Origin: Candidatus Heimdallarchaeota archaeon
GTDB lineage: Archaea; Asgardarchaeota; Heimdallarchaeia; Heimdallarchaeales; Heimdallarchaeaceae
Reading direction: 5' to 3'
DNA length: 64,000 bases
Assembly (NCBI GenBank): GCA_019057815.1
Contig: JAHLWR010000002.1
Span: 96,001-160,000 of the forward strand
Shown here: positions 1 through 64,000 of the stretch, piece after piece
How positions within the stretch are numbered: position 1 is the stretch's first letter
How the letters are laid out: every line of letters begins with the position of its first letter
Notes under the pieces: model-generated
Told to the model about the DNA's origin: nothing
Databases searched by the model: none
Seen by the model: the letters and a program-made list of their open reading frames with translations, nothing else
Translations under genes and position numbers: made by a program

Positions 1-62
1 TATGCAACATTTTCACTTTCTCATTACAAAAACAACTTAAATGAATAAAAAAATCTGTTCTT

Positions 63-722
63 GTGTTTCGTAGTAGATTAGCTATCAGTTCAAAAGATTA
101 TTATTCATGCGAGATAACAAAAAGGATCCCAGTTAGAGTTTCAATTTTAGCAGTAAACGGAGCAGAGGGAATGGCTGTATATCAAGCGTTGGATAATAAT
201 GAAAATTCACTTGAACAATATGTCAAAGAGATGGAACAATCAGAACAAATTGTAGATATTAAAATAACTCAAAAATCTTCAACAGATTATTGGACACGTG
301 TTCAACACAAACTTGATTATCCCTCAATCTATGAAACGATTCTTGAAAGTGGGAGTATGACTATTTTACCAATTATTATTGAAAATGGCGTTCAATACCA
401 CGATATACTGTCTCCTACACCAGATTCTTTACGACATTTACTAGTGAAATTAAAGAAACGATTTTCATCAATTAAAATCAAATCACTCTCATCAGAGCTG
501 ACAGAATTAACAGCGAATATTTCTAATTTTCTTACAAAAAAGCAGTTAGAAGTAATAAAAATAACATATAGAAATGGTTACTATGACATTCCACGAAAAA
601 GTACTCTTGAAGAGCTATCAAAAAAAATTGGTATAAAACGTGTTGCCTTTCAAGAAAGACTAAGAAGAGCAGAAAAAAGAATTATTGAACATTATATGGA
701 AAATTATCAGTTTAATTATTGA
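63..722 (+). CDS. Bacterio-opsin activator-type (HTH_10) transcriptional regulator
   Basis: C-terminal LTKKQLEVIKITYRNGYYDIPRKSTLEELSKKIGI...ERLRRAE is the typical archaeal HTH_10 signature. Confidence 0.85.
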   Translation: MFRSRLAISSKDYYSCEITKRIPVRVSILAVNGAEGMAVYQALDNNENSLEQYVKEMEQSEQIVDIKITQKSSTDYWTRVQHKLDYPSIYETILESGSMTILPIIIENGVQYHDILSPTPDSLRHLLVKLKKRFSSIKIKSLSSELTELTANISNFLTKKQLEVIKITYRNGYYDIPRKSTLEELSKKIGIKRVAFQERLRRAEKRIIEHYMENYQFNY

Positions 723-1662
723 TACTCATAACTTCTTCTTTTTTCGGTTTTGTTCGTAATATTTGGACTAATAAAGCGGAAATTCCCAGAATAACTAAAC
801 CAACCCATTCAAGTGGTTTTGGCCTTTCACCAAGGAAAATCACTGCGAGAAAAGTGATCTGAATTAACATTGTATTATTAATAATAGTTATCTCAAGGGC
901 TCTTAATTTTTGCATTACTTTATTCCATAGAGTAAAAGCGATGGCAGTATTTACTATACTTAACCAGAGGATGTAGACAATGGCAGTAATAGATATCGTA
1001 GGAATGCCTTCTATTATTAATCCAGTTATCAACAGCACTATAGATCCTATAAACATGCTAATTGCAGTTACAATAAGTGGAGAGGCCGTTTTAGATTTGT
1101 TAATATTCCTTCCAAATATAGCAGACACAGAGTTAGTAACAACCCCAAAACCAACTACTAAAAGACCAATAAGCGTGGTATTTGAATAATTAATATCCAT
1201 CAAGGGGATGAAATATACTAGTGTACCAGTGAGAGCTAATAGGATAAAAAATAGCTGCAAAGCGTTAGGTCTTTCTTTAATTAAAAGAATACCAAGAATC
1301 ATAGCAATTATTGGAGTAAAACTTAGAAGTAAACTAACTGTAATAGCAGGTAGATACAAAAGTCCAAAATATTGAGTTCCTTGAGTAAGAGTGAAGAAAA
1401 TTATTCCATATCCAGCTAATTTACCCCACCAATTTAAGGGCAAATTCCTTATAGCTGATCTATTTTGAGACGAACATAGAACTACTAATACGAGAATTGT
1501 AGCAGCAAGTACGTACCTAATGCCTGCAAAGGTTAAGGGGGGAAGATTTTCTTTTTCCAGCCCAAATTTGATTAATAGCCACGAAGAAGACCATAGTATT
1601 GTGACAAAGAATGCTAATAAAATGTAAAAGCTACGATGCTGGAATAGCTGTTTGTAGTTCAT
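712..1662 (-). CDS. EamA/DMT family transporter
   Basis: About 10 TM helices; LWSSS...IK.GL, P.TFAG.R, and LIKER / FLGER repeat motifs. Confidence 0.9.
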   Translation of the reverse strand: MNYKQLFQHRSFYILLAFFVTILWSSSWLLIKFGLEKENLPPLTFAGIRYVLAATILVLVVLCSSQNRSAIRNLPLNWWGKLAGYGIIFFTLTQGTQYFGLLYLPAITVSLLLSFTPIIAMILGILLIKERPNALQLFFILLALTGTLVYFIPLMDINYSNTTLIGLLVVGFGVVTNSVSAIFGRNINKSKTASPLIVTAISMFIGSIVLLITGLIIEGIPTISITAIVYILWLSIVNTAIAFTLWNKVMQKLRALEITIINNTMLIQITFLAVIFLGERPKPLEWVGLVILGISALLVQILRTKPKKEEVMSINN

Positions 1663-1895
1663 TATGCTTAACCTAAGCCACGTTTTTTTGGTATGCTATG
1701 TGAACATCCATCCATTCTAACATTCTCTCTGAAAATAAAAGAACTTTCACATGTCCTATGACGGAGATTTTTATATCAACCATAGAATTTGAAGTTAATG
1801 AAATGAGTGATGAGCAACAAACGGTGTGAAGAACAACCATCTTCTGTTGGATAAATGTAAAAAAGAAGGGAAGAGTAAAGAAGTACTTCTTATAT

Positions 1896-2314
1896 CTAAG
1901 GAATATATTTTAGGTTATCTAGGTATTCTATAACTCCAGGTGGACCTCTTCTTATTCCATATGCTCTAAAGGATTTGACAGTCTTAGATATAAGCTCTAT
2001 ATCTACATCGTCAGCTATTTTCACCATACCCATGGCAAAAATTTTGATCTTACGACCTTCTTTAAGAGCTTTTTCAAATACTTCTCTGGATAGAATAAAA
2101 GCTCCAATTCCTACAAAATAGCTTCTATCTTTCGCGTGTTCTTCTGTTAATGCCTTAAAAATAGAGTCATTTTTACCTATCTGCTCTTAGCAGCTATTCG
2201 AAGAAATTCCGCTCTTGAATTATAAAAACCCTGGGAAACTAAAAAATCCATCTTTCCCAAATCAACTACAGGTAAATTCACGGTTATTTTCTCGTAGTTC
2301 TTGTCAGTTGTCAT
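1896..2314 (-). pseudogene. CopG/ribbon-helix-helix transcriptional regulator with a 1-nt frameshift (or assembly error)
   Basis: Manual translation from ATG 2314 gives MTTDKNYEKITVNLPVVDLGKMDFLVSQGFYNSRAEFLRIAAK. After a shift near 2185 it continues QIGKNDSIFKAL...KIKIFAMGMVKIADDVDIELISKTVKSFRAYG...LKYIP* (TAG 1896). Span is 419 nt, one short of a multiple of 3. Confidence 0.8.
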
Positions 2315-2362
2315 TTTTTCACTCTTTTCTTTTGCATTTATTTTTCTCACACCATCTTGTGA

Positions 2363-2417
2363 CCATCTTTAGGGATGGGCAATCTATACAACATCCACGT
2401 GGATGGACATATATAAA
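2363..2417 (-). promoter_or_regulatory. TATA-like box plus palindromic operator sites upstream of the CopG/RHH gene
   Basis: Perfect 14-bp palindrome CATCCACGTGGATG (2392-2405), inverted repeat CCATC-N6-GATGG (2363-2378), and minus-strand TTTATAT at ~2411-2417. Confidence 0.55.
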
Positions 2418-2612
2418 TATACTCACTTAACACACAGTAACTCAAGAGCTGGAGCGGGTTTATGAAATTAAAGATTTAAACAATTAAGTAGATACTTGTT
2501 TGTATCACATACGTTTTACCATTATACTCGTTTAATCGAATAACCTATATGATTACTCTAAAAAATTGAAAGGTAAGTCTTTTATTTAAGTTGTTAGAAT
2601 AAGTATATACGA

Positions 2613-3551
2613 ATGCAAGAAGACATGGAGGTGGTTCTGGAACGACAAACTGTTCTAGGGAAATTCCTTGACAGGTTAAACTATCGTCCTCTTCGCTATG
2701 TATACACCTTAATGAACGGTCTTTTGTCGGTTATTGATAGTTTTCTCAGTTCAGATGAAGACTGTATGTCCTCTTTACGCGCATCTCTTCTTTCTTACAT
2801 TTCTTTCTTAGCTAGAACGTTTTATCAGAGTTCTCTAGTCGACAATCTCCGGTCAGGAGGGAAGACATCTCAACAATTTAAGGATCAAGTAGAAAGAGCT
2901 TACATGAAGGGGTTAAGTGAAAGAGAACAGATTATTCAAAAGATTGAAATCACAATTTCAAAGGCTGAGACTTTATTCAGGTTAAAAGAGGATCTTAATA
3001 GTAAATGGCAAGAAATTTACTATCGCACCTCGGTTGAATCATCTGCTGAGCAAAATATCAGAAACAACATCTCCTTGGTAATTGAGAAGCAAGATGAATA
3101 TGCTTCTTTCCACAGCCCAACTTTGGCAGATCAAGATTCTTTTAAAACTCAAAAAGAATCAATTAGACAGATCTCTGATCTTTCTTTTCAAGCTGTTGAT
3201 TTTGGGGATAAAGCCCAGATGACGATTCATGAACTATTGGATCTTAGTATTAACCCATTGGCTTCAATTGCAGAAGATGAAGTTTTAAGCGCTGAAAAAA
3301 TACTTATGCAAATAGAATCAGATTCTAAGAAGAAAAATAAAAAACTAAATGAAGATGAAATTGGAAAATTATGCGATGTCTTATCTTGGGGATTAGATGA
3401 TATTACTAATTTTGATGAATTAATCAAGCTTGGTAAAGAATTGAGGAATGAATTTGCTTCAATCTTGTCAGATTTCCTTGTAAACCTAGTTGATATTGAC
3501 TTAGGGATTCAAGAGCTCGAATCATACATCTTGGAATCATCAGAGCGCTAG
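2613..3551 (+). CDS. Hypothetical helical/coiled-coil protein
   Basis: 312-aa ORF, E/Q/K/L-rich, no recognised motif. Confidence 0.6.
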   Translation: MQEDMEVVLERQTVLGKFLDRLNYRPLRYVYTLMNGLLSVIDSFLSSDEDCMSSLRASLLSYISFLARTFYQSSLVDNLRSGGKTSQQFKDQVERAYMKGLSEREQIIQKIEITISKAETLFRLKEDLNSKWQEIYYRTSVESSAEQNIRNNISLVIEKQDEYASFHSPTLADQDSFKTQKESIRQISDLSFQAVDFGDKAQMTIHELLDLSINPLASIAEDEVLSAEKILMQIESDSKKKNKKLNEDEIGKLCDVLSWGLDDITNFDELIKLGKELRNEFASILSDFLVNLVDIDLGIQELESYILESSER

Positions 3552-3628
3552 AACAAATCTTTCGCAGTAACGTTGAAGAAAAACTATGTTTTCAAAGAAG
3601 AATTTTTATAAGTGCAGGAAGTGTTTAT

Positions 3629-4138
3629 TTGATGAGTTATGAATTATTTTTATCTAGGGATTATCTTATTTTTTCTAGTGCTCATTTTGTAATTGGAGAG
3701 AACTTCTTTGAGCCACTCCACGGACACAATTATAAATTACAAATCAACATTTATGGTCAACAAGGTTTAGACAACATGGTTATTAATTTCTTATCCATTA
3801 AGAAGATTCTAGCTCCTTTAATAGATTCATTGGACCATCGAGTTTTGATAGCCACAGAAAATAAACATATAGAGATACTTGAAAAAGGAGAGCAAGTTAT
3901 CATTAATATTTCACGCCTTAAGAAAGAATACGAGTTTCCCCGTTCTGATGTAGCATTGTTACCAATCGAAAATACGACTGTTGAAGAAATGAGTCACCAT
4001 TTTGTTAATGAACTTATTAACAATGACGAGTTAAAACAAGAGAACATCAAAAGGATTACAGTTACTCTTTATGAATATGAAGGCCAAGGTGTAACTGTTG
4101 AACTACTCCACGATTGGAAAAAACACTTACAAAGTTAA
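3629..4138 (+). CDS. 6-pyruvoyl-tetrahydropterin synthase family, PTPS-III type
   Basis: FSSAHF, EPLHGHNY (ExxHGH, no Cys), LDHR, NTTVEE. Confidence 0.85.
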   Translation: MMSYELFLSRDYLIFSSAHFVIGENFFEPLHGHNYKLQINIYGQQGLDNMVINFLSIKKILAPLIDSLDHRVLIATENKHIEILEKGEQVIINISRLKKEYEFPRSDVALLPIENTTVEEMSHHFVNELINNDELKQENIKRITVTLYEYEGQGVTVELLHDWKKHLQS

Positions 4139-4887
4139 AGATAGTTTATCTTACACCCATTATGAGTACACCAATTTATTACTGATTTTGCGATAACAAA
4201 CTTTTTCAATTTTCGATCTTTCTGTTGGCGTGTTAGTTTTTTTACTTTAGAATATTTTCCAATCTTATCTCCAAAATCAAAACCCACTAATACAGTTTTT
4301 CCTGCTTTTCCCCAAGTAGATAAGCATACTCCACGATCTCCATCAGTGAAACCGAGGAAATTGTAAGAACCATTGATTGGGTTAAGCTGAGTAGTTATTG
4401 CCAGTCTTCCTTTGCAAAGTTGACTTATTACTCCTTCAACAGTCAAGGTATTATGGCTATGAATATGCACAAGCAATATAGATCCTTGTTTTTGAGCGAT
4501 GATTTGCTCATTCACTTGACCATCAAGATCAGAAACCACTATATCAGGGATAATGTTTTGTGCTAACAAAAATGAAGTTGCTCCATCTGCACTTATAAGA
4601 ACATTATCGGAGTTAGATGAGAGGTCTAGCGAATGAAACTGTTCTTCTAGACTAGGTCCTGGAGCAAAAACATATACTTCTTTCTCAAATAATATCTTTT
4701 GGAGCTCTTCTATGTTGATGTTACTTTTACATTTGGCGATGATATTTCTCAAAGCCTTTTCATCTTCTTCAGGAATTATGTCAAGAAAATCGCAAATAAG
4801 AGGATACCAATTCTGTAACCAAACTTTCTCTGAAAATTCTAACTTTTCCAGGATGTGAAAGGGAGATTCAGATGTTTCAAATATCAT
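4135..4887 (-). CDS. mptE: 6-hydroxymethyl-7,8-dihydropterin pyrophosphokinase (MptE/DUF115)
   Basis: APGPSL, SADGA, PDIVVSDLDG, HxHxxN, GFTDGDR, LVGFDF, KxxKF..A motifs. Confidence 0.85.
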   Translation of the reverse strand: MIFETSESPFHILEKLEFSEKVWLQNWYPLICDFLDIIPEEDEKALRNIIAKCKSNINIEELQKILFEKEVYVFAPGPSLEEQFHSLDLSSNSDNVLISADGATSFLLAQNIIPDIVVSDLDGQVNEQIIAQKQGSILLVHIHSHNTLTVEGVISQLCKGRLAITTQLNPINGSYNFLGFTDGDRGVCLSTWGKAGKTVLVGFDFGDKIGKYSKVKKLTRQQKDRKLKKFVIAKSVINWCTHNGCKINYL

Positions 4888-6658
4888 TGTCTATCAGCTC
4901 CTCAATTGTTAGTGACCGCTGGCTATGGAGTTTTGTCATTGCGGTCTCGTACCTATTTTCAATGTCTCTGAAAGTGACAAATCCAAGCATCTTGGTTGGA
5001 TTATCAATATCGACAACAGGCATACATTCAATCCTATTGTCGGTTAGTTTATCAAATGCTGAAGACAGAGTATCATCAGGATAAGCAACAATCACATCCT
5101 TTGACATTACATTCCTGACATATTTATGACCCTTGGCAAAACCTTGTTGGAAGTCTATAGCACTTATAATTCCTATTAATTCTTTATTATCATCCAAGAC
5201 AACAAGAGCACTTTTCTTGTGAAGATATAAAAGAGCGAAACAATCAGTCAGCTTCTCGTTTTCTTTTACTGTGGGGAAGTCTGTTTCCATTGCTTCGCGG
5301 ACTTTTAAGGAAGATAAAATATCCGTATATTGGATTCTTCTCCGTAAAATGACCTCCTTACTTTCAATTTGACCAGTGTATAGACTAAAGTCCATTGAAA
5401 TTATAAACGCAGCAGCGTTGGATAGTATCATTGGTATAATTAGATTTGGGAATCCAACCATTTCAAGCACTAGAATCATTGAAGCTATTGGGGTTTTAGT
5501 GGTAGCAGCATGCATAGCAGACATCCCAATTACAATAACAACAAGAGGATTCAAACTAGGAAAAAGACGAGAATAGAGAGCGCCCATTGCTGCTCCAGTA
5601 ACAAGTGAAGGACCCATCACACCTCCTGAAGCTCCTAAACCCACACATGTTGATGTTACTACAATCTTTCCTAAAAATAATATAAATAACACTCGTAAAC
5701 CAATAGAGGCATAATTTTCCATTAGATGATTTATAGAAAAGAAACCCGTTCCACCTAGTGAAATTCCCTCGGGAAGAGCAAGTTCAATTACAAATACTAA
5801 CAAAGCAGTAATAATCATTCCAACAAATGGTAAAAGAAAAGGCTTGAGTATTTTCTCAATGTTTCTCGAAAGAAGCTTATATAATAAGGAGAATAGAATA
5901 CCAAAAATTCCTGCAAAAACACCTAAAAGAACAAATAACGAAGCATCAACGAATGTTAAAGAAGAAGAGATTACATCAACTTCTAGATAAGTAGGATGGG
6001 AATTTAAAAACGTAAGAATGGCTTGAGAAACCAATAAAGAAATTGCACTGGCAACTAATGCAGGAAGAAAGACTGTTTCATCGAGATCGTGTTTATACGG
6101 AACCTCTGATGCAAAGACAGTACCACCTAAAGGCGCTCTAAATACAGCAGCAGTGCAAGCAGCTGCTCCAATAGTTATAGCGTGTCCTTGATCTTCTTTT
6201 GTCATTTTTAGTTTGTCCCCTAAAGAGTAAGCAACCGAACTTCCTATAGTAACAGCTGGCCCTTCTCTTCCAGCAGGTGCATTAACCCCTAGAGTCAAAA
6301 GACTCGCAAAGAATTTGGTAAAAATGGTTCTTGATGGTATTGGAGTTGTTGTGTTTTTATGCGTTAAAACATATGAAATGCCTGCACCTTTTACCTCTTT
6401 GAACCCAAAATACAACAAAAGAGAAGTGATACCTCCCACAATTGGGAATAGAGCATAATAATAATTAATTTTATCGACCAGATCCCATAATTGAACAATA
6501 GAAGCTATAAAAAGACCCATTAGGACGCCGCTAATTAAACCTATAACGATAGAAAAAGGGAACCATTTTCTTGAATATTTCCAGTATTTCTTAAGTTGGA
6601 ATCTTAGTTGAACTTTGAAAGATTTACTAGGTTTTTCTGTGTCTTCCAGCTCTTTCAC
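4877..6658 (-). CDS. CLC chloride channel/transporter with C-terminal CBS pair
   Basis: GAGI, GREGP, FRAPLGG, SGGVMGP, TPIA motifs and two CBS domains. Confidence 0.92.
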   Translation of the reverse strand: MKELEDTEKPSKSFKVQLRFQLKKYWKYSRKWFPFSIVIGLISGVLMGLFIASIVQLWDLVDKINYYYALFPIVGGITSLLLYFGFKEVKGAGISYVLTHKNTTTPIPSRTIFTKFFASLLTLGVNAPAGREGPAVTIGSSVAYSLGDKLKMTKEDQGHAITIGAAACTAAVFRAPLGGTVFASEVPYKHDLDETVFLPALVASAISLLVSQAILTFLNSHPTYLEVDVISSSLTFVDASLFVLLGVFAGIFGILFSLLYKLLSRNIEKILKPFLLPFVGMIITALLVFVIELALPEGISLGGTGFFSINHLMENYASIGLRVLFILFLGKIVVTSTCVGLGASGGVMGPSLVTGAAMGALYSRLFPSLNPLVVIVIGMSAMHAATTKTPIASMILVLEMVGFPNLIIPMILSNAAAFIISMDFSLYTGQIESKEVILRRRIQYTDILSSLKVREAMETDFPTVKENEKLTDCFALLYLHKKSALVVLDDNKELIGIISAIDFQQGFAKGHKYVRNVMSKDVIVAYPDDTLSSAFDKLTDNRIECMPVVDIDNPTKMLGFVTFRDIENRYETAMTKLHSQRSLTIEELIDNDI

Positions 6659-6870
6659 ATGATTGAAAGTCTATAGCTGATATTAAACTTTCTTGAAAAA
6701 TTTTATTTCAGAACATTTTATCTTTTTTTTCTTATCCAGAGATTTATAAATTTCTCTGTTTTACTGTTTACAGAGAAAAAATAATTCAGAGACTGTAGAG
6801 TCTTCTGAATGTTTTCATCAAAAGCATGATTAAATCAAATATAAGTCTACAACAATGCAAGGATGATCAA

Positions 6871-9027
6871 ATGAAAAAGAAAAGCAAGTTTTTAATCCTA
6901 GGTCTCTCAATTGTTCTAATTATCGGATTATCGTCCAGTTTTACAGTAAACTCATTAGAATTTACTAATAAGACTCTAAAACATCCAATAAAAGTCATAG
7001 TAGATTACACTGAAGATGTCGATCGTATAATCAAGCTTCCTACAGAATATACTTATAATAATCATCCATTGATTATAGACCTAAATGATGATGGAAAACT
7101 AGAAACGGTTATTACATCGGATAGAATTAACGAAACAGCTCCATCACTAATTTTATTGTTTAATGGAGAAGAACTAGTTGAAGGGTGGCCTATACAAGTC
7201 AACTTCACAGTTGAAGAAATACTTGGAAAGAGAAAGGTTGAGGGAAAAGAAGCAATAATTTTCCGCGTAGCAGACTATAATTTAGAAAAAAGAATTACAT
7301 CATTTATTGCAATCACAGGAGAGGGAGAGATTATTGACAGCTTCCAAATTGACTTGCTAGGAAGCTTCATTCAAGGGACAATCTTTTATGATTTGAATGA
7401 AGATGGTTTAGAAGAATTTGTCGTGGTTCGTAATGATGGTTGGATTTATTACATAGATCATGATGGGAATAATATCTCTACATGGCCAAAACAGTTTCAA
7501 ATAAATGCCACTGTGGTTTTGCCACCAATAGCTGAAGATATTAACAATGACAGTTTTCTAGATATTATCCTATGTACAGAATTAGGGGAAATCTTTGTTT
7601 GGAACATAAATGGTACATTGATAAATGGTTACCCTTTAGCTCTTCCGATTAAAACATACGGAAGTATCAAAGACAATTTTAGAGTAATGCCCATTGTTAC
7701 AGATTTGGAAAACGATGGTACTTACGAACTCCTAATAAGTTCGACATTAGGTTTTATGTATGGGATGGTTTTAGATCCAGTTGTTAACGAAAGCTGGACT
7801 GTTCCACTTGATTTTTCCATCTGGAAAGAGACACAAGCAGTAGCAATGGACCTAAATAATGACAATTTACCGGAAATTATTCAACCTTTTTATAATGGAA
7901 TTATATTGTTAGAATATGATGGAGAGTTGAACGAGACATTCAGAAACGCAGGTTTTTTCCGCTGCCATGGAACTCCTGCGATAGCAGATATAGATAATGA
8001 TAATGTTCCCGAAATAATTGTAGCAGATAGTAATTATTTACGTATAATCGATTCAAGTGGTGTTGAAAAAGAAAGGTTATGGAAAGGAATAGTTACAGAT
8101 TCCAACTCTCCGTTAGTCTATGATATTGATAATGATAAAGAAATTGAAGTCGTGTATCTGAATAGGGGAGGTGAGATTTACATCTTTGAAACAAATGATT
8201 ACGGATTGATGCCTTGGATAAGTCAATATGGATCTTCAACACATACAACTAATAGAGATTATGATAATGACGGATTATGGGATTATGAAGAAAAAATTCT
8301 GAAAACAAGAGAGGATCAAATAGATACAGATGGGGATGGAGTCTCTGATGGGTTGGAGGTGAATCAGTATGCTTTGAATCCTGTTTCAAAAGATAGTAAT
8401 GGTGATACAGACCTAGATCTCTTGAAGAATATAGAAGAAATTGATATTCATAGAACGAATCCAATGAATCCTGATTCAGACTTTGATAGTTTAACAGATG
8501 GGGATGAAGTTTTAATTTATTTCACGAATCCACTTTCTGATGATACTGATAATGATAAAATGACTGATGCTTTTGAAGTAACATATGATTCGCTAGATCC
8601 AAACAACGCTGCTGATGCTTTGGAAGATGCAGATAATGATAATTTGATAAATAAGGATGAACAAAAGTATGGAACAAATCCTGAAGATCCAGATACAGAC
8701 AAAGATGGTCTTTTAGACGGAGATGAAGTGCATAGATATATCACCAATCCTAGAATACCGGATAAAGATGCAGATTACGATGGAGATGGTCTAACTAATG
8801 TTGAAGAAGTAGATATCTACGGAACAGACCCTTCACAACCCGATTCAGATTTTGACGGTTTTGAAGATGGAGAAGAAATAGATAAAGGATCCGATCCTTT
8901 GGACCCAAATAGTATCCCAACTACAAAAACAAGTTTTTTGATGAATAATCTAATAATTGTCCCAGTTTTAATCGGAATAAGAAAATGGAAAAAAATGAAA
9001 AAAGAAAGAAGGGATGTTAAACAATGA
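6871..9027 (+). CDS. Secreted FG-GAP/beta-propeller protein with thrombospondin type-3-like Ca-binding repeats and a C-terminal anchor
   Basis: Signal peptide from ATG 6871 (MKKKSKFLILG); ~7 DLNxDGxxE repeats; DTDGDGxxDGxE / GTDPxxPD repeats; hydrophobic plus basic tail. Confidence 0.8.
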   Translation: MKKKSKFLILGLSIVLIIGLSSSFTVNSLEFTNKTLKHPIKVIVDYTEDVDRIIKLPTEYTYNNHPLIIDLNDDGKLETVITSDRINETAPSLILLFNGEELVEGWPIQVNFTVEEILGKRKVEGKEAIIFRVADYNLEKRITSFIAITGEGEIIDSFQIDLLGSFIQGTIFYDLNEDGLEEFVVVRNDGWIYYIDHDGNNISTWPKQFQINATVVLPPIAEDINNDSFLDIILCTELGEIFVWNINGTLINGYPLALPIKTYGSIKDNFRVMPIVTDLENDGTYELLISSTLGFMYGMVLDPVVNESWTVPLDFSIWKETQAVAMDLNNDNLPEIIQPFYNGIILLEYDGELNETFRNAGFFRCHGTPAIADIDNDNVPEIIVADSNYLRIIDSSGVEKERLWKGIVTDSNSPLVYDIDNDKEIEVVYLNRGGEIYIFETNDYGLMPWISQYGSSTHTTNRDYDNDGLWDYEEKILKTREDQIDTDGDGVSDGLEVNQYALNPVSKDSNGDTDLDLLKNIEEIDIHRTNPMNPDSDFDSLTDGDEVLIYFTNPLSDDTDNDKMTDAFEVTYDSLDPNNAADALEDADNDNLINKDEQKYGTNPEDPDTDKDGLLDGDEVHRYITNPRIPDKDADYDGDGLTNVEEVDIYGTDPSQPDSDFDGFEDGEEIDKGSDPLDPNSIPTTKTSFLMNNLIIVPVLIGIRKWKKMKKERRDVKQ

Positions 9028-9461
9028 AGTGTCCTTATTGTAGGAAGGATAAACTAATAGTGCTTGAGGATAAGCGAACATGTGAGTGTCAAAGGTGTAA
9101 ATACCAATTTGAAGTATCAAGAATTGCATTGTTCATCGAAAAAATTTTTTCGTTTCCTCTTTCTTCTATTATCTATTCAACAGCAATAGCAAGTTTGGAT
9201 TACTTAATTGCTTATTATACACAACAAACTGTGAAAGCTTCATTTGGAGCATATTATACTTTTGTTCTAATGACATCAGGAATATTAGTAGGACTCTTCT
9301 ATTATACTATAATATCCAGAAAATCACAAAGTTCCTTTCTGATAAGTAGAAAAAGAAATTTTATCGAGAAGATAATGGAACTGGCTCCACTTGTTAAAGT
9401 ATCGATACTATTGCTTGTTGCTACACTTGCAACAACAATTTATTATGGAGTCACGCAATAA
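9024..9461 (+). CDS. Zn-ribbon plus 3-TM membrane protein
   Basis: CPYC...CQRC followed by hydrophobic helices; ATGA overlap with the upstream gene. Confidence 0.65.
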   Translation: MKCPYCRKDKLIVLEDKRTCECQRCKYQFEVSRIALFIEKIFSFPLSSIIYSTAIASLDYLIAYYTQQTVKASFGAYYTFVLMTSGILVGLFYYTIISRKSQSSFLISRKRNFIEKIMELAPLVKVSILLLVATLATTIYYGVTQ

Positions 9462-9685
9462 TGGTAGCTTACTTCAGAAAAAGAGGAATATAACTAATTT
9501 CAATTATTTACAATTAGAGAAGTGAAATTTAACCTCTCAACGCACTTGCAGATGATCCATTTATCCTTTTAAATAACATTTAGATAGCCTTATGGTAGGT
9601 TTACCAAGTTTCATGATGTACGCAATATATTAGACACAATCTTAAGAAAAGACAAATATCTTAGAAAAGTCGCTTTGTAAAGGAT

Positions 9686-9715
9686 AAAGAAAAAAGAAAA
9701 AAGAAAAAAGAAAAG
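9686..9715 (-). terminator. Oligo-T (repeated CTTTTTT) archaeal terminator after the SBP gene
   Basis: + strand aaagaaaaaagaaaaaagaaaaaagaaaag immediately downstream of the stop at 9726. Confidence 0.55.
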
Positions 9716-9725
9716 TTTTGGTTTT

Positions 9726-11720
9726 TTACTTCCGCTTTCTGTAAAGAGCTACGAAAACAACAGCACCAAGTGCGCCAAGTATAGCTAATAATGACATTGG
9801 TGCTTTAGTTTCTGTCTCTATTATAGTCTCTACAGTTGTTTCGGTATCTGTCGTTATGATTGTCTCTGTTTCTAGTGTTGGAATTTCACTAATAACTTCT
9901 GCAGCAAACAGCCATTCGAAGGAAGCAGCCAAATCATAACGGTATTTGACTATGTCATGATTGTACCAGAAAGCTTGTACTGGATAGATTGGACTGTCCG
10001 AAATGAGAAATTCACCATCATGAAGTACTTGATTCATTTCTTTACGATCAATGGCGTAGTTAAGTGCTTTACGAACTGCTGCGCCTTTAGTGTATTCCTC
10101 TTTTCCTGGAATATCTACCATATCATAGTTTGCGTCACCACCGATGAATGGACGTCGTAGGTTGTAGAACAAGAATGAGAAGTATCCTTGCAATTGAGTT
10201 TGGACTTCAAACCTTGCATCTTGTTGCATTTGTTTCCTTTCTGCGGGGAACGATGCTAGACCCATGATACTTAGTTTACCAGATTTGAATTCAGCTAGAG
10301 CTGAAGTTTGATCTGGAATAACTCTTATGATGACAGTATCGATATCTAAGTCTTGAGGAGTGCCATCAATTGCACCAATACCAAAATTAGTTTCCCAGAA
10401 TACGCTTTTTTGTAATACAGTAACTGAGTTTTGGATGCTATAATCCAACATGTATTTTCCGCAACCAAATGCTGAAGTACTGAATAATGTCCATGGAGTC
10501 TCTAGGAGAATATCATCATAGATACCAGTCATTTCTACTCCACCACCAGATGTGGTGATTGTTGGGTCTGTACTGTTCAGGAAGAATTCAGGAAGACATC
10601 GAGAGGTTATTCTTGGCCAGAATGGAGCATAATTATCAAGTTCTGCAGTTGCGGGTTTACCATCAATGACTATGTGGAAAGTATATTCATCTAGTGGATC
10701 TATCCATATAGCTCTAATCCAATCGTAGAGGAAAGCATCTTCACTAGTAATTGTGTTAGCCCATGCAAGATAGGTAAAGACAGCGTCTTTAGCAGTAACT
10801 TCTTGGTTCGTTCCATCACTTGCTAGACCTTTTAGACCAGCTACTGGTGTTTCAGATGAAAGATCGGTTGAACCATCTCTGGCTGTGGTATCATAGGAAG
10901 GATTCCAATAAACACCTTGTCTCATGGTGAAAGTGAAGTAACTATCATTGATCATTTCCCAAGATTCAACAAGACCAGTCTTCAATGGTTCAAAATCCGG
11001 ACTCATTTGAACAATGGGTTCCATCACTAATGAGGAAATGAGAGAGCTTGAAGAATCATCTTGTAATAATGGGTTAAGTTCTTTCCAATTAGCATCGCTA
11101 TCAATAAACTCTGTCAAATACTCTTGACCATCATGATAATCTGTCCAATCCATGTAAGGTAGAGAGTCAACGTATCCCCATCTCATATCATAGCCAGTTA
11201 ATGTTGCCCATGTAGCAGTATAAAATCTTGGACTGTATAGAGGTAACATTGGGACGATTTTGTCCATCAAGAGTTGTTGCCAGTCGTAATAGAGTTGTTG
11301 TCTTTCTGCTAGATCGACGATAGTAACACCATCAATCATCAAGTTTTCGCTATCATTACCGTATGGCATCACTTTGTCAATACCAAACATGTTCAGAGAA
11401 GCGGTTTCTTTGTATACTCCGGAAGGATCAGGGTCAGCTGTACCTCCAGTAAGAGCTACAATACCCATGTCAAAATCGTATGTAACGGTAAGTGTTCCAA
11501 TGAATACTACCCATTCTTCGACTTTAACATCTACAGCAATACCAATTTCGGCCAGATATTGAGCAATATATAAACCATAATCTGGACGTGTTCCACCACC
11601 ATTAGTCTTAAAGGTTAAGTGAGCAATTGGATCAACTGCGGCTTTTGTGTTAGCAGTTTGAAGACTCATTAAGAGAAAACTAGCTACCACAAAAAATGCG
11701 ATAAATGATTTTTTGTTCAT
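9726..11720 (-). CDS. ABC peptide/nickel-type (family 5) solute-binding protein, circularly permuted, C-terminally anchored
   Basis: LNPL, LVESWE, TFTMRQGVYW, VTAKDAVFT, GCGKYML, VRKALNYAIDR motifs; signal peptide; T/E linker, TM and RKRK tail; SD AGGTGA. Confidence 0.9.
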   Translation of the reverse strand: MNKKSFIAFFVVASFLLMSLQTANTKAAVDPIAHLTFKTNGGGTRPDYGLYIAQYLAEIGIAVDVKVEEWVVFIGTLTVTYDFDMGIVALTGGTADPDPSGVYKETASLNMFGIDKVMPYGNDSENLMIDGVTIVDLAERQQLYYDWQQLLMDKIVPMLPLYSPRFYTATWATLTGYDMRWGYVDSLPYMDWTDYHDGQEYLTEFIDSDANWKELNPLLQDDSSSSLISSLVMEPIVQMSPDFEPLKTGLVESWEMINDSYFTFTMRQGVYWNPSYDTTARDGSTDLSSETPVAGLKGLASDGTNQEVTAKDAVFTYLAWANTITSEDAFLYDWIRAIWIDPLDEYTFHIVIDGKPATAELDNYAPFWPRITSRCLPEFFLNSTDPTITTSGGGVEMTGIYDDILLETPWTLFSTSAFGCGKYMLDYSIQNSVTVLQKSVFWETNFGIGAIDGTPQDLDIDTVIIRVIPDQTSALAEFKSGKLSIMGLASFPAERKQMQQDARFEVQTQLQGYFSFLFYNLRRPFIGGDANYDMVDIPGKEEYTKGAAVRKALNYAIDRKEMNQVLHDGEFLISDSPIYPVQAFWYNHDIVKYRYDLAASFEWLFAAEVISEIPTLETETIITTDTETTVETIIETETKAPMSLLAILGALGAVVFVALYRKRK

Positions 11721-11735
11721 TTAATATCACCTATT

Positions 11736-12974
11736 CTATTTTCTGCGGCGCAGAAATACTGCGGCCACTAGACCGACCATTGAGACACTTATAAGTATAC
11801 CGAACAGCGGACCGGTTTCAGTCGTTGATTCTATTATTGTTGTATTAGTAACAATAGTTGTTGATTCTGTAATAGTTTCTGTCTCGGTTGTTTCTTCGGG
11901 TTCTATACCTACAACAACTTTGAATATAACTGTAGCGTGCCTTAAAGCTGGATAAGGGTTTGCATAAGCTACTGAGTAATCATCTGCTCTTAGACCAGAT
12001 ACTATGAAGTAGACATAGTTGACACCTATTACTAGATCAAGTGGTGTTTCATCAAATTGTAACTTTTGGTTAGTAGATAACCATGTATAATTATTAGGTC
12101 CTACTGAGTATACGTTTGCAAACATTGTTCCATAAGTTGCATTAATCAGAACCAGTTCTGTATCTGAAGCGTTATAAATAACGTGTATTGAAGCATTTGC
12201 TCCAGTAGCAGGATCTACATATTGATTACGCTCATCAGGTAGAGTATCATCTGTGTATTGTGCTGCTTCAGCACTTGGTCTGATGTCAGCCCAACCACCG
12301 TCTGCCCAGTTATAATATCCGAAAAGATCCATTGATTCAACAGCTTCAACGTCTATTATAGCCATATTTTCTGCATCTACGCGCAGTGTTGGTGTGTCAT
12401 CACGATTTTCTGCGACATAGAATCTAACTTGGTCTTGAGCATATTCCCAATGCCATTCTGTGTGTGTATCATTTGAAACAAGTTCAGAGAGCACTATTGT
12501 AAGATAATGCCAACCAACATCTAATGCTATAGTGATATCTTGGTATGTATTAGCTTGTGAACCGCCAATATCGAAGTTGGATTGACCAAGGTCGTAACCA
12601 TCTAAGAAAGTCGTCATCTGACCAGCTAGACGTGTTTCTGTATATGTTCCGTTTTCATCGGCTTCATCGTAAAACCAGTTATCTGGTTGCCATCCGTCAC
12701 CATATGCGTTGACGCCACCAGCAGCAAATGAAACAAAAGCTAAATCATAATAGAACATGAAGTCTATTATATCATCTTCAGTAAAGAGCATATTATCAGC
12801 TAATAGTCTTTTGTCAATATCTACAAACACACCACCCATATCGACATAGCAATCTGGATAGTATTTAATTGTTAGATTGACTTTGTTATCATTTGTTTTA
12901 GCGTCAGTAAAGGCAACTACACCTATGGCTGAAACCACGAATAGTAGTACAAAAATTAATCCTTTTTTATTCAT
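11736..12974 (-). CDS. Secreted acidic surface protein with T-rich linker and C-terminal TM anchor
   Basis: SD AGGTGA 5 nt before ATG 12974 (MNKKGLIF); ends TETGPLFG-TM-RRRK. Confidence 0.75.
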   Translation of the reverse strand: MNKKGLIFVLLFVVSAIGVVAFTDAKTNDNKVNLTIKYYPDCYVDMGGVFVDIDKRLLADNMLFTEDDIIDFMFYYDLAFVSFAAGGVNAYGDGWQPDNWFYDEADENGTYTETRLAGQMTTFLDGYDLGQSNFDIGGSQANTYQDITIALDVGWHYLTIVLSELVSNDTHTEWHWEYAQDQVRFYVAENRDDTPTLRVDAENMAIIDVEAVESMDLFGYYNWADGGWADIRPSAEAAQYTDDTLPDERNQYVDPATGANASIHVIYNASDTELVLINATYGTMFANVYSVGPNNYTWLSTNQKLQFDETPLDLVIGVNYVYFIVSGLRADDYSVAYANPYPALRHATVIFKVVVGIEPEETTETETITESTTIVTNTTIIESTTETGPLFGILISVSMVGLVAAVFLRRRK

Positions 12975-12988
12975 ATTTTTCACCTTTA

Positions 12989-13004
12989 CTTACGTAAACG
13001 TAAG
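12989..13004. promoter_or_regulatory. Palindromic putative operator upstream of the surface protein/SBP operon
   Basis: CTTACG-TAAA-CGTAAG between a minus-strand TTTTATAT (~13027-13034) and the SD. Confidence 0.45.
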
Positions 13005-13153
13005 CGAGATAATTTATTTTTAGGAAATATAAAAAGATTATGTATCCAAATTTCTGAATAATCTGATTTTTTACCAAACAAGAAACCCGAAAGAGCAGCA
13101 TATTCTACAATAATGTCAAAGGATTTTTTGAGATTCTTAACCAATAAAAATTA

Positions 13154-13891
13154 TCATTCTTTTTTATTAATAAGCCCTTTAACCGCTTTTAATGAGCTGT
13201 TAATATCTTCAATCTTTTTCTCTAAAGATTCCAACATTATTTTAAGTTGACTTATTTCATCTTTTGTAGATTGATGATTTTTTTCCACAATTGTTGATTC
13301 AACTCTAGATTCAATTCTTTCAGGCATTTCATAGTCCTTTTCACCTGTTGTATCCCCTAAAATCAGTTTTTTACTCATGTGCTCAAATAATTCATTAATA
13401 TTAGTACCTGTTAGTGCTGAAGTTTCATAAACTTTAGGTGAAAATTTGGTTAGCTGTTGAATCTTTTGTGCGGTATTAATAATATCTTCTTGTTCAACTA
13501 AGCGTGAATCATCAAGATCAATTTTGTTACCAATAAGATATATTTCTTGAAGTGAATCTTTAGCATATTGAGTTGCTTCTTCAGCCCATTTTAAGCTGTT
13601 ATTCAATGTTGATGTATTTGTCACATCAAAAACTATTAGTGCACATTTACACCCATGATAGAAAGAGGAGCGCATTCCATGGAAGATGCTTTGTCCCGCT
13701 AAATCCCAGATTGTTAACAAAACTATTTCTCCCTCAATATTCACCTTTTGAGCAGCAAAGTCAGCGCCCAAAGTTTTTAAGTAATCAGTTCGGAAAGATT
13801 TTCCCATATATTTTCTTCTTATTGACGTTTTACCTACTTCAGGGTCTCCAATTAATACGATTTTATAAGCGCGCTTCGGTTCAAGTGACAT
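13154..13891 (-). CDS. Rab-like small GTPase with C-terminal coiled coil
   Basis: GDPEVGKTS, TLGADF, WDLAGQ, GNKID, ETSAL. Confidence 0.92.
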   Translation of the reverse strand: MSLEPKRAYKIVLIGDPEVGKTSIRRKYMGKSFRTDYLKTLGADFAAQKVNIEGEIVLLTIWDLAGQSIFHGMRSSFYHGCKCALIVFDVTNTSTLNNSLKWAEEATQYAKDSLQEIYLIGNKIDLDDSRLVEQEDIINTAQKIQQLTKFSPKVYETSALTGTNINELFEHMSKKLILGDTTGEKDYEMPERIESRVESTIVEKNHQSTKDEISQLKIMLESLEKKIEDINSSLKAVKGLINKKE

Positions 13892-13981
13892 ATGTTAACA
13901 CCAATTAAGTATTAGTGTAACTTTGTTTTATAAAATTTTGTGAATAATGCATTATAAAAAATTGAAGCTCTCAAGAACAAT

Positions 13982-15298
13982 TTATCCTTGTAAACTCTGA
14001 TAAAGTAGCTTGTAAAAGGTTCTTACTACTTCCAAGCTGTCGATTTCTACATATTCATTTGAGCCGTGGACATTTCCACCCAACGGTCCAAATTCAATTG
14101 CGGGGATATTATCAACACTGAACCATCTACTATCTGTTGCACCCCCCATTTCAAGTGGAGTTGAAAGCAATCTCATTTTCTCAGCAACTTCGATGCTTGT
14201 TTTAACAAGTTTTGAATCGAGGGGGGTGTTAACTGGACCGATACTTCCTTTTGACACCACCTTTGATTCGATTAAATACTTTTTAGAAAAATTTTCGAAA
14301 TATTGTTGTATCACTTCGTGGTCATTACTCATTATTCTCAAATCAAGTTGGCACATATGGCTTTCTCTTTCCTCTCTGTAGTAGTTGAATGTAAGATTGA
14401 TACCATAATCGCTATAATCAGAGGTTAATTCAACGTTTTTTAGATTGGAAACAGCTTGGAGAAATCTTGTGAGATTTTCATCATATTTATGCACTTCTTC
14501 ACTTGTTCTATCTGGAATAATATAATCAATTGTTATCTCTGATGGAAGGACATTATTTTTTACAAACACACCTGTAATTTTCTGAACTTTGTAATCGTTT
14601 TTCACAAGAAATTGAGATGCTAAATCTGCACAATGAACATCCATTTGCTTGTTAAAATACGCAGCATGCATAGTTCTGTCGTCAATTATTTTAGTTCTGA
14701 AAGTTTCAGAATTCTTTCTTCCTCTAATTTCCCCCACGCACTTCTTTAGGTTAAACGTGATCACATACGGATTACGACGACGATTTATTATCTGCAGACC
14801 GTTTGCATCACCATTAATAACATAATCTGGAACGAGGTTTTTTTCTTTTAAAATAGGCAGTAATTGACCTGCACCATAAGATCCACCTGATTCTTCATCA
14901 AGATTTATCGCATAGACAATTGAAGCTGTTCCATTGTTCTTGAAAAATTCAGCTAAACTTAGCATAACAGCTACTGCTCCTTTCATATCAGCAGAACCCC
15001 TACCATAAGCTTTGCCATCCTTTATAGTCAATTGAAAAGGGTCTGTCTCCCACTTTGGTCCTGGGGGAACAACGTCACAATGACCAATAAAGAGAATTAT
15101 AGGTTTTAACCTTGGTATGTATGATAATAGTGACCAGTAACCATTTTCTTCATAGAATAAACTATCATAATCCAAAAGAGCAAAAATTTGGTCGTTAATA
15201 TAATCTAGTATATCTCGAGAAGGTTTTGTATTTTCTACAGGATTATTTACTGAAGAAAAAGAGACTAGTTTATTCAAACATGTTAAGAAATCTTCCAT
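13982..15298 (-). CDS. M20/DapE-ArgE family metallopeptidase
   Basis: GHCDVVP, GRGSADMKG, DEESG, GGATD, HGSNE. Confidence 0.9.
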   Translation of the reverse strand: MEDFLTCLNKLVSFSSVNNPVENTKPSRDILDYINDQIFALLDYDSLFYEENGYWSLLSYIPRLKPIILFIGHCDVVPPGPKWETDPFQLTIKDGKAYGRGSADMKGAVAVMLSLAEFFKNNGTASIVYAINLDEESGGSYGAGQLLPILKEKNLVPDYVINGDANGLQIINRRRNPYVITFNLKKCVGEIRGRKNSETFRTKIIDDRTMHAAYFNKQMDVHCADLASQFLVKNDYKVQKITGVFVKNNVLPSEITIDYIIPDRTSEEVHKYDENLTRFLQAVSNLKNVELTSDYSDYGINLTFNYYREERESHMCQLDLRIMSNDHEVIQQYFENFSKKYLIESKVVSKGSIGPVNTPLDSKLVKTSIEVAEKMRLLSTPLEMGGATDSRWFSVDNIPAIEFGPLGGNVHGSNEYVEIDSLEVVRTFYKLLYQSLQG

Positions 15299-15349
15299 GA
15301 TATAAATTAGTTACATTTTCTTTTTAGATTTTTGGAAAGAGTTAAGGGA

Positions 15350-15946
15350 TTAAGTAATTATTATTAAACTACTTTGGTAAAAAGAATTCTCAATTGCATA
15401 TCTTCCTCCAGCTTGTAAGAGGTAACGATAGTTCATTATGATATAAAACGATTCTCCAAAACCCAATTCACCTATAGAACCTTCTAAGTTTTCACATTGG
15501 ACATCAAAATCAGCGTAAGTACCATTTTCTACTTTGTAACCTTCCACTGGTTGCCCTAAATATTCGTTAACCCAGAAGGTATATTCACTGAGGACAATCA
15601 CCCAAGGAATAGTTTCATCGACTAATTCTCCAGTTGGTAACATAATATCGAAATCATAAATATAAATATCTGGAGAAAAAGCATCATTATTAATTTGAAA
15701 GGATATTGTATCATTTAGCGTATCATTATCAGTATCTGCAAATCCAGTAATAATGAATGTAAAATTAACTTGAGAGGTCATAGAAGGGGTCTCTAAATAG
15801 TCTGGAAGTTCAATTACATTTATATTAAAGATAACCCCTGCAATTATACCTGCAGCTCCAAGTGTCAGAGCTAGAAGCATTACTGTTGCAATGATGGGAG
15901 AAACTCCTCTACGACATTTTTTTAGTATAAGCAACATTTGAAACAT
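15350..15946 (-). CDS. Archaeal type IV pilin/archaellin-like protein (class III signal peptide)
   Basis: RRG|VSPIIATVMLLALT N-terminal motif. Confidence 0.8.
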   Translation of the reverse strand: MFQMLLILKKCRRGVSPIIATVMLLALTLGAAGIIAGVIFNINVIELPDYLETPSMTSQVNFTFIITGFADTDNDTLNDTISFQINNDAFSPDIYIYDFDIMLPTGELVDETIPWVIVLSEYTFWVNEYLGQPVEGYKVENGTYADFDVQCENLEGSIGELGFGESFYIIMNYRYLLQAGGRYAIENSFYQSSLIIIT

Positions 15947-16024
15947 TCCTTGATTTATTTAGTGATGTTGTATACAAAGATTATTTTGAAACTATATAAC
16001 TTTTAAGTTGGTTTGAACAAATTA

Positions 16025-17812
16025 TCATTTTACTTCTTTATCAGCTAATTCATTACTCATTATTTTTTCTTTGTTTCTTTTACTAAACAGGCGTTTGAAT
16101 GTTTTTATGGTTTCTTTATATATGTAAACTGTATCATCTTTAATCATTACATAATTTTTCTTCTTAAACAAACTTTTGTACATTGACTGAGGTATTAAAA
16201 GTGAAACTAGTATAAACAGTATAAGTAAGAACAAGGGATGCAGATGTCTTGATTTAATGATAATTATCCATGTATAGTAGTAAAATGCCCCACAGCATAG
16301 AACGAATGAGAAACCTAACGCTAAATCCTTAAGTCTTGGTTTAATGATAATTATCCATGTATAGTAGTAAAATGCCCCAAAACATAGAATGAAAAAGGAA
16401 CCTAACGCTGAAGCCTTTAATTTTTCAGTATTAACCAATGATTGAACAAAAGATTTTTCTTTTGTGGCAGCTACTTTTTCTTCTGAAACATCAATCTTCT
16501 CTGTTGTATTTTCTTTATTGTCTTCAGATTTTCCATCTCTGTGAATTATCTTATTCAGTAAATCAAATAGATAATCATCTAAAAGCATTACAGCACCCAG
16601 TAGTAAGAAAGGACTGAAAAATGCACCATAATATTTGTATACACCTCTGGCTATAAACACATGCGTAAGTAAAATCAACCAAGTTGTAAATACACCGAAG
16701 TATGTTTCATTTTCCCCGATTTTTTTTCCATTAAAGTATGCTATAAGAGCTGCTATTATATAAAACAAGAAAAATGGAATCTGGTATTTATTAAGTGTTA
16801 AATAGAAATTCGAGAGGAAACCTATATCCAGATATTTAAAACTGTGAGCTAGAGAAACAGTTACTCCATTATACATTGGCGAAATAACTGCAGTACTAAG
16901 AGCCTTTCCAGGACCTAAAACCCTTCTGACATAAGACATTGGAGTTAATACCAACCAAGGTAGAGAAAAAAGAAATGTTGCGATAAAAAATGGTACTAAA
17001 AACTCTACTAAAGCAGTTTTTAATGATTTCTTTTTCCATACAATAAGGAACCAGATCGGGACTATGAATAGTGTCATTTGTTTTGAGAGCCATGCAATTG
17101 TGAGGAATAACGCAGAAATCCTGTATTTTTCTTTCAAGAACAATATCAGTGCCAATAAAGTAAAAAATGTCATTTGTGGAATATTAAGAAATCTACTATC
17201 AACATAAATTAAATTCATCGGCATGAAAGTAAGACCAACAGCTGCAAGGATTCCAATAGCGTGCTTTTTGATATCGTTACGTTTTTGAAAAGATTTAAGT
17301 TGTGTAATGACAATATATAATAATGCTACAGTTAGTGCATCAAAAACAATATGAGACCATTTTACTGATTCTGCGACTAGTAAATCCCTTTCCATGCCTG
17401 GATTAAAAAGACCTACAAAGATTGAAATAAAATATATTGAATAAATGAAAATTGGTCCATATGCATAACCATTTAGAGGTCCCTCTCCGCCAGCATAAGG
17501 ATTCCAATTTTCAAAACGAAAAGCTTGAAGATAGGGTTCATAATAGTGGGAGGCATCATTATAGGATTCGATGTACCATACAACAGATTCGTCTCCTAAA
17601 GTTCCACTTGTATGTGTCCAATAAAAACTGCTGCCATTCTGCTCTAAATACCATGTTGAAAACAGATTTTTCATTACCATAGCAAAAGTAAAAAGCATTA
17701 ATGCTATTAAAGAAATTTTTAGCATCTCAATAGCTTGCTCTCTTGTAATATTGTTTTTTAGGCGCTTGATTGGATTTATGTCAATGTTGCGTAGTTTTGT
17801 CATTATTGTCAC
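16025..17812 (-). CDS. GT-C fold (GT87/PIG-M-like) polytopic glycosyltransferase
   Basis: Luminal D...NPY...YAYGP loop, LSKQ motif, more than 10 TMs. Confidence 0.6.
   Translation of the reverse strand: MTIMTKLRNIDINPIKRLKNNITREQAIEMLKISLIALMLFTFAMVMKNLFSTWYLEQNGSSFYWTHTSGTLGDESVVWYIESYNDASHYYEPYLQAFRFENWNPYAGGEGPLNGYAYGPIFIYSIYFISIFVGLFNPGMERDLLVAESVKWSHIVFDALTVALLYIVITQLKSFQKRNDIKKHAIGILAAVGLTFMPMNLIYVDSRFLNIPQMTFFTLLALILFLKEKYRISALFLTIAWLSKQMTLFIVPIWFLIVWKKKSLKTALVEFLVPFFIATFLFSLPWLVLTPMSYVRRVLGPGKALSTAVISPMYNGVTVSLAHSFKYLDIGFLSNFYLTLNKYQIPFFLFYIIAALIAYFNGKKIGENETYFGVFTTWLILLTHVFIARGVYKYYGAFFSPFLLLGAVMLLDDYLFDLLNKIIHRDGKSEDNKENTTEKIDVSEEKVAATKEKSFVQSLVNTEKLKASALGSFFILCFGAFYYYTWIIIIKPRLKDLALGFSFVLCCGAFYYYTWIIIIKSRHLHPLFLLILFILVSLLIPQSMYKSLFKKKNYVMIKDDTVYIYKETIKTFKRLFSKRNKEKIMSNELADKEVK
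16246..16419. repeat. 87-bp in-frame tandem duplication (29 aa, one TM helix)
   Basis: Copies start at 16246 and 16333 and share tttaatgataattatccatgtatagtagtaaaatgcccca. Confidence 0.9.
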
Positions 17813-17994
17813 TTGATACTGAGGACTTGATATTGAGGTTTACAATCTTAAATATATATAATTTGGGGGAACAACTCAAAAAAAGTCTTTCAACAATATC
17901 TTTAGAATATTTTGTTTTCATTTTAAAATACTATTCATGTATAATTTCAGAAAATCTCTCGATTCTTCTTTCATGAGGATAGAGTAGTTAGTGT

Positions 17995-18072
17995 GTGACT
18001 CACCCTAGAAAAATAGTGGTCATCTTGCTGTTTATTCTCTGAAGCCCCCTTCTTTAGGTGGGGAGTAGTCAC
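17995..18072 (+). mobile_element. Orphan IS200/IS605-family right end or miniature derivative
   Basis: GAAGCCCCCTTC-TTTA-GGTGGGGAGTAGTCAC: GC-rich hairpin with TTTA loop ending in TCAC; GTGACTCACCC at 17995 is a partial inverted copy of the end. Confidence 0.6.
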
Positions 18073-18473
18073 TTTGGTGAGGGTATTGTTTGAATTTGAT
18101 GGTAAGAATGTTCTGCTTTTTTTAATGAAGATTTCAATACATCGATTTCTTCTTTCGATAAACCTGCCTTCTTCAGTTCATCTATAAATGAATAGGACGA
18201 CACAGAAATGTGCTTCAAATTTCCACGATTAAGTATCTCACTAACTTTATTTCGCATGTTCCACAAATAGGGACGATTCTTAAAATGTATCATAGCTTTC
18301 CTTACTTCGCCTCTTACAATTTCTGCGTCCTCAGCACGAATTTGTTGTTCATTTGTTTCAAGGAAATGGGTGATTTCTTTCAATATTAAAGGATCTATTT
18401 CTTCAGTTGTCGGAAATACACAGTTTAAAGCAAATTCTAAGAGTTCCTTATCACCAATTGTAGATACCATCAC
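18069..18473 (-). CDS. Hypothetical protein
   Basis: 134-aa ORF; its stop codon lies inside the IS-like end. Confidence 0.55.
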   Translation of the reverse strand: MMVSTIGDKELLEFALNCVFPTTEEIDPLILKEITHFLETNEQQIRAEDAEIVRGEVRKAMIHFKNRPYLWNMRNKVSEILNRGNLKHISVSSYSFIDELKKAGLSKEEIDVLKSSLKKAEHSYHQIQTIPSPK

Positions 18474-18559
18474 TATAAAAGCATAATTTAATTTAAAAAA
18501 GCCGGATGATATGAGGCTATGATGGAAGACTTAACCTAGGTATTACAAAGTATGATGTC

Positions 18560-21100
18560 TTACACATATGCTTGATATTCTTCATAATTTTCAATTATTT
18601 TTAGATCAGATTCTTTCAGTAATTTGAGTGATTCCATTGCCCCTATTTTGTTTAATGGCTGATTATTATTACCACATTGATAGCTGTAAGTGCATCTAGG
18701 GCATCCATCTGTTGTCTTACATGTGCAGTTTTCTAGAATAATTATACTTCTTTTGAATCCTTCTTCTAATCGGTCGTACAGAAGTTTGGATAATCCACTC
18801 CCACCTTTAGCTCCATCATAGACAAAAATTGCACCAGAATCACCCATTGAAATACCCCCTAGTTCTGCATTCCCACCTCCTGTTAACATAGAACTTGATT
18901 CAATAAGGACATGTTCTACAGCATGGAAAGTTCCATTAAATAGCGCTTCTTCTGATATTTCAGGGAATCTAGAAATAATTTGAGATGGATGTGGGGCTGT
19001 AAACATAAAGCCTTTTGTTGGAAAAGTATAAACAATTGGGGGGTCTATTTCAGTTATTCCTAGAAGTTCATTAGAATATATATCAGTGATTTTATACCCA
19101 GTTACATATTCAGTTATCTGTAAATCACAGTAAACTACTTCAGTTCCGAGAACATTCTTTTTTTCAATTATTTGCGTTATCTTAGGTAAAGCAAACCGCA
19201 TAGAAGTAGTTTTTTGGTTTTGCGGGTTCATTTCTTCGACAACTATATCCCCTAGACCTAATTCAGGTTTGTAATTAAAGGAACGTGACCTATAGTATTT
19301 ACCACCATGAAGATATATTGCACCAGCATGGAGTTCTCGAGCTGCCATTGGCATAGATCGTTCTCCCAAAATCCTTTGCTTTACATCTTTGATAATCAAA
19401 GTATCTCCTATTCCTCTAATAGAGTAGTTTTTCAGAAGCTGTTCAATATCTTTTCTTCGAATAGGTCTATACAAGTTCTTTGAGGTTAACCTTATCAATT
19501 GTTCTTTCACAAGTTGCTTAATTATTGATTCAATTTCTAGAAATTCTCCCTTTTCAATTGGTTTATCAAGAATTGCTGCTAGAGTTTGATAATAGGAAAC
19601 AATTTCATTCTTTGGTTCTATATAACCTTTCCTTACATCTTCAAAGTAAGTGAATGGATGAGTACTATAATAAGTGCTGATGGGATCATCGTTCCTTAGA
19701 ATAAGGACTCCTATGGATTCTTGTCCTTTTCTACCTGCCCTTCCTAGTCTTTGAGTAAAACTCGTAACGTCAACAATGGAAGAAATAACAGCAGAAACAT
19801 CACCAATATCAATTCCTAACTCAAGTGTTGGAGTGGAAACAAGAATATCTAATTGCCCTTTTCTGAAGCTGTTCTCTACTCTGTCTCTATACTCTTTAGT
19901 CAAACCAGCTCGATGAACTGCTGATTTGAGCTTTGCACGTTTTAACATCAAATTAACTATTTCTGCATTTTTGTGATTATTTTGGAAACAAAGAGTTTTG
20001 TATTTAGAGTACAAGAGCTGTTGCGCTATTGATGCAGTAATTGTGTATTGACTAACAGCAAAAGGCATTACCATCAATAGATGAATTGCAGCTTTTCTAG
20101 CTGTTTCTACAGTTATTGCTTTTACATCTCTCCCAAAAAGCTGTGATGCAAATTCTTGACCATTTCCTATTGTTGCGCTTGCTCCAATAAACTTGATTTT
20201 ATATTTTGATAATCTCTGTAATCTTTTAAGTATAAAATATAGATTTGATCCGAAAGCTCCCACAGCAATGTGAATTTCATCAATTATAACGAATTTAACA
20301 CCTTGTAATAACTCTCTGAACTGTGTTCTTCGCATATGATAATGGAGCATATCAGGATTTGTGATGATTATATCAGGAGGATATTGAAAGATTCTATTGC
20401 GTACGTCTTTGGGCGTGTCACCATCAAAAATCTCTGAATTTATACCTAAGGCACTTCCATACATCCTTATTTTTTTATGCTGATCCTTTGCTAGTGCTTT
20501 AGTGGGATAAATGATTATTGCACTAACTCCTCTTCGCAAAAGAGGGTGAGGATTAGACTCCCAGATTTTTGAAATTACTGGTAAAAGAAATGATTCAGTT
20601 TTTCCAGTTCCGGTTGGGGTTACAATTACAATGTCTTTTCCCTTTTGAATCATTTCAAAGGCTTCTACTTGAAATTCAAAAAGAGTCTTTATCCCGCTTT
20701 CCTGAAGCATATTATTGAGCTCTTTTGGATAAATCTTTTTTTTACTGCTTATTGGGGGAAATTGTTGCTTGAGAAAACTGTAGAACACAATCTCATTATC
20801 TGGATTATCTATTATCCGCTTTACCACATTTGGAAGGGTGTCTGGTTCAATTCCTGCGTTTTTTATGAGTTTCATTTTTTCTTCTTTTGTTTTTCTTTTT
20901 ATAATAGGTAAGGCAGCATCTTTTTGCTTATTTTCTGGTTTTGAAGATTTTTTATTTCTTTGTTTCAACAATCTTTCATAAGCTTCTTCTTTATCTAGAG
21001 TATAGTATTGCTTATTTAACCCACAAAAAGAGCAAAAGAGAATTATAGAATCAACTTTTTTCGAGACAAAGAGCTCTTTTTCACAATCTGGACACTGCAT
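18560..21100 (-). CDS. DEAH-box helicase with DUF1998 Cys cluster (MrfA/Hrq/YprA family) and N-terminal Zn finger
   Basis: TPTGTGKT, DEIH, SAT, LELGIDIG, QRLGRAGR, HAVEH, DGAKGGSG, CxC...GCPRC...C. Confidence 0.92.
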   Translation of the reverse strand: MQCPDCEKELFVSKKVDSIILFCSFCGLNKQYYTLDKEEAYERLLKQRNKKSSKPENKQKDAALPIIKRKTKEEKMKLIKNAGIEPDTLPNVVKRIIDNPDNEIVFYSFLKQQFPPISSKKKIYPKELNNMLQESGIKTLFEFQVEAFEMIQKGKDIVIVTPTGTGKTESFLLPVISKIWESNPHPLLRRGVSAIIIYPTKALAKDQHKKIRMYGSALGINSEIFDGDTPKDVRNRIFQYPPDIIITNPDMLHYHMRRTQFRELLQGVKFVIIDEIHIAVGAFGSNLYFILKRLQRLSKYKIKFIGASATIGNGQEFASQLFGRDVKAITVETARKAAIHLLMVMPFAVSQYTITASIAQQLLYSKYKTLCFQNNHKNAEIVNLMLKRAKLKSAVHRAGLTKEYRDRVENSFRKGQLDILVSTPTLELGIDIGDVSAVISSIVDVTSFTQRLGRAGRKGQESIGVLILRNDDPISTYYSTHPFTYFEDVRKGYIEPKNEIVSYYQTLAAILDKPIEKGEFLEIESIIKQLVKEQLIRLTSKNLYRPIRRKDIEQLLKNYSIRGIGDTLIIKDVKQRILGERSMPMAARELHAGAIYLHGGKYYRSRSFNYKPELGLGDIVVEEMNPQNQKTTSMRFALPKITQIIEKKNVLGTEVVYCDLQITEYVTGYKITDIYSNELLGITEIDPPIVYTFPTKGFMFTAPHPSQIISRFPEISEEALFNGTFHAVEHVLIESSSMLTGGGNAELGGISMGDSGAIFVYDGAKGGSGLSKLLYDRLEEGFKRSIIILENCTCKTTDGCPRCTYSYQCGNNNQPLNKIGAMESLKLLKESDLKIIENYEEYQAYV

Positions 21101-21219
21101 TCAAAGACATAAACACATATTACTTAATAAAGCTGTATCCCTTACTGATAATCGTCTAGTAAAATACCAAAAAGATAGGTTTAAAATGGTTTTTTCTCCC
21201 ATATACTTGGAAGATAAGA

Positions 21220-21480
21220 ATGGCAGAAAATCTACGTGTATGCAAATGGAAGCAAAGTATTAGTGGTCGCAGTCCAGAGGGAACAGTTCAAAAAATCAAT
21301 TTTCCTTGCCGTTTCCCAGATTCAGATTTGACTTTCGAACTGTGCGTTCAATGTTTGCTAGGAGAACTATTCTCAGTGTTTTACACCCAAACGATGAACA
21401 TGCAAAAGAGCGGTAATATGCAAGAAGAAATTATGGCGTTCCTAAAAAATTTCACTTCTGAAGATTTTGATATGAGATGA
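21220..21480 (+). CDS. Small hypothetical protein with four Cys
   Basis: 86-aa ORF with ATG start and a TTTAAA-type box upstream. Confidence 0.55.
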   Translation: MAENLRVCKWKQSISGRSPEGTVQKINFPCRFPDSDLTFELCVQCLLGELFSVFYTQTMNMQKSGNMQEEIMAFLKNFTSEDFDMR

Positions 21481-21498
21481 ATAATGAAGCAAATAGAA

Positions 21499-24400
21499 CT
21501 ATTTGTAATAAGCTGATTTTCTCGAAAACAGAGCTATTACTAGAACAATTATTGTCAATGCTGCTGCACTGATAAGAGGGTACAAGTATGGCAAGGATGA
21601 AAATGTTATTTCAATATCTGTTGATATTAGTGGTATCTTGATCTTAATAACTGGTGAAAATGCTGACCATTCAAATGAGAATTGCTCTCCTTCTATCACT
21701 TCAGGTACATCCATTTTTATCTGGTGAACTTCTGAAACCATATTAGTAATCTCAAAGTTTGTATTAGCTGTTTGGAAAGTTGTTCCTTGGATTTCATAAA
21801 GAGACGAATATATTATAATTATCGGAGGAATAACAATTTCTCCCTCAATATTACTGAATACTTCTTGGATTCTAACCATTTCACCGGGATTTAAAGTCAC
21901 GTTAGCTAGATTTACTTTAGTGCATGAGAGGGTCGCTGAAGATGTTGTTGTAAGTAAGATTTCATTCTCTTCAGTGATATAGTGACTTGTTACTGATAAC
22001 GAATCAGCTAGTGAATTATCCAAAACCTGCGATATTGTAAGATTAGATGAAGAAAGACCAGTATTCGTTATTTCATAAATTACGGTTACTTGATTGTCTT
22101 CTGTAATTTGGTAATCAAAATCTAGAGATAACTCAGGTACAGGAAAACTTGGTCTTGTCTGATTTTGAAGTAAGAGTGGTGGAACAAGAATACCCGTAAC
22201 CATTGTAGAGCTTACAACATTCTTAGTTTCTCCACTAAATGTCCAAATTAATGGTTCGTTGGACCAAGGATTAGGAATCTCTAATGAATCTTCTGATTTA
22301 TCAGAAATAAAACTAATTAATGCCACATAAGTATTCAAACCTATATTGCTATTTGCATTTATTGAAAATTCTTTTACAAAACCTGTGTTACTATCTATAT
22401 GGCTAATACTAAAGGATTTTATTAGAACAATTTCTGTTGGCAACCACAGATAATTAAGTTTCAAGTTAACAATATCTACACGAACATCATATGCAGTTAG
22501 TGTTCCAACATTCTGGATATCAAGCAGAAAAGAAACCTTATCACCTACAACATAGATTGATTCATTTGAAAGTAACGTACTTCTAAGTACAGCCTCTTCA
22601 TCGCCTATTTGGAGATTGAGACCGTTTGTTAACCCATAATATTCTCTTCCAATTACATCTTGATATTTGAATCTGCTACCTAATGAAACAAATGTATCCG
22701 AAGCTGCATAATAATCACTAAGAAACCTTCCACTGATATTATTTTGCGCAAACATAGCTATCATGAGATTCTTATAATCGTATTCATAACTTTGGAATAA
22801 TATGTAGTCAAAAACTTCATCATATGATTGCACCTCAAAACGAAAAATACCAAACCTATCATTTGTTGTCGGAACATTCGCCAAATTCCATGAGATTTCT
22901 ACTGATTCATTTACATCAAGAACAGGTATATTACAGTAAAGATATGACCCAAAGATTGTTGAAACGTATGTAAAATCATTTTGATTTAATTGAAACAAAA
23001 TGATCTCATCATAGAGATTTTCGTACAGTGTATCATAGGCATTGTTAATTGCTGGTAAAAGAAGTTGATAAACTTCTTGAATCTTACCTGTTAGATTAGT
23101 ATAGAAATCCTCGATATCAAAATCTTTCATATATTCATCGAGTTTTTGTATAATAACATTGTATACATCCAAAGGAATACCATTTGAGCTCAATATTTCT
23201 AAATATTCATTTAACACGATAGTTGTGTTATCCATCCACCTTACAAGCATACCTTCAGTAATATTCTCATACCATCCTTGAATATCAAGTACTGGAATAG
23301 TAACATTTACATCTACAATATTATCGTAATAAACGCTAATTTGTATGAACGATGAAACAGTTTCATCGATTCTTATATCTTCTTTTAGAACAGGTGCATT
23401 AGCCCCATGTAACAATATTTCTTTAAAATCCTCTGGAATTGGAAAAACTATTGTTGTGTTTATTGCTGGAGACGAACCAACATTTCTAACACTATAAACC
23501 ATATCTAATACTCCATTTTGATTTAGATTATCATCAGAATAAGAAGAAGTTGTAACAACCCGTGGATATTCCATATCTAAGAATGTAGCAGGATAGTACT
23601 CAACTAGTGCATCAAAAGCTTGAAATCTTGGTATTAGAAGAAAACGTAGAGACCACTCAAAAACACCTGTAATCTCTGGAGCAAAATTATCTGGAGAGGG
23701 AGAGAGATGAGTGATATTTGCGGGAAAAGGCAGTTTGAAACTCACTTTCGATGAAATAGAACGAGGATTTGAAATGAGCTTTTCTCCTAAAACATTACTA
23801 ACATTCATGCTTCGCAATTGATTATTTTTACTTATACCTTTTTCAAGACCAAGCATAGCTTTACGGACTGTGAAGAACTGTCCATCATCAGATTTTTTAA
23901 GGGTATAACCAAATGCATATATTATCGGATTAGCTTTTATTCGCTCAAAAAAGATGTCTTCAAAATTACCATTACTACTATCATTATCTGGAGCAAAAAC
24001 GTCAACAAAAGCGACCAGAGCTTTAGAATAGGATAAAGCAGCCATTAAGGATAACTGAACTGAATATATACCGATTCTTTGGATATTATAGATTTCAAGC
24101 ATCACACCATAATGGTCATAAAAAACCTGTTGTACATGTTGGTACATATTTTGAATAATTTGTAGATTTGTTGTTTGAATTACTATTTTTACGCTCAAAC
24201 CATTTGGAAATTGCCAAAGAGGGTTTGTCCAGATTTTAGAAAAATTAGTTTGTTCAGTCACTATAAAATCAATTCGCGATACCCTTAATAGTGCAGGAGA
24301 TAGAAAATCAAAGTGAGTTTCATTTCTCATTCCATTTAATTCTAGATTCAAGAGAGCTGATTCTTCTTTTCCTGCAATTATTTCTATGCTCTCATAATAT

Positions 24401-24564
24401 AGATTGTTAAAAAAAGAAGAAGTGGAAGAAGTAATTGAGCCAGTTTCTACTTCTGATGCTTTAACAGAAGGAGTAAAAAACAAAACAGAGAGTAACACAG
24501 TGAGTACAAAAACGCATTTCACGATAGATGGGGTATTTATTTTCCAATATATTTCCGCACTCAT
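21499..24564 (-). CDS. Large secreted, C-terminally anchored protein with Ig/CARDB-like domains
   Basis: Signal peptide; repeated xxNxGxxxA strand motifs (VRNVGSSPA, IQNVGTLTA, ITNTGLSS); terminal TM. Confidence 0.7.
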   Translation of the reverse strand: MSAEIYWKINTPSIVKCVFVLTVLLSVLFFTPSVKASEVETGSITSSTSSFFNNLYYESIEIIAGKEESALLNLELNGMRNETHFDFLSPALLRVSRIDFIVTEQTNFSKIWTNPLWQFPNGLSVKIVIQTTNLQIIQNMYQHVQQVFYDHYGVMLEIYNIQRIGIYSVQLSLMAALSYSKALVAFVDVFAPDNDSSNGNFEDIFFERIKANPIIYAFGYTLKKSDDGQFFTVRKAMLGLEKGISKNNQLRSMNVSNVLGEKLISNPRSISSKVSFKLPFPANITHLSPSPDNFAPEITGVFEWSLRFLLIPRFQAFDALVEYYPATFLDMEYPRVVTTSSYSDDNLNQNGVLDMVYSVRNVGSSPAINTTIVFPIPEDFKEILLHGANAPVLKEDIRIDETVSSFIQISVYYDNIVDVNVTIPVLDIQGWYENITEGMLVRWMDNTTIVLNEYLEILSSNGIPLDVYNVIIQKLDEYMKDFDIEDFYTNLTGKIQEVYQLLLPAINNAYDTLYENLYDEIILFQLNQNDFTYVSTIFGSYLYCNIPVLDVNESVEISWNLANVPTTNDRFGIFRFEVQSYDEVFDYILFQSYEYDYKNLMIAMFAQNNISGRFLSDYYAASDTFVSLGSRFKYQDVIGREYYGLTNGLNLQIGDEEAVLRSTLLSNESIYVVGDKVSFLLDIQNVGTLTAYDVRVDIVNLKLNYLWLPTEIVLIKSFSISHIDSNTGFVKEFSINANSNIGLNTYVALISFISDKSEDSLEIPNPWSNEPLIWTFSGETKNVVSSTMVTGILVPPLLLQNQTRPSFPVPELSLDFDYQITEDNQVTVIYEITNTGLSSSNLTISQVLDNSLADSLSVTSHYITEENEILLTTTSSATLSCTKVNLANVTLNPGEMVRIQEVFSNIEGEIVIPPIIIIYSSLYEIQGTTFQTANTNFEITNMVSEVHQIKMDVPEVIEGEQFSFEWSAFSPVIKIKIPLISTDIEITFSSLPYLYPLISAAALTIIVLVIALFSRKSAYYK

Positions 24565-24664
24565 AGTGAAACCCTCTTATGTTTATTTAAGTTCAAAGTC
24601 AATTTTAAGGATTCTTTTCTAATTATATAGTGTTTACTTCGAGAAAATTCGAACTTCATCATAA

Positions 24665-25504
24665 TTACCACACCAAACCATTCATAATCAGAAACGCCAG
24701 CCCGTTTAGAGTGTAACTTGTCACTAAAGCGACAATTCCTGCCTTTTCAATCCTTAATTCTTTTATAACTATAATTGCCTCAATAAGTAAACCCAAAGTA
24801 ATAATTTGTGTAAAAATTAAAATTACAAACAACCATATTTCAAGATCTAACGGAGATACTGGATAATCAAAATCTACTACTAAAGATTCTAGAAGACTAA
24901 AAAGTACTAGTGGTATCTGTACTATTACAATACTTTGAAAAAGAGCCAATTTTTCTTTCTTTCTTTTGAAAAGAAATGAAGAAAATAATTCACATAGAAT
25001 ATATGTTACAAGAGTAGAAACAATAAAGAAAATGGGTGCGAAATATGCAGGAGATATTAAAGAAGGAAATAAGAATACAGGACTTGTTGACATGAAAAAA
25101 GTGGACACAGTTAATCCTACAAATAGAAGGAGTGTAAACCCTAGAGAACGAACAGAATCTGCATATATTAACTGAAAAACAGATCGAAGAAATAATGTAT
25201 GAAGAAAGGATAATTTTCCATATGCTTGGATTTCAGGAGCAGAGACATCTAGCTCATCTTCAATTAATACATAAGCTCTTCTTCCCTTTTCAGACAACAA
25301 GTATTTTTTAGTAGCATTTTGAGTTATTAATTCTCCAAGAGTATCTAAATGATGGTATAATGTACCAACTTTTGTACCAAAACGTGATTGAATGTCGGTA
25401 AACGAAACAACCCTCTTTTCTCCAATAAACACAAGTAAGTCCCTTCTTATTTGATTGGAGAGAGCTTTCCAAATATTCGAAGAAAGCTGTTTCTTGGAAT
25501 TCAT
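24665..25504 (-). CDS. ArsR-like winged HTH fused to a 5-TM (Yip1-like) membrane domain
   Basis: KALSNQIRRDLL...GTLYHHLDTL...YLLSEKG followed by TM helices. Confidence 0.75.
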   Translation of the reverse strand: MNSKKQLSSNIWKALSNQIRRDLLVFIGEKRVVSFTDIQSRFGTKVGTLYHHLDTLGELITQNATKKYLLSEKGRRAYVLIEDELDVSAPEIQAYGKLSFLHTLFLRSVFQLIYADSVRSLGFTLLLFVGLTVSTFFMSTSPVFLFPSLISPAYFAPIFFIVSTLVTYILCELFSSFLFKRKKEKLALFQSIVIVQIPLVLFSLLESLVVDFDYPVSPLDLEIWLFVILIFTQIITLGLLIEAIIVIKELRIEKAGIVALVTSYTLNGLAFLIMNGLVW

Positions 25505-25551
25505 TTATAATACTGATTAATACGATGTTAAATTTAAAACTTAGCTTTAAA

Positions 25552-26694
25552 TCAGTAATGGTTTATAAGATTGTATAGTGTATCACGTTCGACAGGAATA
25601 CGATTTGCATCTTTTATTATTGCTACAAAATCTTCCACTGTCATCAATTCACCATACGTTCCACCAGCTTTTTTTGTTATATTCTCAGTAAATAAAGTAC
25701 CCCCAAGATCATTTACTCCTGCATCTAGAGAAATTTGGGCTAGTTTTGGTCCAAGTTTTACCCAAGATGTTTGTATATTATTGATAGATTCACCTAAATA
25801 GAGTCTAGCTGCACTATAAAGAGCTAAATCGTGCATTCCTGAACTACTAGGTCGTGCACCTAGAAAGCGGTATAGAATAGTGTTTTGATGCATAAATGAT
25901 AATGGAACAAATTCAGTAAAACCCTTAGATAGTTCTTGTATCGTTTTGAGTAATACTAAATGCTCTGCTTCATCTATTAGTGATTCAACATGACCATACA
26001 TCATTGTTGCTGACGATTTTATTCCTACACGATGCCCCGTAAGAACAATGTTTACCCATTGTTCAGTAGATATTTTATCAGGGCAAATTACTTTTCTTAC
26101 TTCATCTACTAGTATTTCAGCAGCTGTTCCAGGAAAGGAACCTAGACCACTTTTTTTAAGTTCTTTGAAGATATCTTCTATATTCTCCCCCGAAAGTTGT
26201 GACATATAAGCTATTTCTGCAGGAGAAAAAGCGTGAATGTGTATGTTGGGCGCAGTTCGCTTTATTGTTTTCAACAAATCCTTATAATAAGCATAATTTA
26301 TCTGGGGGTCAAGCCCTCCTTGGATACAAACTTCTGTACATCCTCTAGCTAATGCTTTCTGCGTTTCTATTTCAATATCTTCAAGTGACATCCTTTTTGA
26401 AAGAGATCGATCGTTTCTAGAACCAGATTTGAAAGAACAAAACCTACATGTCCCTATACAATTATCTGTGAAATTAATATTTTGATTTATTACAAAAGTA
26501 ACATTTTTCCCTACTTGTTCTATTCTTGCTTCATCAGCTAATTCCATTTGAACTCTCAAATCTTTCCCCCTTTTCTTTAACATTGAAGTAAGTTGCATAA
26601 TTTCTTCTATGTTAGATTCTCTGAAACTTGAGATACTGATATGTTCATCAAGTTTAGGGGGAGAGAGGTTTTTCATGTCAATCTTTGTCTCCAA
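25552..26694 (-). CDS. cofH: FO synthase subunit CofH (radical SAM)
   Basis: NINFTDNCIGTCRFCSF, PGTAAEIL, TMMYGH, NIQTSWVKLG, NDLGGT. Confidence 0.92.
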   Translation of the reverse strand: METKIDMKNLSPPKLDEHISISSFRESNIEEIMQLTSMLKKRGKDLRVQMELADEARIEQVGKNVTFVINQNINFTDNCIGTCRFCSFKSGSRNDRSLSKRMSLEDIEIETQKALARGCTEVCIQGGLDPQINYAYYKDLLKTIKRTAPNIHIHAFSPAEIAYMSQLSGENIEDIFKELKKSGLGSFPGTAAEILVDEVRKVICPDKISTEQWVNIVLTGHRVGIKSSATMMYGHVESLIDEAEHLVLLKTIQELSKGFTEFVPLSFMHQNTILYRFLGARPSSSGMHDLALYSAARLYLGESINNIQTSWVKLGPKLAQISLDAGVNDLGGTLFTENITKKAGGTYGELMTVEDFVAIIKDANRIPVERDTLYNLINHY

Positions 26695-27739
26695 TTATTA
26701 TACGAATTCTATTGCTTAAATATTTTTCATAAAGAGGGTAAACAGGTAACCTTTCCTCAAGAATATACCTGTCCTTTTCAAGTAGCTTCTTAATTTTCTT
26801 CTCTTCTGGCCAGTCCATTGTAGGATTGATGAAATCTATTGTAACAGGAGAAATACCTCCTAAATCATTAGCTCCATGAGTTAAAGCATCTAGAATACGT
26901 TCACTGTTTAAGTTAGGTGGTACCTGAATATTTACAGATTTGGGTAGTATCACTCTTGCAAGAGATACTGAATCAAGAAAGTCTTTTTTTGATGGAGGGA
27001 GTCTATCAGCCATTGGTGTAGAAGGTATTGGATTGAAGTTTTGAATAATTACCTCTTGGATGTGGGAATATTGTTTGCTAATATTAGCAATAGATAGCAG
27101 AGATTCTATCCTTTCTTCTATATTTTCACCAATTCCAACAAGAATTCCAGTAGTAAAAGGAATTTTGAGCTTACCAGCATTCTCAATTGTCTCAAGTCTT
27201 TTTTTCGGATCCTTACCTGGGGAATTGCAATGAGGATGACCGTTCTCCATTAGACGTTTACTCACAGTTTCAAGCATCAATCCCATACTTGCATTTGAAT
27301 CCTTGAGATACGAAAGTTCTTCATAGGAGAGTATTCCAAGGTTTGAATGAGGTAATAAAGCATGTTCCAATGCAACTTCACAAAATTTTTTTACATATTC
27401 AACGGTTGAAGAACAACCATGATTTGCTAAAAAATCATGAGCATTCGAATACTTCGCTTCAGGTTTTTCTCCTAGAGTTAACAGAACTTCACTGCATTTG
27501 GTTCTTTTTGCTTCATTAAGGAGTTCAATGTATTTTGATGGAGGAATCCAAGATGAAACATCATCTGATACAAAACCACAATAATCACACTTGTTTCTAC
27601 ATTGACGAGTTACAGGAACGAAAATGTTACGTGAAAAAGTTATTTTGTTTTTGTAATTCTTAAAACGTTTCTCATTTGCTTTATGAGCAAGTTCTTCAGA
27701 GTTATTGATAACCAGAGATAAATACTCGTCGAGACTCAT
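26678..27739 (-). CDS. cofG: FO synthase subunit CofG (radical SAM)
   Basis: ITFSRNIFVPVTRQCRNKCDYC, LPHSNLG, SMGLMLE, PFTTGILVGIGE, QVPPNL, DLGGISP. Confidence 0.94.
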   Translation of the reverse strand: MSLDEYLSLVINNSEELAHKANEKRFKNYKNKITFSRNIFVPVTRQCRNKCDYCGFVSDDVSSWIPPSKYIELLNEAKRTKCSEVLLTLGEKPEAKYSNAHDFLANHGCSSTVEYVKKFCEVALEHALLPHSNLGILSYEELSYLKDSNASMGLMLETVSKRLMENGHPHCNSPGKDPKKRLETIENAGKLKIPFTTGILVGIGENIEERIESLLSIANISKQYSHIQEVIIQNFNPIPSTPMADRLPPSKKDFLDSVSLARVILPKSVNIQVPPNLNSERILDALTHGANDLGGISPVTIDFINPTMDWPEEKKIKKLLEKDRYILEERLPVYPLYEKYLSNRIRIIIGDKD

Positions 27740-28422
27740 TTCTTTTCCTCATCCAGTAATATCATTGAAACAAGAATACCCTCACTAACGCGTTTTGTTT
27801 GTATTATTTTAACTGATGTTGTTTTTTTCAAAGTGTTTTGTGATTCATCTCTTAATAGAGGAATACCCCCTAGATGTCCTACTAGAATCGGAGCGAAATA
27901 GATAAACATTTTATCAACTAATCTTCGTTGAATAAACTGTGAAATAATTGTTGATCCTCCTTCAACAAGTAATGTTTTAACATTAAAATCGTTTTTCAAA
28001 TGCTCGAGTATCTGCGTTAAATCAAGAAAATTAGTTGTTTCTTCTTCACCAACAGGAATAATTGTCACTCCAAGATTGTTAAATTCATCTCTTTTTTCGA
28101 TAGGATGGGTTCTAGAAACAAAAATTACAGTAGGATACTTTTTTTGTTCTTTGATTACATTAGAATCTATAGGAATTGAACCTTTAGAATCGAGAATAAC
28201 GCGAAGAGGGTGTTTTTTACGAGAAGTAACGTATCTAACGGTAAGCAATGGGTTATCAATGATAACAGTGTTTTTTCCTACAAGGATAGCATCAACACTA
28301 TTTCTCAATGAATGGACTCTTTCTAAATCTTCTCTACTTGACAGATGTAAAGCTCCTTTGTTAGAAGCAATGAAACCATCTAAGGAAGAAGCAACATTGA
28401 TAAACACTTTTGGTCTTTTCAT
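27736..28422 (-). CDS. arfC: 2,5-diamino-6-ribosylamino-4(3H)-pyrimidinone 5'-phosphate reductase (RibD C-terminal/ArfC)
   Basis: SLDG, VHSLR, DAILVGKNTV, DNPLLTVR, LLVEGG; no deaminase domain. Confidence 0.88.
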   Translation of the reverse strand: MKRPKVFINVASSLDGFIASNKGALHLSSREDLERVHSLRNSVDAILVGKNTVIIDNPLLTVRYVTSRKKHPLRVILDSKGSIPIDSNVIKEQKKYPTVIFVSRTHPIEKRDEFNNLGVTIIPVGEEETTNFLDLTQILEHLKNDFNVKTLLVEGGSTIISQFIQRRLVDKMFIYFAPILVGHLGGIPLLRDESQNTLKKTTSVKIIQTKRVSEGILVSMILLDEEKK

Positions 28423-29585
28423 TTTATTTTCTTTCCGTTAAACATCTGAAATATAATATCATTAGGTGTTGCTCGCAAAGTTATAGCTGTGTAAACATCT
28501 TTCGAATATTTTGTTCTAACACTTTCAAGATTTATTGCTACAAAATCTGCACTATAACCCGTTTCAAGTCTACCTATTTTTCTTTTTGCGATTATACCAG
28601 CGTTTACTGTTAATGCTTTCAGAATCTCAATTGGTTCTATTACTTTTCCTAGACTCAGACAACCTAACAAAGTATTTTTCATCAAGTGAAATGGATCTGG
28701 ATTAGACAACAAGATATTATCTGTTCCCAATCCTAGAAGCACTCCTTCATCCAGAATTTCCTTTATAGGAGGGAATTTCAAACCAAAATACATTGAAGTT
28801 AGTGGACAACACACAACGCTTACTTCTCGTACCTTCAATAGCTGTAAATCGTCTTTTATATCTGCATAGTTAGCATGAACAACAAAATCAATATCATACA
28901 AATCCAAAGCATGCTGTACATCGGTTTTACCAAAAGCATCAAGAGATCTAGAAACAATGTCTTCAGTTTCTGAAACATGGAGACTCAAAATAATATCGGG
29001 ATATTTAGATTTAAGAAAATCTATATTTTTTATATGTTCCTCATATTTATCATGAAGAGTGAAAATTGTTGAAAAACCTAACCCCTCACATGTAGCATGC
29101 CCTAGAATGTTATTGACATTACAATCCTTATTAGGACGACCAAGAACAATTCCTCTAATTGATGAGAGAAAAGGTACAAGAGCTTTCTTTAGCATAACTA
29201 CACCTGGCAAACCGCCTTCTCTATAATCAATGAATGAAGTAAAACCATTTTCGATAAGCATCTGTAAACTTAATTTCATTCCATCGATAAGAGCAGGTGA
29301 CGCAATTTCTTCTATTTTTGAATGTTTGAGACCATTCTTTCCAACAACTTCTTGTAATGACAAACCATATCCTTGATCTTTAAAAAAAGAGTCTCCAATA
29401 TGAGTATGAGCATTGATGAACCCAGGAATAAGTACAGAGTGAAAAGGAAGAGAAAAATCGGGTTCAGCTAAACTTTTAGAGGATATTTGTTGAATGTAAC
29501 CTTCAGCATTAATTTCAATATACAAATCATGTTCTAGTTGCAGTCCATTACCAATAAGAGCTTTAGGAGCAAAAATAACAGACAC
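28419..29585 (-). CDS. Amidohydrolase superfamily metal-dependent deaminase
   Basis: PGFINAHTHIGDS, DYREGG, HVSE, VHA, LGTDN, GYSADF. Confidence 0.85.
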   Translation of the reverse strand: MSVIFAPKALIGNGLQLEHDLYIEINAEGYIQQISSKSLAEPDFSLPFHSVLIPGFINAHTHIGDSFFKDQGYGLSLQEVVGKNGLKHSKIEEIASPALIDGMKLSLQMLIENGFTSFIDYREGGLPGVVMLKKALVPFLSSIRGIVLGRPNKDCNVNNILGHATCEGLGFSTIFTLHDKYEEHIKNIDFLKSKYPDIILSLHVSETEDIVSRSLDAFGKTDVQHALDLYDIDFVVHANYADIKDDLQLLKVREVSVVCCPLTSMYFGLKFPPIKEILDEGVLLGLGTDNILLSNPDPFHLMKNTLLGCLSLGKVIEPIEILKALTVNAGIIAKRKIGRLETGYSADFVAINLESVRTKYSKDVYTAITLRATPNDIIFQMFNGKKIK

Positions 29586-29710
29586 AAAAAAAATATGCTG
29601 ATGAGTTATAAAACACTTTTGCCAATTTTAGAAAAGGACTAACAAACAATAAAAGCATAAATCATTACTTATAAGTCTGTGTCAGAGAAAATATCAATTA
29701 GAACGCTTTC

Positions 29711-30133
29711 TTATTGATTTCTTTTCAAAATTCCAACTCTCTCTCTGAGTTGTCCAAAATGACCTATAACATGAAAAATGTTCTGCTTAATAGCATCTTT
29801 AATAGTTGTTTGTTCTCCCCATTGAAAAGCAAATTCTTCCTCTATTTTCTCATTATCAAAATCTTGGATAGCTTGCATCATACGATCAATTGCACAATTT
29901 AAATCATGATTTGGGTCATTTGTTGGGGTATATTTCTTGGAATCTTTTAGAAACCAAGTTCCTGCATCTTCAAATATAGCTTGTACTAAATGATTGAAAG
30001 TTTCAATTATTGTAAACTCAGTTGGTAAGACTCTATAATTCCAAGCTTTTTCTAATTCAATGATCTCAATGGTTTTCAATCCAAAAGCGTGAAGATACTC
30101 CCAAAACTCAATATAAATAGAAATCTGTTTCAT
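29711..30133 (-). CDS. DinB family protein
   Basis: TIIETFNHL ... HVIGHFGQL. Confidence 0.75.
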   Translation of the reverse strand: MKQISIYIEFWEYLHAFGLKTIEIIELEKAWNYRVLPTEFTIIETFNHLVQAIFEDAGTWFLKDSKKYTPTNDPNHDLNCAIDRMMQAIQDFDNEKIEEEFAFQWGEQTTIKDAIKQNIFHVIGHFGQLRERVGILKRNQ

Positions 30134-30279
30134 AAAAGAAATACTTTCTTACAGTTAATTAGGTTTTTTGCCAATTTTAATATATACTTATATCCCATAT
30201 ACAAAGGATGTAAAAAAGAGGAAGCGTTGAAGATTACTCTTATTATTACTTCGTTTCTATTAAGTTTCTGACCGCTGGT

Positions 30280-31851
30280 CTATTTTTTCTTTGTCTTCTT
30301 TGAGATTATCCTTGTGAGTATTAAGGGAACTATTAGCATAATGAGAATAAATGTGAAGTTTGATTGATTTTTATCTGTAGTAGATTCAACTGAATGTACG
30401 GTAGGTTCATCGAGAGGATATAGATCTTCTGAACTTGCAGAACCATCAATAGAATAAGAACCTGTTCCTGACCAATCTGACCAGTAATTACCTTCAAGTG
30501 TTTCAGTACTATACCAATAGTTGTTAGCACCAGAATCATACGCTTGGGAAGTACCACCAAGGTTATTGTCTACAAAGGTATTATGGTGAAAAAGAATATT
30601 ATCAGAAATAGATGAGGAGTATACTCCATATTTCTCATTTTCTTGTAGAAGATTGTAAGTAACGACACAAAAATCAGAAGAGGAAAGATAGATGCCATAG
30701 TTGTCATTGTTGTTGCAAGTGTTGTTGGAAATAGTAGAATTACTAGAATAGTAAAGATAGATGCCAATATCGTTGTTATCGCTGCACATGTTGTTTGTAA
30801 CAGTAGAACTACCAGAATCATCAAGCAAGATGCCTATGCAGTTATTGCTGCAAGTGTTGTTTACGACAGTAGAACTACCAGAATCATCAAGCACGATACC
30901 TCGTAAGTTGTTATCGCAAGTGTTGTTGGAAACAGTATAATCACTAGAAGACAAAAGATAGATACCTCTGTAATTGCTGATGCAAGTGTTGTTAATGACA
31001 GTAGAATCACCAGAAGAGGAAAGAGAGATGCCATCCCTGTTGTTGTTGATGCAAGTGTTGTTGACAACAGTAGAACCAACAGAAGAGGAAAGAGAGATAC
31101 CAATATCATTGTTACTACTACAAGTGTTGTTGGAAATAGTAGAAATAGTAGAAGATAAAAGATAGATTCCGCTGAAGTTGTTGTTGTAGCAAGTGTTGTT
31201 GGAAACAGTCGAACTACCAGACGAGGATAACAAGATGCCATAGTTGTTATTATTGCTGCAAGTGTTGTTAGTAACAGTAGAACCATAAGAAAATCGAAGA
31301 TAGATACCGCTGTAGTTGTTGTTGTTGCAAGCGTTGTTAGTAACAGTAGAAATACTAGAACATAAAAGTTTGATACCATAGTTATTGTTACTGCAAGTGT
31401 TGTTGGAAACGGTAGAAATACCAGAATTCCAAAGATAGATGCCAATATCGTTGTTATTGTTGCACGTATTATTATTGACAGTAGCTGTTACATAAGCGAC
31501 ATCATCGATATAAATGCCATACTTTACTGCGTCAACATAGCAGTTGCGAACAATGAAATATTTTGTTGTATCAGTAATATAAATACCATTTTGACTCGTT
31601 GTTATAATATTGTAACCCTCAATAAGATAAGGATCCTCGACAGTTCCTGTTCCTGGAAAAACTTCAAAATCGCTGTCACTTGTTATTTCAATAGGATCAT
31701 GAGATATTAATGCAAAAGATATATAGTTAGCAGAAGAAGACAATACAGAATCGAATTTGACTGTTGTATTATTATTGCTAAATAAAAATATTATTATCAA
31801 TAAACCTATTAAAAATATATTAGTTATAGTTAAGTGTTTTTTTGACATCAT
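30280..31851 (-). CDS. Parallel beta-helix (NosD/pectin-lyase-like) surface protein
   Basis: GTGTVEDPYLIE; ~13 GIxLxxSxxSTVxNNTCxNN repeats; GNYWSD; TM and KKTKKK tail. Confidence 0.88.
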   Translation of the reverse strand: MMSKKHLTITNIFLIGLLIIIFLFSNNNTTVKFDSVLSSSANYISFALISHDPIEITSDSDFEVFPGTGTVEDPYLIEGYNIITTSQNGIYITDTTKYFIVRNCYVDAVKYGIYIDDVAYVTATVNNNTCNNNNDIGIYLWNSGISTVSNNTCSNNNYGIKLLCSSISTVTNNACNNNNYSGIYLRFSYGSTVTNNTCSNNNNYGILLSSSGSSTVSNNTCYNNNFSGIYLLSSTISTISNNTCSSNNDIGISLSSSVGSTVVNNTCINNNRDGISLSSSGDSTVINNTCISNYRGIYLLSSSDYTVSNNTCDNNLRGIVLDDSGSSTVVNNTCSNNCIGILLDDSGSSTVTNNMCSDNNDIGIYLYYSSNSTISNNTCNNNDNYGIYLSSSDFCVVTYNLLQENEKYGVYSSSISDNILFHHNTFVDNNLGGTSQAYDSGANNYWYSTETLEGNYWSDWSGTGSYSIDGSASSEDLYPLDEPTVHSVESTTDKNQSNFTFILIMLIVPLILTRIISKKTKKK

Positions 31852-31913
31852 TTTTCCATTATCCCCATTGAAATTCTACTTGATTGACACTTTTTAAGTT
31901 CCACCCCAAATAG

Positions 31914-33464
31914 TTATTTTTTCTTTGTCTTCTTTGAGATTATCCTTGTGAGTAATAAGGGAACTACTAATATTAGAAGAGTAAGTGTGAAGTTTAATGG
32001 GTTTTCATCTGTAGTAGATTCAATTGAAGTGTGTTCAGTTGTAGTATGGTCAATAACTTCATCAAGAGGGTAAAGATCGAATGCTCCAGCTGAACCATCA
32101 ATATAATAGTAACCTGTTCCCGACCAATCTGACCAAAAATTTCCTTCATTAGTGATTACATCACACCAGATATTATTATTTCCATCATCATACGCTTGGG
32201 AAGTTCCTACTAGATAATTGTCTACAAAGGTATTATGGTGAATATGATTATTATCAGAACTAGATTCTATGTATATTCCATAACCTTCATTTTCTTGCAG
32301 AAGATTGTAAGTAACGACACAAAAATCAGAAGAGGAAAGAGAGATACCTTCAAAGTTATTATTGATGCAAGTGTTGTTGGAAACAGTAGAACTACTAGTA
32401 TGGTAAAACCAGATGCCTCTCCAGTCGTTGTTGCAAGTGTTGTTGAAAACAGTAGAATTAGCAGAATAGGAAAGCCCGATGCCAATGAAGTAGTTATTGA
32501 TGCAAGTGTTGCTGGAAACAGTAGAACTAATAGAAGTGGAAAGAGAGATGCCGTACTGATTATTGTTACATGTGTTATTGGAAATAGTAGAACTATCAGA
32601 ATAATAAAGAAAAATACCTCTGTAGTTGCTGCTACAAGTGTTGTCGGAAACAGTAGAGGAAGAAGAATTGTCGAGAAAGATGCCAATATCGTTGTTATTG
32701 TTGCAAGTGTTGTTGGAAACAGTAGAACTATCAGAATTGTCGAGAAAGATGCCAACATCGCCATTGTTGCAAGTGTTGTCTATAATAGTTGAATATGTAC
32801 AAGAGTAGAGAAATAGACCAGTTGTAGCATTATTTAATATTTGGTTACGCACTGTAACATTAGTACAATTGACTAATATTAATTGACCATAAACTGGTTC
32901 AGTAATTATCGTAGAGTCAAGGTTAGTGTAAAAACCTAGTTTTTTACCATTCACCCAATTATTTTCTATAGCATACGATAGGTAAGCATCAATGGTATAT
33001 TCGTATATCTCTAAACCACAATTAGTAAAAGTGTTGTTGGAAATAGTAGAGTTCCCAGAACGCCAAAGCTTGATGCCACCATAGTCATTGTTGCTACATG
33101 TGTTGTTGGAAATAGTTGCTGTTCCATCAGCTACATACCTGATATAAATGCCATGGGATATTGCGTCAACATAGCAGTTACGAATAATAAAATAATTAGT
33201 TGTATTATAGATATAAATCCCAGCATATTCTGTTGTTATAATTTCCAACCCTTCAATAATATAAGGATCTTCAGCTGTTCCTGTTCCTGGAAAACTGTAA
33301 TCGGTGAAATTATCGTCAGAAATTATTTCAATTGATTCATGGGATGTCAATTCTAACGAAGTAGTTCTATAATCGTCCTCTTCAGCGGTTATTTGTACAA
33401 TGAAATTCGATGCGTAAACTGAGAATGTCAGTATTAGTAGAACTGATATTGCTTTATTTTTCAT
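31914..33464 (-). CDS. Parallel beta-helix surface protein, tandem paralog
   Basis: Same architecture plus the insert NNWVNGKK...GQLILVNC; near-identical 3' end to 30280-31851. Confidence 0.88.
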   Translation of the reverse strand: MKNKAISVLLILTFSVYASNFIVQITAEEDDYRTTSLELTSHESIEIISDDNFTDYSFPGTGTAEDPYIIEGLEIITTEYAGIYIYNTTNYFIIRNCYVDAISHGIYIRYVADGTATISNNTCSNNDYGGIKLWRSGNSTISNNTFTNCGLEIYEYTIDAYLSYAIENNWVNGKKLGFYTNLDSTIITEPVYGQLILVNCTNVTVRNQILNNATTGLFLYSCTYSTIIDNTCNNGDVGIFLDNSDSSTVSNNTCNNNNDIGIFLDNSSSSTVSDNTCSSNYRGIFLYYSDSSTISNNTCNNNQYGISLSTSISSTVSSNTCINNYFIGIGLSYSANSTVFNNTCNNDWRGIWFYHTSSSTVSNNTCINNNFEGISLSSSDFCVVTYNLLQENEGYGIYIESSSDNNHIHHNTFVDNYLVGTSQAYDDGNNNIWCDVITNEGNFWSDWSGTGYYYIDGSAGAFDLYPLDEVIDHTTTEHTSIESTTDENPLNFTLTLLILVVPLLLTRIISKKTKKK

Positions 33465-34067
33465 AAAATCACACTTATCTAAACTCTTTATTGAATATAT
33501 CTTTTATGCAATAGATTCTTCTGTTGATAATCCTAACTAAAATATTTTTCGAGTCTATAAACCAATTTGGGAATAATTAAGTATACTCATTCGTTCTAAT
33601 ATCTTCCTATCTTCAAAAAATCAAAAAAGATGAGTTTCTCGACTACAATATTAACACTTTCAGAGGTTTTTCTACTGAAAGATTGGAATCTTTCCAATAC
33701 AAGAATCTTCAAGAGACAAATCTATGTGAAGATAATAGATTGGAAGCGGAAAAGGATAAAAAGGAGCTAACAAATTAAAATTAAGTTATAGATAATGATA
33801 AAAATAAAATTGTCTTTTTCGTATGTTTTCTTTGAACGATTATAGTTGGAATCTTGGAATTTCTTGGTTTTAGAGCCCCAGTTCTATTAGTATCCCAAAC
33901 AATTAAAAATTATTAAACAGAAACAATTCAGATTAAACCAAAAAAACAGTTAAAGGTCAAATTTATTTCATTAGGAGGTTTATCAACGAAATTAAAAGCA
34001 GAAAACAGTATCTTTATAAAAAAAAGTTAAGAGCTTCGTATAACTAGATTATTGAAAGGGATAAAGT

Positions 34068-36284
34068 ATGGTTCGCGTAAAGAACGCTGAAGAAATTAGA
34101 GATATGATAAAACATCACCCAATGGATTTAAGACGGGTATTTACTATCGCAGCTCACATTGACCATGGAAAAACAACCACTAGTGATTTTTTGCTTAGAA
34201 GAGCAGGTTTGATGTCTGATGCTGACGCTGGAAAAAAAGTTATGATGGACAGCGATGAGGAAGAACAAGAAAGAGGAATTACAATTTTTACTAGTGTGGT
34301 TCTTCTAAATTATGACTATGGTGATAAACAATATCTTTTTGAGATTAATGACACTCCAGGTCACATCAGCTTTACTGGTGAGGTGTCCCGTGCTTTACGC
34401 GGAAGTGATGGTGTCATTCTCTTAGTTGATGCTCTTGAAGGTGTGATGACCCAAACTGAGACTAATATCCGTCTTAGTATTGGCGAGATGTGTAAACCTG
34501 TCTTATTTATCAACAAGGTTGATCGTCTCATTTCTGAATTGCGTTTAGCTCCTAAGGATGTCTTTTCTAAGATTGATTCTATTATCTCACAGGTAAACAG
34601 ATTAATTAAAGCATGTGCTCCCAAAGACTTGGCTAAAGAATGGCAAGTTTCCTTTGTTAATGATTCCGTCTCTGTTGGAAGCGCAAAAGATGGATGGGCT
34701 TTTAATATGTCCACCCTTAAACGATTAGAAATCAGACCTCAAATAGTCTTTGAAAAATATGCCGAAGATAACAAGGATTGGCTAAAGACTGAACTTCCTC
34801 TCGAGGATCCTCTTCTTGAAATGGTTATTAAACACCTGCCCAATCCTGTTGAAGGTCAAAAATTGAAAATACCTCATATCTGGTCTGGTGATCTTGAGAG
34901 TGAAGTAGGTAAATCCTTGATAGAATGCGATCCAAACGGACCATTACTAGGTATGATTACAAAAATATTCATTGATCCTAAGTCTAAAAGGCCGACACTT
35001 ATTGGGCGAGTTTTTTCAGGAACACTTAGGAACTCAGATATATTGTATTTAGTTGGTAAAAAGACTAAGGTAAAAATAAAAAGATTGGGAGTTATGGAAA
35101 TTACTGACATTCTTGATGTTGATGAAGTTCCTGCTGGAAACTTATTTGCTATTTATGGTTTTATTTGCCCTGCTGGTGAAACATTCGTTTTAGATGGTGA
35201 ACAAGAGAAAATCACCGTTTTTGAGGAAATCTCTTATGTAGCTGAACCTGTAGTTAGTCGAACAATTAAACCTAAAGATCCAAAAGACATAGCGAAATTG
35301 GGCGAAGTTGTTTCCAAATGGATAATGGCCGATCCAACAGCAACTTTTAGACATGATGAAGAATCAAAGACTTATGTTCTTTCAGGAATTGATCCTCTAC
35401 AAATCGAAATCTTGGTCACAAGAATTCGAGAGCAAGTAGAAATAGAAGTCAGTGATCCTATAGTTGTCTATAGAGAACTACCTACGACCAGAGGAATAGA
35501 TGTTCATTCAAAATCACCAAATGGTCATAACAGATTGCTAATTCACATAGAACCATTAGATAACAAAGCTATGGCATTATTCAAGAGCGGAAAAGTAAAC
35601 ATGGATCAAGACAGAAGGACGAGAGCACAAATTCTACAAGAAGAAGCAGGATGGGAAGCAAAAGTAGCTAGAAGGATATGGACAATAAGCGAGACAAACG
35701 TATTAATTGATGCATCAACAGGAGTCCAAAGATTAGATAATATTAAACAATATATCATTCAAGTTTTCATTGATTTCTGCAATGGATCAACACTAGCAAA
35801 AGAGCCACTAATGGGAAGTAAATATATCATAACAGATGCAACAGTACATGTAGATCCAGCACATACTGGTTTTACTGAAATTTTTCAAATGGCTTTAGCT
35901 GGTTACCACACAACCTTCCTAACAAGCGATCCTCATATACTAGAACCTATACTAATGATTGATATCAAAGTCCCTTCCGAATATGTAGGTAATATGTCTA
36001 AAGTTATTACTCAACATCGTGGAATTATTCAAGAAATGACTCAAGAAGGTGAAAATACTTTGATAAAAGGAAAGATCCCTACAGCTGAAACAATAGATTT
36101 AGCAGATGAAATACGAAGTAACAGCTCGGGAAGAGCTTTCTTTGGTTACCAATTCTTAGGTTTTGAACCAGTACCTAAAAATCTTGAAAAAGAATTAATA
36201 GAAAGTATTAGAGCGAGAAAAGAATTACCTCCAGACATTCCAGATGTTTCAAACTGGGATCGATTTATGTACAGACGCACATAA
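34068..36284 (+). CDS. Translation elongation factor 2 family GTPase, divergent stand-alone paralog (aEF-2p-like)
   Basis: AHIDHGKTT, RGITI, DTPGH, NKVD, KSPNGHN, LEP; diphthamide loop HVDPAHTG; not flanked by ribosomal protein genes. Confidence 0.88.
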   Translation: MVRVKNAEEIRDMIKHHPMDLRRVFTIAAHIDHGKTTTSDFLLRRAGLMSDADAGKKVMMDSDEEEQERGITIFTSVVLLNYDYGDKQYLFEINDTPGHISFTGEVSRALRGSDGVILLVDALEGVMTQTETNIRLSIGEMCKPVLFINKVDRLISELRLAPKDVFSKIDSIISQVNRLIKACAPKDLAKEWQVSFVNDSVSVGSAKDGWAFNMSTLKRLEIRPQIVFEKYAEDNKDWLKTELPLEDPLLEMVIKHLPNPVEGQKLKIPHIWSGDLESEVGKSLIECDPNGPLLGMITKIFIDPKSKRPTLIGRVFSGTLRNSDILYLVGKKTKVKIKRLGVMEITDILDVDEVPAGNLFAIYGFICPAGETFVLDGEQEKITVFEEISYVAEPVVSRTIKPKDPKDIAKLGEVVSKWIMADPTATFRHDEESKTYVLSGIDPLQIEILVTRIREQVEIEVSDPIVVYRELPTTRGIDVHSKSPNGHNRLLIHIEPLDNKAMALFKSGKVNMDQDRRTRAQILQEEAGWEAKVARRIWTISETNVLIDASTGVQRLDNIKQYIIQVFIDFCNGSTLAKEPLMGSKYIITDATVHVDPAHTGFTEIFQMALAGYHTTFLTSDPHILEPILMIDIKVPSEYVGNMSKVITQHRGIIQEMTQEGENTLIKGKIPTAETIDLADEIRSNSSGRAFFGYQFLGFEPVPKNLEKELIESIRARKELPPDIPDVSNWDRFMYRRT

Positions 36285-36423
36285 CATCTCTTTTTCTTCT
36301 TTACTTATTCATCCTTTCATTTTTCTCTTAAACGTCATTTCTAAAATCTTCATAAACTCCTCCACCTGAAGGAAAAGGACTCCTGTTATATTCAGTTAAA
36401 AAATGGTGTGAATATGTTATTGC

Positions 36424-38031
36424 TTATTCTTCTTTTGCACTCAGTTGCTCACGTAATTTTTGATAGAACAGCTCATCTTCATCACCTATTGGCGAAAGTC
36501 CACCTTCTGTTACAACCCCTGTTCGTTCCACTTCTTGGTATTGTTTTTCTGCATCTAGCACAGGTTCAATAGCTGATTCTAATCTTGATGAAAGTCTCTC
36601 TTGTATGAAACCTATTAACACAGTAAAGAGAAGTATGAACACTACAATTGGAATAAGTAGCAACACTACGCCTTCAGGTTCATACATTTCTAAGGAATTG
36701 TATATTGAGGCCGGATAGCGCAGTACAAAGAGTAGTACATTTGGATTCAAAATTGCATATAATCCAGCAATCATTATCCCTACTCTAAACACTACAGAAA
36801 ATAACACATAGACAATCGTCATTAGCGGAGATATCGCCACTGAAGCTCCTACTAGCTTGTCATCTATTCTTGAATCACTTGCTACTAGACCATCATGATA
36901 TCTTTGGAGTCTACTCGTGAGCTTGTCTTTTTGTCCTCCAGGTTTTGCGAAAAGCGAATCTGATGCTTTGTCAATCATGAGAGCTACACCTGCAAAACCA
37001 AATTTTCTTGATACAGAGCTCCCTGTACTTGTGATTGATCTAGAGGCTTGTTTTTCATCAGAATCTTTGCCTTCAACTTCTTCAGCTACTTCAGGTGTTA
37101 ACTTTGCTGAATCAGTAGACACTATGCCTAGCCTGAAATCTTTCAACCTATCTAAAGCCCGTAACACACGCTGGTGCCTGTTCTGTGTGGGGTTGAGAAT
37201 CTTTGAAATATACGATATTTGGAGTGAGATTTCCAAAAACATATACGAAGCTAAAGCCACCATAACAACATTTGAACTAAACATATCTCCGATATTACTG
37301 GAAGGAGTGAAGGAAAATACATCTGGAGAATCTTGCCTAAAGAGGAGTTGAACACTGCTATAAAAAACAATAAATTGTGACAGAACAAATGCTGTAGCAG
37401 CTGAACGCATATCAGCACGGAAGATAAAAGCAAGAATAGCTATTCCTAAGAGAATAATAGCAAACCAAAGAAGAGATGCACGGTTAATAGCTTTCAATGT
37501 TTCTCCTTCCAAACTAAAAATGCTACTGAAGTATTTTCCAAAGGGAGAAAAGAGAAAATCTGGAACTGTAGCGCTAGAAGGAACAGCAAACAGATCATCA
37601 AGCCCTAAATTACTAATCGCATTTTGCATCGCAACAGGAACATCAACATTATTGAAAAGATCAGCACTGAGAAAGGCTCTGACAGTATTTAATATAGCCA
37701 CTGCATCTTGAGGAGAACCAGGTGGAGCATTAGCTGCATTAACAATAGGTATCAATACAAGGAAGGGGAGAGTAAAGAGAACGATAACTATAAGCTCGAT
37801 GAAAATAAAAATCAGTTTGAGAGTATCAAGAAGATGACCTTCAGGGAATTTAGCAGGATTTTCAAAATCAATGAGATCAAAGAGCGTTATTGATAACCAT
37901 ACAATAGCTCCAACAGCTATAAGGCGACCAATGACGTTGGTTGCCACATTTTGTATACGAGCACCACGTAGACGTCGCTGGACACCGCGGATACCGAGGT
38001 CAATGAAACCAGAATCTGAAAGAGAGTCCAT
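36424..38031 (-). CDS. Polytopic membrane protein, last gene of MoxR module 1
   Basis: About 7 TMs with a large cytoplasmic loop; 7 nt downstream of the DUF58 gene. Confidence 0.7.
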   Translation of the reverse strand: MDSLSDSGFIDLGIRGVQRRLRGARIQNVATNVIGRLIAVGAIVWLSITLFDLIDFENPAKFPEGHLLDTLKLIFIFIELIVIVLFTLPFLVLIPIVNAANAPPGSPQDAVAILNTVRAFLSADLFNNVDVPVAMQNAISNLGLDDLFAVPSSATVPDFLFSPFGKYFSSIFSLEGETLKAINRASLLWFAIILLGIAILAFIFRADMRSAATAFVLSQFIVFYSSVQLLFRQDSPDVFSFTPSSNIGDMFSSNVVMVALASYMFLEISLQISYISKILNPTQNRHQRVLRALDRLKDFRLGIVSTDSAKLTPEVAEEVEGKDSDEKQASRSITSTGSSVSRKFGFAGVALMIDKASDSLFAKPGGQKDKLTSRLQRYHDGLVASDSRIDDKLVGASVAISPLMTIVYVLFSVVFRVGIMIAGLYAILNPNVLLFVLRYPASIYNSLEMYEPEGVVLLLIPIVVFILLFTVLIGFIQERLSSRLESAIEPVLDAEKQYQEVERTGVVTEGGLSPIGDEDELFYQKLREQLSAKEE

Positions 38032-38038
38032 ACCATAA

Positions 38039-39481
38039 TCACCCTTGACGTTGCATTCGATTGAATTGAGCTAAAACTGTTGGCATAAAATCATCAGGAC
38101 CAACAGAAACGGAAGTTGCATCAAAGCCACGGAGAGCTTTAAACATAATTTGGCGCTCACCAAGCTGTTTTTCAACAAGTGCATGACCAATCATCTGCTC
38201 AACAGGAGAAAGCTGCTGAGAAACGATTTCAAACCAAGGACCGAAGGGAGAGACAACAGTAATGTTATGTTTACGAGCACGAGCACGACGAACAGCCGGA
38301 ATAATCTTTTGAGGATGCGATTCAAGGTCAGAAATTACAATTAAGTAAGCAGAACGCTTAACACGTTGAAGAATAAAGTCAACAGCATTCTCAAGATCAC
38401 CTTCACCCTCAGGTTTAGCATGAGCTAAAGCTTCAAGAAATTGGAAAAGTTGTGCTCGGACACCGGTAAGCTCAATAAAAGCACGAACCTTGGAATCATA
38501 AATACATAAAGCAACAAGATCTTTTTTCTCAAAAGCAAGATGGATAAAAAGAACAGCACTACGAATGGCATACTCAAGTTTAGTATTTCGAGGAAGACCA
38601 GCACCCATACTAGCAGAAGAATCAAGAATGATAACGACTCGAATGTTTTGCTCAGCTTCATACTCACGAACCATCATTTTCTGAGTACGACTATAAGCTT
38701 TCCAATCTATAAACTTGAATGCGTCACCAGTTTGATATTCGCGGATACCAAAAAAGTCAGTACCCATACCCTTTATTTTAGTGCGGTGGAAACCAAAAAG
38801 GAGACCAAGTTGTCTCTTCTTGCCAATCATCTCCATTTTGCGAATATCCTCGTACGATGGATACACAAGTATAGACGTCTTTGTTTTTATCTCTCCTTCC
38901 GTTGCATAGAATCCCATTCTATCTCTAATTATGACTTTAGTTGGACCTATATCAAACTCTCCTCTTATTGGAATCCTTACAATATAACCAAACGTTATTT
39001 CTTCTCTTGGATTCAATTGTGTTACGATAAAGTTTTCTCCTAAAATTAGATCAAATACTTCTGGTATAGCATCATATATTTCGATTGTAGGTATTTGGTT
39101 TACTGATTTGTTTCTTGCTGTAACTTCTATGTAAACATAATCTCCAGCAAAGGCTTTTGTTTTAGCTACTCTTCTCTTTATCTCAATACTTTTCGGGTTT
39201 GCTCCTAGTCTATAAAATGGCAGTCCTAATAGTACTGAAAATATTAGCATTACTCCCGCTATTATAAAATACCAAATTAATGTTGCATCTTTCACGTAAA
39301 AGTGGACTATGTCCATAATTCCGAAACCTTGTGCTTCTGCTGTCGACCCCTCAAGTGTTATTGGTTCTGATGTAAAGGAAGCTATTATATTATTCAGTGA
39401 CAAATATCCCGCTAACGCGAAACCAATTGAAATCATTACAATTCCAGCAAAAACTAGCCATCCGCCTCTACGTGTGAACAT
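38039..39481 (-). CDS. DUF58 (vWA-like) protein, MoxR partner
   Basis: LVYP, GTDFFGIREYQTGD, IDWKA, VREYE, LDSSASM, ISDL; two N-terminal TMs. Confidence 0.9.
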   Translation of the reverse strand: MFTRRGGWLVFAGIVMISIGFALAGYLSLNNIIASFTSEPITLEGSTAEAQGFGIMDIVHFYVKDATLIWYFIIAGVMLIFSVLLGLPFYRLGANPKSIEIKRRVAKTKAFAGDYVYIEVTARNKSVNQIPTIEIYDAIPEVFDLILGENFIVTQLNPREEITFGYIVRIPIRGEFDIGPTKVIIRDRMGFYATEGEIKTKTSILVYPSYEDIRKMEMIGKKRQLGLLFGFHRTKIKGMGTDFFGIREYQTGDAFKFIDWKAYSRTQKMMVREYEAEQNIRVVIILDSSASMGAGLPRNTKLEYAIRSAVLFIHLAFEKKDLVALCIYDSKVRAFIELTGVRAQLFQFLEALAHAKPEGEGDLENAVDFILQRVKRSAYLIVISDLESHPQKIIPAVRRARARKHNITVVSPFGPWFEIVSQQLSPVEQMIGHALVEKQLGERQIMFKALRGFDATSVSVGPDDFMPTVLAQFNRMQRQG

Positions 39482-39648
39482 TCTTGTCTACACCTAATAT
39501 TTTCAATTCACTTATTCTAATTATAGTTCTTATATTTTTCCCAACTAGGAATACTTTACTGATTAACTTATGTTTTCTCCACTCTGAGAAGAGAAAGGAG
39601 AAAGTTTTGTCACTTACCTACTTACGACTTGTTTTCATCTTTTTTTCT

Positions 39649-40653
39649 CTAAACAGGCACAACAAGATTCCTTAGAATCTCATCTACAACCATTGTTCCA
39701 GTTGTTCCTTCAAGTTCTGCTTCAGGCTTCATCTGCAACCTGTGAGCTGTTGCTATTTTTGAAACTCTTTTTATATCATCGGGGATGACATAATCTCTTC
39801 CTCTCATAGATGCAACAGCTTTTCCAGCGTTGAGAAGGGCTATACTACATCGTGGACTACCACCTAGTATAAGTCTTGGGTCTGTTCTTGTTGCGACAAC
39901 AAGCTCTCTAATGTAATCTATAATATCCTCATGTACATATACTCGTCTTGCAACAGTTTCAATCATTTTTGTTATAGTCATAGGAGTAGTTACTCGTCGA
40001 ACAGTTTTGCGGATTCCTTTATGAATTAATTCAATAATCTCTTTTTCTTCATCAGGAGATGGCAATTCTACAAGAAGTTTGAACATGAAACGATCAACTT
40101 GTGCTTCTGGCAATGGGTAAGTTCCTTCTTGCTCTATTGGATTCTGTGTGGCAATAACTAAGAATGGTGGTTCAAGCTCAAATGTTGTTCCTTCGACAGT
40201 GACTTGTTTCTCCGCCATTGCTTCTAATAGCGCGGCTTGTGTTTTTGGTGGACTTCTGTTAATTTCGTCAGATAAGACGATATTACAAAATATTGGCCCT
40301 TTTCTCATTTTGAAGGTTCCAGCTTTTGGGTCATAAATTGTTGTTCCAACAACATCACTTGGTAGTAAGTCTGGTGTAAATTGTATTCTCTTAAAATCGC
40401 ACCCTAGTGTTGCTGCAAAATACTTAGCCATCACAGTTTTTGCAATTCCGGGGACTCCTTCTAATAGACAATGTCCTCCTCCTAGAAGAGCAATAAACAT
40501 ATCCTCTAGAATATCTACGTTGCCTATTATCACTTTTTCAAGTTCGCTATAGATTTCTTCCCAAACACGTTTAACATCCTTTGGTGTAACATATGTTTCT
40601 GTTTCAGCTTGTGCCTGTGCTTTTGCTGGTTTTTCTTCACTCATACTTTTCAC
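39649..40653 (-). CDS. moxR: MoxR-family AAA+ ATPase
   Basis: GHCLLEGVPGIAKT, RIQFTPDLLPSD, DEINRSPPKTQ, ATQNPIEQEGTYPLPEAQVDRF. Confidence 0.96.
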   Translation of the reverse strand: MKSMSEEKPAKAQAQAETETYVTPKDVKRVWEEIYSELEKVIIGNVDILEDMFIALLGGGHCLLEGVPGIAKTVMAKYFAATLGCDFKRIQFTPDLLPSDVVGTTIYDPKAGTFKMRKGPIFCNIVLSDEINRSPPKTQAALLEAMAEKQVTVEGTTFELEPPFLVIATQNPIEQEGTYPLPEAQVDRFMFKLLVELPSPDEEKEIIELIHKGIRKTVRRVTTPMTITKMIETVARRVYVHEDIIDYIRELVVATRTDPRLILGGSPRCSIALLNAGKAVASMRGRDYVIPDDIKRVSKIATAHRLQMKPEAELEGTTGTMVVDEILRNLVVPV

Positions 40654-40680
40654 TTTCCATTTCTCTTTTTATTTTTTACT

Positions 40681-42366
40681 CTACGATATTCTATCCATTA
40701 AATCTTTAATGAATGTCATTATAGTCAAAAATTCAGTTTCTTTCAATAAACGAGGTCTTCCCAAAAAGGCATCAATTCGTTTTAATTGAGGAAGAATATT
40801 TTTGACTTTCAAAGATGGATCTCTTTCTAAAAAGAATTCCGTTACTTCTTGTGGTGTATCAAGAGGACTACCAGATATTTTTCTAGCTCCTCTCAATAAT
40901 GCTCGATATAAGAGACTAATCGCTTCTTTGAATGCTCCTGTCTCTGTGATTCTCCGTATTTCTCTTTCAAATCTTGATTTTCCTGCTTCTCCCCTGTATT
41001 TTGTCCACAATACAGGTGTTAATCTTGTTTTCTTTGGAATAAGAGGATATGCTAATACTGCAATAAATATAGGTATAAATGGTGCGTATAAAGGAAACAT
41101 TGACATTTCAGTTATAAAGCGCATCAAAGTCATTGAATATATAGAAGCACTATAGAATTTTTGATGAACATGTCCTTCATCAAATATAATAGGGTAGGGT
41201 TCTCCTGCAGTTATGTTAAGATCCTGTGTGGCATAATCAAACAAGTTTTGACAGAATCTTAAATTGTCATTATCGTCAGTTTTTTCAATCCATTTGTTAA
41301 TAAAAATATCTGGATCGCCAATCATTATAATTTTACCATTACCTATAGGAAGAGTCATCATAGGAGCAAATTTTACATTTCCCCACTCATCTTCGTCAGG
41401 GGTTGCTGTCCCTTCTTTTGCTGCTTGAAAATCTGACTCTAACCATGCAGATTTGGAGGTATAAAATGGTAGAAATGGCAAGAATTGATCTTCTATTGAT
41501 CTGCCAAATAGAGACAAGGATACAGCCTGCATTGGCATCCAATCAGATTGATAGATTTTCACAGTCTGTGGGACACCTTGGTCAATGTATACACTATGAT
41601 TTATTTTTATACTAATAACAGTACCAAACTCCATTTGTATACCCTTGGTAATCCCATTAGTTAACGGGTTTGTCCCCTCAAACTCTTTTAAAAGTGGCTG
41701 AGCTGGATTAGTAGTATAACTTTCTGCATCCATTAATACTGAATTATTGAAACCAATACCTTTTAACATCCCTGCAATCATCGTGAAAATAAGATCTCCT
41801 CCTTCCTGTGTTGCATTTCCAAATAATTCGGATAATGAAGTTATTTTTCCTCCACTTACTGAAGCGACATCATCCCAAGTTTCTAATAAATTGAAGAGTG
41901 GTTCAAATATTTCAGAACCTGTTCCGTAATCATCAGCAATGATTAAACTTCCACCTCGTGCAAGAAACGCTATCATTGAAATAGTATCAGCTTGACTATA
42001 TTTTGTTGCTGGTCCAATGACTGTTACTACAGCTGATCTATTAAATCTATTTAGAATATTAAGTGATGACATACCATTTAATATCTCATATTTCTGTCCA
42101 TAAGCAGTTGTTTCTTGTTCTAAAAACAAGCGTACGCTAGAAAGCCCATCCCATCCTTCATTGTATATTGAGAACTTTGTCCCGAAGCTACCTAGCCCTA
42201 CCATTCCTAGAAATATAGGTACCACTATTACCATGAAGAGAAGAAACATTGCAATTGAGTACTTCGTAAAGGAAGGACGCCAACTAAGCTTTCTTCTTGA
42301 TGCTCTTTCGCTTCTTGACAACTTTCTTCTTTGTTGACTTCTTCTTTTGTTTTCCTCTTGGCTCAA
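40681..42366 (-). CDS. DUF4350 (GATase-like) membrane-anchored protein; start uncertain
   Basis: TM; SIYNEGWDGLS; GGSLIIADD; GKIIMIGDPDIFIN; FDEGH; second TM. Confidence 0.8.
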   Translation of the reverse strand: MSQEENKRRSQQRRKLSRSERASRRKLSWRPSFTKYSIAMFLLFMVIVVPIFLGMVGLGSFGTKFSIYNEGWDGLSSVRLFLEQETTAYGQKYEILNGMSSLNILNRFNRSAVVTVIGPATKYSQADTISMIAFLARGGSLIIADDYGTGSEIFEPLFNLLETWDDVASVSGGKITSLSELFGNATQEGGDLIFTMIAGMLKGIGFNNSVLMDAESYTTNPAQPLLKEFEGTNPLTNGITKGIQMEFGTVISIKINHSVYIDQGVPQTVKIYQSDWMPMQAVSLSLFGRSIEDQFLPFLPFYTSKSAWLESDFQAAKEGTATPDEDEWGNVKFAPMMTLPIGNGKIIMIGDPDIFINKWIEKTDDNDNLRFCQNLFDYATQDLNITAGEPYPIIFDEGHVHQKFYSASIYSMTLMRFITEMSMFPLYAPFIPIFIAVLAYPLIPKKTRLTPVLWTKYRGEAGKSRFEREIRRITETGAFKEAISLLYRALLRGARKISGSPLDTPQEVTEFFLERDPSLKVKNILPQLKRIDAFLGRPRLLKETEFLTIMTFIKDLMDRIS

Positions 42367-42766
42367 CTACTTCTACATCCTGTTCTCTTATACCTCTGAA
42401 ACAGATATCTAATCGCTGTATAGCCTCTTGATAGTCTTCATAAGTGACTTCTCTGTCAGTATAACGAGCAATTTCAAAGGAGACCATATATTCATCCATT
42501 ACTTCTGCGGAAATGTTCGCCTCATTAGATATTTCAAAACCAAATTCACGTCCAGTTGTATTAGAAGAACGAATCATATTTAATAAATCATGAGCAATGG
42601 TTGTTAAACCTCCAAATGAAGCGATTACAGCTCCGCGATAATCTTGCCTTTGTTCGAAGATTCTAACATCTCCCATGACTGTATTAAATATTTGATCTAA
42701 TCTCTTAACTTGTTTTTTCCTTTTGAAGAAACCAAATATACCTCTGTTACTCAACTTTCTTTTCAC
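42284..42766 (-). CDS. Stand-alone DUF4129-like protein with Lys-rich tail
   Basis: TTGREF...FEIARYTDREVT; SD-like AGGTG at start. Confidence 0.7.
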   Translation of the reverse strand: MKRKLSNRGIFGFFKRKKQVKRLDQIFNTVMGDVRIFEQRQDYRGAVIASFGGLTTIAHDLLNMIRSSNTTGREFGFEISNEANISAEVMDEYMVSFEIARYTDREVTYEDYQEAIQRLDICFRGIREQDVEVVEPRGKQKKKSTKKKVVKKRKSIKKKA

Positions 42767-42772
42767 CTACAT

Positions 42773-45700
42773 TTATGTTTCAATTTCCATTTTACTAACT
42801 TCTAGTTGATCTATAGTTTTAAGGAGTGCTCTCACTCCTGCATTATAATCTTCTTCGGTTATAGGTTCATGACTATAACGCGCTTTTTCGAAATAATAAG
42901 TTATTGTAGCCATAGTTTCTTTTTGGATTTTTGCTTTTGCTGCTAAGAGAAAAGCAAATTCCATCGGTGTTTGATGTTTATATCTTGGAAGTTCGTAGAA
43001 CTCTCTACCTACACCTTCTACTACGTTCCACATTTTTATTAAACCTTCCTTATATCTTCCCTCAACTCCATCTCTTTTTATTTCTTCAATAATTTCTCTT
43101 AGGTAATCTCTTAATCTTCTTCTAAGAGTTTGTTTTTTAGCATAAGTTTGTAAAGAGTGTCTATTAATCCAGAAGAATAGAGCTATTATAACAACAGCTA
43201 AACCACCAACAACTCCACCGATGAGTGCACCGAGGTTTAGATCAGTACTACCACCAGGAGGAATAACAGGAGGAGGATTAACAACACTTAATAGCACAGG
43301 AGGTGTAGTAAGCAAATTATTGACAATATCATATGATAATAAATAGTAATTTAATGGAAAAGGATCTTCACTTGTTTCAGCTAGGGGATAAATAGAAAGA
43401 TTAAATGATGCAAAATATGTGTTTGTTGTTCCAACTTGAGTTAAATTCACAAGTATTGTCTGTCCATTATAATAAATATAAACTGTAACATTTTGTATAC
43501 CTGATCGTTCATCAGTAAGAATTATAGTAAAATTAAGAACAGTGTCGGCTTCTATAACTATGCCTGTATAATCAACAACTAAACCACCAGGGCCAATTAC
43601 AGGAGCGTCAGAGTCTATAGATGCTAGATTTCTTGTTACACTTGTGAAAGCATTGTTTGTGGGGTCTGCATTATCAGATGCAATATAGTACCAAGTGTAT
43701 TCATAATTATACTCCCCATCAAAGACATAAAACCATTGGTTAGTACCAGGAACGTTTGTCATTGTGTCATTAATATAATTTTCTTCCCAGACATCACTAC
43801 CTTCTACACTTCGATTAACATAAATTCTTACAGATGAAATATCTGTGTATATTAAACTGTCATTAACAAAAACTGTAATATTAAACCAAGGATTATCTAG
43901 TTCTGGAGATGTTAAGGTAACCGGAACTCCTTCTTCCACTGGTTCTTCATAATCCCCTATTTGATACTCATTATAGTGTGTACTATTATATAAATAAGTA
44001 ATCCATCCAAAGGTTACATCGTATTGTGCAACAGCTTGTCTTGTTCCACCAGCAGTTAAACCATAACCTGCAAAATCTTTGACCTCAATGTAATATTGTA
44101 TATAATTTTGTGCATACATCGTATTTATACTTAAAGTAGCTTCATATTGACCTCCCCCAATATCGATTAAAGTAATATTAGTCCATGTTTCTATTACACC
44201 TACACCCTCTTCATAAATTTGGTAGAACAATTTTACAAAGTTTATACCCGTTCCCACATCTGATGCAGTGACAGTAAAAGTAACATCAAAATAAGGTTCA
44301 TGTGGGACTATTATTAATGGATCTGGTGTGCGTATTTCTGCTGTTATTTGAGGTACATCATAATCTGGACCATAAATGTAAATTGTATGAGTTATTGACT
44401 CTGCATAAACCAATCCAGGAAGGACGTTTGCTGTGATTACAAGACCAGCAGGATAAGCTATTGATAGATCTAACCCACTGCTATCCAAATCACTCACAGT
44501 ATAAAGGACATAGTGAACAGCACTAGTGACTCCATCAGGGAGATTGTTTACTTCATCTCCTGCAAGAGTTATTGAAATCATCGCACCTAACGGTTTCCTA
44601 CCGAATTGATCTCTTACTGTAAGATTATATGCTTGAGCTGTCAATGAAGAATAGAAAGTATTGTTGAATTCTGTCCAATCAGCCACTGGATTATCTTGAG
44701 GATCAGTGAAAGTTAAAGTAAGATCATAATAGGTGTTAAAGGTGACGTTTGTTGAATCTACCCCTATTACATTATAACGATAAGTTACTTGGGTTTCATT
44801 CAAAGCATCTACTTGAATAGTTTTATTTTCTGTTTGAAGTGTAAAATCCGGGACATTTCTATTCAATATTATATTCCCACTTGCTTCAGTTATAAATTCC
44901 ACTAACCCTATTTCTGGAAAGGTTAAACTGAATCTTGAAAGAGGAGCTTTATTTCCAGCTTCATCTATAACAGTTATATTATAATAAATGATTTCCCCTG
45001 GAGTGTAAAAATTCCCATCAGGGTTATTATACAAATTAATTTCAATTGAGTAGATATTTATTGCATAGTGAACAGTTAAATCATCATCATTCAAAAGAGC
45101 TGCTCCAAATTCAGATGAAAGAGCCTCAAAATGGATATTTATTGTGTCTGTGATATCCGTAATGTTGCTTGTGAGATCATAAGTTTTCCGGATTTCAGCT
45201 TGTAAATCAGTTAAAAGGTCTTCTACAATATATACTCCTCCACCGCCAATTATAGTTACTCTTATTGTCTTACTAGGCTCAGCACCAGTATCTGAAGTTA
45301 AATTAGCAAAAACAGTGAAAGTAGAACCATATACAACCTCAACTGGCGTTTTTGTGTATGATAATATTCCAACTTCAAAATATGCATCAACAACTACTTG
45401 GTTGTCTGTCTTTGTAGTGTTATAATAAGCGAGGAATCTATCGTTTTCTGGGTCAACAGAATCATTATCTCTAAAGAAAGTCAACCCTAATGGCGCAAAA
45501 TTATAGAATACAGTTATGTCTACGTCTTGTACAAGTAGAGGAGCTGTTCCAGAATAAATATCGTTGTAGGGGGAAATTATACCAAAAGTACGATTACCAT
45601 TGAAATCTGTTCCACTAACCCACCACTCTACCTTAAGGGTATATTCATTGCCTTGTGTGTCTACTACTGACCCATTATCAAAATAACATTGACTAGTAAT

Positions 45701-46480
45701 AGTATAACCTTGACCTGGATTCGTGATTGCTGTTGTCACATCAAGATCTATAGACCCATAGAAGGTTACATTAACATTACCAGGACTAAAACTTCCTCTA
45801 CCAACTTCAGTATGTCCCCAGAAGTAAGTAAAAAGATCAATTTTGCCTATTTTGGAGAAGGGATTAGCAGAAATAACAGAAGTTAACAGATCAATTTGAA
45901 ATTCACCTTGTCCAGACGTTGTACCAAAACCAACCTCATATTGTAGGTTTCCTTGATAGAATAAAGGTGCACTCTCGAATTGATATTTCGTAACATTATA
46001 ATATAAATAAACTGTTTCACCATTCCAATAATCTCCTTCCCAAACGTACAATTGTCCTTCAACTGTCACTGTATCCCCTCTAAAAGCATAATCAGGAACA
46101 GTATTTCCAGGTTCATTTATTACTAGCTTAATGTCAGTGGGTGCTTTTCTGGAGTCAGCGATTATTGTACCATTGTTATTTCTAACTACCAGACCATTAT
46201 CACATGGTCTCTGCAGTTCATTAGAATAATAATTTTCACTCCCTTCATCAAATTCTTTACTAATAATAGGTTGAGTTGATGAAATACCCATTGAATTATC
46301 TTTCCTCTCGTTTTGTGTTATTGACACTTTTTCTTTAGAGAGTTGAGAATCTACTAGATTTGCATCCAATCGATCTTCATTTTGATGTAATGTTGCTTGA
46401 AGCGGGGTAAACATCATTAAAGCCAATAATGAAAATAAAAGAATCGCAAGAAATTTGGGTTTATAGCTTCTCTGTGTCAT
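42773..46480 (-). CDS. 1235-aa type-I membrane protein: Ig-like extracellular repeats, TM, cytoplasmic DUF4129
   Basis: Signal peptide; beta-rich DxxxP..YYIxAxD repeats; TM; QTPMEF...FEKARYS. Confidence 0.8.
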   Translation of the reverse strand: MTQRSYKPKFLAILLFSLLALMMFTPLQATLHQNEDRLDANLVDSQLSKEKVSITQNERKDNSMGISSTQPIISKEFDEGSENYYSNELQRPCDNGLVVRNNNGTIIADSRKAPTDIKLVINEPGNTVPDYAFRGDTVTVEGQLYVWEGDYWNGETVYLYYNVTKYQFESAPLFYQGNLQYEVGFGTTSGQGEFQIDLLTSVISANPFSKIGKIDLFTYFWGHTEVGRGSFSPGNVNVTFYGSIDLDVTTAITNPGQGYTITSQCYFDNGSVVDTQGNEYTLKVEWWVSGTDFNGNRTFGIISPYNDIYSGTAPLLVQDVDITVFYNFAPLGLTFFRDNDSVDPENDRFLAYYNTTKTDNQVVVDAYFEVGILSYTKTPVEVVYGSTFTVFANLTSDTGAEPSKTIRVTIIGGGGVYIVEDLLTDLQAEIRKTYDLTSNITDITDTINIHFEALSSEFGAALLNDDDLTVHYAINIYSIEINLYNNPDGNFYTPGEIIYYNITVIDEAGNKAPLSRFSLTFPEIGLVEFITEASGNIILNRNVPDFTLQTENKTIQVDALNETQVTYRYNVIGVDSTNVTFNTYYDLTLTFTDPQDNPVADWTEFNNTFYSSLTAQAYNLTVRDQFGRKPLGAMISITLAGDEVNNLPDGVTSAVHYVLYTVSDLDSSGLDLSIAYPAGLVITANVLPGLVYAESITHTIYIYGPDYDVPQITAEIRTPDPLIIVPHEPYFDVTFTVTASDVGTGINFVKLFYQIYEEGVGVIETWTNITLIDIGGGQYEATLSINTMYAQNYIQYYIEVKDFAGYGLTAGGTRQAVAQYDVTFGWITYLYNSTHYNEYQIGDYEEPVEEGVPVTLTSPELDNPWFNITVFVNDSLIYTDISSVRIYVNRSVEGSDVWEENYINDTMTNVPGTNQWFYVFDGEYNYEYTWYYIASDNADPTNNAFTSVTRNLASIDSDAPVIGPGGLVVDYTGIVIEADTVLNFTIILTDERSGIQNVTVYIYYNGQTILVNLTQVGTTNTYFASFNLSIYPLAETSEDPFPLNYYLLSYDIVNNLLTTPPVLLSVVNPPPVIPPGGSTDLNLGALIGGVVGGLAVVIIALFFWINRHSLQTYAKKQTLRRRLRDYLREIIEEIKRDGVEGRYKEGLIKMWNVVEGVGREFYELPRYKHQTPMEFAFLLAAKAKIQKETMATITYYFEKARYSHEPITEEDYNAGVRALLKTIDQLEVSKMEIET

Positions 46481-49400
46481 TAGAATCCCTCTTCAGTATA
46501 ACTTACTAAACAAAATTCTTCCTTTAAAATCTTTATTGGATAAGAGTAATGACTAAATGATAAAACACATAATTTATGTGTTCTTATCATGAAGGTTGAC
46601 ATATATAATTTAATTTCCAAATCGTAATAAGAGCTTGTTATTTCCCAATCTGATGTTTGTTTTAGATAATCAGAATAATCTCCTTCGGAGTTCATCTCCA
46701 AATTTGGCATCAAAGTTTCAACGGTTATTAAGAGGTCAACAGAAGCGTTCCATCGTTCAAGATAAAAAGTTACAACTTTAAACAGACCTGCTCCAAATTT
46801 ACTTGCATCTATCCTATATACATCACTAAATTGTCCAGTCAAATCAGTACTTCCATTTCCAAGACTTATGATATTTTTTAGAGGTTTAGAGTCGTTAAGT
46901 GTTTGGAGTTCTGAAAGGTATGTGGTTGAATTCTTCGTCCCAGTATAAGCTTCATAATCAGCCAGAGGCATCATCCATACTTGAATTGCTTCATCTTCAA
47001 TTGAACCTACGGGAACACCTAGTGGAGACATCAGGAAAAGCGAAAAATCAAAAGCTTCAAAGAAAATAAAATCAGTAGGTGTTACAATTTCTGAAGTTGA
47101 ATTAATGTCCACAGTTGAACTTATGCCGTCCATAAGGTAGAAGTAGGAGAAAGTATAGTTCTGACCATAATTAGCTATTATTGCATAAGCTTGATCAGTT
47201 GTGAGACCATCTAGAAGATCTTCACGCAATGGTGATGTGTGATTGAGACTATAAACCCTAGAAACACCAAAAAGATCGGTTGTTCCGTTGCCCAATTCTT
47301 TTTCAGGAGGAACGAATGTTCCAGTATTTATTATTGTATTCAATTGGCTCAGTGTATAAACATAATAGTAAACATCGCGATCTGGAAGAACGGTTAAAAG
47401 TCCCGGGTCTTCGTAGAGAATACTCGAAATCTCGTAGTTCAAACCTTTTTGTGTTATATAAAGCGATTCTGTGAGCCCCGTACTAGGTATTACTTGTTGT
47501 GTTGCATTAATCGAAACACCGCTAAGATAGCCTTCTGGTACTATTGCAAAAGAGGTTATAGCATATGCAGCAAAACCACTGTATGCAGCTAGAATGTAGG
47601 TTGTACCCATATAATTGTCTATATCGAATTGAACGTAATCACTAGCGTTGAAACTATATATTAACTCTGCTTCACCTAAAACATCAGTAGCTGCTTCTCC
47701 AACATCATTTCCCAAAGCTAGTAAGTTTGCAGGTGTATCTATATTATCAGAAAATTGTTGTAATGTATAAGTGCGGTAAGATATCGGTACGTTTGTTCCT
47801 GGACTACCCCCACTTGTTGCTGTTGCCCGAAGTGTATAATCAGTTGAAAAATCAATCATGTAAGCTTCATCTGGAGCTTGTGGAGGAAGAGATGGATGGG
47901 GAGGTATTGGCTGAGTTGTTAGTGCAGAATAACCAGGTGGTTCTCCAAGCATCTCAAGTGTAAGATTGTAACTGGAATGTAGAGTATTTTCACAATAAAT
48001 TAGAGTGCTACCTGACACATAAGGTACTATTTGGAATTGACCCCAGCTATATTTAGTTACTCCTCCTTCTTCATATGGAAGGAGAGCTTCTATCCATGCA
48101 AATAGATTTTCAAGTTTTAATTCTCTATTTGTTGATGTTCCGTCTCCTAGTGCAAAACCTATCACAGGACGAGCTGGAATACCTTGTATTCTTAAAGCTA
48201 CTAAAGCTAAGGCTAAATAGTCAGTAGCAGCTTTATCACTCTGTCCAGTTACAAGAAGTTGAGCTCTATCTTGACCTGTATTATCACCTTGAGCCGTTTC
48301 AGGGAGTCCAAAAGTAGTTAAAATCGAATCGATATCATAAGTTATCTGTTGGTATACACTATCAAAACCTAAAATTTCTCCGTTAGTTTTTAAGTCAGAA
48401 GCAAAACTCCAGACATCTGGTGAAATAGTCCTGTAATTATCTGGTAGTTGAAGAAACATCGAATAAGTATCATTAAATGAAGAACTGCCGTAACCTCCAG
48501 TGGTAAAACCTAAAGCTCCATCCGTGCCATCAGTCGATTTAGTTAAAAAATCTTTTTCGCTTTGTGACATAGATAAGAAGTATGAGAAGTATTCAAATGC
48601 ACCTATGAATGCTAATGCATTCGTTGTAGCTGTTAGAGAGAGTTGTTCTCTTTGATTCCATCTTACTTTAGCGGTTCCACTTTTTGCAGCAGTTATTTTA
48701 TTGTCATCAGTTCCTGAATAGACATTATCTGTCCAATCTGCATCTTCGTCAATTAATGGAGTTTGATAGGAGTTCCATGTTGTTAACAAACTGCTTTGAA
48801 GTGATGTTGTTGCTGCATATACTTTTTGATCAACTTCAAAACGTGTATATGTTCCACTTGGTGGACCGTAATCATCATTTTCTAAGTCATACAATACAGC
48901 ATCATTTGACGCATCAAATTCCCAAGTTGTAGGGTTGTACCTATCGTATACTTCCCATCGATAGAGAAAATTCCCCAATGAACCTGAAACCACAGAAATA
49001 TTAGCAATATTCATATTTGCTAAAGTGTCATTCAAATCGATTGCATCCAATAAATCTAGTAATCCATCAATGTAAAAAGGTGCAGAACCAGTGAATAATG
49101 AGGAAAACCAATCCGCATTAACATCTTGTGCGTTTAGTTCACCCTCGGGTAAGTCACGATATTTTCCAATTAAACCCACATATGGGGAGAATAGAGAAAT
49201 CAGTAATGTCCCTATGGTTAATCCCATAAAAACAATTCTCCAAACATTATGTCTGGTTTGATATTTAATTAATGTAAACGGGAAGAATACAAGACCCGTT
49301 ATAATCGTTAATAAAATCCTTAGTGGAGTAAATTTAAATGCCATTTTGTAAGTCTCAAACGATAATAACAGAAGAAATACCTCTGCGAAAAGGATTATTG

Positions 49401-49659
49401 GAACAATTATATCCATAAAGAAAGATGGTAGAGCAATCGGTATAAATTTGATAAAATAGAAATTTACAATACTTGCAACCAAAAGACCAGTGAATATTGT
49501 AGTGAAAAAGATATTCTTTTTCCTAACACCCTTTGGCATCATAGCTTCGAGAGGTCTCTGTTTAGGTTTGCGTTTCAACCTTTTTGAAGCTACGACAACA
49601 GCTGGTTTTGTTTTGAGTTTTTTCCTAGTAGGTTTGAGTTTCTTTGGCTGCTTAGACAT
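46480..49659 (-). CDS. Membrane-anchored transglutaminase-fold protein, predicted catalytically inactive
   Basis: Four N-terminal TMs; YRWEVYDRY; LRIQGIPARPVIGF, AWIE and WGQF motifs lacking Cys/His/Asp. Confidence 0.78.
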   Translation of the reverse strand: MSKQPKKLKPTRKKLKTKPAVVVASKRLKRKPKQRPLEAMMPKGVRKKNIFFTTIFTGLLVASIVNFYFIKFIPIALPSFFMDIIVPIILFAEVFLLLLSFETYKMAFKFTPLRILLTIITGLVFFPFTLIKYQTRHNVWRIVFMGLTIGTLLISLFSPYVGLIGKYRDLPEGELNAQDVNADWFSSLFTGSAPFYIDGLLDLLDAIDLNDTLANMNIANISVVSGSLGNFLYRWEVYDRYNPTTWEFDASNDAVLYDLENDDYGPPSGTYTRFEVDQKVYAATTSLQSSLLTTWNSYQTPLIDEDADWTDNVYSGTDDNKITAAKSGTAKVRWNQREQLSLTATTNALAFIGAFEYFSYFLSMSQSEKDFLTKSTDGTDGALGFTTGGYGSSSFNDTYSMFLQLPDNYRTISPDVWSFASDLKTNGEILGFDSVYQQITYDIDSILTTFGLPETAQGDNTGQDRAQLLVTGQSDKAATDYLALALVALRIQGIPARPVIGFALGDGTSTNRELKLENLFAWIEALLPYEEGGVTKYSWGQFQIVPYVSGSTLIYCENTLHSSYNLTLEMLGEPPGYSALTTQPIPPHPSLPPQAPDEAYMIDFSTDYTLRATATSGGSPGTNVPISYRTYTLQQFSDNIDTPANLLALGNDVGEAATDVLGEAELIYSFNASDYVQFDIDNYMGTTYILAAYSGFAAYAITSFAIVPEGYLSGVSINATQQVIPSTGLTESLYITQKGLNYEISSILYEDPGLLTVLPDRDVYYYVYTLSQLNTIINTGTFVPPEKELGNGTTDLFGVSRVYSLNHTSPLREDLLDGLTTDQAYAIIANYGQNYTFSYFYLMDGISSTVDINSTSEIVTPTDFIFFEAFDFSLFLMSPLGVPVGSIEDEAIQVWMMPLADYEAYTGTKNSTTYLSELQTLNDSKPLKNIISLGNGSTDLTGQFSDVYRIDASKFGAGLFKVVTFYLERWNASVDLLITVETLMPNLEMNSEGDYSDYLKQTSDWEITSSYYDLEIKLYMSTFMIRTHKLCVLSFSHYSYPIKILKEEFCLVSYTEEGF

Positions 49660-49908
49660 GGATTTTCCTCATTCTACAAAATATATTGGAATAATATATA
49701 TCATACTATAATTAATCTATAACAACATATATATTCAAAAACTTTTTGTGGGACATTTTTTCTTTTTGGATTTAAATAGGGTTTACAATTATACTCTTAA
49801 ACTTGGATAAAGTTGAACAGGAATACACAGGTCTAAAAGTGGCACAGAATAACGTCAAAGAAAATTTTTGTGACCTTTATATATGGATCTACTTCTTTGT
49901 CTACTGAG

Positions 49909-49983
49909 GATGAGATGGTACATGACAACTTGTAGTGTTTGCATCATCAAATCGTGGAAGGATGTCGTGTATTCATCTGCATC
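49909..49983 (+). other. Long imperfect hairpin upstream of thyX (candidate structured RNA)
   Basis: GATG-AGATG-GTACATGACA pairs with TGTCGTGTAT-TCATCT-GCATC, using G-U pairs on the + strand; TTTATATA at 49876. Confidence 0.4.
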
Positions 49984-50014
49984 ATGTGAGGGCAAAATAT
50001 ATTAAGAAAGGAAA

Positions 50015-50746
50015 TTGTCAGTTTTCAATAAGGTTGTGATTCAAATAGAGGTTAAATTACTTTCTTATCCTTCAGAAATGGAATTAGTAGCAAAAATAGG
50101 GGCGGCTATTTGTTATTTGGGAAAACAAAAGTTTAGTGAAATTGAAGAAATCGCAAAAAACAAGCCAGATAGTTATTTACAGGAAATTATCAAGTCGAGA
50201 CATCTCTCGATTATTGAACATAACGTTTTTGTTTTTTACATCTCAGGTATAAGTAGAGTCGCCAGTCATCAGTTAGTGAGAAAAAGAATCGCTTCCTTCA
50301 GTCAACAATCACAGCGATACGTCAATGCATCGAATTTTGAATTCGTAACTCCTAATGAAATTGAAGGATCTCAATTCGCTGAAGAATATAAACAAACTGC
50401 AAAGAGAAATTTTGATCTTTACCAAAAAATGGTTAATGCAGGAGTGTCAAAAGAAACTGCGAGATATGTACTACCTAATGCTACAACAACACAACTTATA
50501 GTATCAATGAATGCACATGCGTTGATTGATTTTTTTGCTCAACGTTGTTGCAATCGAAGTCAAGGTGAAACACAAGAAATTGCTATGAAAATGTTAGAAG
50601 AAGTAAAACTCGTTTCTCCCACTATTTTCAAAGAAGCTGGAGCATTTTGCGATTTTTATGGTTATTGTCCTGAAAACTCAAATTCTTGTGGAAAGTCACT
50701 CACACTTTCCCAATTAAAGGAACAAAATAAGAACAAACAGCTATAA
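50015..50746 (+). CDS. thyX: FAD-dependent thymidylate synthase
   Basis: HLSIIEH, ISRVASHQLVRKR..SFSQQSQRY, ETARYVLP, MNAH, QRCC..SQGE. Confidence 0.92.
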   Translation: MSVFNKVVIQIEVKLLSYPSEMELVAKIGAAICYLGKQKFSEIEEIAKNKPDSYLQEIIKSRHLSIIEHNVFVFYISGISRVASHQLVRKRIASFSQQSQRYVNASNFEFVTPNEIEGSQFAEEYKQTAKRNFDLYQKMVNAGVSKETARYVLPNATTTQLIVSMNAHALIDFFAQRCCNRSQGETQEIAMKMLEEVKLVSPTIFKEAGAFCDFYGYCPENSNSCGKSLTLSQLKEQNKNKQL

Positions 50747-50747
50747 A

Positions 50748-51563
50748 TTATTCGGATATTTTAACTCTCTTTATACTCTCATCTTGATTTTCTGGAATAG
50801 ATGTTTTTTTCATCATTGTTTTTGGCAAAACAGCGCTGGCTCTAATCAACAAAACAGAGTATAAGATTGCCATAATAATTAAAGCTGGTCGAACATTTAA
50901 TTCTGCTATTGCATTTGAAGGTATCATGAAATAAATTAGGAAAGCATAACCTACACCCAAAAGTGTCAGAAGTGTTAAAATAATAAAGGGCCATAGAAAA
51001 CCTCCTAACATATTAGATAATTTTCGCCAAAAACTAGTAGATGCTATTTTTTTGAACTCAAAATCGGTTTTTATTAGATTCTGTTTATATTGTTCGAGTT
51101 GGTTTCTTGAATAATTACTGCGAGGTCTAATAATATCAAAATCGCTTTTGAAATATTCCATGTAGAAGAAAGTCGTAAAAAGACGAATAACGATGAAAAG
51201 ACCGATAATTATTTGCCAAAGAATAATTTCAATTCTTCCAAAAGTACCTTGAAAGAATATGGAATCAAAGTTCACTAAAAACATAGATACAATTGTCCCA
51301 AAAATTAATAGAAAACCAAATCTTAAGTAAGAAGCTGTTCCAATGGATTCATTACTAAAGAAATCTAGTGATACACTTATAACTCCCAGTAATAACCAAA
51401 TAGCGAATGGTATATAATTAAGACTTATTGCAGATTGAATAATTATTAATGCAAAAGTAATAGCTCCAGAGATGTGATGAGTTGAACGAGCTCTATTACT
51501 ACCTCTAACTGAAAGAAAAATTTTTTCCCAATCTTCTTCAAATGTACGATCACGGATTCTCAT
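50748..51563 (-). CDS. Polytopic membrane protein, last gene of MoxR module 2
   Basis: About 6 TMs; 4 nt after the DUF58 gene. Confidence 0.7.
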   Translation of the reverse strand: MRIRDRTFEEDWEKIFLSVRGSNRARSTHHISGAITFALIIIQSAISLNYIPFAIWLLLGVISVSLDFFSNESIGTASYLRFGFLLIFGTIVSMFLVNFDSIFFQGTFGRIEIILWQIIIGLFIVIRLFTTFFYMEYFKSDFDIIRPRSNYSRNQLEQYKQNLIKTDFEFKKIASTSFWRKLSNMLGGFLWPFIILTLLTLLGVGYAFLIYFMIPSNAIAELNVRPALIIMAILYSVLLIRASAVLPKTMMKKTSIPENQDESIKRVKISE

Positions 51564-51567
51564 CTTT

Positions 51568-52959
51568 TTATACCCTTATAGCTTCTCTAATTATTCGTTG
51601 TGTGGGAGAGTATTTCTTCATCAAACGGTAAAGTGACAAAATGATATTATCATCATAACCCTTTACATCAACAAAGTCCCCACCAACAGTAAAGAGGATT
51701 TCTCTGACAAGTATTTCCCTTTGTTTATATTCATCTTTTACCAAACTTGGTAATACATTTCCCAGTATCTGATTATACTCCTTGTGTATAGATTGATTTT
51801 GCAACCATTCAGGTGATGACAACAGATTGAAACCCATAGTTGAAAAATTAACAAAAATTATTCGACTTGCCATGGATCTTAGAAGCTGTAATCCACGCAA
51901 TTTTTGTGTGATGTCTCCTTCTAAATCGGAAAAAATGATAGCAATAGAATGGTGTAATTGTTGGTTTTTTACAAAATTTATAGCTCTTATAAGGTTACTC
52001 TGAATACCTGTAGGCTCTAAATCGTACAAATTAAGCATTAGTTTTAACTCGTCTTTCCCAACCTGTGGAACAATATATCTTTGTACTTCTTCTTCATAGG
52101 CTATTATAGCCAAATCATGTTGTGTTCCTTGTATCAGTGATGAAAGTTCAACAACTGATGAGAGAGCATAGTCAAACTTAGGTCCAAACATATTACTACC
52201 AAGGTCTAGAAAAATAAGAAAATGGAGATTCTTCTGATCCTCAAATTCTTTGGATATTAGCTTATCTTGTCTAGCTGTTGCAAACCAATGAATATGTTTA
52301 AAATGGTCTCCTAGTTGATATTCACGTAGTGAATGAAATTCATCACCTCTCCCTTTAATTCTATGAGCAAATTCATGAATCATTTTAAGGAGGAGATCTT
52401 TCTTCGTTTTCCAGGGGATATAAGTTCTAGGCCGTTGAGGAAGAACTTTGATAGATTTAATATCCCCTAATATTCTTCGATTTATAAATATACTTTGAAA
52501 GGGGCTCAATGAGATTTCGATTGGACCAACACTTCCACTACCTCTTCTAGCCGCCAAAAGTAACCAGTGTATTTTTTTGGATTCTTTGGGTTGAATCCTT
52601 ATGTTTAAGGTTTCAGGAGTGTCTATACACGTAAAGTGGTACGAGTAACTCAGTGTGATTCGAACAAACCTTGGTTTTTCAGCAGTATTTGTTATTTCAG
52701 CAGCAATAGCTATAAGTCCCCTATTTCTAACATATTCTTTCGAAAGTTTGATTGACACATTAAATTCTACATTTCTATTCGAAAGAAAATAAATAAAAGC
52801 TGAAGAAATAATCAACCAAAAGAAGCATCCAGGGATTATAAAAAGAAAATTATCAATTGCCAAACCTAGAATCACAGAAATACTCGACAACAACAAAAAG
52901 GTCTTACCATTCTTTGTTAATTCTATGTTCGCTTTACTATTCATAGGATTTTTCCTCAT
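51568..52959 (-). CDS. DUF58 (vWA-like) protein with degenerate MIDAS
   Basis: GDEFHSLREYQLGD, IHWFATAR, SKEFE, LDLGSNM, FSDL. Confidence 0.88.
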   Translation of the reverse strand: MRKNPMNSKANIELTKNGKTFLLLSSISVILGLAIDNFLFIIPGCFFWLIISSAFIYFLSNRNVEFNVSIKLSKEYVRNRGLIAIAAEITNTAEKPRFVRITLSYSYHFTCIDTPETLNIRIQPKESKKIHWLLLAARRGSGSVGPIEISLSPFQSIFINRRILGDIKSIKVLPQRPRTYIPWKTKKDLLLKMIHEFAHRIKGRGDEFHSLREYQLGDHFKHIHWFATARQDKLISKEFEDQKNLHFLIFLDLGSNMFGPKFDYALSSVVELSSLIQGTQHDLAIIAYEEEVQRYIVPQVGKDELKLMLNLYDLEPTGIQSNLIRAINFVKNQQLHHSIAIIFSDLEGDITQKLRGLQLLRSMASRIIFVNFSTMGFNLLSSPEWLQNQSIHKEYNQILGNVLPSLVKDEYKQREILVREILFTVGGDFVDVKGYDDNIILSLYRLMKKYSPTQRIIREAIRV

Positions 52960-52964
52960 TCATA

Positions 52965-53909
52965 TTAGATAACAACATGTACTTCTGAAAGTATGTTCTC
53001 AATTATTTCTGAGACCCTTATTTGCTCAATTTCAGCTTCAGGAGAGAGTATGAGTCTATGATTCATAACTGGAAAGAAAATTGATTTTATATCATCTGGT
53101 TCTATGTAATCTCTACCTCTTATTGCTGCTATTGCTCTACTTAGAGTCATGAGAGCTATAGAGCCACGAGGGCTAGATCCTAACGAAAGAGAGGGTATCG
53201 AACGTGTTGCCACTACTAAATTTGATATGTATTCCATTATTTGATCGCTAACTACAACATCTTTTTCTATTTCGTGTTTTAGTTTGCTAATTGTATTTTG
53301 ATCAGTCACTTGCTCAATATCAGCAAACATCTTCACTTTCTTCATTTTTAGCATAGCAATTTCCCCTTCCAAATCTGGTGGGTAAACTGGAATTTTTACT
53401 AAGAAACGATCAATTTGAGCTTCAGGGAGCGGATATACACCTGTTAATTCAATAGGGTTTTGAGTTGCAATAACTATAAAGGGTTCAGGAAGTTTGTGTG
53501 TTTCTTGCCCAACTGACACTTGTCGTTCTTGCATCGCTTCTAATAATGCGGATTGTGTCTTTGGAGGGCTACGATTTATTTCATCAGCAAGAAGAATATT
53601 TGTAAATACAGGTCCTTTAAAGAAGCTAAATGAACTTGTTTCTCTTTCAAAAATAAGCCCTCCTGAGATATCAGTAGGCATCATATCACTTGTGAATTGT
53701 ATTCGTGTAAAATCCATCTTCATAGTTTCTGCTAGTGTACTAGCCATTAGCGTTTTAGCTATCCCAGGAACACCTTCAAGCAGACAATGCCCGCCAGCTA
53801 ACATTGTAGCAAACATTAACTCAATGACATTTTCATTCTGCACTATACGTTTTCGCATTTCACCCATAATATTCTCAAAAATATCCTTTGCTTCATTTAC
53901 TTTAGTCAT
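52965..53909 (-). CDS. moxR: MoxR-family AAA+ ATPase (second copy)
   Basis: GHCLLEGVPGIAKT, LADEINRSPPKTQSALLEAMQE, ATQNPIE, LPEAQIDRF. Confidence 0.96.
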   Translation of the reverse strand: MTKVNEAKDIFENIMGEMRKRIVQNENVIELMFATMLAGGHCLLEGVPGIAKTLMASTLAETMKMDFTRIQFTSDMMPTDISGGLIFERETSSFSFFKGPVFTNILLADEINRSPPKTQSALLEAMQERQVSVGQETHKLPEPFIVIATQNPIELTGVYPLPEAQIDRFLVKIPVYPPDLEGEIAMLKMKKVKMFADIEQVTDQNTISKLKHEIEKDVVVSDQIMEYISNLVVATRSIPSLSLGSSPRGSIALMTLSRAIAAIRGRDYIEPDDIKSIFFPVMNHRLILSPEAEIEQIRVSEIIENILSEVHVVI

Positions 53910-55187
53910 TTACATCAACCTTTTCCTTTTCTGAATCTCTTCCAATTTTGAAAACAGATAGATGAATGTATCATAATCTATCTTTCTAATAATCATTTCT
54001 TCAAACAGTTCTTTCTCCTCTTTAGTTAATAATAATGGTTTAATATAACTTAGCTTTTGCTGAAGATATAAGTTAAAAGCCTGGGGATGTAGTTCGTATT
54101 GAAAATATAAAGAAAAAAGAATCTTCTCTTCAACAGTAGGTTTAACAACTTGTCCAAATGTATCATATAATTCTCGTCCCCTGCTCCAGATTTTATTGGA
54201 CAAAAAATTACGGTATGATTCTGTTGGTTTAAATAATTTCTGTATCCTTGGAGCAAAATAATACAATATTAAAAGTAGGAGAACAACAATAAATATTAGT
54301 AATTGTGATTTTGATAGCAAGACTAAATTTCCATAAGATTGGTTTATTATTCCTTCTGTAGATCTTAAAGGCCACTTTTTGTGGCTCTCCTCAAAACATA
54401 CTAAGCTTGGTTTTTCTGGTGATAAAATACTTAAATAATATCTGATGAGATCAATATTACCATAAAATTTCGTATAAAGATCATTGACCAAGAAGCTTGA
54501 AGAAGTTATAGCTATTATTATTCCTCTTCCTCTTCTTATCACAGTACCAATTTTGTGGAGTTGTGTTCTTTCCATTAAAACTGACCAAATTCCATCATTA
54601 TTAGAGTCTATAAACGTGGTTCCTGCTGTAACTATATTCCCAATTTCTCTTTGATTTCTATCACTAGCTATTTCTAGAATAGCTTTTGGCTTAACAAAGC
54701 AGAGAGTATCATTAATCTCTGTAGAATTTACAAGTATGATTTCAGGTGATTTGTAATAGTGAACTGTCTCAAAAAGACTTAATCCGGAATAAATTATACC
54801 AAAATACGCAGCTAAACCTGCAACTACTCCATCTCCCCCAAGTAGAACAAGAGTACCACCTCTCAAGACAAAAGAATCAATAATTGCTCTCTCTGGATTA
54901 CGATAAGTCTTTGTACCACCCGCTATCACTAAAGTTGAAGTAGAGTTAAGGTCCATAATAGGATCTGTTGATAACAGGGTTCTCGAAATATTATAACCAT
55001 CATGAAATAACAATGCATCAACATAAGACATACCGTCAGGACCTCTATTTTCGATCGAATATGGGGGAGGAGAACTTGCAAAGTTTATACTTAAAGGGAG
55101 AAGAATAACCACAAATAGAATTATTGTTTGAATTAGTACTTTGAACAGAGGAAAATTTTGAGCACTATAAAGATTTTTCAGTTTCAT
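53910..55187 (-). CDS. DUF4350 membrane-anchored protein (second copy)
   Basis: YSIENRGPDGMS, GGTLVL, GRGIII, FEESH, second TM. Confidence 0.78.
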   Translation of the reverse strand: MKLKNLYSAQNFPLFKVLIQTIILFVVILLPLSINFASSPPPYSIENRGPDGMSYVDALLFHDGYNISRTLLSTDPIMDLNSTSTLVIAGGTKTYRNPERAIIDSFVLRGGTLVLLGGDGVVAGLAAYFGIIYSGLSLFETVHYYKSPEIILVNSTEINDTLCFVKPKAILEIASDRNQREIGNIVTAGTTFIDSNNDGIWSVLMERTQLHKIGTVIRRGRGIIIAITSSSFLVNDLYTKFYGNIDLIRYYLSILSPEKPSLVCFEESHKKWPLRSTEGIINQSYGNLVLLSKSQLLIFIVVLLLLILYYFAPRIQKLFKPTESYRNFLSNKIWSRGRELYDTFGQVVKPTVEEKILFSLYFQYELHPQAFNLYLQQKLSYIKPLLLTKEEKELFEEMIIRKIDYDTFIYLFSKLEEIQKRKRLM

Positions 55188-55189
55188 TG

Positions 55190-55957
55190 TTAGCTATCCT
55201 TTAGTGATTTTTCATAAATTTGTATTTCATATCTTGATTTACTAAGTGCTTGCATGGTTAGAAGTTTTTCAATGAATAGTATCAAATCTTCATGTTTCAT
55301 CTCAGCGAGCTGATATCTTGCAGAATAGAAGAGACTGATTATTACATCAATATGTTCAATAATTTCTGGTAAATCAAGTGAGAGAATGAATTCTTTTGGC
55401 GTTAGAAAATTCTCTCTCTTCTTACCAATCATTTTTCGCATATTTTGATCTAGCTTGTGATATCCATAGATAATACCTTCAGCATAACTGCCTTTTTGAA
55501 GAAACTCACTAAGAATATCAATTAGAGTTTTAATATGTGTTTGAAACTTATCTCTTCGCGAATCAATAATTGTTTTTTTCACTACGGATGACGAAGAAAT
55601 CATTCGTCTATCTTCAGTTCGTTTTCTGAGGGTCAAAGCAACAGCTAAAACAAGTAAAATCACTCCTATAATTACAGGGATAATTTGCGGTGATATTAAG
55701 GGTTCTTTGTTAAACTCAACAGGTTTTTCTGGAATTTCTGGTCCTGAAGAAGGAACAGTAGGAGCAGTTGGTGTAGAAGTAGAAGAAGAGGGAGAGGTAG
55801 AAGAAGATGTAGTTTGGTCTGTACTTTGAAGAGATGTTGATTCAACATCATCTAAACTCACATAACTTTCTTGTGAGCTGTTAGCTAAAATAAAAATAAC
55901 TATACAAGCTATTATAATCCAGATTTTTGTGTTGAAAAATTTCTTAACATTGTTCAC
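55190..55957 (-). CDS. DUF4129 protein with S/T/P-rich linker and TM
   Basis: N-terminal TM, TSSSTSPSSST linker, TM, LTPKEF...FYSARY. Confidence 0.72.
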   Translation of the reverse strand: MNNVKKFFNTKIWIIIACIVIFILANSSQESYVSLDDVESTSLQSTDQTTSSSTSPSSSTSTPTAPTVPSSGPEIPEKPVEFNKEPLISPQIIPVIIGVILLVLAVALTLRKRTEDRRMISSSSVVKKTIIDSRRDKFQTHIKTLIDILSEFLQKGSYAEGIIYGYHKLDQNMRKMIGKKRENFLTPKEFILSLDLPEIIEHIDVIISLFYSARYQLAEMKHEDLILFIEKLLTMQALSKSRYEIQIYEKSLKDS

Positions 55958-56918
55958 CCTTTATCTCACCTCTGTTCACTTCTTCAATTATTGATTCACT
56001 TTGTTGAATAAAAGCATACACTTTACATAGACTCCACATTCCTGATACACATATTTGGAGTTTGTGCGATGCGGTTTTATAACCTAGATAAGAACACCTT
56101 TGTTCCTCAAAATAAGGACAAACGTTAGTTTGTCTTATCTTTATCATTGCTTCAAGCTTTCTATTTAGATATATCATAGAAAATGCTTTTGTCTTTTTAG
56201 TTGCTTCATAATTTGAACCACTACGATCAAAAATAGTAACGACTGAAACTGGTGTTTCAGGAAGAATTTCAGGAGAATAAACAACTTTGGAACCTTTCTT
56301 TGGAAATATAAGATAAGAAAGTTTTCTACCAAGTATTGTACCTAGATAACCGCCAACAGCGCTGAAAATAAGAAAACTCGCCGTAAACATGAAAATAAAG
56401 CTGAAGAAAAGAAAATTAGGCAAAATTGAGGCTATTAGGTCTATATTTGAAGTTGTAAATAAGAAGATTTGTGATATATATAATAGAACAACGAAGAGAA
56501 AAGAAAGTAGTGAACTAATTAAAACTAAATCTATAGCATCTTTTTCCCATACAATTCCAGTTACCAAACCAGCAATGAAAAACGGAATTAAGGTATTAAT
56601 AATAATTCCATTAATAAATTCCATTATATTTTGCGCTTCGAATGTTATAGAGAAAGGCAAGAATAAGATTTCATCTGGTGACCAAACAAGATTTTCTATT
56701 ACATAGTTATTTTGAAGGGAAAAAAAGAATATTGAAAAGAATATTGAAATACCATAACTAAGGGAGAGATAAAATGAACCCCTCAATATAAGATTCGTAA
56801 AGTACTCTTTCCTACCACGTTTACCTCTATGAGGGAATAATACTTTAAGAAACACTTCCTTCATTGGTTTGTTGGATGGATGTGTTTTAGCACTTCTAGA
56901 ATTTTTGTGATTACTCAT
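55944..56918 (-). CDS. Membrane protein with C-terminal Cys cluster
   Basis: Likely start ATG 56918 (MSNHK), overlapping the PrsW stop (ATGA); about 4 TMs; CPY...C...C...W..C. Confidence 0.65.
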   Translation of the reverse strand: MSNHKNSRSAKTHPSNKPMKEVFLKVLFPHRGKRGRKEYFTNLILRGSFYLSLSYGISIFFSIFFFSLQNNYVIENLVWSPDEILFLPFSITFEAQNIMEFINGIIINTLIPFFIAGLVTGIVWEKDAIDLVLISSLLSFLFVVLLYISQIFLFTTSNIDLIASILPNFLFFSFIFMFTASFLIFSAVGGYLGTILGRKLSYLIFPKKGSKVVYSPEILPETPVSVVTIFDRSGSNYEATKKTKAFSMIYLNRKLEAMIKIRQTNVCPYFEEQRCSYLGYKTASHKLQICVSGMWSLCKVYAFIQQSESIIEEVNRGEIKGEQC

Positions 56919-58609
56919 TTTATCCCCTCGCTCAAAATTAGTTTTGACCCAGAAATAACTTTTATAAGATAAGCAATACTTACAAAGAAAATCACCATCA
57001 CACAAATCAGGCTAGTAAAGCCATATAGAAAACGAAAAGAGAAGATCAGTACTAATGCGAAAACACCCATATATAGTGAGGATACAATAAGAGAAAGTAC
57101 AACAATTGACGTGACAATTATTGAACTTAACATTGATTGGACTCTATTTTTAGCAGAAAAAAACCACACAAATGTGATTAGAAGAGCTAATAAAATTGCT
57201 ACAATAAAGACTACATATCCAAGAAAAGAAACGGAACTTTGTATATCCATAAAGACAAATAACAAACTTATCAAAATCCCTACAATAATAACTCTAGTAA
57301 AACCGACTGAAAAGCTCACATAAAGCGGTGGAAACGATGAATTCATTTTGTCATATAATGTTGTTACTTCTCTACCACAAGACCAACAATTTCTTGCAAA
57401 AGCAGGAACTAGTTGATTACAATTATTACATTGCAGTTTTGGGAAGAACCAACATAAATCACAGTATTCGCTATTATAATTTCTTGTAAAACAGTTTGAA
57501 CATAAAAACTCCTTTTCAGATTCTTTATACAAGTATGGGTACTTTGGTTTTGATTTTAACACTTTTGCAAGTTTTCCACTTTTATCTCTAAGGACTGGGC
57601 ATTCAGATGACATATGCTCTGTGAAACAAAACAAACAGTATTTTGGAATTTTTATTAACAATATTAGTGCAAAAAAAATGTATAGAACATATGAGCTGTA
57701 ATTCATAATAGATAGTGCAGTTAAATTCTCATTAACTACTGAATAATAATTTACTAAACCATGAAAACCGGTACCTAAAAAAAGGAAAACACTAAAAATG
57801 AGAATCCTTACTTTTTTCGGGTAACTTCTGCCTATGAAAATTATTCCAATCCCTAGTGCAACAATCATTGAAGAAACACTATGAAGAGGATAGATTGTCC
57901 TACCAAAAAGTAAAGAGCTGATCACAAAGTTTGTAGAAAGAGTTGAATAAGACAAAAATTGTTCTATTAAGTCGAACCATGCACCAAAAAAACCACCAAG
58001 AAAGACAGCCATTCTTAGAGAGGGTACTAAACGAGTCTCATAGTTAAATTCTTCATGGGAAAGACGAGCATAATTTCCTAATAACATTACTACCGGAAAA
58101 ATTTTTGCTATCTCTTCTATAAGAGGGATTACAATAGCGTAAAACACATGTTGTATCTTTTGAGGAGTTAAAGGGGATATGTTCATCTGGTTAAGTACAG
58201 AATTTATTACAATAAAAAGGGAAAAAGCCTTATTTTCTATAACAACAGAAAAATAAGCAGTTAAGATACCAAGTATCATTAACAGGGGAAATATCAATTT
58301 AATTATTGACGACTCTGTTTTAGTAATTGAGATACTAAAAACTAGAAATAGTGTGATTACCCAGAATAGAAATCCTAGTATGAGAAATGAGACAACATAG
58401 ACTGGGAAATAAGGGGTATTAACGACATTGTAAGATATGTTGAGAAGAAGGATTATAATGGCAACTAGAATACCAACTATAATTGCTTTAATTAGGGTTG
58501 AAAAGGAAATTATTTTTCCATTAAGTTGAAAATTAAACAATGATTCATCAGTAGACCTATCCCTAAACAACTCAGCTTTTGATACAGGTTTATCACTATT
58601 TTCAATCAT
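56915..58609 (-). CDS. PrsW-family glutamic intramembrane protease fused to zinc ribbons and extra TMs
   Basis: PLIEEIAK, FDLIEQ, PLH, FHGLVN; CxxC pairs CLFC, CSNC, CDLC, CNNC, CWSC. Confidence 0.82.
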   Translation of the reverse strand: MIENSDKPVSKAELFRDRSTDESLFNFQLNGKIISFSTLIKAIIVGILVAIIILLLNISYNVVNTPYFPVYVVSFLILGFLFWVITLFLVFSISITKTESSIIKLIFPLLMILGILTAYFSVVIENKAFSLFIVINSVLNQMNISPLTPQKIQHVFYAIVIPLIEEIAKIFPVVMLLGNYARLSHEEFNYETRLVPSLRMAVFLGGFFGAWFDLIEQFLSYSTLSTNFVISSLLFGRTIYPLHSVSSMIVALGIGIIFIGRSYPKKVRILIFSVFLFLGTGFHGLVNYYSVVNENLTALSIMNYSSYVLYIFFALILLIKIPKYCLFCFTEHMSSECPVLRDKSGKLAKVLKSKPKYPYLYKESEKEFLCSNCFTRNYNSEYCDLCWFFPKLQCNNCNQLVPAFARNCWSCGREVTTLYDKMNSSFPPLYVSFSVGFTRVIIVGILISLLFVFMDIQSSVSFLGYVVFIVAILLALLITFVWFFSAKNRVQSMLSSIIVTSIVVLSLIVSSLYMGVFALVLIFSFRFLYGFTSLICVMVIFFVSIAYLIKVISGSKLILSEGIK

Positions 58610-58746
58610 AACATATTTTCACTTTACAGAGTATTGCTATTCATAAAACTATCAAACAGTAAAGATATCTTATATTGAACACTTAAAACTCTTTTCAAGA
58701 ATAAAGAAATTGATTTATATGAGAGAAAAAAAAAGAAAATTTCTTT

Positions 58747-58995
58747 TTATTCAATAAGAGCAGCTTCAGTTATATCTCCAATTGCTTTTATTAGGAAGAA
58801 TAAGAATATGACACAAGAACCTACTAGAATAGCTATTTGTGGTCCTCTTCCAAAAGCTAAAGGGTATCCGACACTACCAAAATAAAGCGTATCTGAACTC
58901 CCAATAATAATTGAAAATAGTATACCTATTAATGAAGCTGTAAGTGGGATAAACCAAAATAAAGTTACTTTCAATGCTTGAAGAACGCCTACCAT
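58747..58995 (-). CDS. Small 2-TM membrane protein
   Basis: Strong SD AGGAGG; oligo-T tract downstream. Confidence 0.65.
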   Translation of the reverse strand: MVGVLQALKVTLFWFIPLTASLIGILFSIIIGSSDTLYFGSVGYPLAFGRGPQIAILVGSCVIFLFFLIKAIGDITEAALIE

Positions 58996-59106
58996 TTTTT
59001 GACCTCCTAAGATTTACTCTTAGTACTTACACAGCTCTTTAACCATTGAATCTTTTAAATGTTTGTTTATTTCTTACTTTTTGAGCAAAAATAAAGTAAA
59101 AATGTA

Positions 59107-59826
59107 TCATAACAGTTTTGTAAGCCTGTCAATTTTCTTCTTAATTTCTTCAACACGCCCTACAGCACCAGATAACTGGTAATTTTGTAGTGCTTCTGTA
59201 TAATACTTTAATGCCATTTCTGTCTTTTCATCTTCTATAAACAAGCCATTATAATATGCAAGGTGAGCTTTTATAATTGGTTCATCAGAACCTTTTTCAC
59301 CTATTAGTTCAACAGCTTTCTTAAGGAAACCCTTTCTTCCTGAAATTGTTTTCTCTGCTGCAGCGCGGGATATATAGGATTTGGCTTTACAATCTAGCTC
59401 TTCTGCTGTGTTCCCAATTCTTTGAAAAGATATAGCTGCACGCTCAAAAAAAGAAGCAGCTTCAACAAATTTTTTTTCTTTCATCACTTGCCTTGCAATT
59501 ACAAGAAGAATTTTAGCTTGTTTTTCATGCACTCGTTGGAGTTCTGAGTCCATACTTAAACGTAGATAAAAGCCACCAGACCGTCCAAGATAATTTGCAG
59601 ATTCCAAAGCTTTATTTTCTTTAATTGATAGGTTTCCCAAGTACTCATAATACAAAGCTCTCGCTAAATCCAATTTTCTCCTATCTTCTTCCCCCTTCAG
59701 AATTTCTATAGCTTGCTCCGCAAGATTTGAAGCCTCTTTAAATTGTTTTCTTTGTGCAGCTAAACGAGCTTTCCCTAATTGTTCATTAGCTTTTTCTGTT
59801 ACTGATTTTCTTAATCCTTTAAACAA
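59107..59826 (-). CDS. TPR/alpha-SNAP-like helical repeat protein
   Basis: Repeats such as FKEASNLAEQA, FVEAASFFERAAISFQRIG, ALKYYTEALQNYQ; SD GAGGTG. Confidence 0.65.
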   Translation of the reverse strand: MFKGLRKSVTEKANEQLGKARLAAQRKQFKEASNLAEQAIEILKGEEDRRKLDLARALYYEYLGNLSIKENKALESANYLGRSGGFYLRLSMDSELQRVHEKQAKILLVIARQVMKEKKFVEAASFFERAAISFQRIGNTAEELDCKAKSYISRAAAEKTISGRKGFLKKAVELIGEKGSDEPIIKAHLAYYNGLFIEDEKTEMALKYYTEALQNYQLSGAVGRVEEIKKKIDRLTKLL

Positions 59827-59984
59827 CCGAACACCTCAAGGAATAAAATATAAACTTGTTATCATATATATGATAATTATTGTTATTTAAGTTTAATATA
59901 AAGTTATTTTTAAATGCCAGAACTTTACCAAGCAACTAGCACGACAAAGATATGGGTAATAACACAACTAGCTACTTCTTTTGG

Positions 59985-60734
59985 CTACTGAAATAGACGT
60001 TTTTCGTCGTCAAATTGCAATTCTTGAATACAAGAAATAGGAGATCGTTGGTTATATCCTTTAATAAGTACTACAGGAACCTTTTCACCTGCTTGTCCCA
60101 TTACTAGTTCAGCAGCAGAACAAATTTCATCTGCCAAACCTATTAAAGTAGTTTTCAGTGGATAACCAAAAATATCTTCTCTTCCTTGAGCATTATCAAT
60201 GACAGAAAAATTGAATGAACCAATTGCAATATTGATAGCTCCTCTTCTAAGAGCTCTTCCATGTGTATCAGAGATTAGAACAGAAATTTGTTTGTTGAAG
60301 TATTTAACAAGTAATTTACCTATTTTTTTAGCGTTTTTTGATGGAAATTCAGGTAGAACAACTGCACAATTTGGTTTGGAATTTGATTGATCAACAGCAG
60401 AATTAGCGCATATCCATCCATGATGTGTTTTGGTTATGATTATGTTATTTTGGACTTTAAGTATTCTCTCAGCTTCTTCAGTTATTAGATGAACAAGATG
60501 GGGATCTTTTCCAGTCTTTCTTGCAATTATCTCAGAAAAAGGTGATGGATCAATATTTGGGAGGAAGAATTCTAAACCTTCGGCTCTGGAGATGATAGTA
60601 TGAGCGATAACGAAAATATCTCCATTATCGATAAGATAACTTGAAGATAATACTGAATCAATTATTTGTTGACCTATGTCATCTCCTTCTTTAACAATTG
60701 GAAAAGCCAAAGGAAGAATTTCTATCTTGGTTAT
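59985..60734 (-). CDS. cofE: Coenzyme F420-0:L-glutamate ligase
   Basis: GDDIG, IISRAEG, ANSAVDQSN, ISDTHGRALRRG, GREDIFG, ADEICSAAELVMG; homology extends to ATA at 60734. Confidence 0.92.
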   Translation of the reverse strand: MTKIEILPLAFPIVKEGDDIGQQIIDSVLSSSYLIDNGDIFVIAHTIISRAEGLEFFLPNIDPSPFSEIIARKTGKDPHLVHLITEEAERILKVQNNIIITKTHHGWICANSAVDQSNSKPNCAVVLPEFPSKNAKKIGKLLVKYFNKQISVLISDTHGRALRRGAINIAIGSFNFSVIDNAQGREDIFGYPLKTTLIGLADEICSAAELVMGQAGEKVPVVLIKGYNQRSPISCIQELQFDDEKRLFQ

Positions 60735-60762
60735 TGCTCATTACCTCCTTTTCAGATATTTC

Positions 60763-61821
60763 TTAGAGTTCCAAAACTGGAAGAGGTTTAGCATTTTTCT
60801 TTTTAGATGACGAAAGTTTGTTAGCTAGTATAAGAACTTCTGACCATTTTGGCTGTTCAATCTTCTCAACATTCAGATAATTGGATTCTAAAACGCTTTG
60901 AAACAACTCTTTTCCAGCTTCAGTTCGAATGATTATGATATTAATATCATCATCTACACCTACATTTCCAACCGATATATCAGCAAATTCAGCACTGAAA
61001 TCCTTGCAATATTTACAGCCTTCAGGTTTTCCAGCATGAAATAGATTAATTTTTGCTTCCTTTATACCGTCTTTTGTTTCAAAGAAGAATTTTCCTCTTC
61101 CACAGTCAGTTTTCGTTATATTTTTGAAATCCAAACCCAACTCCCGGTTAACAATATCTCGAAAAGAATCAGGTTTATAGCTACTCATGCAAAACAATCC
61201 GATTCGATATTTTATGCTGGTATCTGTTCCAAGATATTGTTTTTTAACAAACTGTGTTAACGTTTCCATATGGCAGGGTAATCCAACTACAGCAACATTT
61301 TCTCTAAAACTGCTCTTAACCGAGTCTAGTTTTGACAACGCTGGGTTTTGCGTATATTTAGATCTAGAAGCTGATCTTATCTCTTCTTCTGTAAAAGCCA
61401 ACATCGGGAGAGGATGAGACAAATCCTTACCTCCAATTGTAACCAAAGCTCCATCTATGGAACTATTTTTGAGTGCAGAAAGTAATAAAGAAGTTACAAT
61501 ACCACCATTCTGAACATTTTTGTGGATATCATTTTTTGCAGATTTACCTATATATACTTCCAAAATTGTCCCTAAGTCATCTGAAACAGCTGGTTGTTCT
61601 AATCTTTGATTAATTCTCAAGCATATATCAACACAAGAACCACATGATATGCATCCACCAACAAGTTTTGGGCGCATTTGTTCAATTAATATTACATTCA
61701 TAGGGCAAACGGATTCGCATCCACCACAGAGAATACAATACTCAGGTTTGATAACTTCTCTATTTAGGAGTGCAAAATTAGTTCGCTTAATTTTAGCTTT
61801 TGTACCTTGCATTAAGACCAT
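60763..61821 (-). CDS. F420 hydrogenase/dehydrogenase beta subunit (FrhB family) with N-terminal 2x[4Fe-4S]
   Basis: CILCGGCESVCP, CISCGSCVDIC, QNGGIVT, SKY, VGLPC, IGLFC, GCKYCKDF, ADISVG. Confidence 0.9.
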   Translation of the reverse strand: MVLMQGTKAKIKRTNFALLNREVIKPEYCILCGGCESVCPMNVILIEQMRPKLVGGCISCGSCVDICLRINQRLEQPAVSDDLGTILEVYIGKSAKNDIHKNVQNGGIVTSLLLSALKNSSIDGALVTIGGKDLSHPLPMLAFTEEEIRSASRSKYTQNPALSKLDSVKSSFRENVAVVGLPCHMETLTQFVKKQYLGTDTSIKYRIGLFCMSSYKPDSFRDIVNRELGLDFKNITKTDCGRGKFFFETKDGIKEAKINLFHAGKPEGCKYCKDFSAEFADISVGNVGVDDDINIIIIRTEAGKELFQSVLESNYLNVEKIEQPKWSEVLILANKLSSSKKKNAKPLPVLEL

Positions 61822-61888
61822 CTACATCTTTTCAATTAAAAATGAAACGGATGCGGTACAAAAATTGGTAACGAAAAAAGAGAAAAGG

Positions 61889-63049
61889 TTAGATATCCTC
61901 TAATTCTTCTAGGATGTAACGTTTACTTTTAGGTTGCTGTTGTTTAATTTCTAATTCTCTTTCAGAAAGAATGTCTCGCTCTATTCTATCCAGTGCTACT
62001 GCAAAAGCTCCAAATAATCCATAGCCCTCTGAACGAGAAACATAAACTTTGCCTTTGTCTGTTGCTATTCTTGATCTAACCTGATAAAGTACAAATCCCC
62101 TAAATTTCTTCTTTGGTATTGCTTTTGCATGAATATAGAATTGCCCAGAATTTCCTATAAAAACCGCATATTTTTTGACTATGTCAGCACCCATTTCCAT
62201 AACTTGATTCATATCAGAATCAGCAACGTCACCAATAACTCGGATATAATAACCTTCACTTGTTGGAGGACGACTGATGGTTTCCAACAAATCACGAGTA
62301 GTGATTATACCAATTGGATGATTTTCTGTATCAACTACAACCATAGCTTTGTGATTATTTTTATAGAGTTTCTGAATCACCTCGTCAACAGAATCATCTT
62401 TGAAGCAAGTTATTACATTTTCAGACATAATTTCAGAAACATTTACTGCTAAGACATCTAATTGTGTGGCTTGTCTATCACCTAGTGTTTGCCCAGGAAA
62501 TTCAGACAACAAAATTCTAGTTAGGTCATATGGACTTACTATTCCGAGTAGTTTATTATTATAATCTACAACAGGAGTACGAGATATATTGTTTGTTCTT
62601 GAGATAGCTATTAATTTTGCTATGGTTGTATCAGAAGAGACAGATATAAGATCACGAGTCATAACATCATTAACTGTTTTATCCTCAAATATCTCCGAAG
62701 CACTGCGAATTAAATCAATGTCCTTAATAACTCCAATAACCTTACCATTTTCTTCTACAGGTACTGAGCGGATTTTAGCAGATAATATAGATCTAGCAAT
62801 TTCATCAAGACTTACATCCCTTCTAATAGTCGGAACACGGATAATAAAATTTGAAACTCTTGAATCTGGTTTAATTTTAGATTGTCGAGTTAAGTGTCTC
62901 TGAGTTAGATAACCGAGAAGAACTTCTCTTTCTTCAAAAACTAAAATTTCTCTAATTTTACCCTTGAATTTTTCAATTGCTTTAGAAATAGTTTCATCAG
63001 CATTTACAGATACAAAGTCAGAAATAATAGAAAAATCTTCATTATTCAT
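61889..63049 (-). CDS. 4xCBS protein with C-terminal HPF/RaiA-like domain (Hib-like ribosome hibernation factor)
   Basis: Four CBS repeats, then YQVRSRIATDKGKVYVSRSEGYGLFGAFAVALDRIERDI. Confidence 0.75.
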   Translation of the reverse strand: MNNEDFSIISDFVSVNADETISKAIEKFKGKIREILVFEEREVLLGYLTQRHLTRQSKIKPDSRVSNFIIRVPTIRRDVSLDEIARSILSAKIRSVPVEENGKVIGVIKDIDLIRSASEIFEDKTVNDVMTRDLISVSSDTTIAKLIAISRTNNISRTPVVDYNNKLLGIVSPYDLTRILLSEFPGQTLGDRQATQLDVLAVNVSEIMSENVITCFKDDSVDEVIQKLYKNNHKAMVVVDTENHPIGIITTRDLLETISRPPTSEGYYIRVIGDVADSDMNQVMEMGADIVKKYAVFIGNSGQFYIHAKAIPKKKFRGFVLYQVRSRIATDKGKVYVSRSEGYGLFGAFAVALDRIERDILSERELEIKQQQPKSKRYILEELEDI

Positions 63050-63216
63050 AATTAAACTTACGTTTATGGGTTTATAGATTTGTCTCTTTATACACGATTA
63101 TCACAACAAAGAGTAATTACAAAAAGATGAATTTGAGAGCGATGAAACTAAAACAATTTTACATGTAAAAATTATTGTAACAATTTCTAAAAATATATAT
63201 GAAAAGAAAAGAGAGT

Positions 63217-63804
63217 TTACTTATAGAATGCTTTTCTAAACTTCATTAAATCATGGCTGTACTGAATGGATAATCGCGCTGCATGATGAAAGAGAAGTTC
63301 TACATTATATGAAGATAAAGCAGAAGTTTCAATATAATCATAGTGATGAAGACGACAATACTCTATAATCTCTTCCCTATTGACAGCACGAGCTTCCTTA
63401 AGATCATATTTGTTTCCTGCTATAACAACTGGAATATCAGAACATTTTGATGATACTTCATTTGCCCAAGCTTCTATTTCGTCGAAGGAACTCATATTGG
63501 TAACATCATAAACTATTATTGCGCAACTAGCTCCCTCATAATATTTTGGTCTGAGATATGTAAACATCTCTTGACCACCTGTATCCCAGATTGAGAGTCT
63601 AGCTGAAATTGGGTCATTTACCAACTTCTTTGAAAGATTTTCATTCATTAGTTCGGTTGGCAAGTCAACAGTTTTTGTCAACCAACTCACTCCTAAAGTT
63701 GGTATGTAACTATGGACAAATGTATCCAATGTGAATCTTCTTGCTAGTGATGTTTTTCCAACAAATGCCGAACCAACACATATTATTTTTTGTAGTTGAT
63801 GCAC
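63217..63804 (-). CDS. Rab-like small GTPase
   Basis: GSAFVGKTS, YIPTLGV, WDTGGQ, GNKYD, ETSAL. Confidence 0.92.
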   Translation of the reverse strand: MHQLQKIICVGSAFVGKTSLARRFTLDTFVHSYIPTLGVSWLTKTVDLPTELMNENLSKKLVNDPISARLSIWDTGGQEMFTYLRPKYYEGASCAIIVYDVTNMSSFDEIEAWANEVSSKCSDIPVVIAGNKYDLKEARAVNREEIIEYCRLHHYDYIETSALSSYNVELLFHHAARLSIQYSHDLMKFRKAFYK

Positions 63805-64000
63805 TTTTTCACCGCCATGTTATTATTAAAATACTTTTAATTAAATCTAAGCTTTTGAGCCTTTGCCATTCTGTTCGAATGGCTGTTGAGAGATTGTTCA
63901 CTGCAACATGCCTATAGTTATCGATTCCTATCATTTCTATTATATATTCAACAAAGAACTGCAAAAGCTGTAAGAGCTCGTTCTTGATTTGTATTGTAAT

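Follow-up and report, generated by a model that had tools for sequence, protein, structure and literature searches.

The window analyzed here (a 64,000-nucleotide stretch of Candidatus Heimdallarchaeota archaeon DNA) contains a tight run of 15 minus-strand genes forming two operons, at 49659-36424 (module 1) and 58995-50748 (module 2). A preliminary description of this DNA had proposed two minus-strand modules with a common core order. All 15 open reading frames (ORFs) were found on that strand at the positions in Table 1, and Pfam and profile assignments confirmed the order DUF4129 > DUF4350 > MoxR > DUF58 > polytopic membrane protein in both operons. Neighboring genes overlap or are separated by at most 27 nt, except at the MoxR1/DUF58-1 (167 nt) and s82/PrsW (137 nt) junctions, and 15/15 genes are collinear across five Heimdallarchaeaceae genomes. 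Two genes had been passed over previously: a free DUF4129 gene in module 1, between the giant protein and DUF4350, and thyX, which lies between the modules on the other strand.

Table 1 Features of the two operons and of the gene that separates them (window positions; TM, transmembrane segment)
Feature	Position	Strand	Evidence
Module 1, gene 1: 1059-aa TgpA-like membrane protein	46480..49659	-	Transglut_core, family profile, predicted TMs
Module 1, gene 2: 1235-aa type-I membrane protein	42773..46480	-	DUF4129, AlphaFold model, Foldseek
Module 1, gene 3: 160-aa soluble DUF4129 protein, Lys-rich C-terminus	42284..42766	-	Profile, alignment A4, AlphaFold
Module 1, gene 4: 561-aa DUF4350 protein (DUF4350-1)	40681..42366	-	Pfam DUF4350 43.3 bits
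Module 1, gene 5: MoxR1 AAA+ ATPase, 334 aa, predicted cytoplasmic	39649..40653	-	AAA_3 218 bits, AAA_lid_2 83 bits
Module 1, gene 6: DUF58-1, 480 aa	38039..39481	-	DUF58 113.9 bits, VWA_2 45 bits
Module 1, gene 7: 535-aa polytopic membrane protein	36424..38031	-	Pfam-less family closing the cluster across Asgard archaea
thyX separator, member of neither module	50015..50746	+	Pfam Thy1 199.9 bits
Module 2, gene 1: 82-aa two-TM protein (s82)	58747..58995	-	ORF, predicted TMs
Module 2, gene 2: 564-aa PrsW-type intramembrane protease	56915..58609	-	Pfam PrsW 44 bits, above cut-off
Module 2, gene 3: 353-aa 4-TM membrane protein, Cys4 C-terminal domain	55944..57005	-	ORF
Module 2, gene 4: 255-aa bitopic DUF4129-like protein	55190..55957	-	blastp, profiles, alignment A4
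Module 2, gene 5: DUF4350-2, 425 aa	53910..55187	-	Pfam DUF4350 34.8 bits
Module 2, gene 6: MoxR2, 314 aa	52965..53909	-	AAA_3 211 bits
Module 2, gene 7: DUF58-2, 463 aa	51568..52959	-	DUF58 66 bits
Module 2, gene 8: 271-aa six-TM membrane protein	50748..51563	-	Predicted TMs

The first protein of module 1 is predicted to have a basic N-terminus, 4-5 TMs and a large ectodomain, in which a transglutaminase-like core occupies residues ~461-530. Pfam scores this Transglut_core at 22.4 bits (cut-off 23), and the family profile matches Pseudomonas aeruginosa TgpA (PDB 6G49) with an E value of 1.2e-3. The transglutaminase had been called dead, and the triad columns of the alignment bear this out (Cys>Ala, His>Phe, Asp>Gln). 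The protein has a dN/dS of 0.19 and contains a divergence hot spot between congeners. The giant protein encoded next fits its earlier portrayal as receptor-like: a signal peptide is predicted to precede tandem beta-sandwich domains spanning ~1050 aa, after which a single TM (1080-1108) leads into a conserved cytoplasmic helical tail with DUF4129 (Pfam 35.8 bits, residues 1163-1219). Ig repeats were not demonstrable by sequence search; the AlphaFold model (pLDDT 75) shows an ectodomain that is all-beta, followed by a TM helix and a tail of five helices, and its best PDB matches in Foldseek are MG/Ig/FN3 domain arrays, so that the modeled fold supports the description of the ectodomain as "Ig-rich". 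Identity to family orthologues is 12-24% at the tip (i.e., the membrane-distal ~100 residues), 34-45% over the ectodomain and 45-72% in the tail, and dN/dS is 0.42 for the giant protein versus 0.05-0.09 for the core. Sequons number 25 in this protein (13.6±3.2 in shuffles) and 14 in the 1059-aa protein (8.3±2.6 in shuffles); the enrichment is confined to predicted ectodomains, and the tails contain no sequons. The tail of the giant protein has a paralogue in the free 160-aa protein, which scores 63 bits with the Ig-tail profile (its Pfam DUF4129 match is weak), is modeled as five helices (pLDDT 84) and has a dN/dS of 0.125.

In the module 1 core, DUF4350-1 is predicted to cross the membrane twice, with an extracellular flavodoxin/GldG-like domain between the N-terminal and the second TM and a cytoplasmic tail of ~115 aa. 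It has weak Pfam matches to ABC_transp_aux and IFT52 GIFT, and orthologues occur in 40/41 related genomes. MoxR1 (dN/dS 0.045) carries the Walker A motif GVPGIAKT and the Walker B motif LSDEINR. DUF58-1 is predicted to form a 2-TM hairpin followed by a cytoplasmic beta-sandwich and a vWA domain with an intact MIDAS (DxSxS), whose columns are conserved among orthologues. The positive-inside rule and the absence of sequon enrichment point to a cytoplasmic vWA domain; the reading of the vWA protein as secreted by Makarova et al. (PMC5898192) counts against this placement. The 535-aa closing protein had no match in Pfam or NCBIfam.

Module 2 begins with s82, which has orthologues in five Heimdallarchaeaceae genomes and a dN/dS of 1.2 that, over 82 codons, is too short for interpretation. 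The following PrsW-type protein, previously described as a PrsW/zinc-ribbon protease, indeed has its PrsW domain fused to additional TMs and to a cytoplasmic zinc-ribbon region with 11 invariant Cys; its catalytic motifs are intact, and 6/6 orthologues retain EExxK, FxxxE, H and HxxxN as well as the Cys columns. PrsW of Bacillus subtilis is a site-1 protease whose substrate is the anti-sigma factor RsiW, and sigma/anti-sigma pairs are not known from archaea. The module 2 protein shares with Bacillus PrsW a domain above the Pfam cut-off and conserved catalytic motifs; it differs in its cytoplasmic zinc-ribbon insert, its extra TMs and its place at the head of a MoxR-DUF58 operon. The Cys-cluster membrane protein of the preliminary description is the 353-aa protein, in which four Cys (296, 304, 319 and 327) are invariant; its true start is likely the ATG at 56918, overlapping the PrsW stop codon. 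Its only Pfam match, to DUF5518, is weak, and Pfam had no match above reporting level for the 353-, 255-, 271- or 82-aa proteins.

In the 255-aa protein, a short stalk rich in Ser, Thr and Pro is predicted to link a signal/anchor to a TM, which is followed on the cytoplasmic side by a DUF4129-like domain. This domain falls under the Pfam reporting level and was detected by blastp against the Ig tail (E 4e-4) and by home-made profiles (19.5 bits against the Ig-tail profile, 21.7 bits in reverse). Alignment A4 shows that it retains the invariant DUF4129 residues, and, together with the profiles, that the three DUF4129 domains in the locus are homologues in which Tyr, Arg, Ala and Tyr columns do not vary. 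DUF4350-2 matches DUF4350-1 in predicted TM topology; weak ABC_transp_aux matches appeared in the searches of both modules. MoxR2 has Walker motifs GVPGIAKT and LADEINR. The MIDAS of DUF58-2 is degenerate (DLGSN instead of DxSxS), and Pfam gave no VWA match for it. The closing 271-aa protein had no family in Pfam, NCBIfam or Atlas, and kinship with the module 1 535-aa family was rejected (hhalign probability 4.7%). Its distant orthologues end module 2 in G025 and G258, where PrsW orthologues head it; module 2 is conserved in the four Heimdallarchaeia families in which it was found.

The preliminary description had combined the two modules into one duplicated, specialised machine; its halves might work together, for instance, through mixed MoxR1/MoxR2 rings or through regulation of module 1 by PrsW. 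The shared core and the parts stand; the single machine is not supported. Within Heimdallarchaeaceae the modules are ~12-13 kb apart in at least 16 genomes, the order module 2, thyX, module 1 is retained across four genera, and both module types occur together in nearly all genomes of the order, as cooperating halves would lead one to expect. However, thyX is convergent with module 2 and divergent from module 1, its position and strand are kept in five related genomes, and it separates the modules on the opposite strand in the five Heimdallarchaeaceae genomes compared and in the congener G001; because it intervenes, modules 1 and 2 have no common transcript. Adjacency is restricted to Heimdallarchaeaceae, and elsewhere the modules are unlinked (on different contigs in the 10-contig assembly of G030 and 140 kb apart on one contig in G258); the linkage in relatives that had been proposed as a test thus holds within the family and is absent outside it. 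Furthermore, the paralogues have diverged (50% identity for MoxR1/MoxR2, 23% for DUF58-1/DUF58-2), and the terminal membrane proteins are unrelated. In the MoxR tree, MoxR1 falls in clade M1 and MoxR2 in clade M2 (support 100/99 each), with families f1-f4 in each, and the duplication therefore predates the order. Relaxed selection on MoxR2 and DUF58-2, also raised earlier, was not found: dN/dS is 0.17 for both, and both modules are under purifying selection. These comparisons of sequence identify modules 1 and 2 as anciently diverged paralogous operons, split before this order of Heimdallarchaeia radiated, and leave cooperation as halves of one machine very improbable.

Module 1 extends far beyond the order. 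The 535-aa family is present in 176/189 Asgard genomes, and its profile finds one copy beside DUF58 in five other Asgard families. In five genomes of other Asgard families the order is giant TGase/Ig/DUF4129 protein(s) > DUF4350 > MoxR > DUF58 > 535-aa family, always with a giant surface protein at the head, and at least 15 genomes with the 535-aa family encode a TGase core 6-11 kb upstream of it, in the same orientation. Other Asgard lineages encode a single giant TgpA-like protein with TMs, a transglutaminase core, beta-sandwich repeats, a TM and DUF4129. Its triad is intact in G074 and G045 and was lost independently in G107, in G214 and in the present order. The genes need not be physically coupled: in G030 (family f3), one contig carries the head (TG-Ig-DUF4129-DUF4350) and another the motor (DUF58-MoxR-535-aa family). 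Module 1 is thus identified by homology as a local form of a near-universal single-copy Asgard cluster. Here the giant protein is split: a transglutaminase-like protein that lacks the triad and a beta-sandwich array that ends in the DUF4129 tail are encoded separately, and there is an extra free DUF4129 copy; in module 2, the intact PrsW-zinc ribbon fusion and the Cys4 membrane protein take the place of the giant head. We hold these statements on the identity and evolution of the two operons, taken jointly, with high confidence.

The preliminary description had also considered the system undescribed, which does not hold: a DUF4350-MoxR-vWA-Ig-protein neighbourhood (the arCOG01314 complex) was predicted as a secretion/membrane-remodelling complex by Makarova et al. 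in 2015 (PMC5898192), and module 1 is one version of the TgpA-type cluster. By domain content, both modules match the arCOG01314 complex: in each case, one operon encodes a DUF4350 protein that is anchored in the membrane and exposes a flavodoxin/GldG-like domain outside the cell, together with a COG0714 MoxR, an Ig+vWA (DUF58) protein, surface proteins of Ig-like type and additional membrane proteins. That complex differs in being a genomic prediction from non-Asgard archaea with S-layer-type partners, and the work describes no transglutaminase/DUF4129 giant protein, 535-aa family, PrsW-led form or paired operons (PMC5898192). We therefore assign the region to two independent operons, each probably best classed as a version of the archaeal DUF4350/MoxR/DUF58(vWA) module of the arCOG01314 neighbourhood. 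On the 2015 model, the giant protein would be exported or anchored by way of a conduit built from the DUF4350, polytopic and vWA/Ig proteins. DUF4350 resembles GldG of the gliding/type IX apparatus and the neighbourhood is rich in Ig-like surface proteins (PMC5898192), in line with the weak ABC_transp_aux matches and the constant giant protein at the module 1 head. We nevertheless consider such a conduit improbable: MoxR is not a translocase, the giant protein brings a signal peptide and a TM anchor of its own, so that Sec and membrane insertion would be enough, large exported proteins are missing from module 2, and a search of the polytopic proteins identified no channel-like fold.

The plan of module 1 is homologous to that of the bacterial MoxR-DUF58-TgpA operon. 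In P. aeruginosa PA2875-PA2874-tgpA, a MoxR-type ATPase and DUF58 are co-transcribed with TgpA, a polytopic protein bearing an outward-facing transglutaminase-like domain (DUF3488 TMs, a periplasmic transglutaminase, a TM and a cytoplasmic C-terminus; PMC3507681; PDB 6G49), and in other Asgard lineages the TMs-TGase-TM-DUF4129 plan is likewise contained in one protein. At 668-688 aa (PMC3507681 gives both lengths), TgpA is essential and enzymatically active, whereas the triad is gone here, the protein is split in two and extended by ~ten beta-sandwich domains, and DUF4350 and a terminal polytopic protein are added. The actinobacterial DUF4129-DUF4350-MoxR-DUF58-SpoIIM-RDD cluster (Rv3689-Rv3695 type), which is co-regulated in Mycobacterium chelonae (PMC8191103), shares the order DUF4129 protein, DUF4350, MoxR, DUF58, polytopic membrane protein; in Nocardia farcinica DNA we directly observed DUF4129 > MoxR > DUF58 > SpoIIM. 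Its closing protein is SpoIIM (PF01944), to which neither closing protein here is related, and PF01944 had no match in the present genome. We saw no RDD protein here and no PrsW or giant head there.

Long Ig-repeat surface proteins, a transglutaminase, MoxR and vWA/DUF58 are also encoded together in the bifidobacterial PFNA operon (PMC8430577) and the Esr pathway, the latter being the sole relative with experimental evidence for function (bioRxiv 10.64898/2026.09.08.750141). This Actinomycetales threat-sensing pathway comprises the Ig-repeat filament EsrA, the transglutaminase EsrD, MoxR and a vWA protein, and it raises the alternative of outside-in sensing. The giant protein would be a surface sensor or adhesin whose variable tip recognizes a partner, epibiont or substrate, the pseudo-transglutaminase would hold it non-covalently, and a signal relayed by the DUF4129 tail would reach DUF58/MoxR and then an output, which would be the 535-aa protein for module 1 and, for module 2, a membrane-bound regulator's cleavage by PrsW. 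The divergent tip, the high dN/dS of the giant protein relative to the core and the congener hot spot in the pseudo-transglutaminase are consistent with this reading, as is the signalling role of PrsW in Bacillus; the fast evolution of the tip is no less expected of a sensor or adhesin than of a structural protein, which weighs against remodelling. However, neither operon has a kinase, phosphatase, FHA protein, beta-propeller or transcription factor detectable by Pfam, whereas Esr has a beta-propeller tip, an active anchoring transglutaminase, a Ser/Thr kinase, a phosphatase and FHA output, and lacks DUF4350 and DUF4129 as far as its text describes. The triad-less transglutaminase here would be incapable of crosslinking, and a near-universal single-copy cluster suits a housekeeping envelope role better than a variable sensor. 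We thus regard sensing as unlikely, with perhaps one chance in a few.

Remodelling fits what is proposed for the motor pair. MoxR and vWA proteins act as remodelling chaperone and co-chaperone, with complex reorganization by peptide binding and ATP hydrolysis proposed for those of ternary conflict systems (Kaur, Burroughs, Iyer and Aravind 2020, PMC7159879), and Makarova et al. gave MoxR a role in assembly and regulation of the complex (PMC5898192). The ternary systems share this pair with both modules; the cluster here has no VMAP, iSTAND, FtsH or propeller third component and no effector domains, and is a core single-copy locus, not a variable defence island. We tentatively propose, with somewhat less than even confidence, that the operons serve ATP-driven, inside-out remodelling of surface-protein complexes via cytoplasmic DUF4129 tails. 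The far greater conservation of the giant protein's tail than of its ectodomain favors this role. Glycosylated ectodomains of the giant protein, the pseudo-transglutaminase (a binding scaffold rather than an enzyme) and DUF4350 would form the surface complex, and their conserved helical cytoplasmic tails (DUF4129 and the DUF4350 tail) would be offered to the membrane-tethered DUF58 vWA domain. In module 1 only, the MIDAS metal of that domain would bind an acidic side chain; this metal-bridged step fails for module 2 as stated because DUF58-2 lacks a canonical MIDAS. A MoxR hexamer would spend ATP to remodel, assemble or reset the complex from the cell interior, with the terminal polytopic protein as membrane platform, and in module 2 the same motor pair may control the cleavage of a membrane partner by PrsW or be controlled by it. 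Taken as a whole, two ancient operons with inside-out remodelling is the best explanation of this locus, and one we consider reasonably probable.

Pfam searches of the region identified two sets of DUF4350, MoxR and DUF58 genes among 15 minus-strand open reading frames (ORFs). Because thyX lies between these sets on the opposite strand, the region consists of two transcription units, module 1 (led by a 1059-aa transglutaminase-like protein and a 1235-aa giant protein) and module 2 (with a 564-aa PrsW protein near its head). ORFs, Pfam domains and hydropathy topologies agreed with the anatomy given in the preliminary description, with two amendments: module 1 has an additional gene for a free DUF4129 protein, and the modules are parted by thyX. 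NCBIfam added no annotation for the region's proteins, and a scan for TTTAWATA boxes found such sites to be rarer than chance, with none upstream of either operon. Transmembrane (TM) helices were counted with a simple hydropathy script, and the taxon names Heimdallarchaeaceae, Heimdallarchaeum and Kariarchaeaceae rest on the source labels of homologous proteins.

Coordinates of the two modules, thyX and related features (window positions unless a locus is named)
Feature	Coordinates	Strand	Remark
Region of 15 ORFs	36424-58995	minus	modules 1 and 2
Module 1 operon	49659-36424	minus	1059-aa protein to 535-aa protein
thyX	50015-50746	plus	between genes 7 and 8 of the 15-ORF region
Module 2 operon	58995-50748	minus	82-aa protein to 271-aa protein
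Overlap of free DUF4129 and DUF4350-1 genes	42284-42366		83 nt
DUF4129 fold	42284-42766		five-helix bundle model
DUF4129 tail	42776-43165		same fold
DUF4129 tail	55193-55597		same fold
Divergence hot spot	47200-49000		within the 1059-aa gene
Third MoxR-DUF58 set	L024:2224-13615		contig C38 of the window's own genome
thyX orthologue of G014	L010:961-2748		between the modules of that genome
Motor locus of family f3	L025:4593-8787		contig C4 of genome G030

The MoxR proteins of both modules were assigned to that family on the basis of AAA_3 (218 bits in MoxR1, 211 in MoxR2) and lid (AAA_lid_2; 83 and 80 bits) matches above cut-off, a Walker A motif (GxxGxGKT; GVPGIAKT in both) and a Walker B motif (hhhhDE; LSDEINR in MoxR1, LADEINR in MoxR2). 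Directly downstream of each MoxR gene lies its own DUF58 gene (PF01882; 113.9 bits for DUF58-1 and 66 bits for DUF58-2, both above cut-off). The MIDAS motif D-x-S-x-S is kept in DUF58-1 and its orthologues; the DUF58-2 site reads DLGSN in the window and DLGST in the remaining three Heimdallarchaeaceae orthologues, with further variation in other families. DUF4350 (PF14258, cut-off 30.4 bits) was matched at 43.3 bits in DUF4350-1 and 34.8 bits in DUF4350-2, with TM helices flanking the domain. There are 5145 DUF4350-like cluster representatives, and the named members among the best matches belong to Asgard archaea and Korarchaeota. A tblastn search of plasmids with DUF4350-2 gave no matches, and a Mycolicibacterium plasmid DUF58 locus turned out to be another MoxR-DUF58 type. 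The gene for DUF4350-1 (TTG start) encodes an Arg/Lys-rich N-terminus where it overlaps the end of the free DUF4129 gene, whose product has a Lys-rich C-terminus; the true start of DUF4350-1 is uncertain because the N-terminal ~30 residues are unconserved in orthologues. The window's own genome has a third MoxR-DUF58 set, comprising an HTH regulator, a 339-aa MoxR that falls outside the clades of MoxR1 (M1) and MoxR2 (M2), three Pfam-less proteins, a short DUF58 protein of 316 aa, a CARDB protein and a HEAT-repeat protein.

The pair of operons is real and well conserved. All 15 genes are collinear in the five fetched Heimdallarchaeaceae genomes, and within the family sequence identity declines from 71-81% in MoxR of the cytoplasmic core to 32-46% in surface parts. 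In 16 or more Heimdallarchaeaceae genomes both DUF4350 genes are on one contig, with 12-13 kb between them, and thyX stands between the modules on the opposite strand in the five fetched genomes and in the congener G001. Linkage in relatives held inside Heimdallarchaeaceae but not outside it: in G030, a member of family f3 of the same order, the modules are on separate contigs of a 10-contig assembly, and a distance of 140 kb separates them in G258, a genome consisting of one contig. In G014, the open frame orthologous to thyX is 595 aa long, and its match to the 243-aa ThyX falls into two distinct parts, which may reflect an intein or other insertion.

The two modules had been described as a duplicated twin machine. 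Paralogues share 50% identity for MoxR and 23% for DUF58; for DUF4350 the value is 26%, taken over the N-terminal third. The closing membrane proteins are unrelated by hhalign. A maximum-likelihood MoxR tree resolved M1 and M2 with 100/99 support each, and since each clade holds all four families of the order, the duplication is older than the order. The paralogue identities and this tree rule out a recent tandem duplication. We also looked for relaxed selection on MoxR2 and DUF58-2 and found none, with a dN/dS of 0.17 for both. Between congeneric genomes, module 1 genes had dN/dS values of 0.045-0.19 except for the giant protein (0.42), and the range of 0.17-0.46 in module 2, together with intact frames, rules out its pseudogenisation; the 82-aa gene gave 1.2 and is too short for interpretation. 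Neither module is decaying. The old split, the lack of linkage outside the family, the intervening thyX and the unrelated closing proteins do not sustain a twin machine: the systems are independent of each other, and their lying side by side is characteristic of this family and no evidence for a single machine.

The description of the 1059-aa protein as a dead transglutaminase was well founded. Its own Transglut_core match is borderline (22.4 bits, cut-off 23), and a profile of 15 orthologues matched the transglutaminase domain of P. aeruginosa TgpA (6G49) with an E of 1.2e-3; in other Asgard families the orthologues reach 43-134 bits. In the 6G49 alignment the catalytic Cys position is without Cys, and His is replaced by Phe/Tyr. 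Where some Asgard homologues keep the Cys-His-Asp triad, the window has Ala/Phe/Gln, and sister families have Ile-or-Leu/His/Asn; the triad is intact in two sampled lineages (G074 and G045) and was lost in three others through different substitutions. With three or more losses of the triad, catalysis is dispensable for the role of the cluster. Full-length relatives of the protein are confined to the order, and elsewhere in the phylum the match is limited to the transglutaminase core of proteins of 650-2300 aa. Within the 1059-aa gene, nucleotide identity to G001 drops to 80-82% compared with 93-98% in the flanks, and its dS is 0.47 compared with 0.04-0.20 for every other gene compared. This hot spot may reflect allelic replacement or recombination in a surface-exposed middle part of the pseudo-transglutaminase.

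The giant protein had been called Ig-rich, and this was borne out at the level of predicted structure only. Sequence searches found no Ig domains in it, while an AlphaFold model (pLDDT 75) is all-beta until the TM helix, followed by a five-helix tail, and its N-terminal tip is disordered. The top PDB matches of the model are chains of macroglobulin (MG), Ig and FN3 domains, which suggests an array of this kind; the global TM-score is low, as expected because the array is flexible. Glycosylation sequons are enriched in the predicted ectodomains of the giant (25 versus 13.6±3.2) and the 1059-aa protein (14 versus 8.3±2.6), are absent from all predicted cytoplasmic tails and are not enriched in the DUF58 soluble domains. 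Together with hydropathy and the positive-inside rule, this distribution underlies the membrane topology we infer.

Within the giant protein, conservation is highest in the predicted cytoplasmic tail, DUF4129. Pfam DUF4129 (PF13559) matches this tail above cut-off (35.8 bits), reaches 16.8 bits in the free 160-aa protein and does not match the 255-aa protein of module 2, whose DUF4129-like domain was recovered by profiles built from the giant-protein tail. An alignment of 17 sequences has invariant Tyr, Arg, Ala and Tyr columns common to all three classes, and by these profiles and this alignment the three domains are judged homologous. The tail of DUF4350-1 was dropped as a fourth DUF4129, as it scored only 7.6 bits. 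The fold is modeled as a five-helix bundle (pLDDT 84). HEPN domains rank top among its structural neighbors (Z 8-10, maximum 10.2; Foldseek E 0.07), but helical bundles can be expected to match this well by chance, and the HEPN Rx4-6H motif is not conserved in the alignment. With the matches in helical-bundle noise and the catalytic motif absent, a HEPN identity for DUF4129 is not adopted here and is kept as a lead.

Module 1 extends well beyond the order. Five loci fetched from other Asgard families follow an identical plan, in which a giant protein, whole or divided into two or three, carries TM helices, Transglut_core, Ig/MG/CarboxypepD_reg repeats, a TM helix and DUF4129. Next come DUF4350, MoxR and DUF58, and then a polytopic protein of 433-478 aa, a homologue of the 535-aa protein of the window. 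DUF4129 is fused to the transglutaminase polypeptide in G074, G107 and G045 and resides on the next gene product in the window. The Pfam-less 535-aa family was found in 176 of 189 Asgard genomes (≥90% complete), nearly always as one copy. In at least 15 further genomes it lies 6-11 kb from a transglutaminase match on the same contig and strand, a position that marks the same cluster. In family f3, the transglutaminase, Ig, DUF4129 and DUF4350 genes (the head) and the DUF58, MoxR and 535-aa family genes (the motor) are at separate loci, so that the cluster has two sub-modules, head and motor; the G030 motor locus has the order DUF58, MoxR, membrane protein instead of MoxR before DUF58. Head and motor are thus separable in encoding, and the Pfam-less membrane family is always at the operon end. 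For the proteins of 271 and 535 aa, the clusters returned by ESM Atlas were all unnamed.

Module 2 lacks a large ectodomain, and its DUF58 MIDAS is degenerate in Heimdallarchaeaceae. PrsW (PF13367) is matched at 44 bits (cut-off 23.5) in the 564-aa protein, and the motifs EExxK/R, FxxxE, H and HxxxN/D are kept in all six orthologues, making it a candidate protease. Eleven Cys of its ribbon region and four Cys of the neighboring membrane protein are likewise invariant in six orthologues. Family f2 and G258, which belongs to another order of the class, also have the complete set: PrsW with ribbons, a protein with several TM helices, a DUF4129 protein on a short stalk, DUF4350, MoxR, DUF58 and a six-TM protein of ~250 aa. 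In G030, the lead protein retains the zinc ribbons, and its PrsW domain is undetectable.

The locus had been put forward as an undescribed system, a claim preempted by Makarova et al. 2015 (PMC5898192), who predicted this kind from the arCOG01314 (DUF4350) neighborhood with a COG0714 MoxR ATPase, an Ig+vWA protein and Ig-like surface and membrane proteins, and proposed a secretion or membrane-remodeling complex in which MoxR possibly acts in assembly or regulation. The DUF4350, COG0714 MoxR and Ig/vWA operon is matched here by domain content, although Ig-like surface proteins were shown for module 1 only. The closest characterized relative of the module 1 head is the bacterial PA2875-PA2874-tgpA operon; unlike TgpA-type proteins (DUF3488, Transglut_core and DUF4129), the 1059-aa protein has no triad, no DUF3488 match and no DUF4129 in the same polypeptide. 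Actinobacterial DUF4129-DUF4350-MoxR-DUF58-SpoIIM-RDD clusters differ in having SpoIIM (PF01944) after DUF58. PF01944 has no match in the whole genome, and comparing either closing family with a Nocardia SpoIIM by hmmsearch and hhalign gave negative results, ruling out a SpoIIM identity for the closing proteins. The Esr pathway (bioRxiv 10.64898/2026.09.08.750141) provides the sole functional data for a set of Ig filament, transglutaminase, MoxR and vWA; it has a Ser/Thr kinase, phosphatase, FHA output, beta-propeller tip and active transglutaminase, whereas no such domains were found in the 15 proteins here and the triad is lost. MoxR-vWA ternary conflict systems carry VMAP, iSTAND, an FtsH pair or a propeller plus effectors, none of which were found here by Pfam, and the bpMoxR matches are weak (34 and 45 bits), beneath the far stronger AAA_3 match. 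Neither module is a new kind of system; the locus is a well-delimited variant of the kind predicted in 2015.

As regards the mechanism, the analysis establishes the domain content, the homology of the three DUF4129 domains, the conservation gradient, and that the ATPase motifs, the DUF58-1 MIDAS and the PrsW motifs are intact. In the model we propose, the DUF58 vWA domain would have as its clients the DUF4129 tails in the cytoplasm together with the tail of DUF4350, MoxR would act from inside to remodel the transmembrane complex, the pseudo-transglutaminase would serve as a binding module, and PrsW may supply a proteolytic step in module 2. Sensing from the outside in would suit two features, namely the hypervariable tip of the giant protein and the hot spot of local divergence within the pseudo-transglutaminase. 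The cluster is, however, a core locus present in single copy and has no signaling output domains, and we consider inside-out assembly or remodeling somewhat more likely. There is also a joint reading of both modules that we regard as improbable: module 1, as a conserved Asgard apparatus, would display and control a giant variable surface glycoprotein that recognizes partner cells or surfaces, and would signal across the membrane through DUF4129 tails to the MoxR/vWA motor, and module 2 would carry out regulated intramembrane proteolysis, with a motor of the same kind gating PrsW and with the zinc ribbon and Cys4 partner holding or releasing a cytoplasmic regulator. If true, the PrsW pair would be an analogue of PrsW/RsiW signaling without a sigma factor.

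The PrsW-led module is a defined candidate for archaeal intramembrane proteolytic signaling. The importance of the locus lies chiefly in module 1 as a near-universal Asgard surface-protein cluster: this type is single-copy, occurs in ~93% of the well-assembled Asgard genomes sampled and always encodes one of the cell's largest surface proteins, and hypotheses on the origin of eukaryotes give a central place to the architecture of the Asgard cell surface and to contact between cells.
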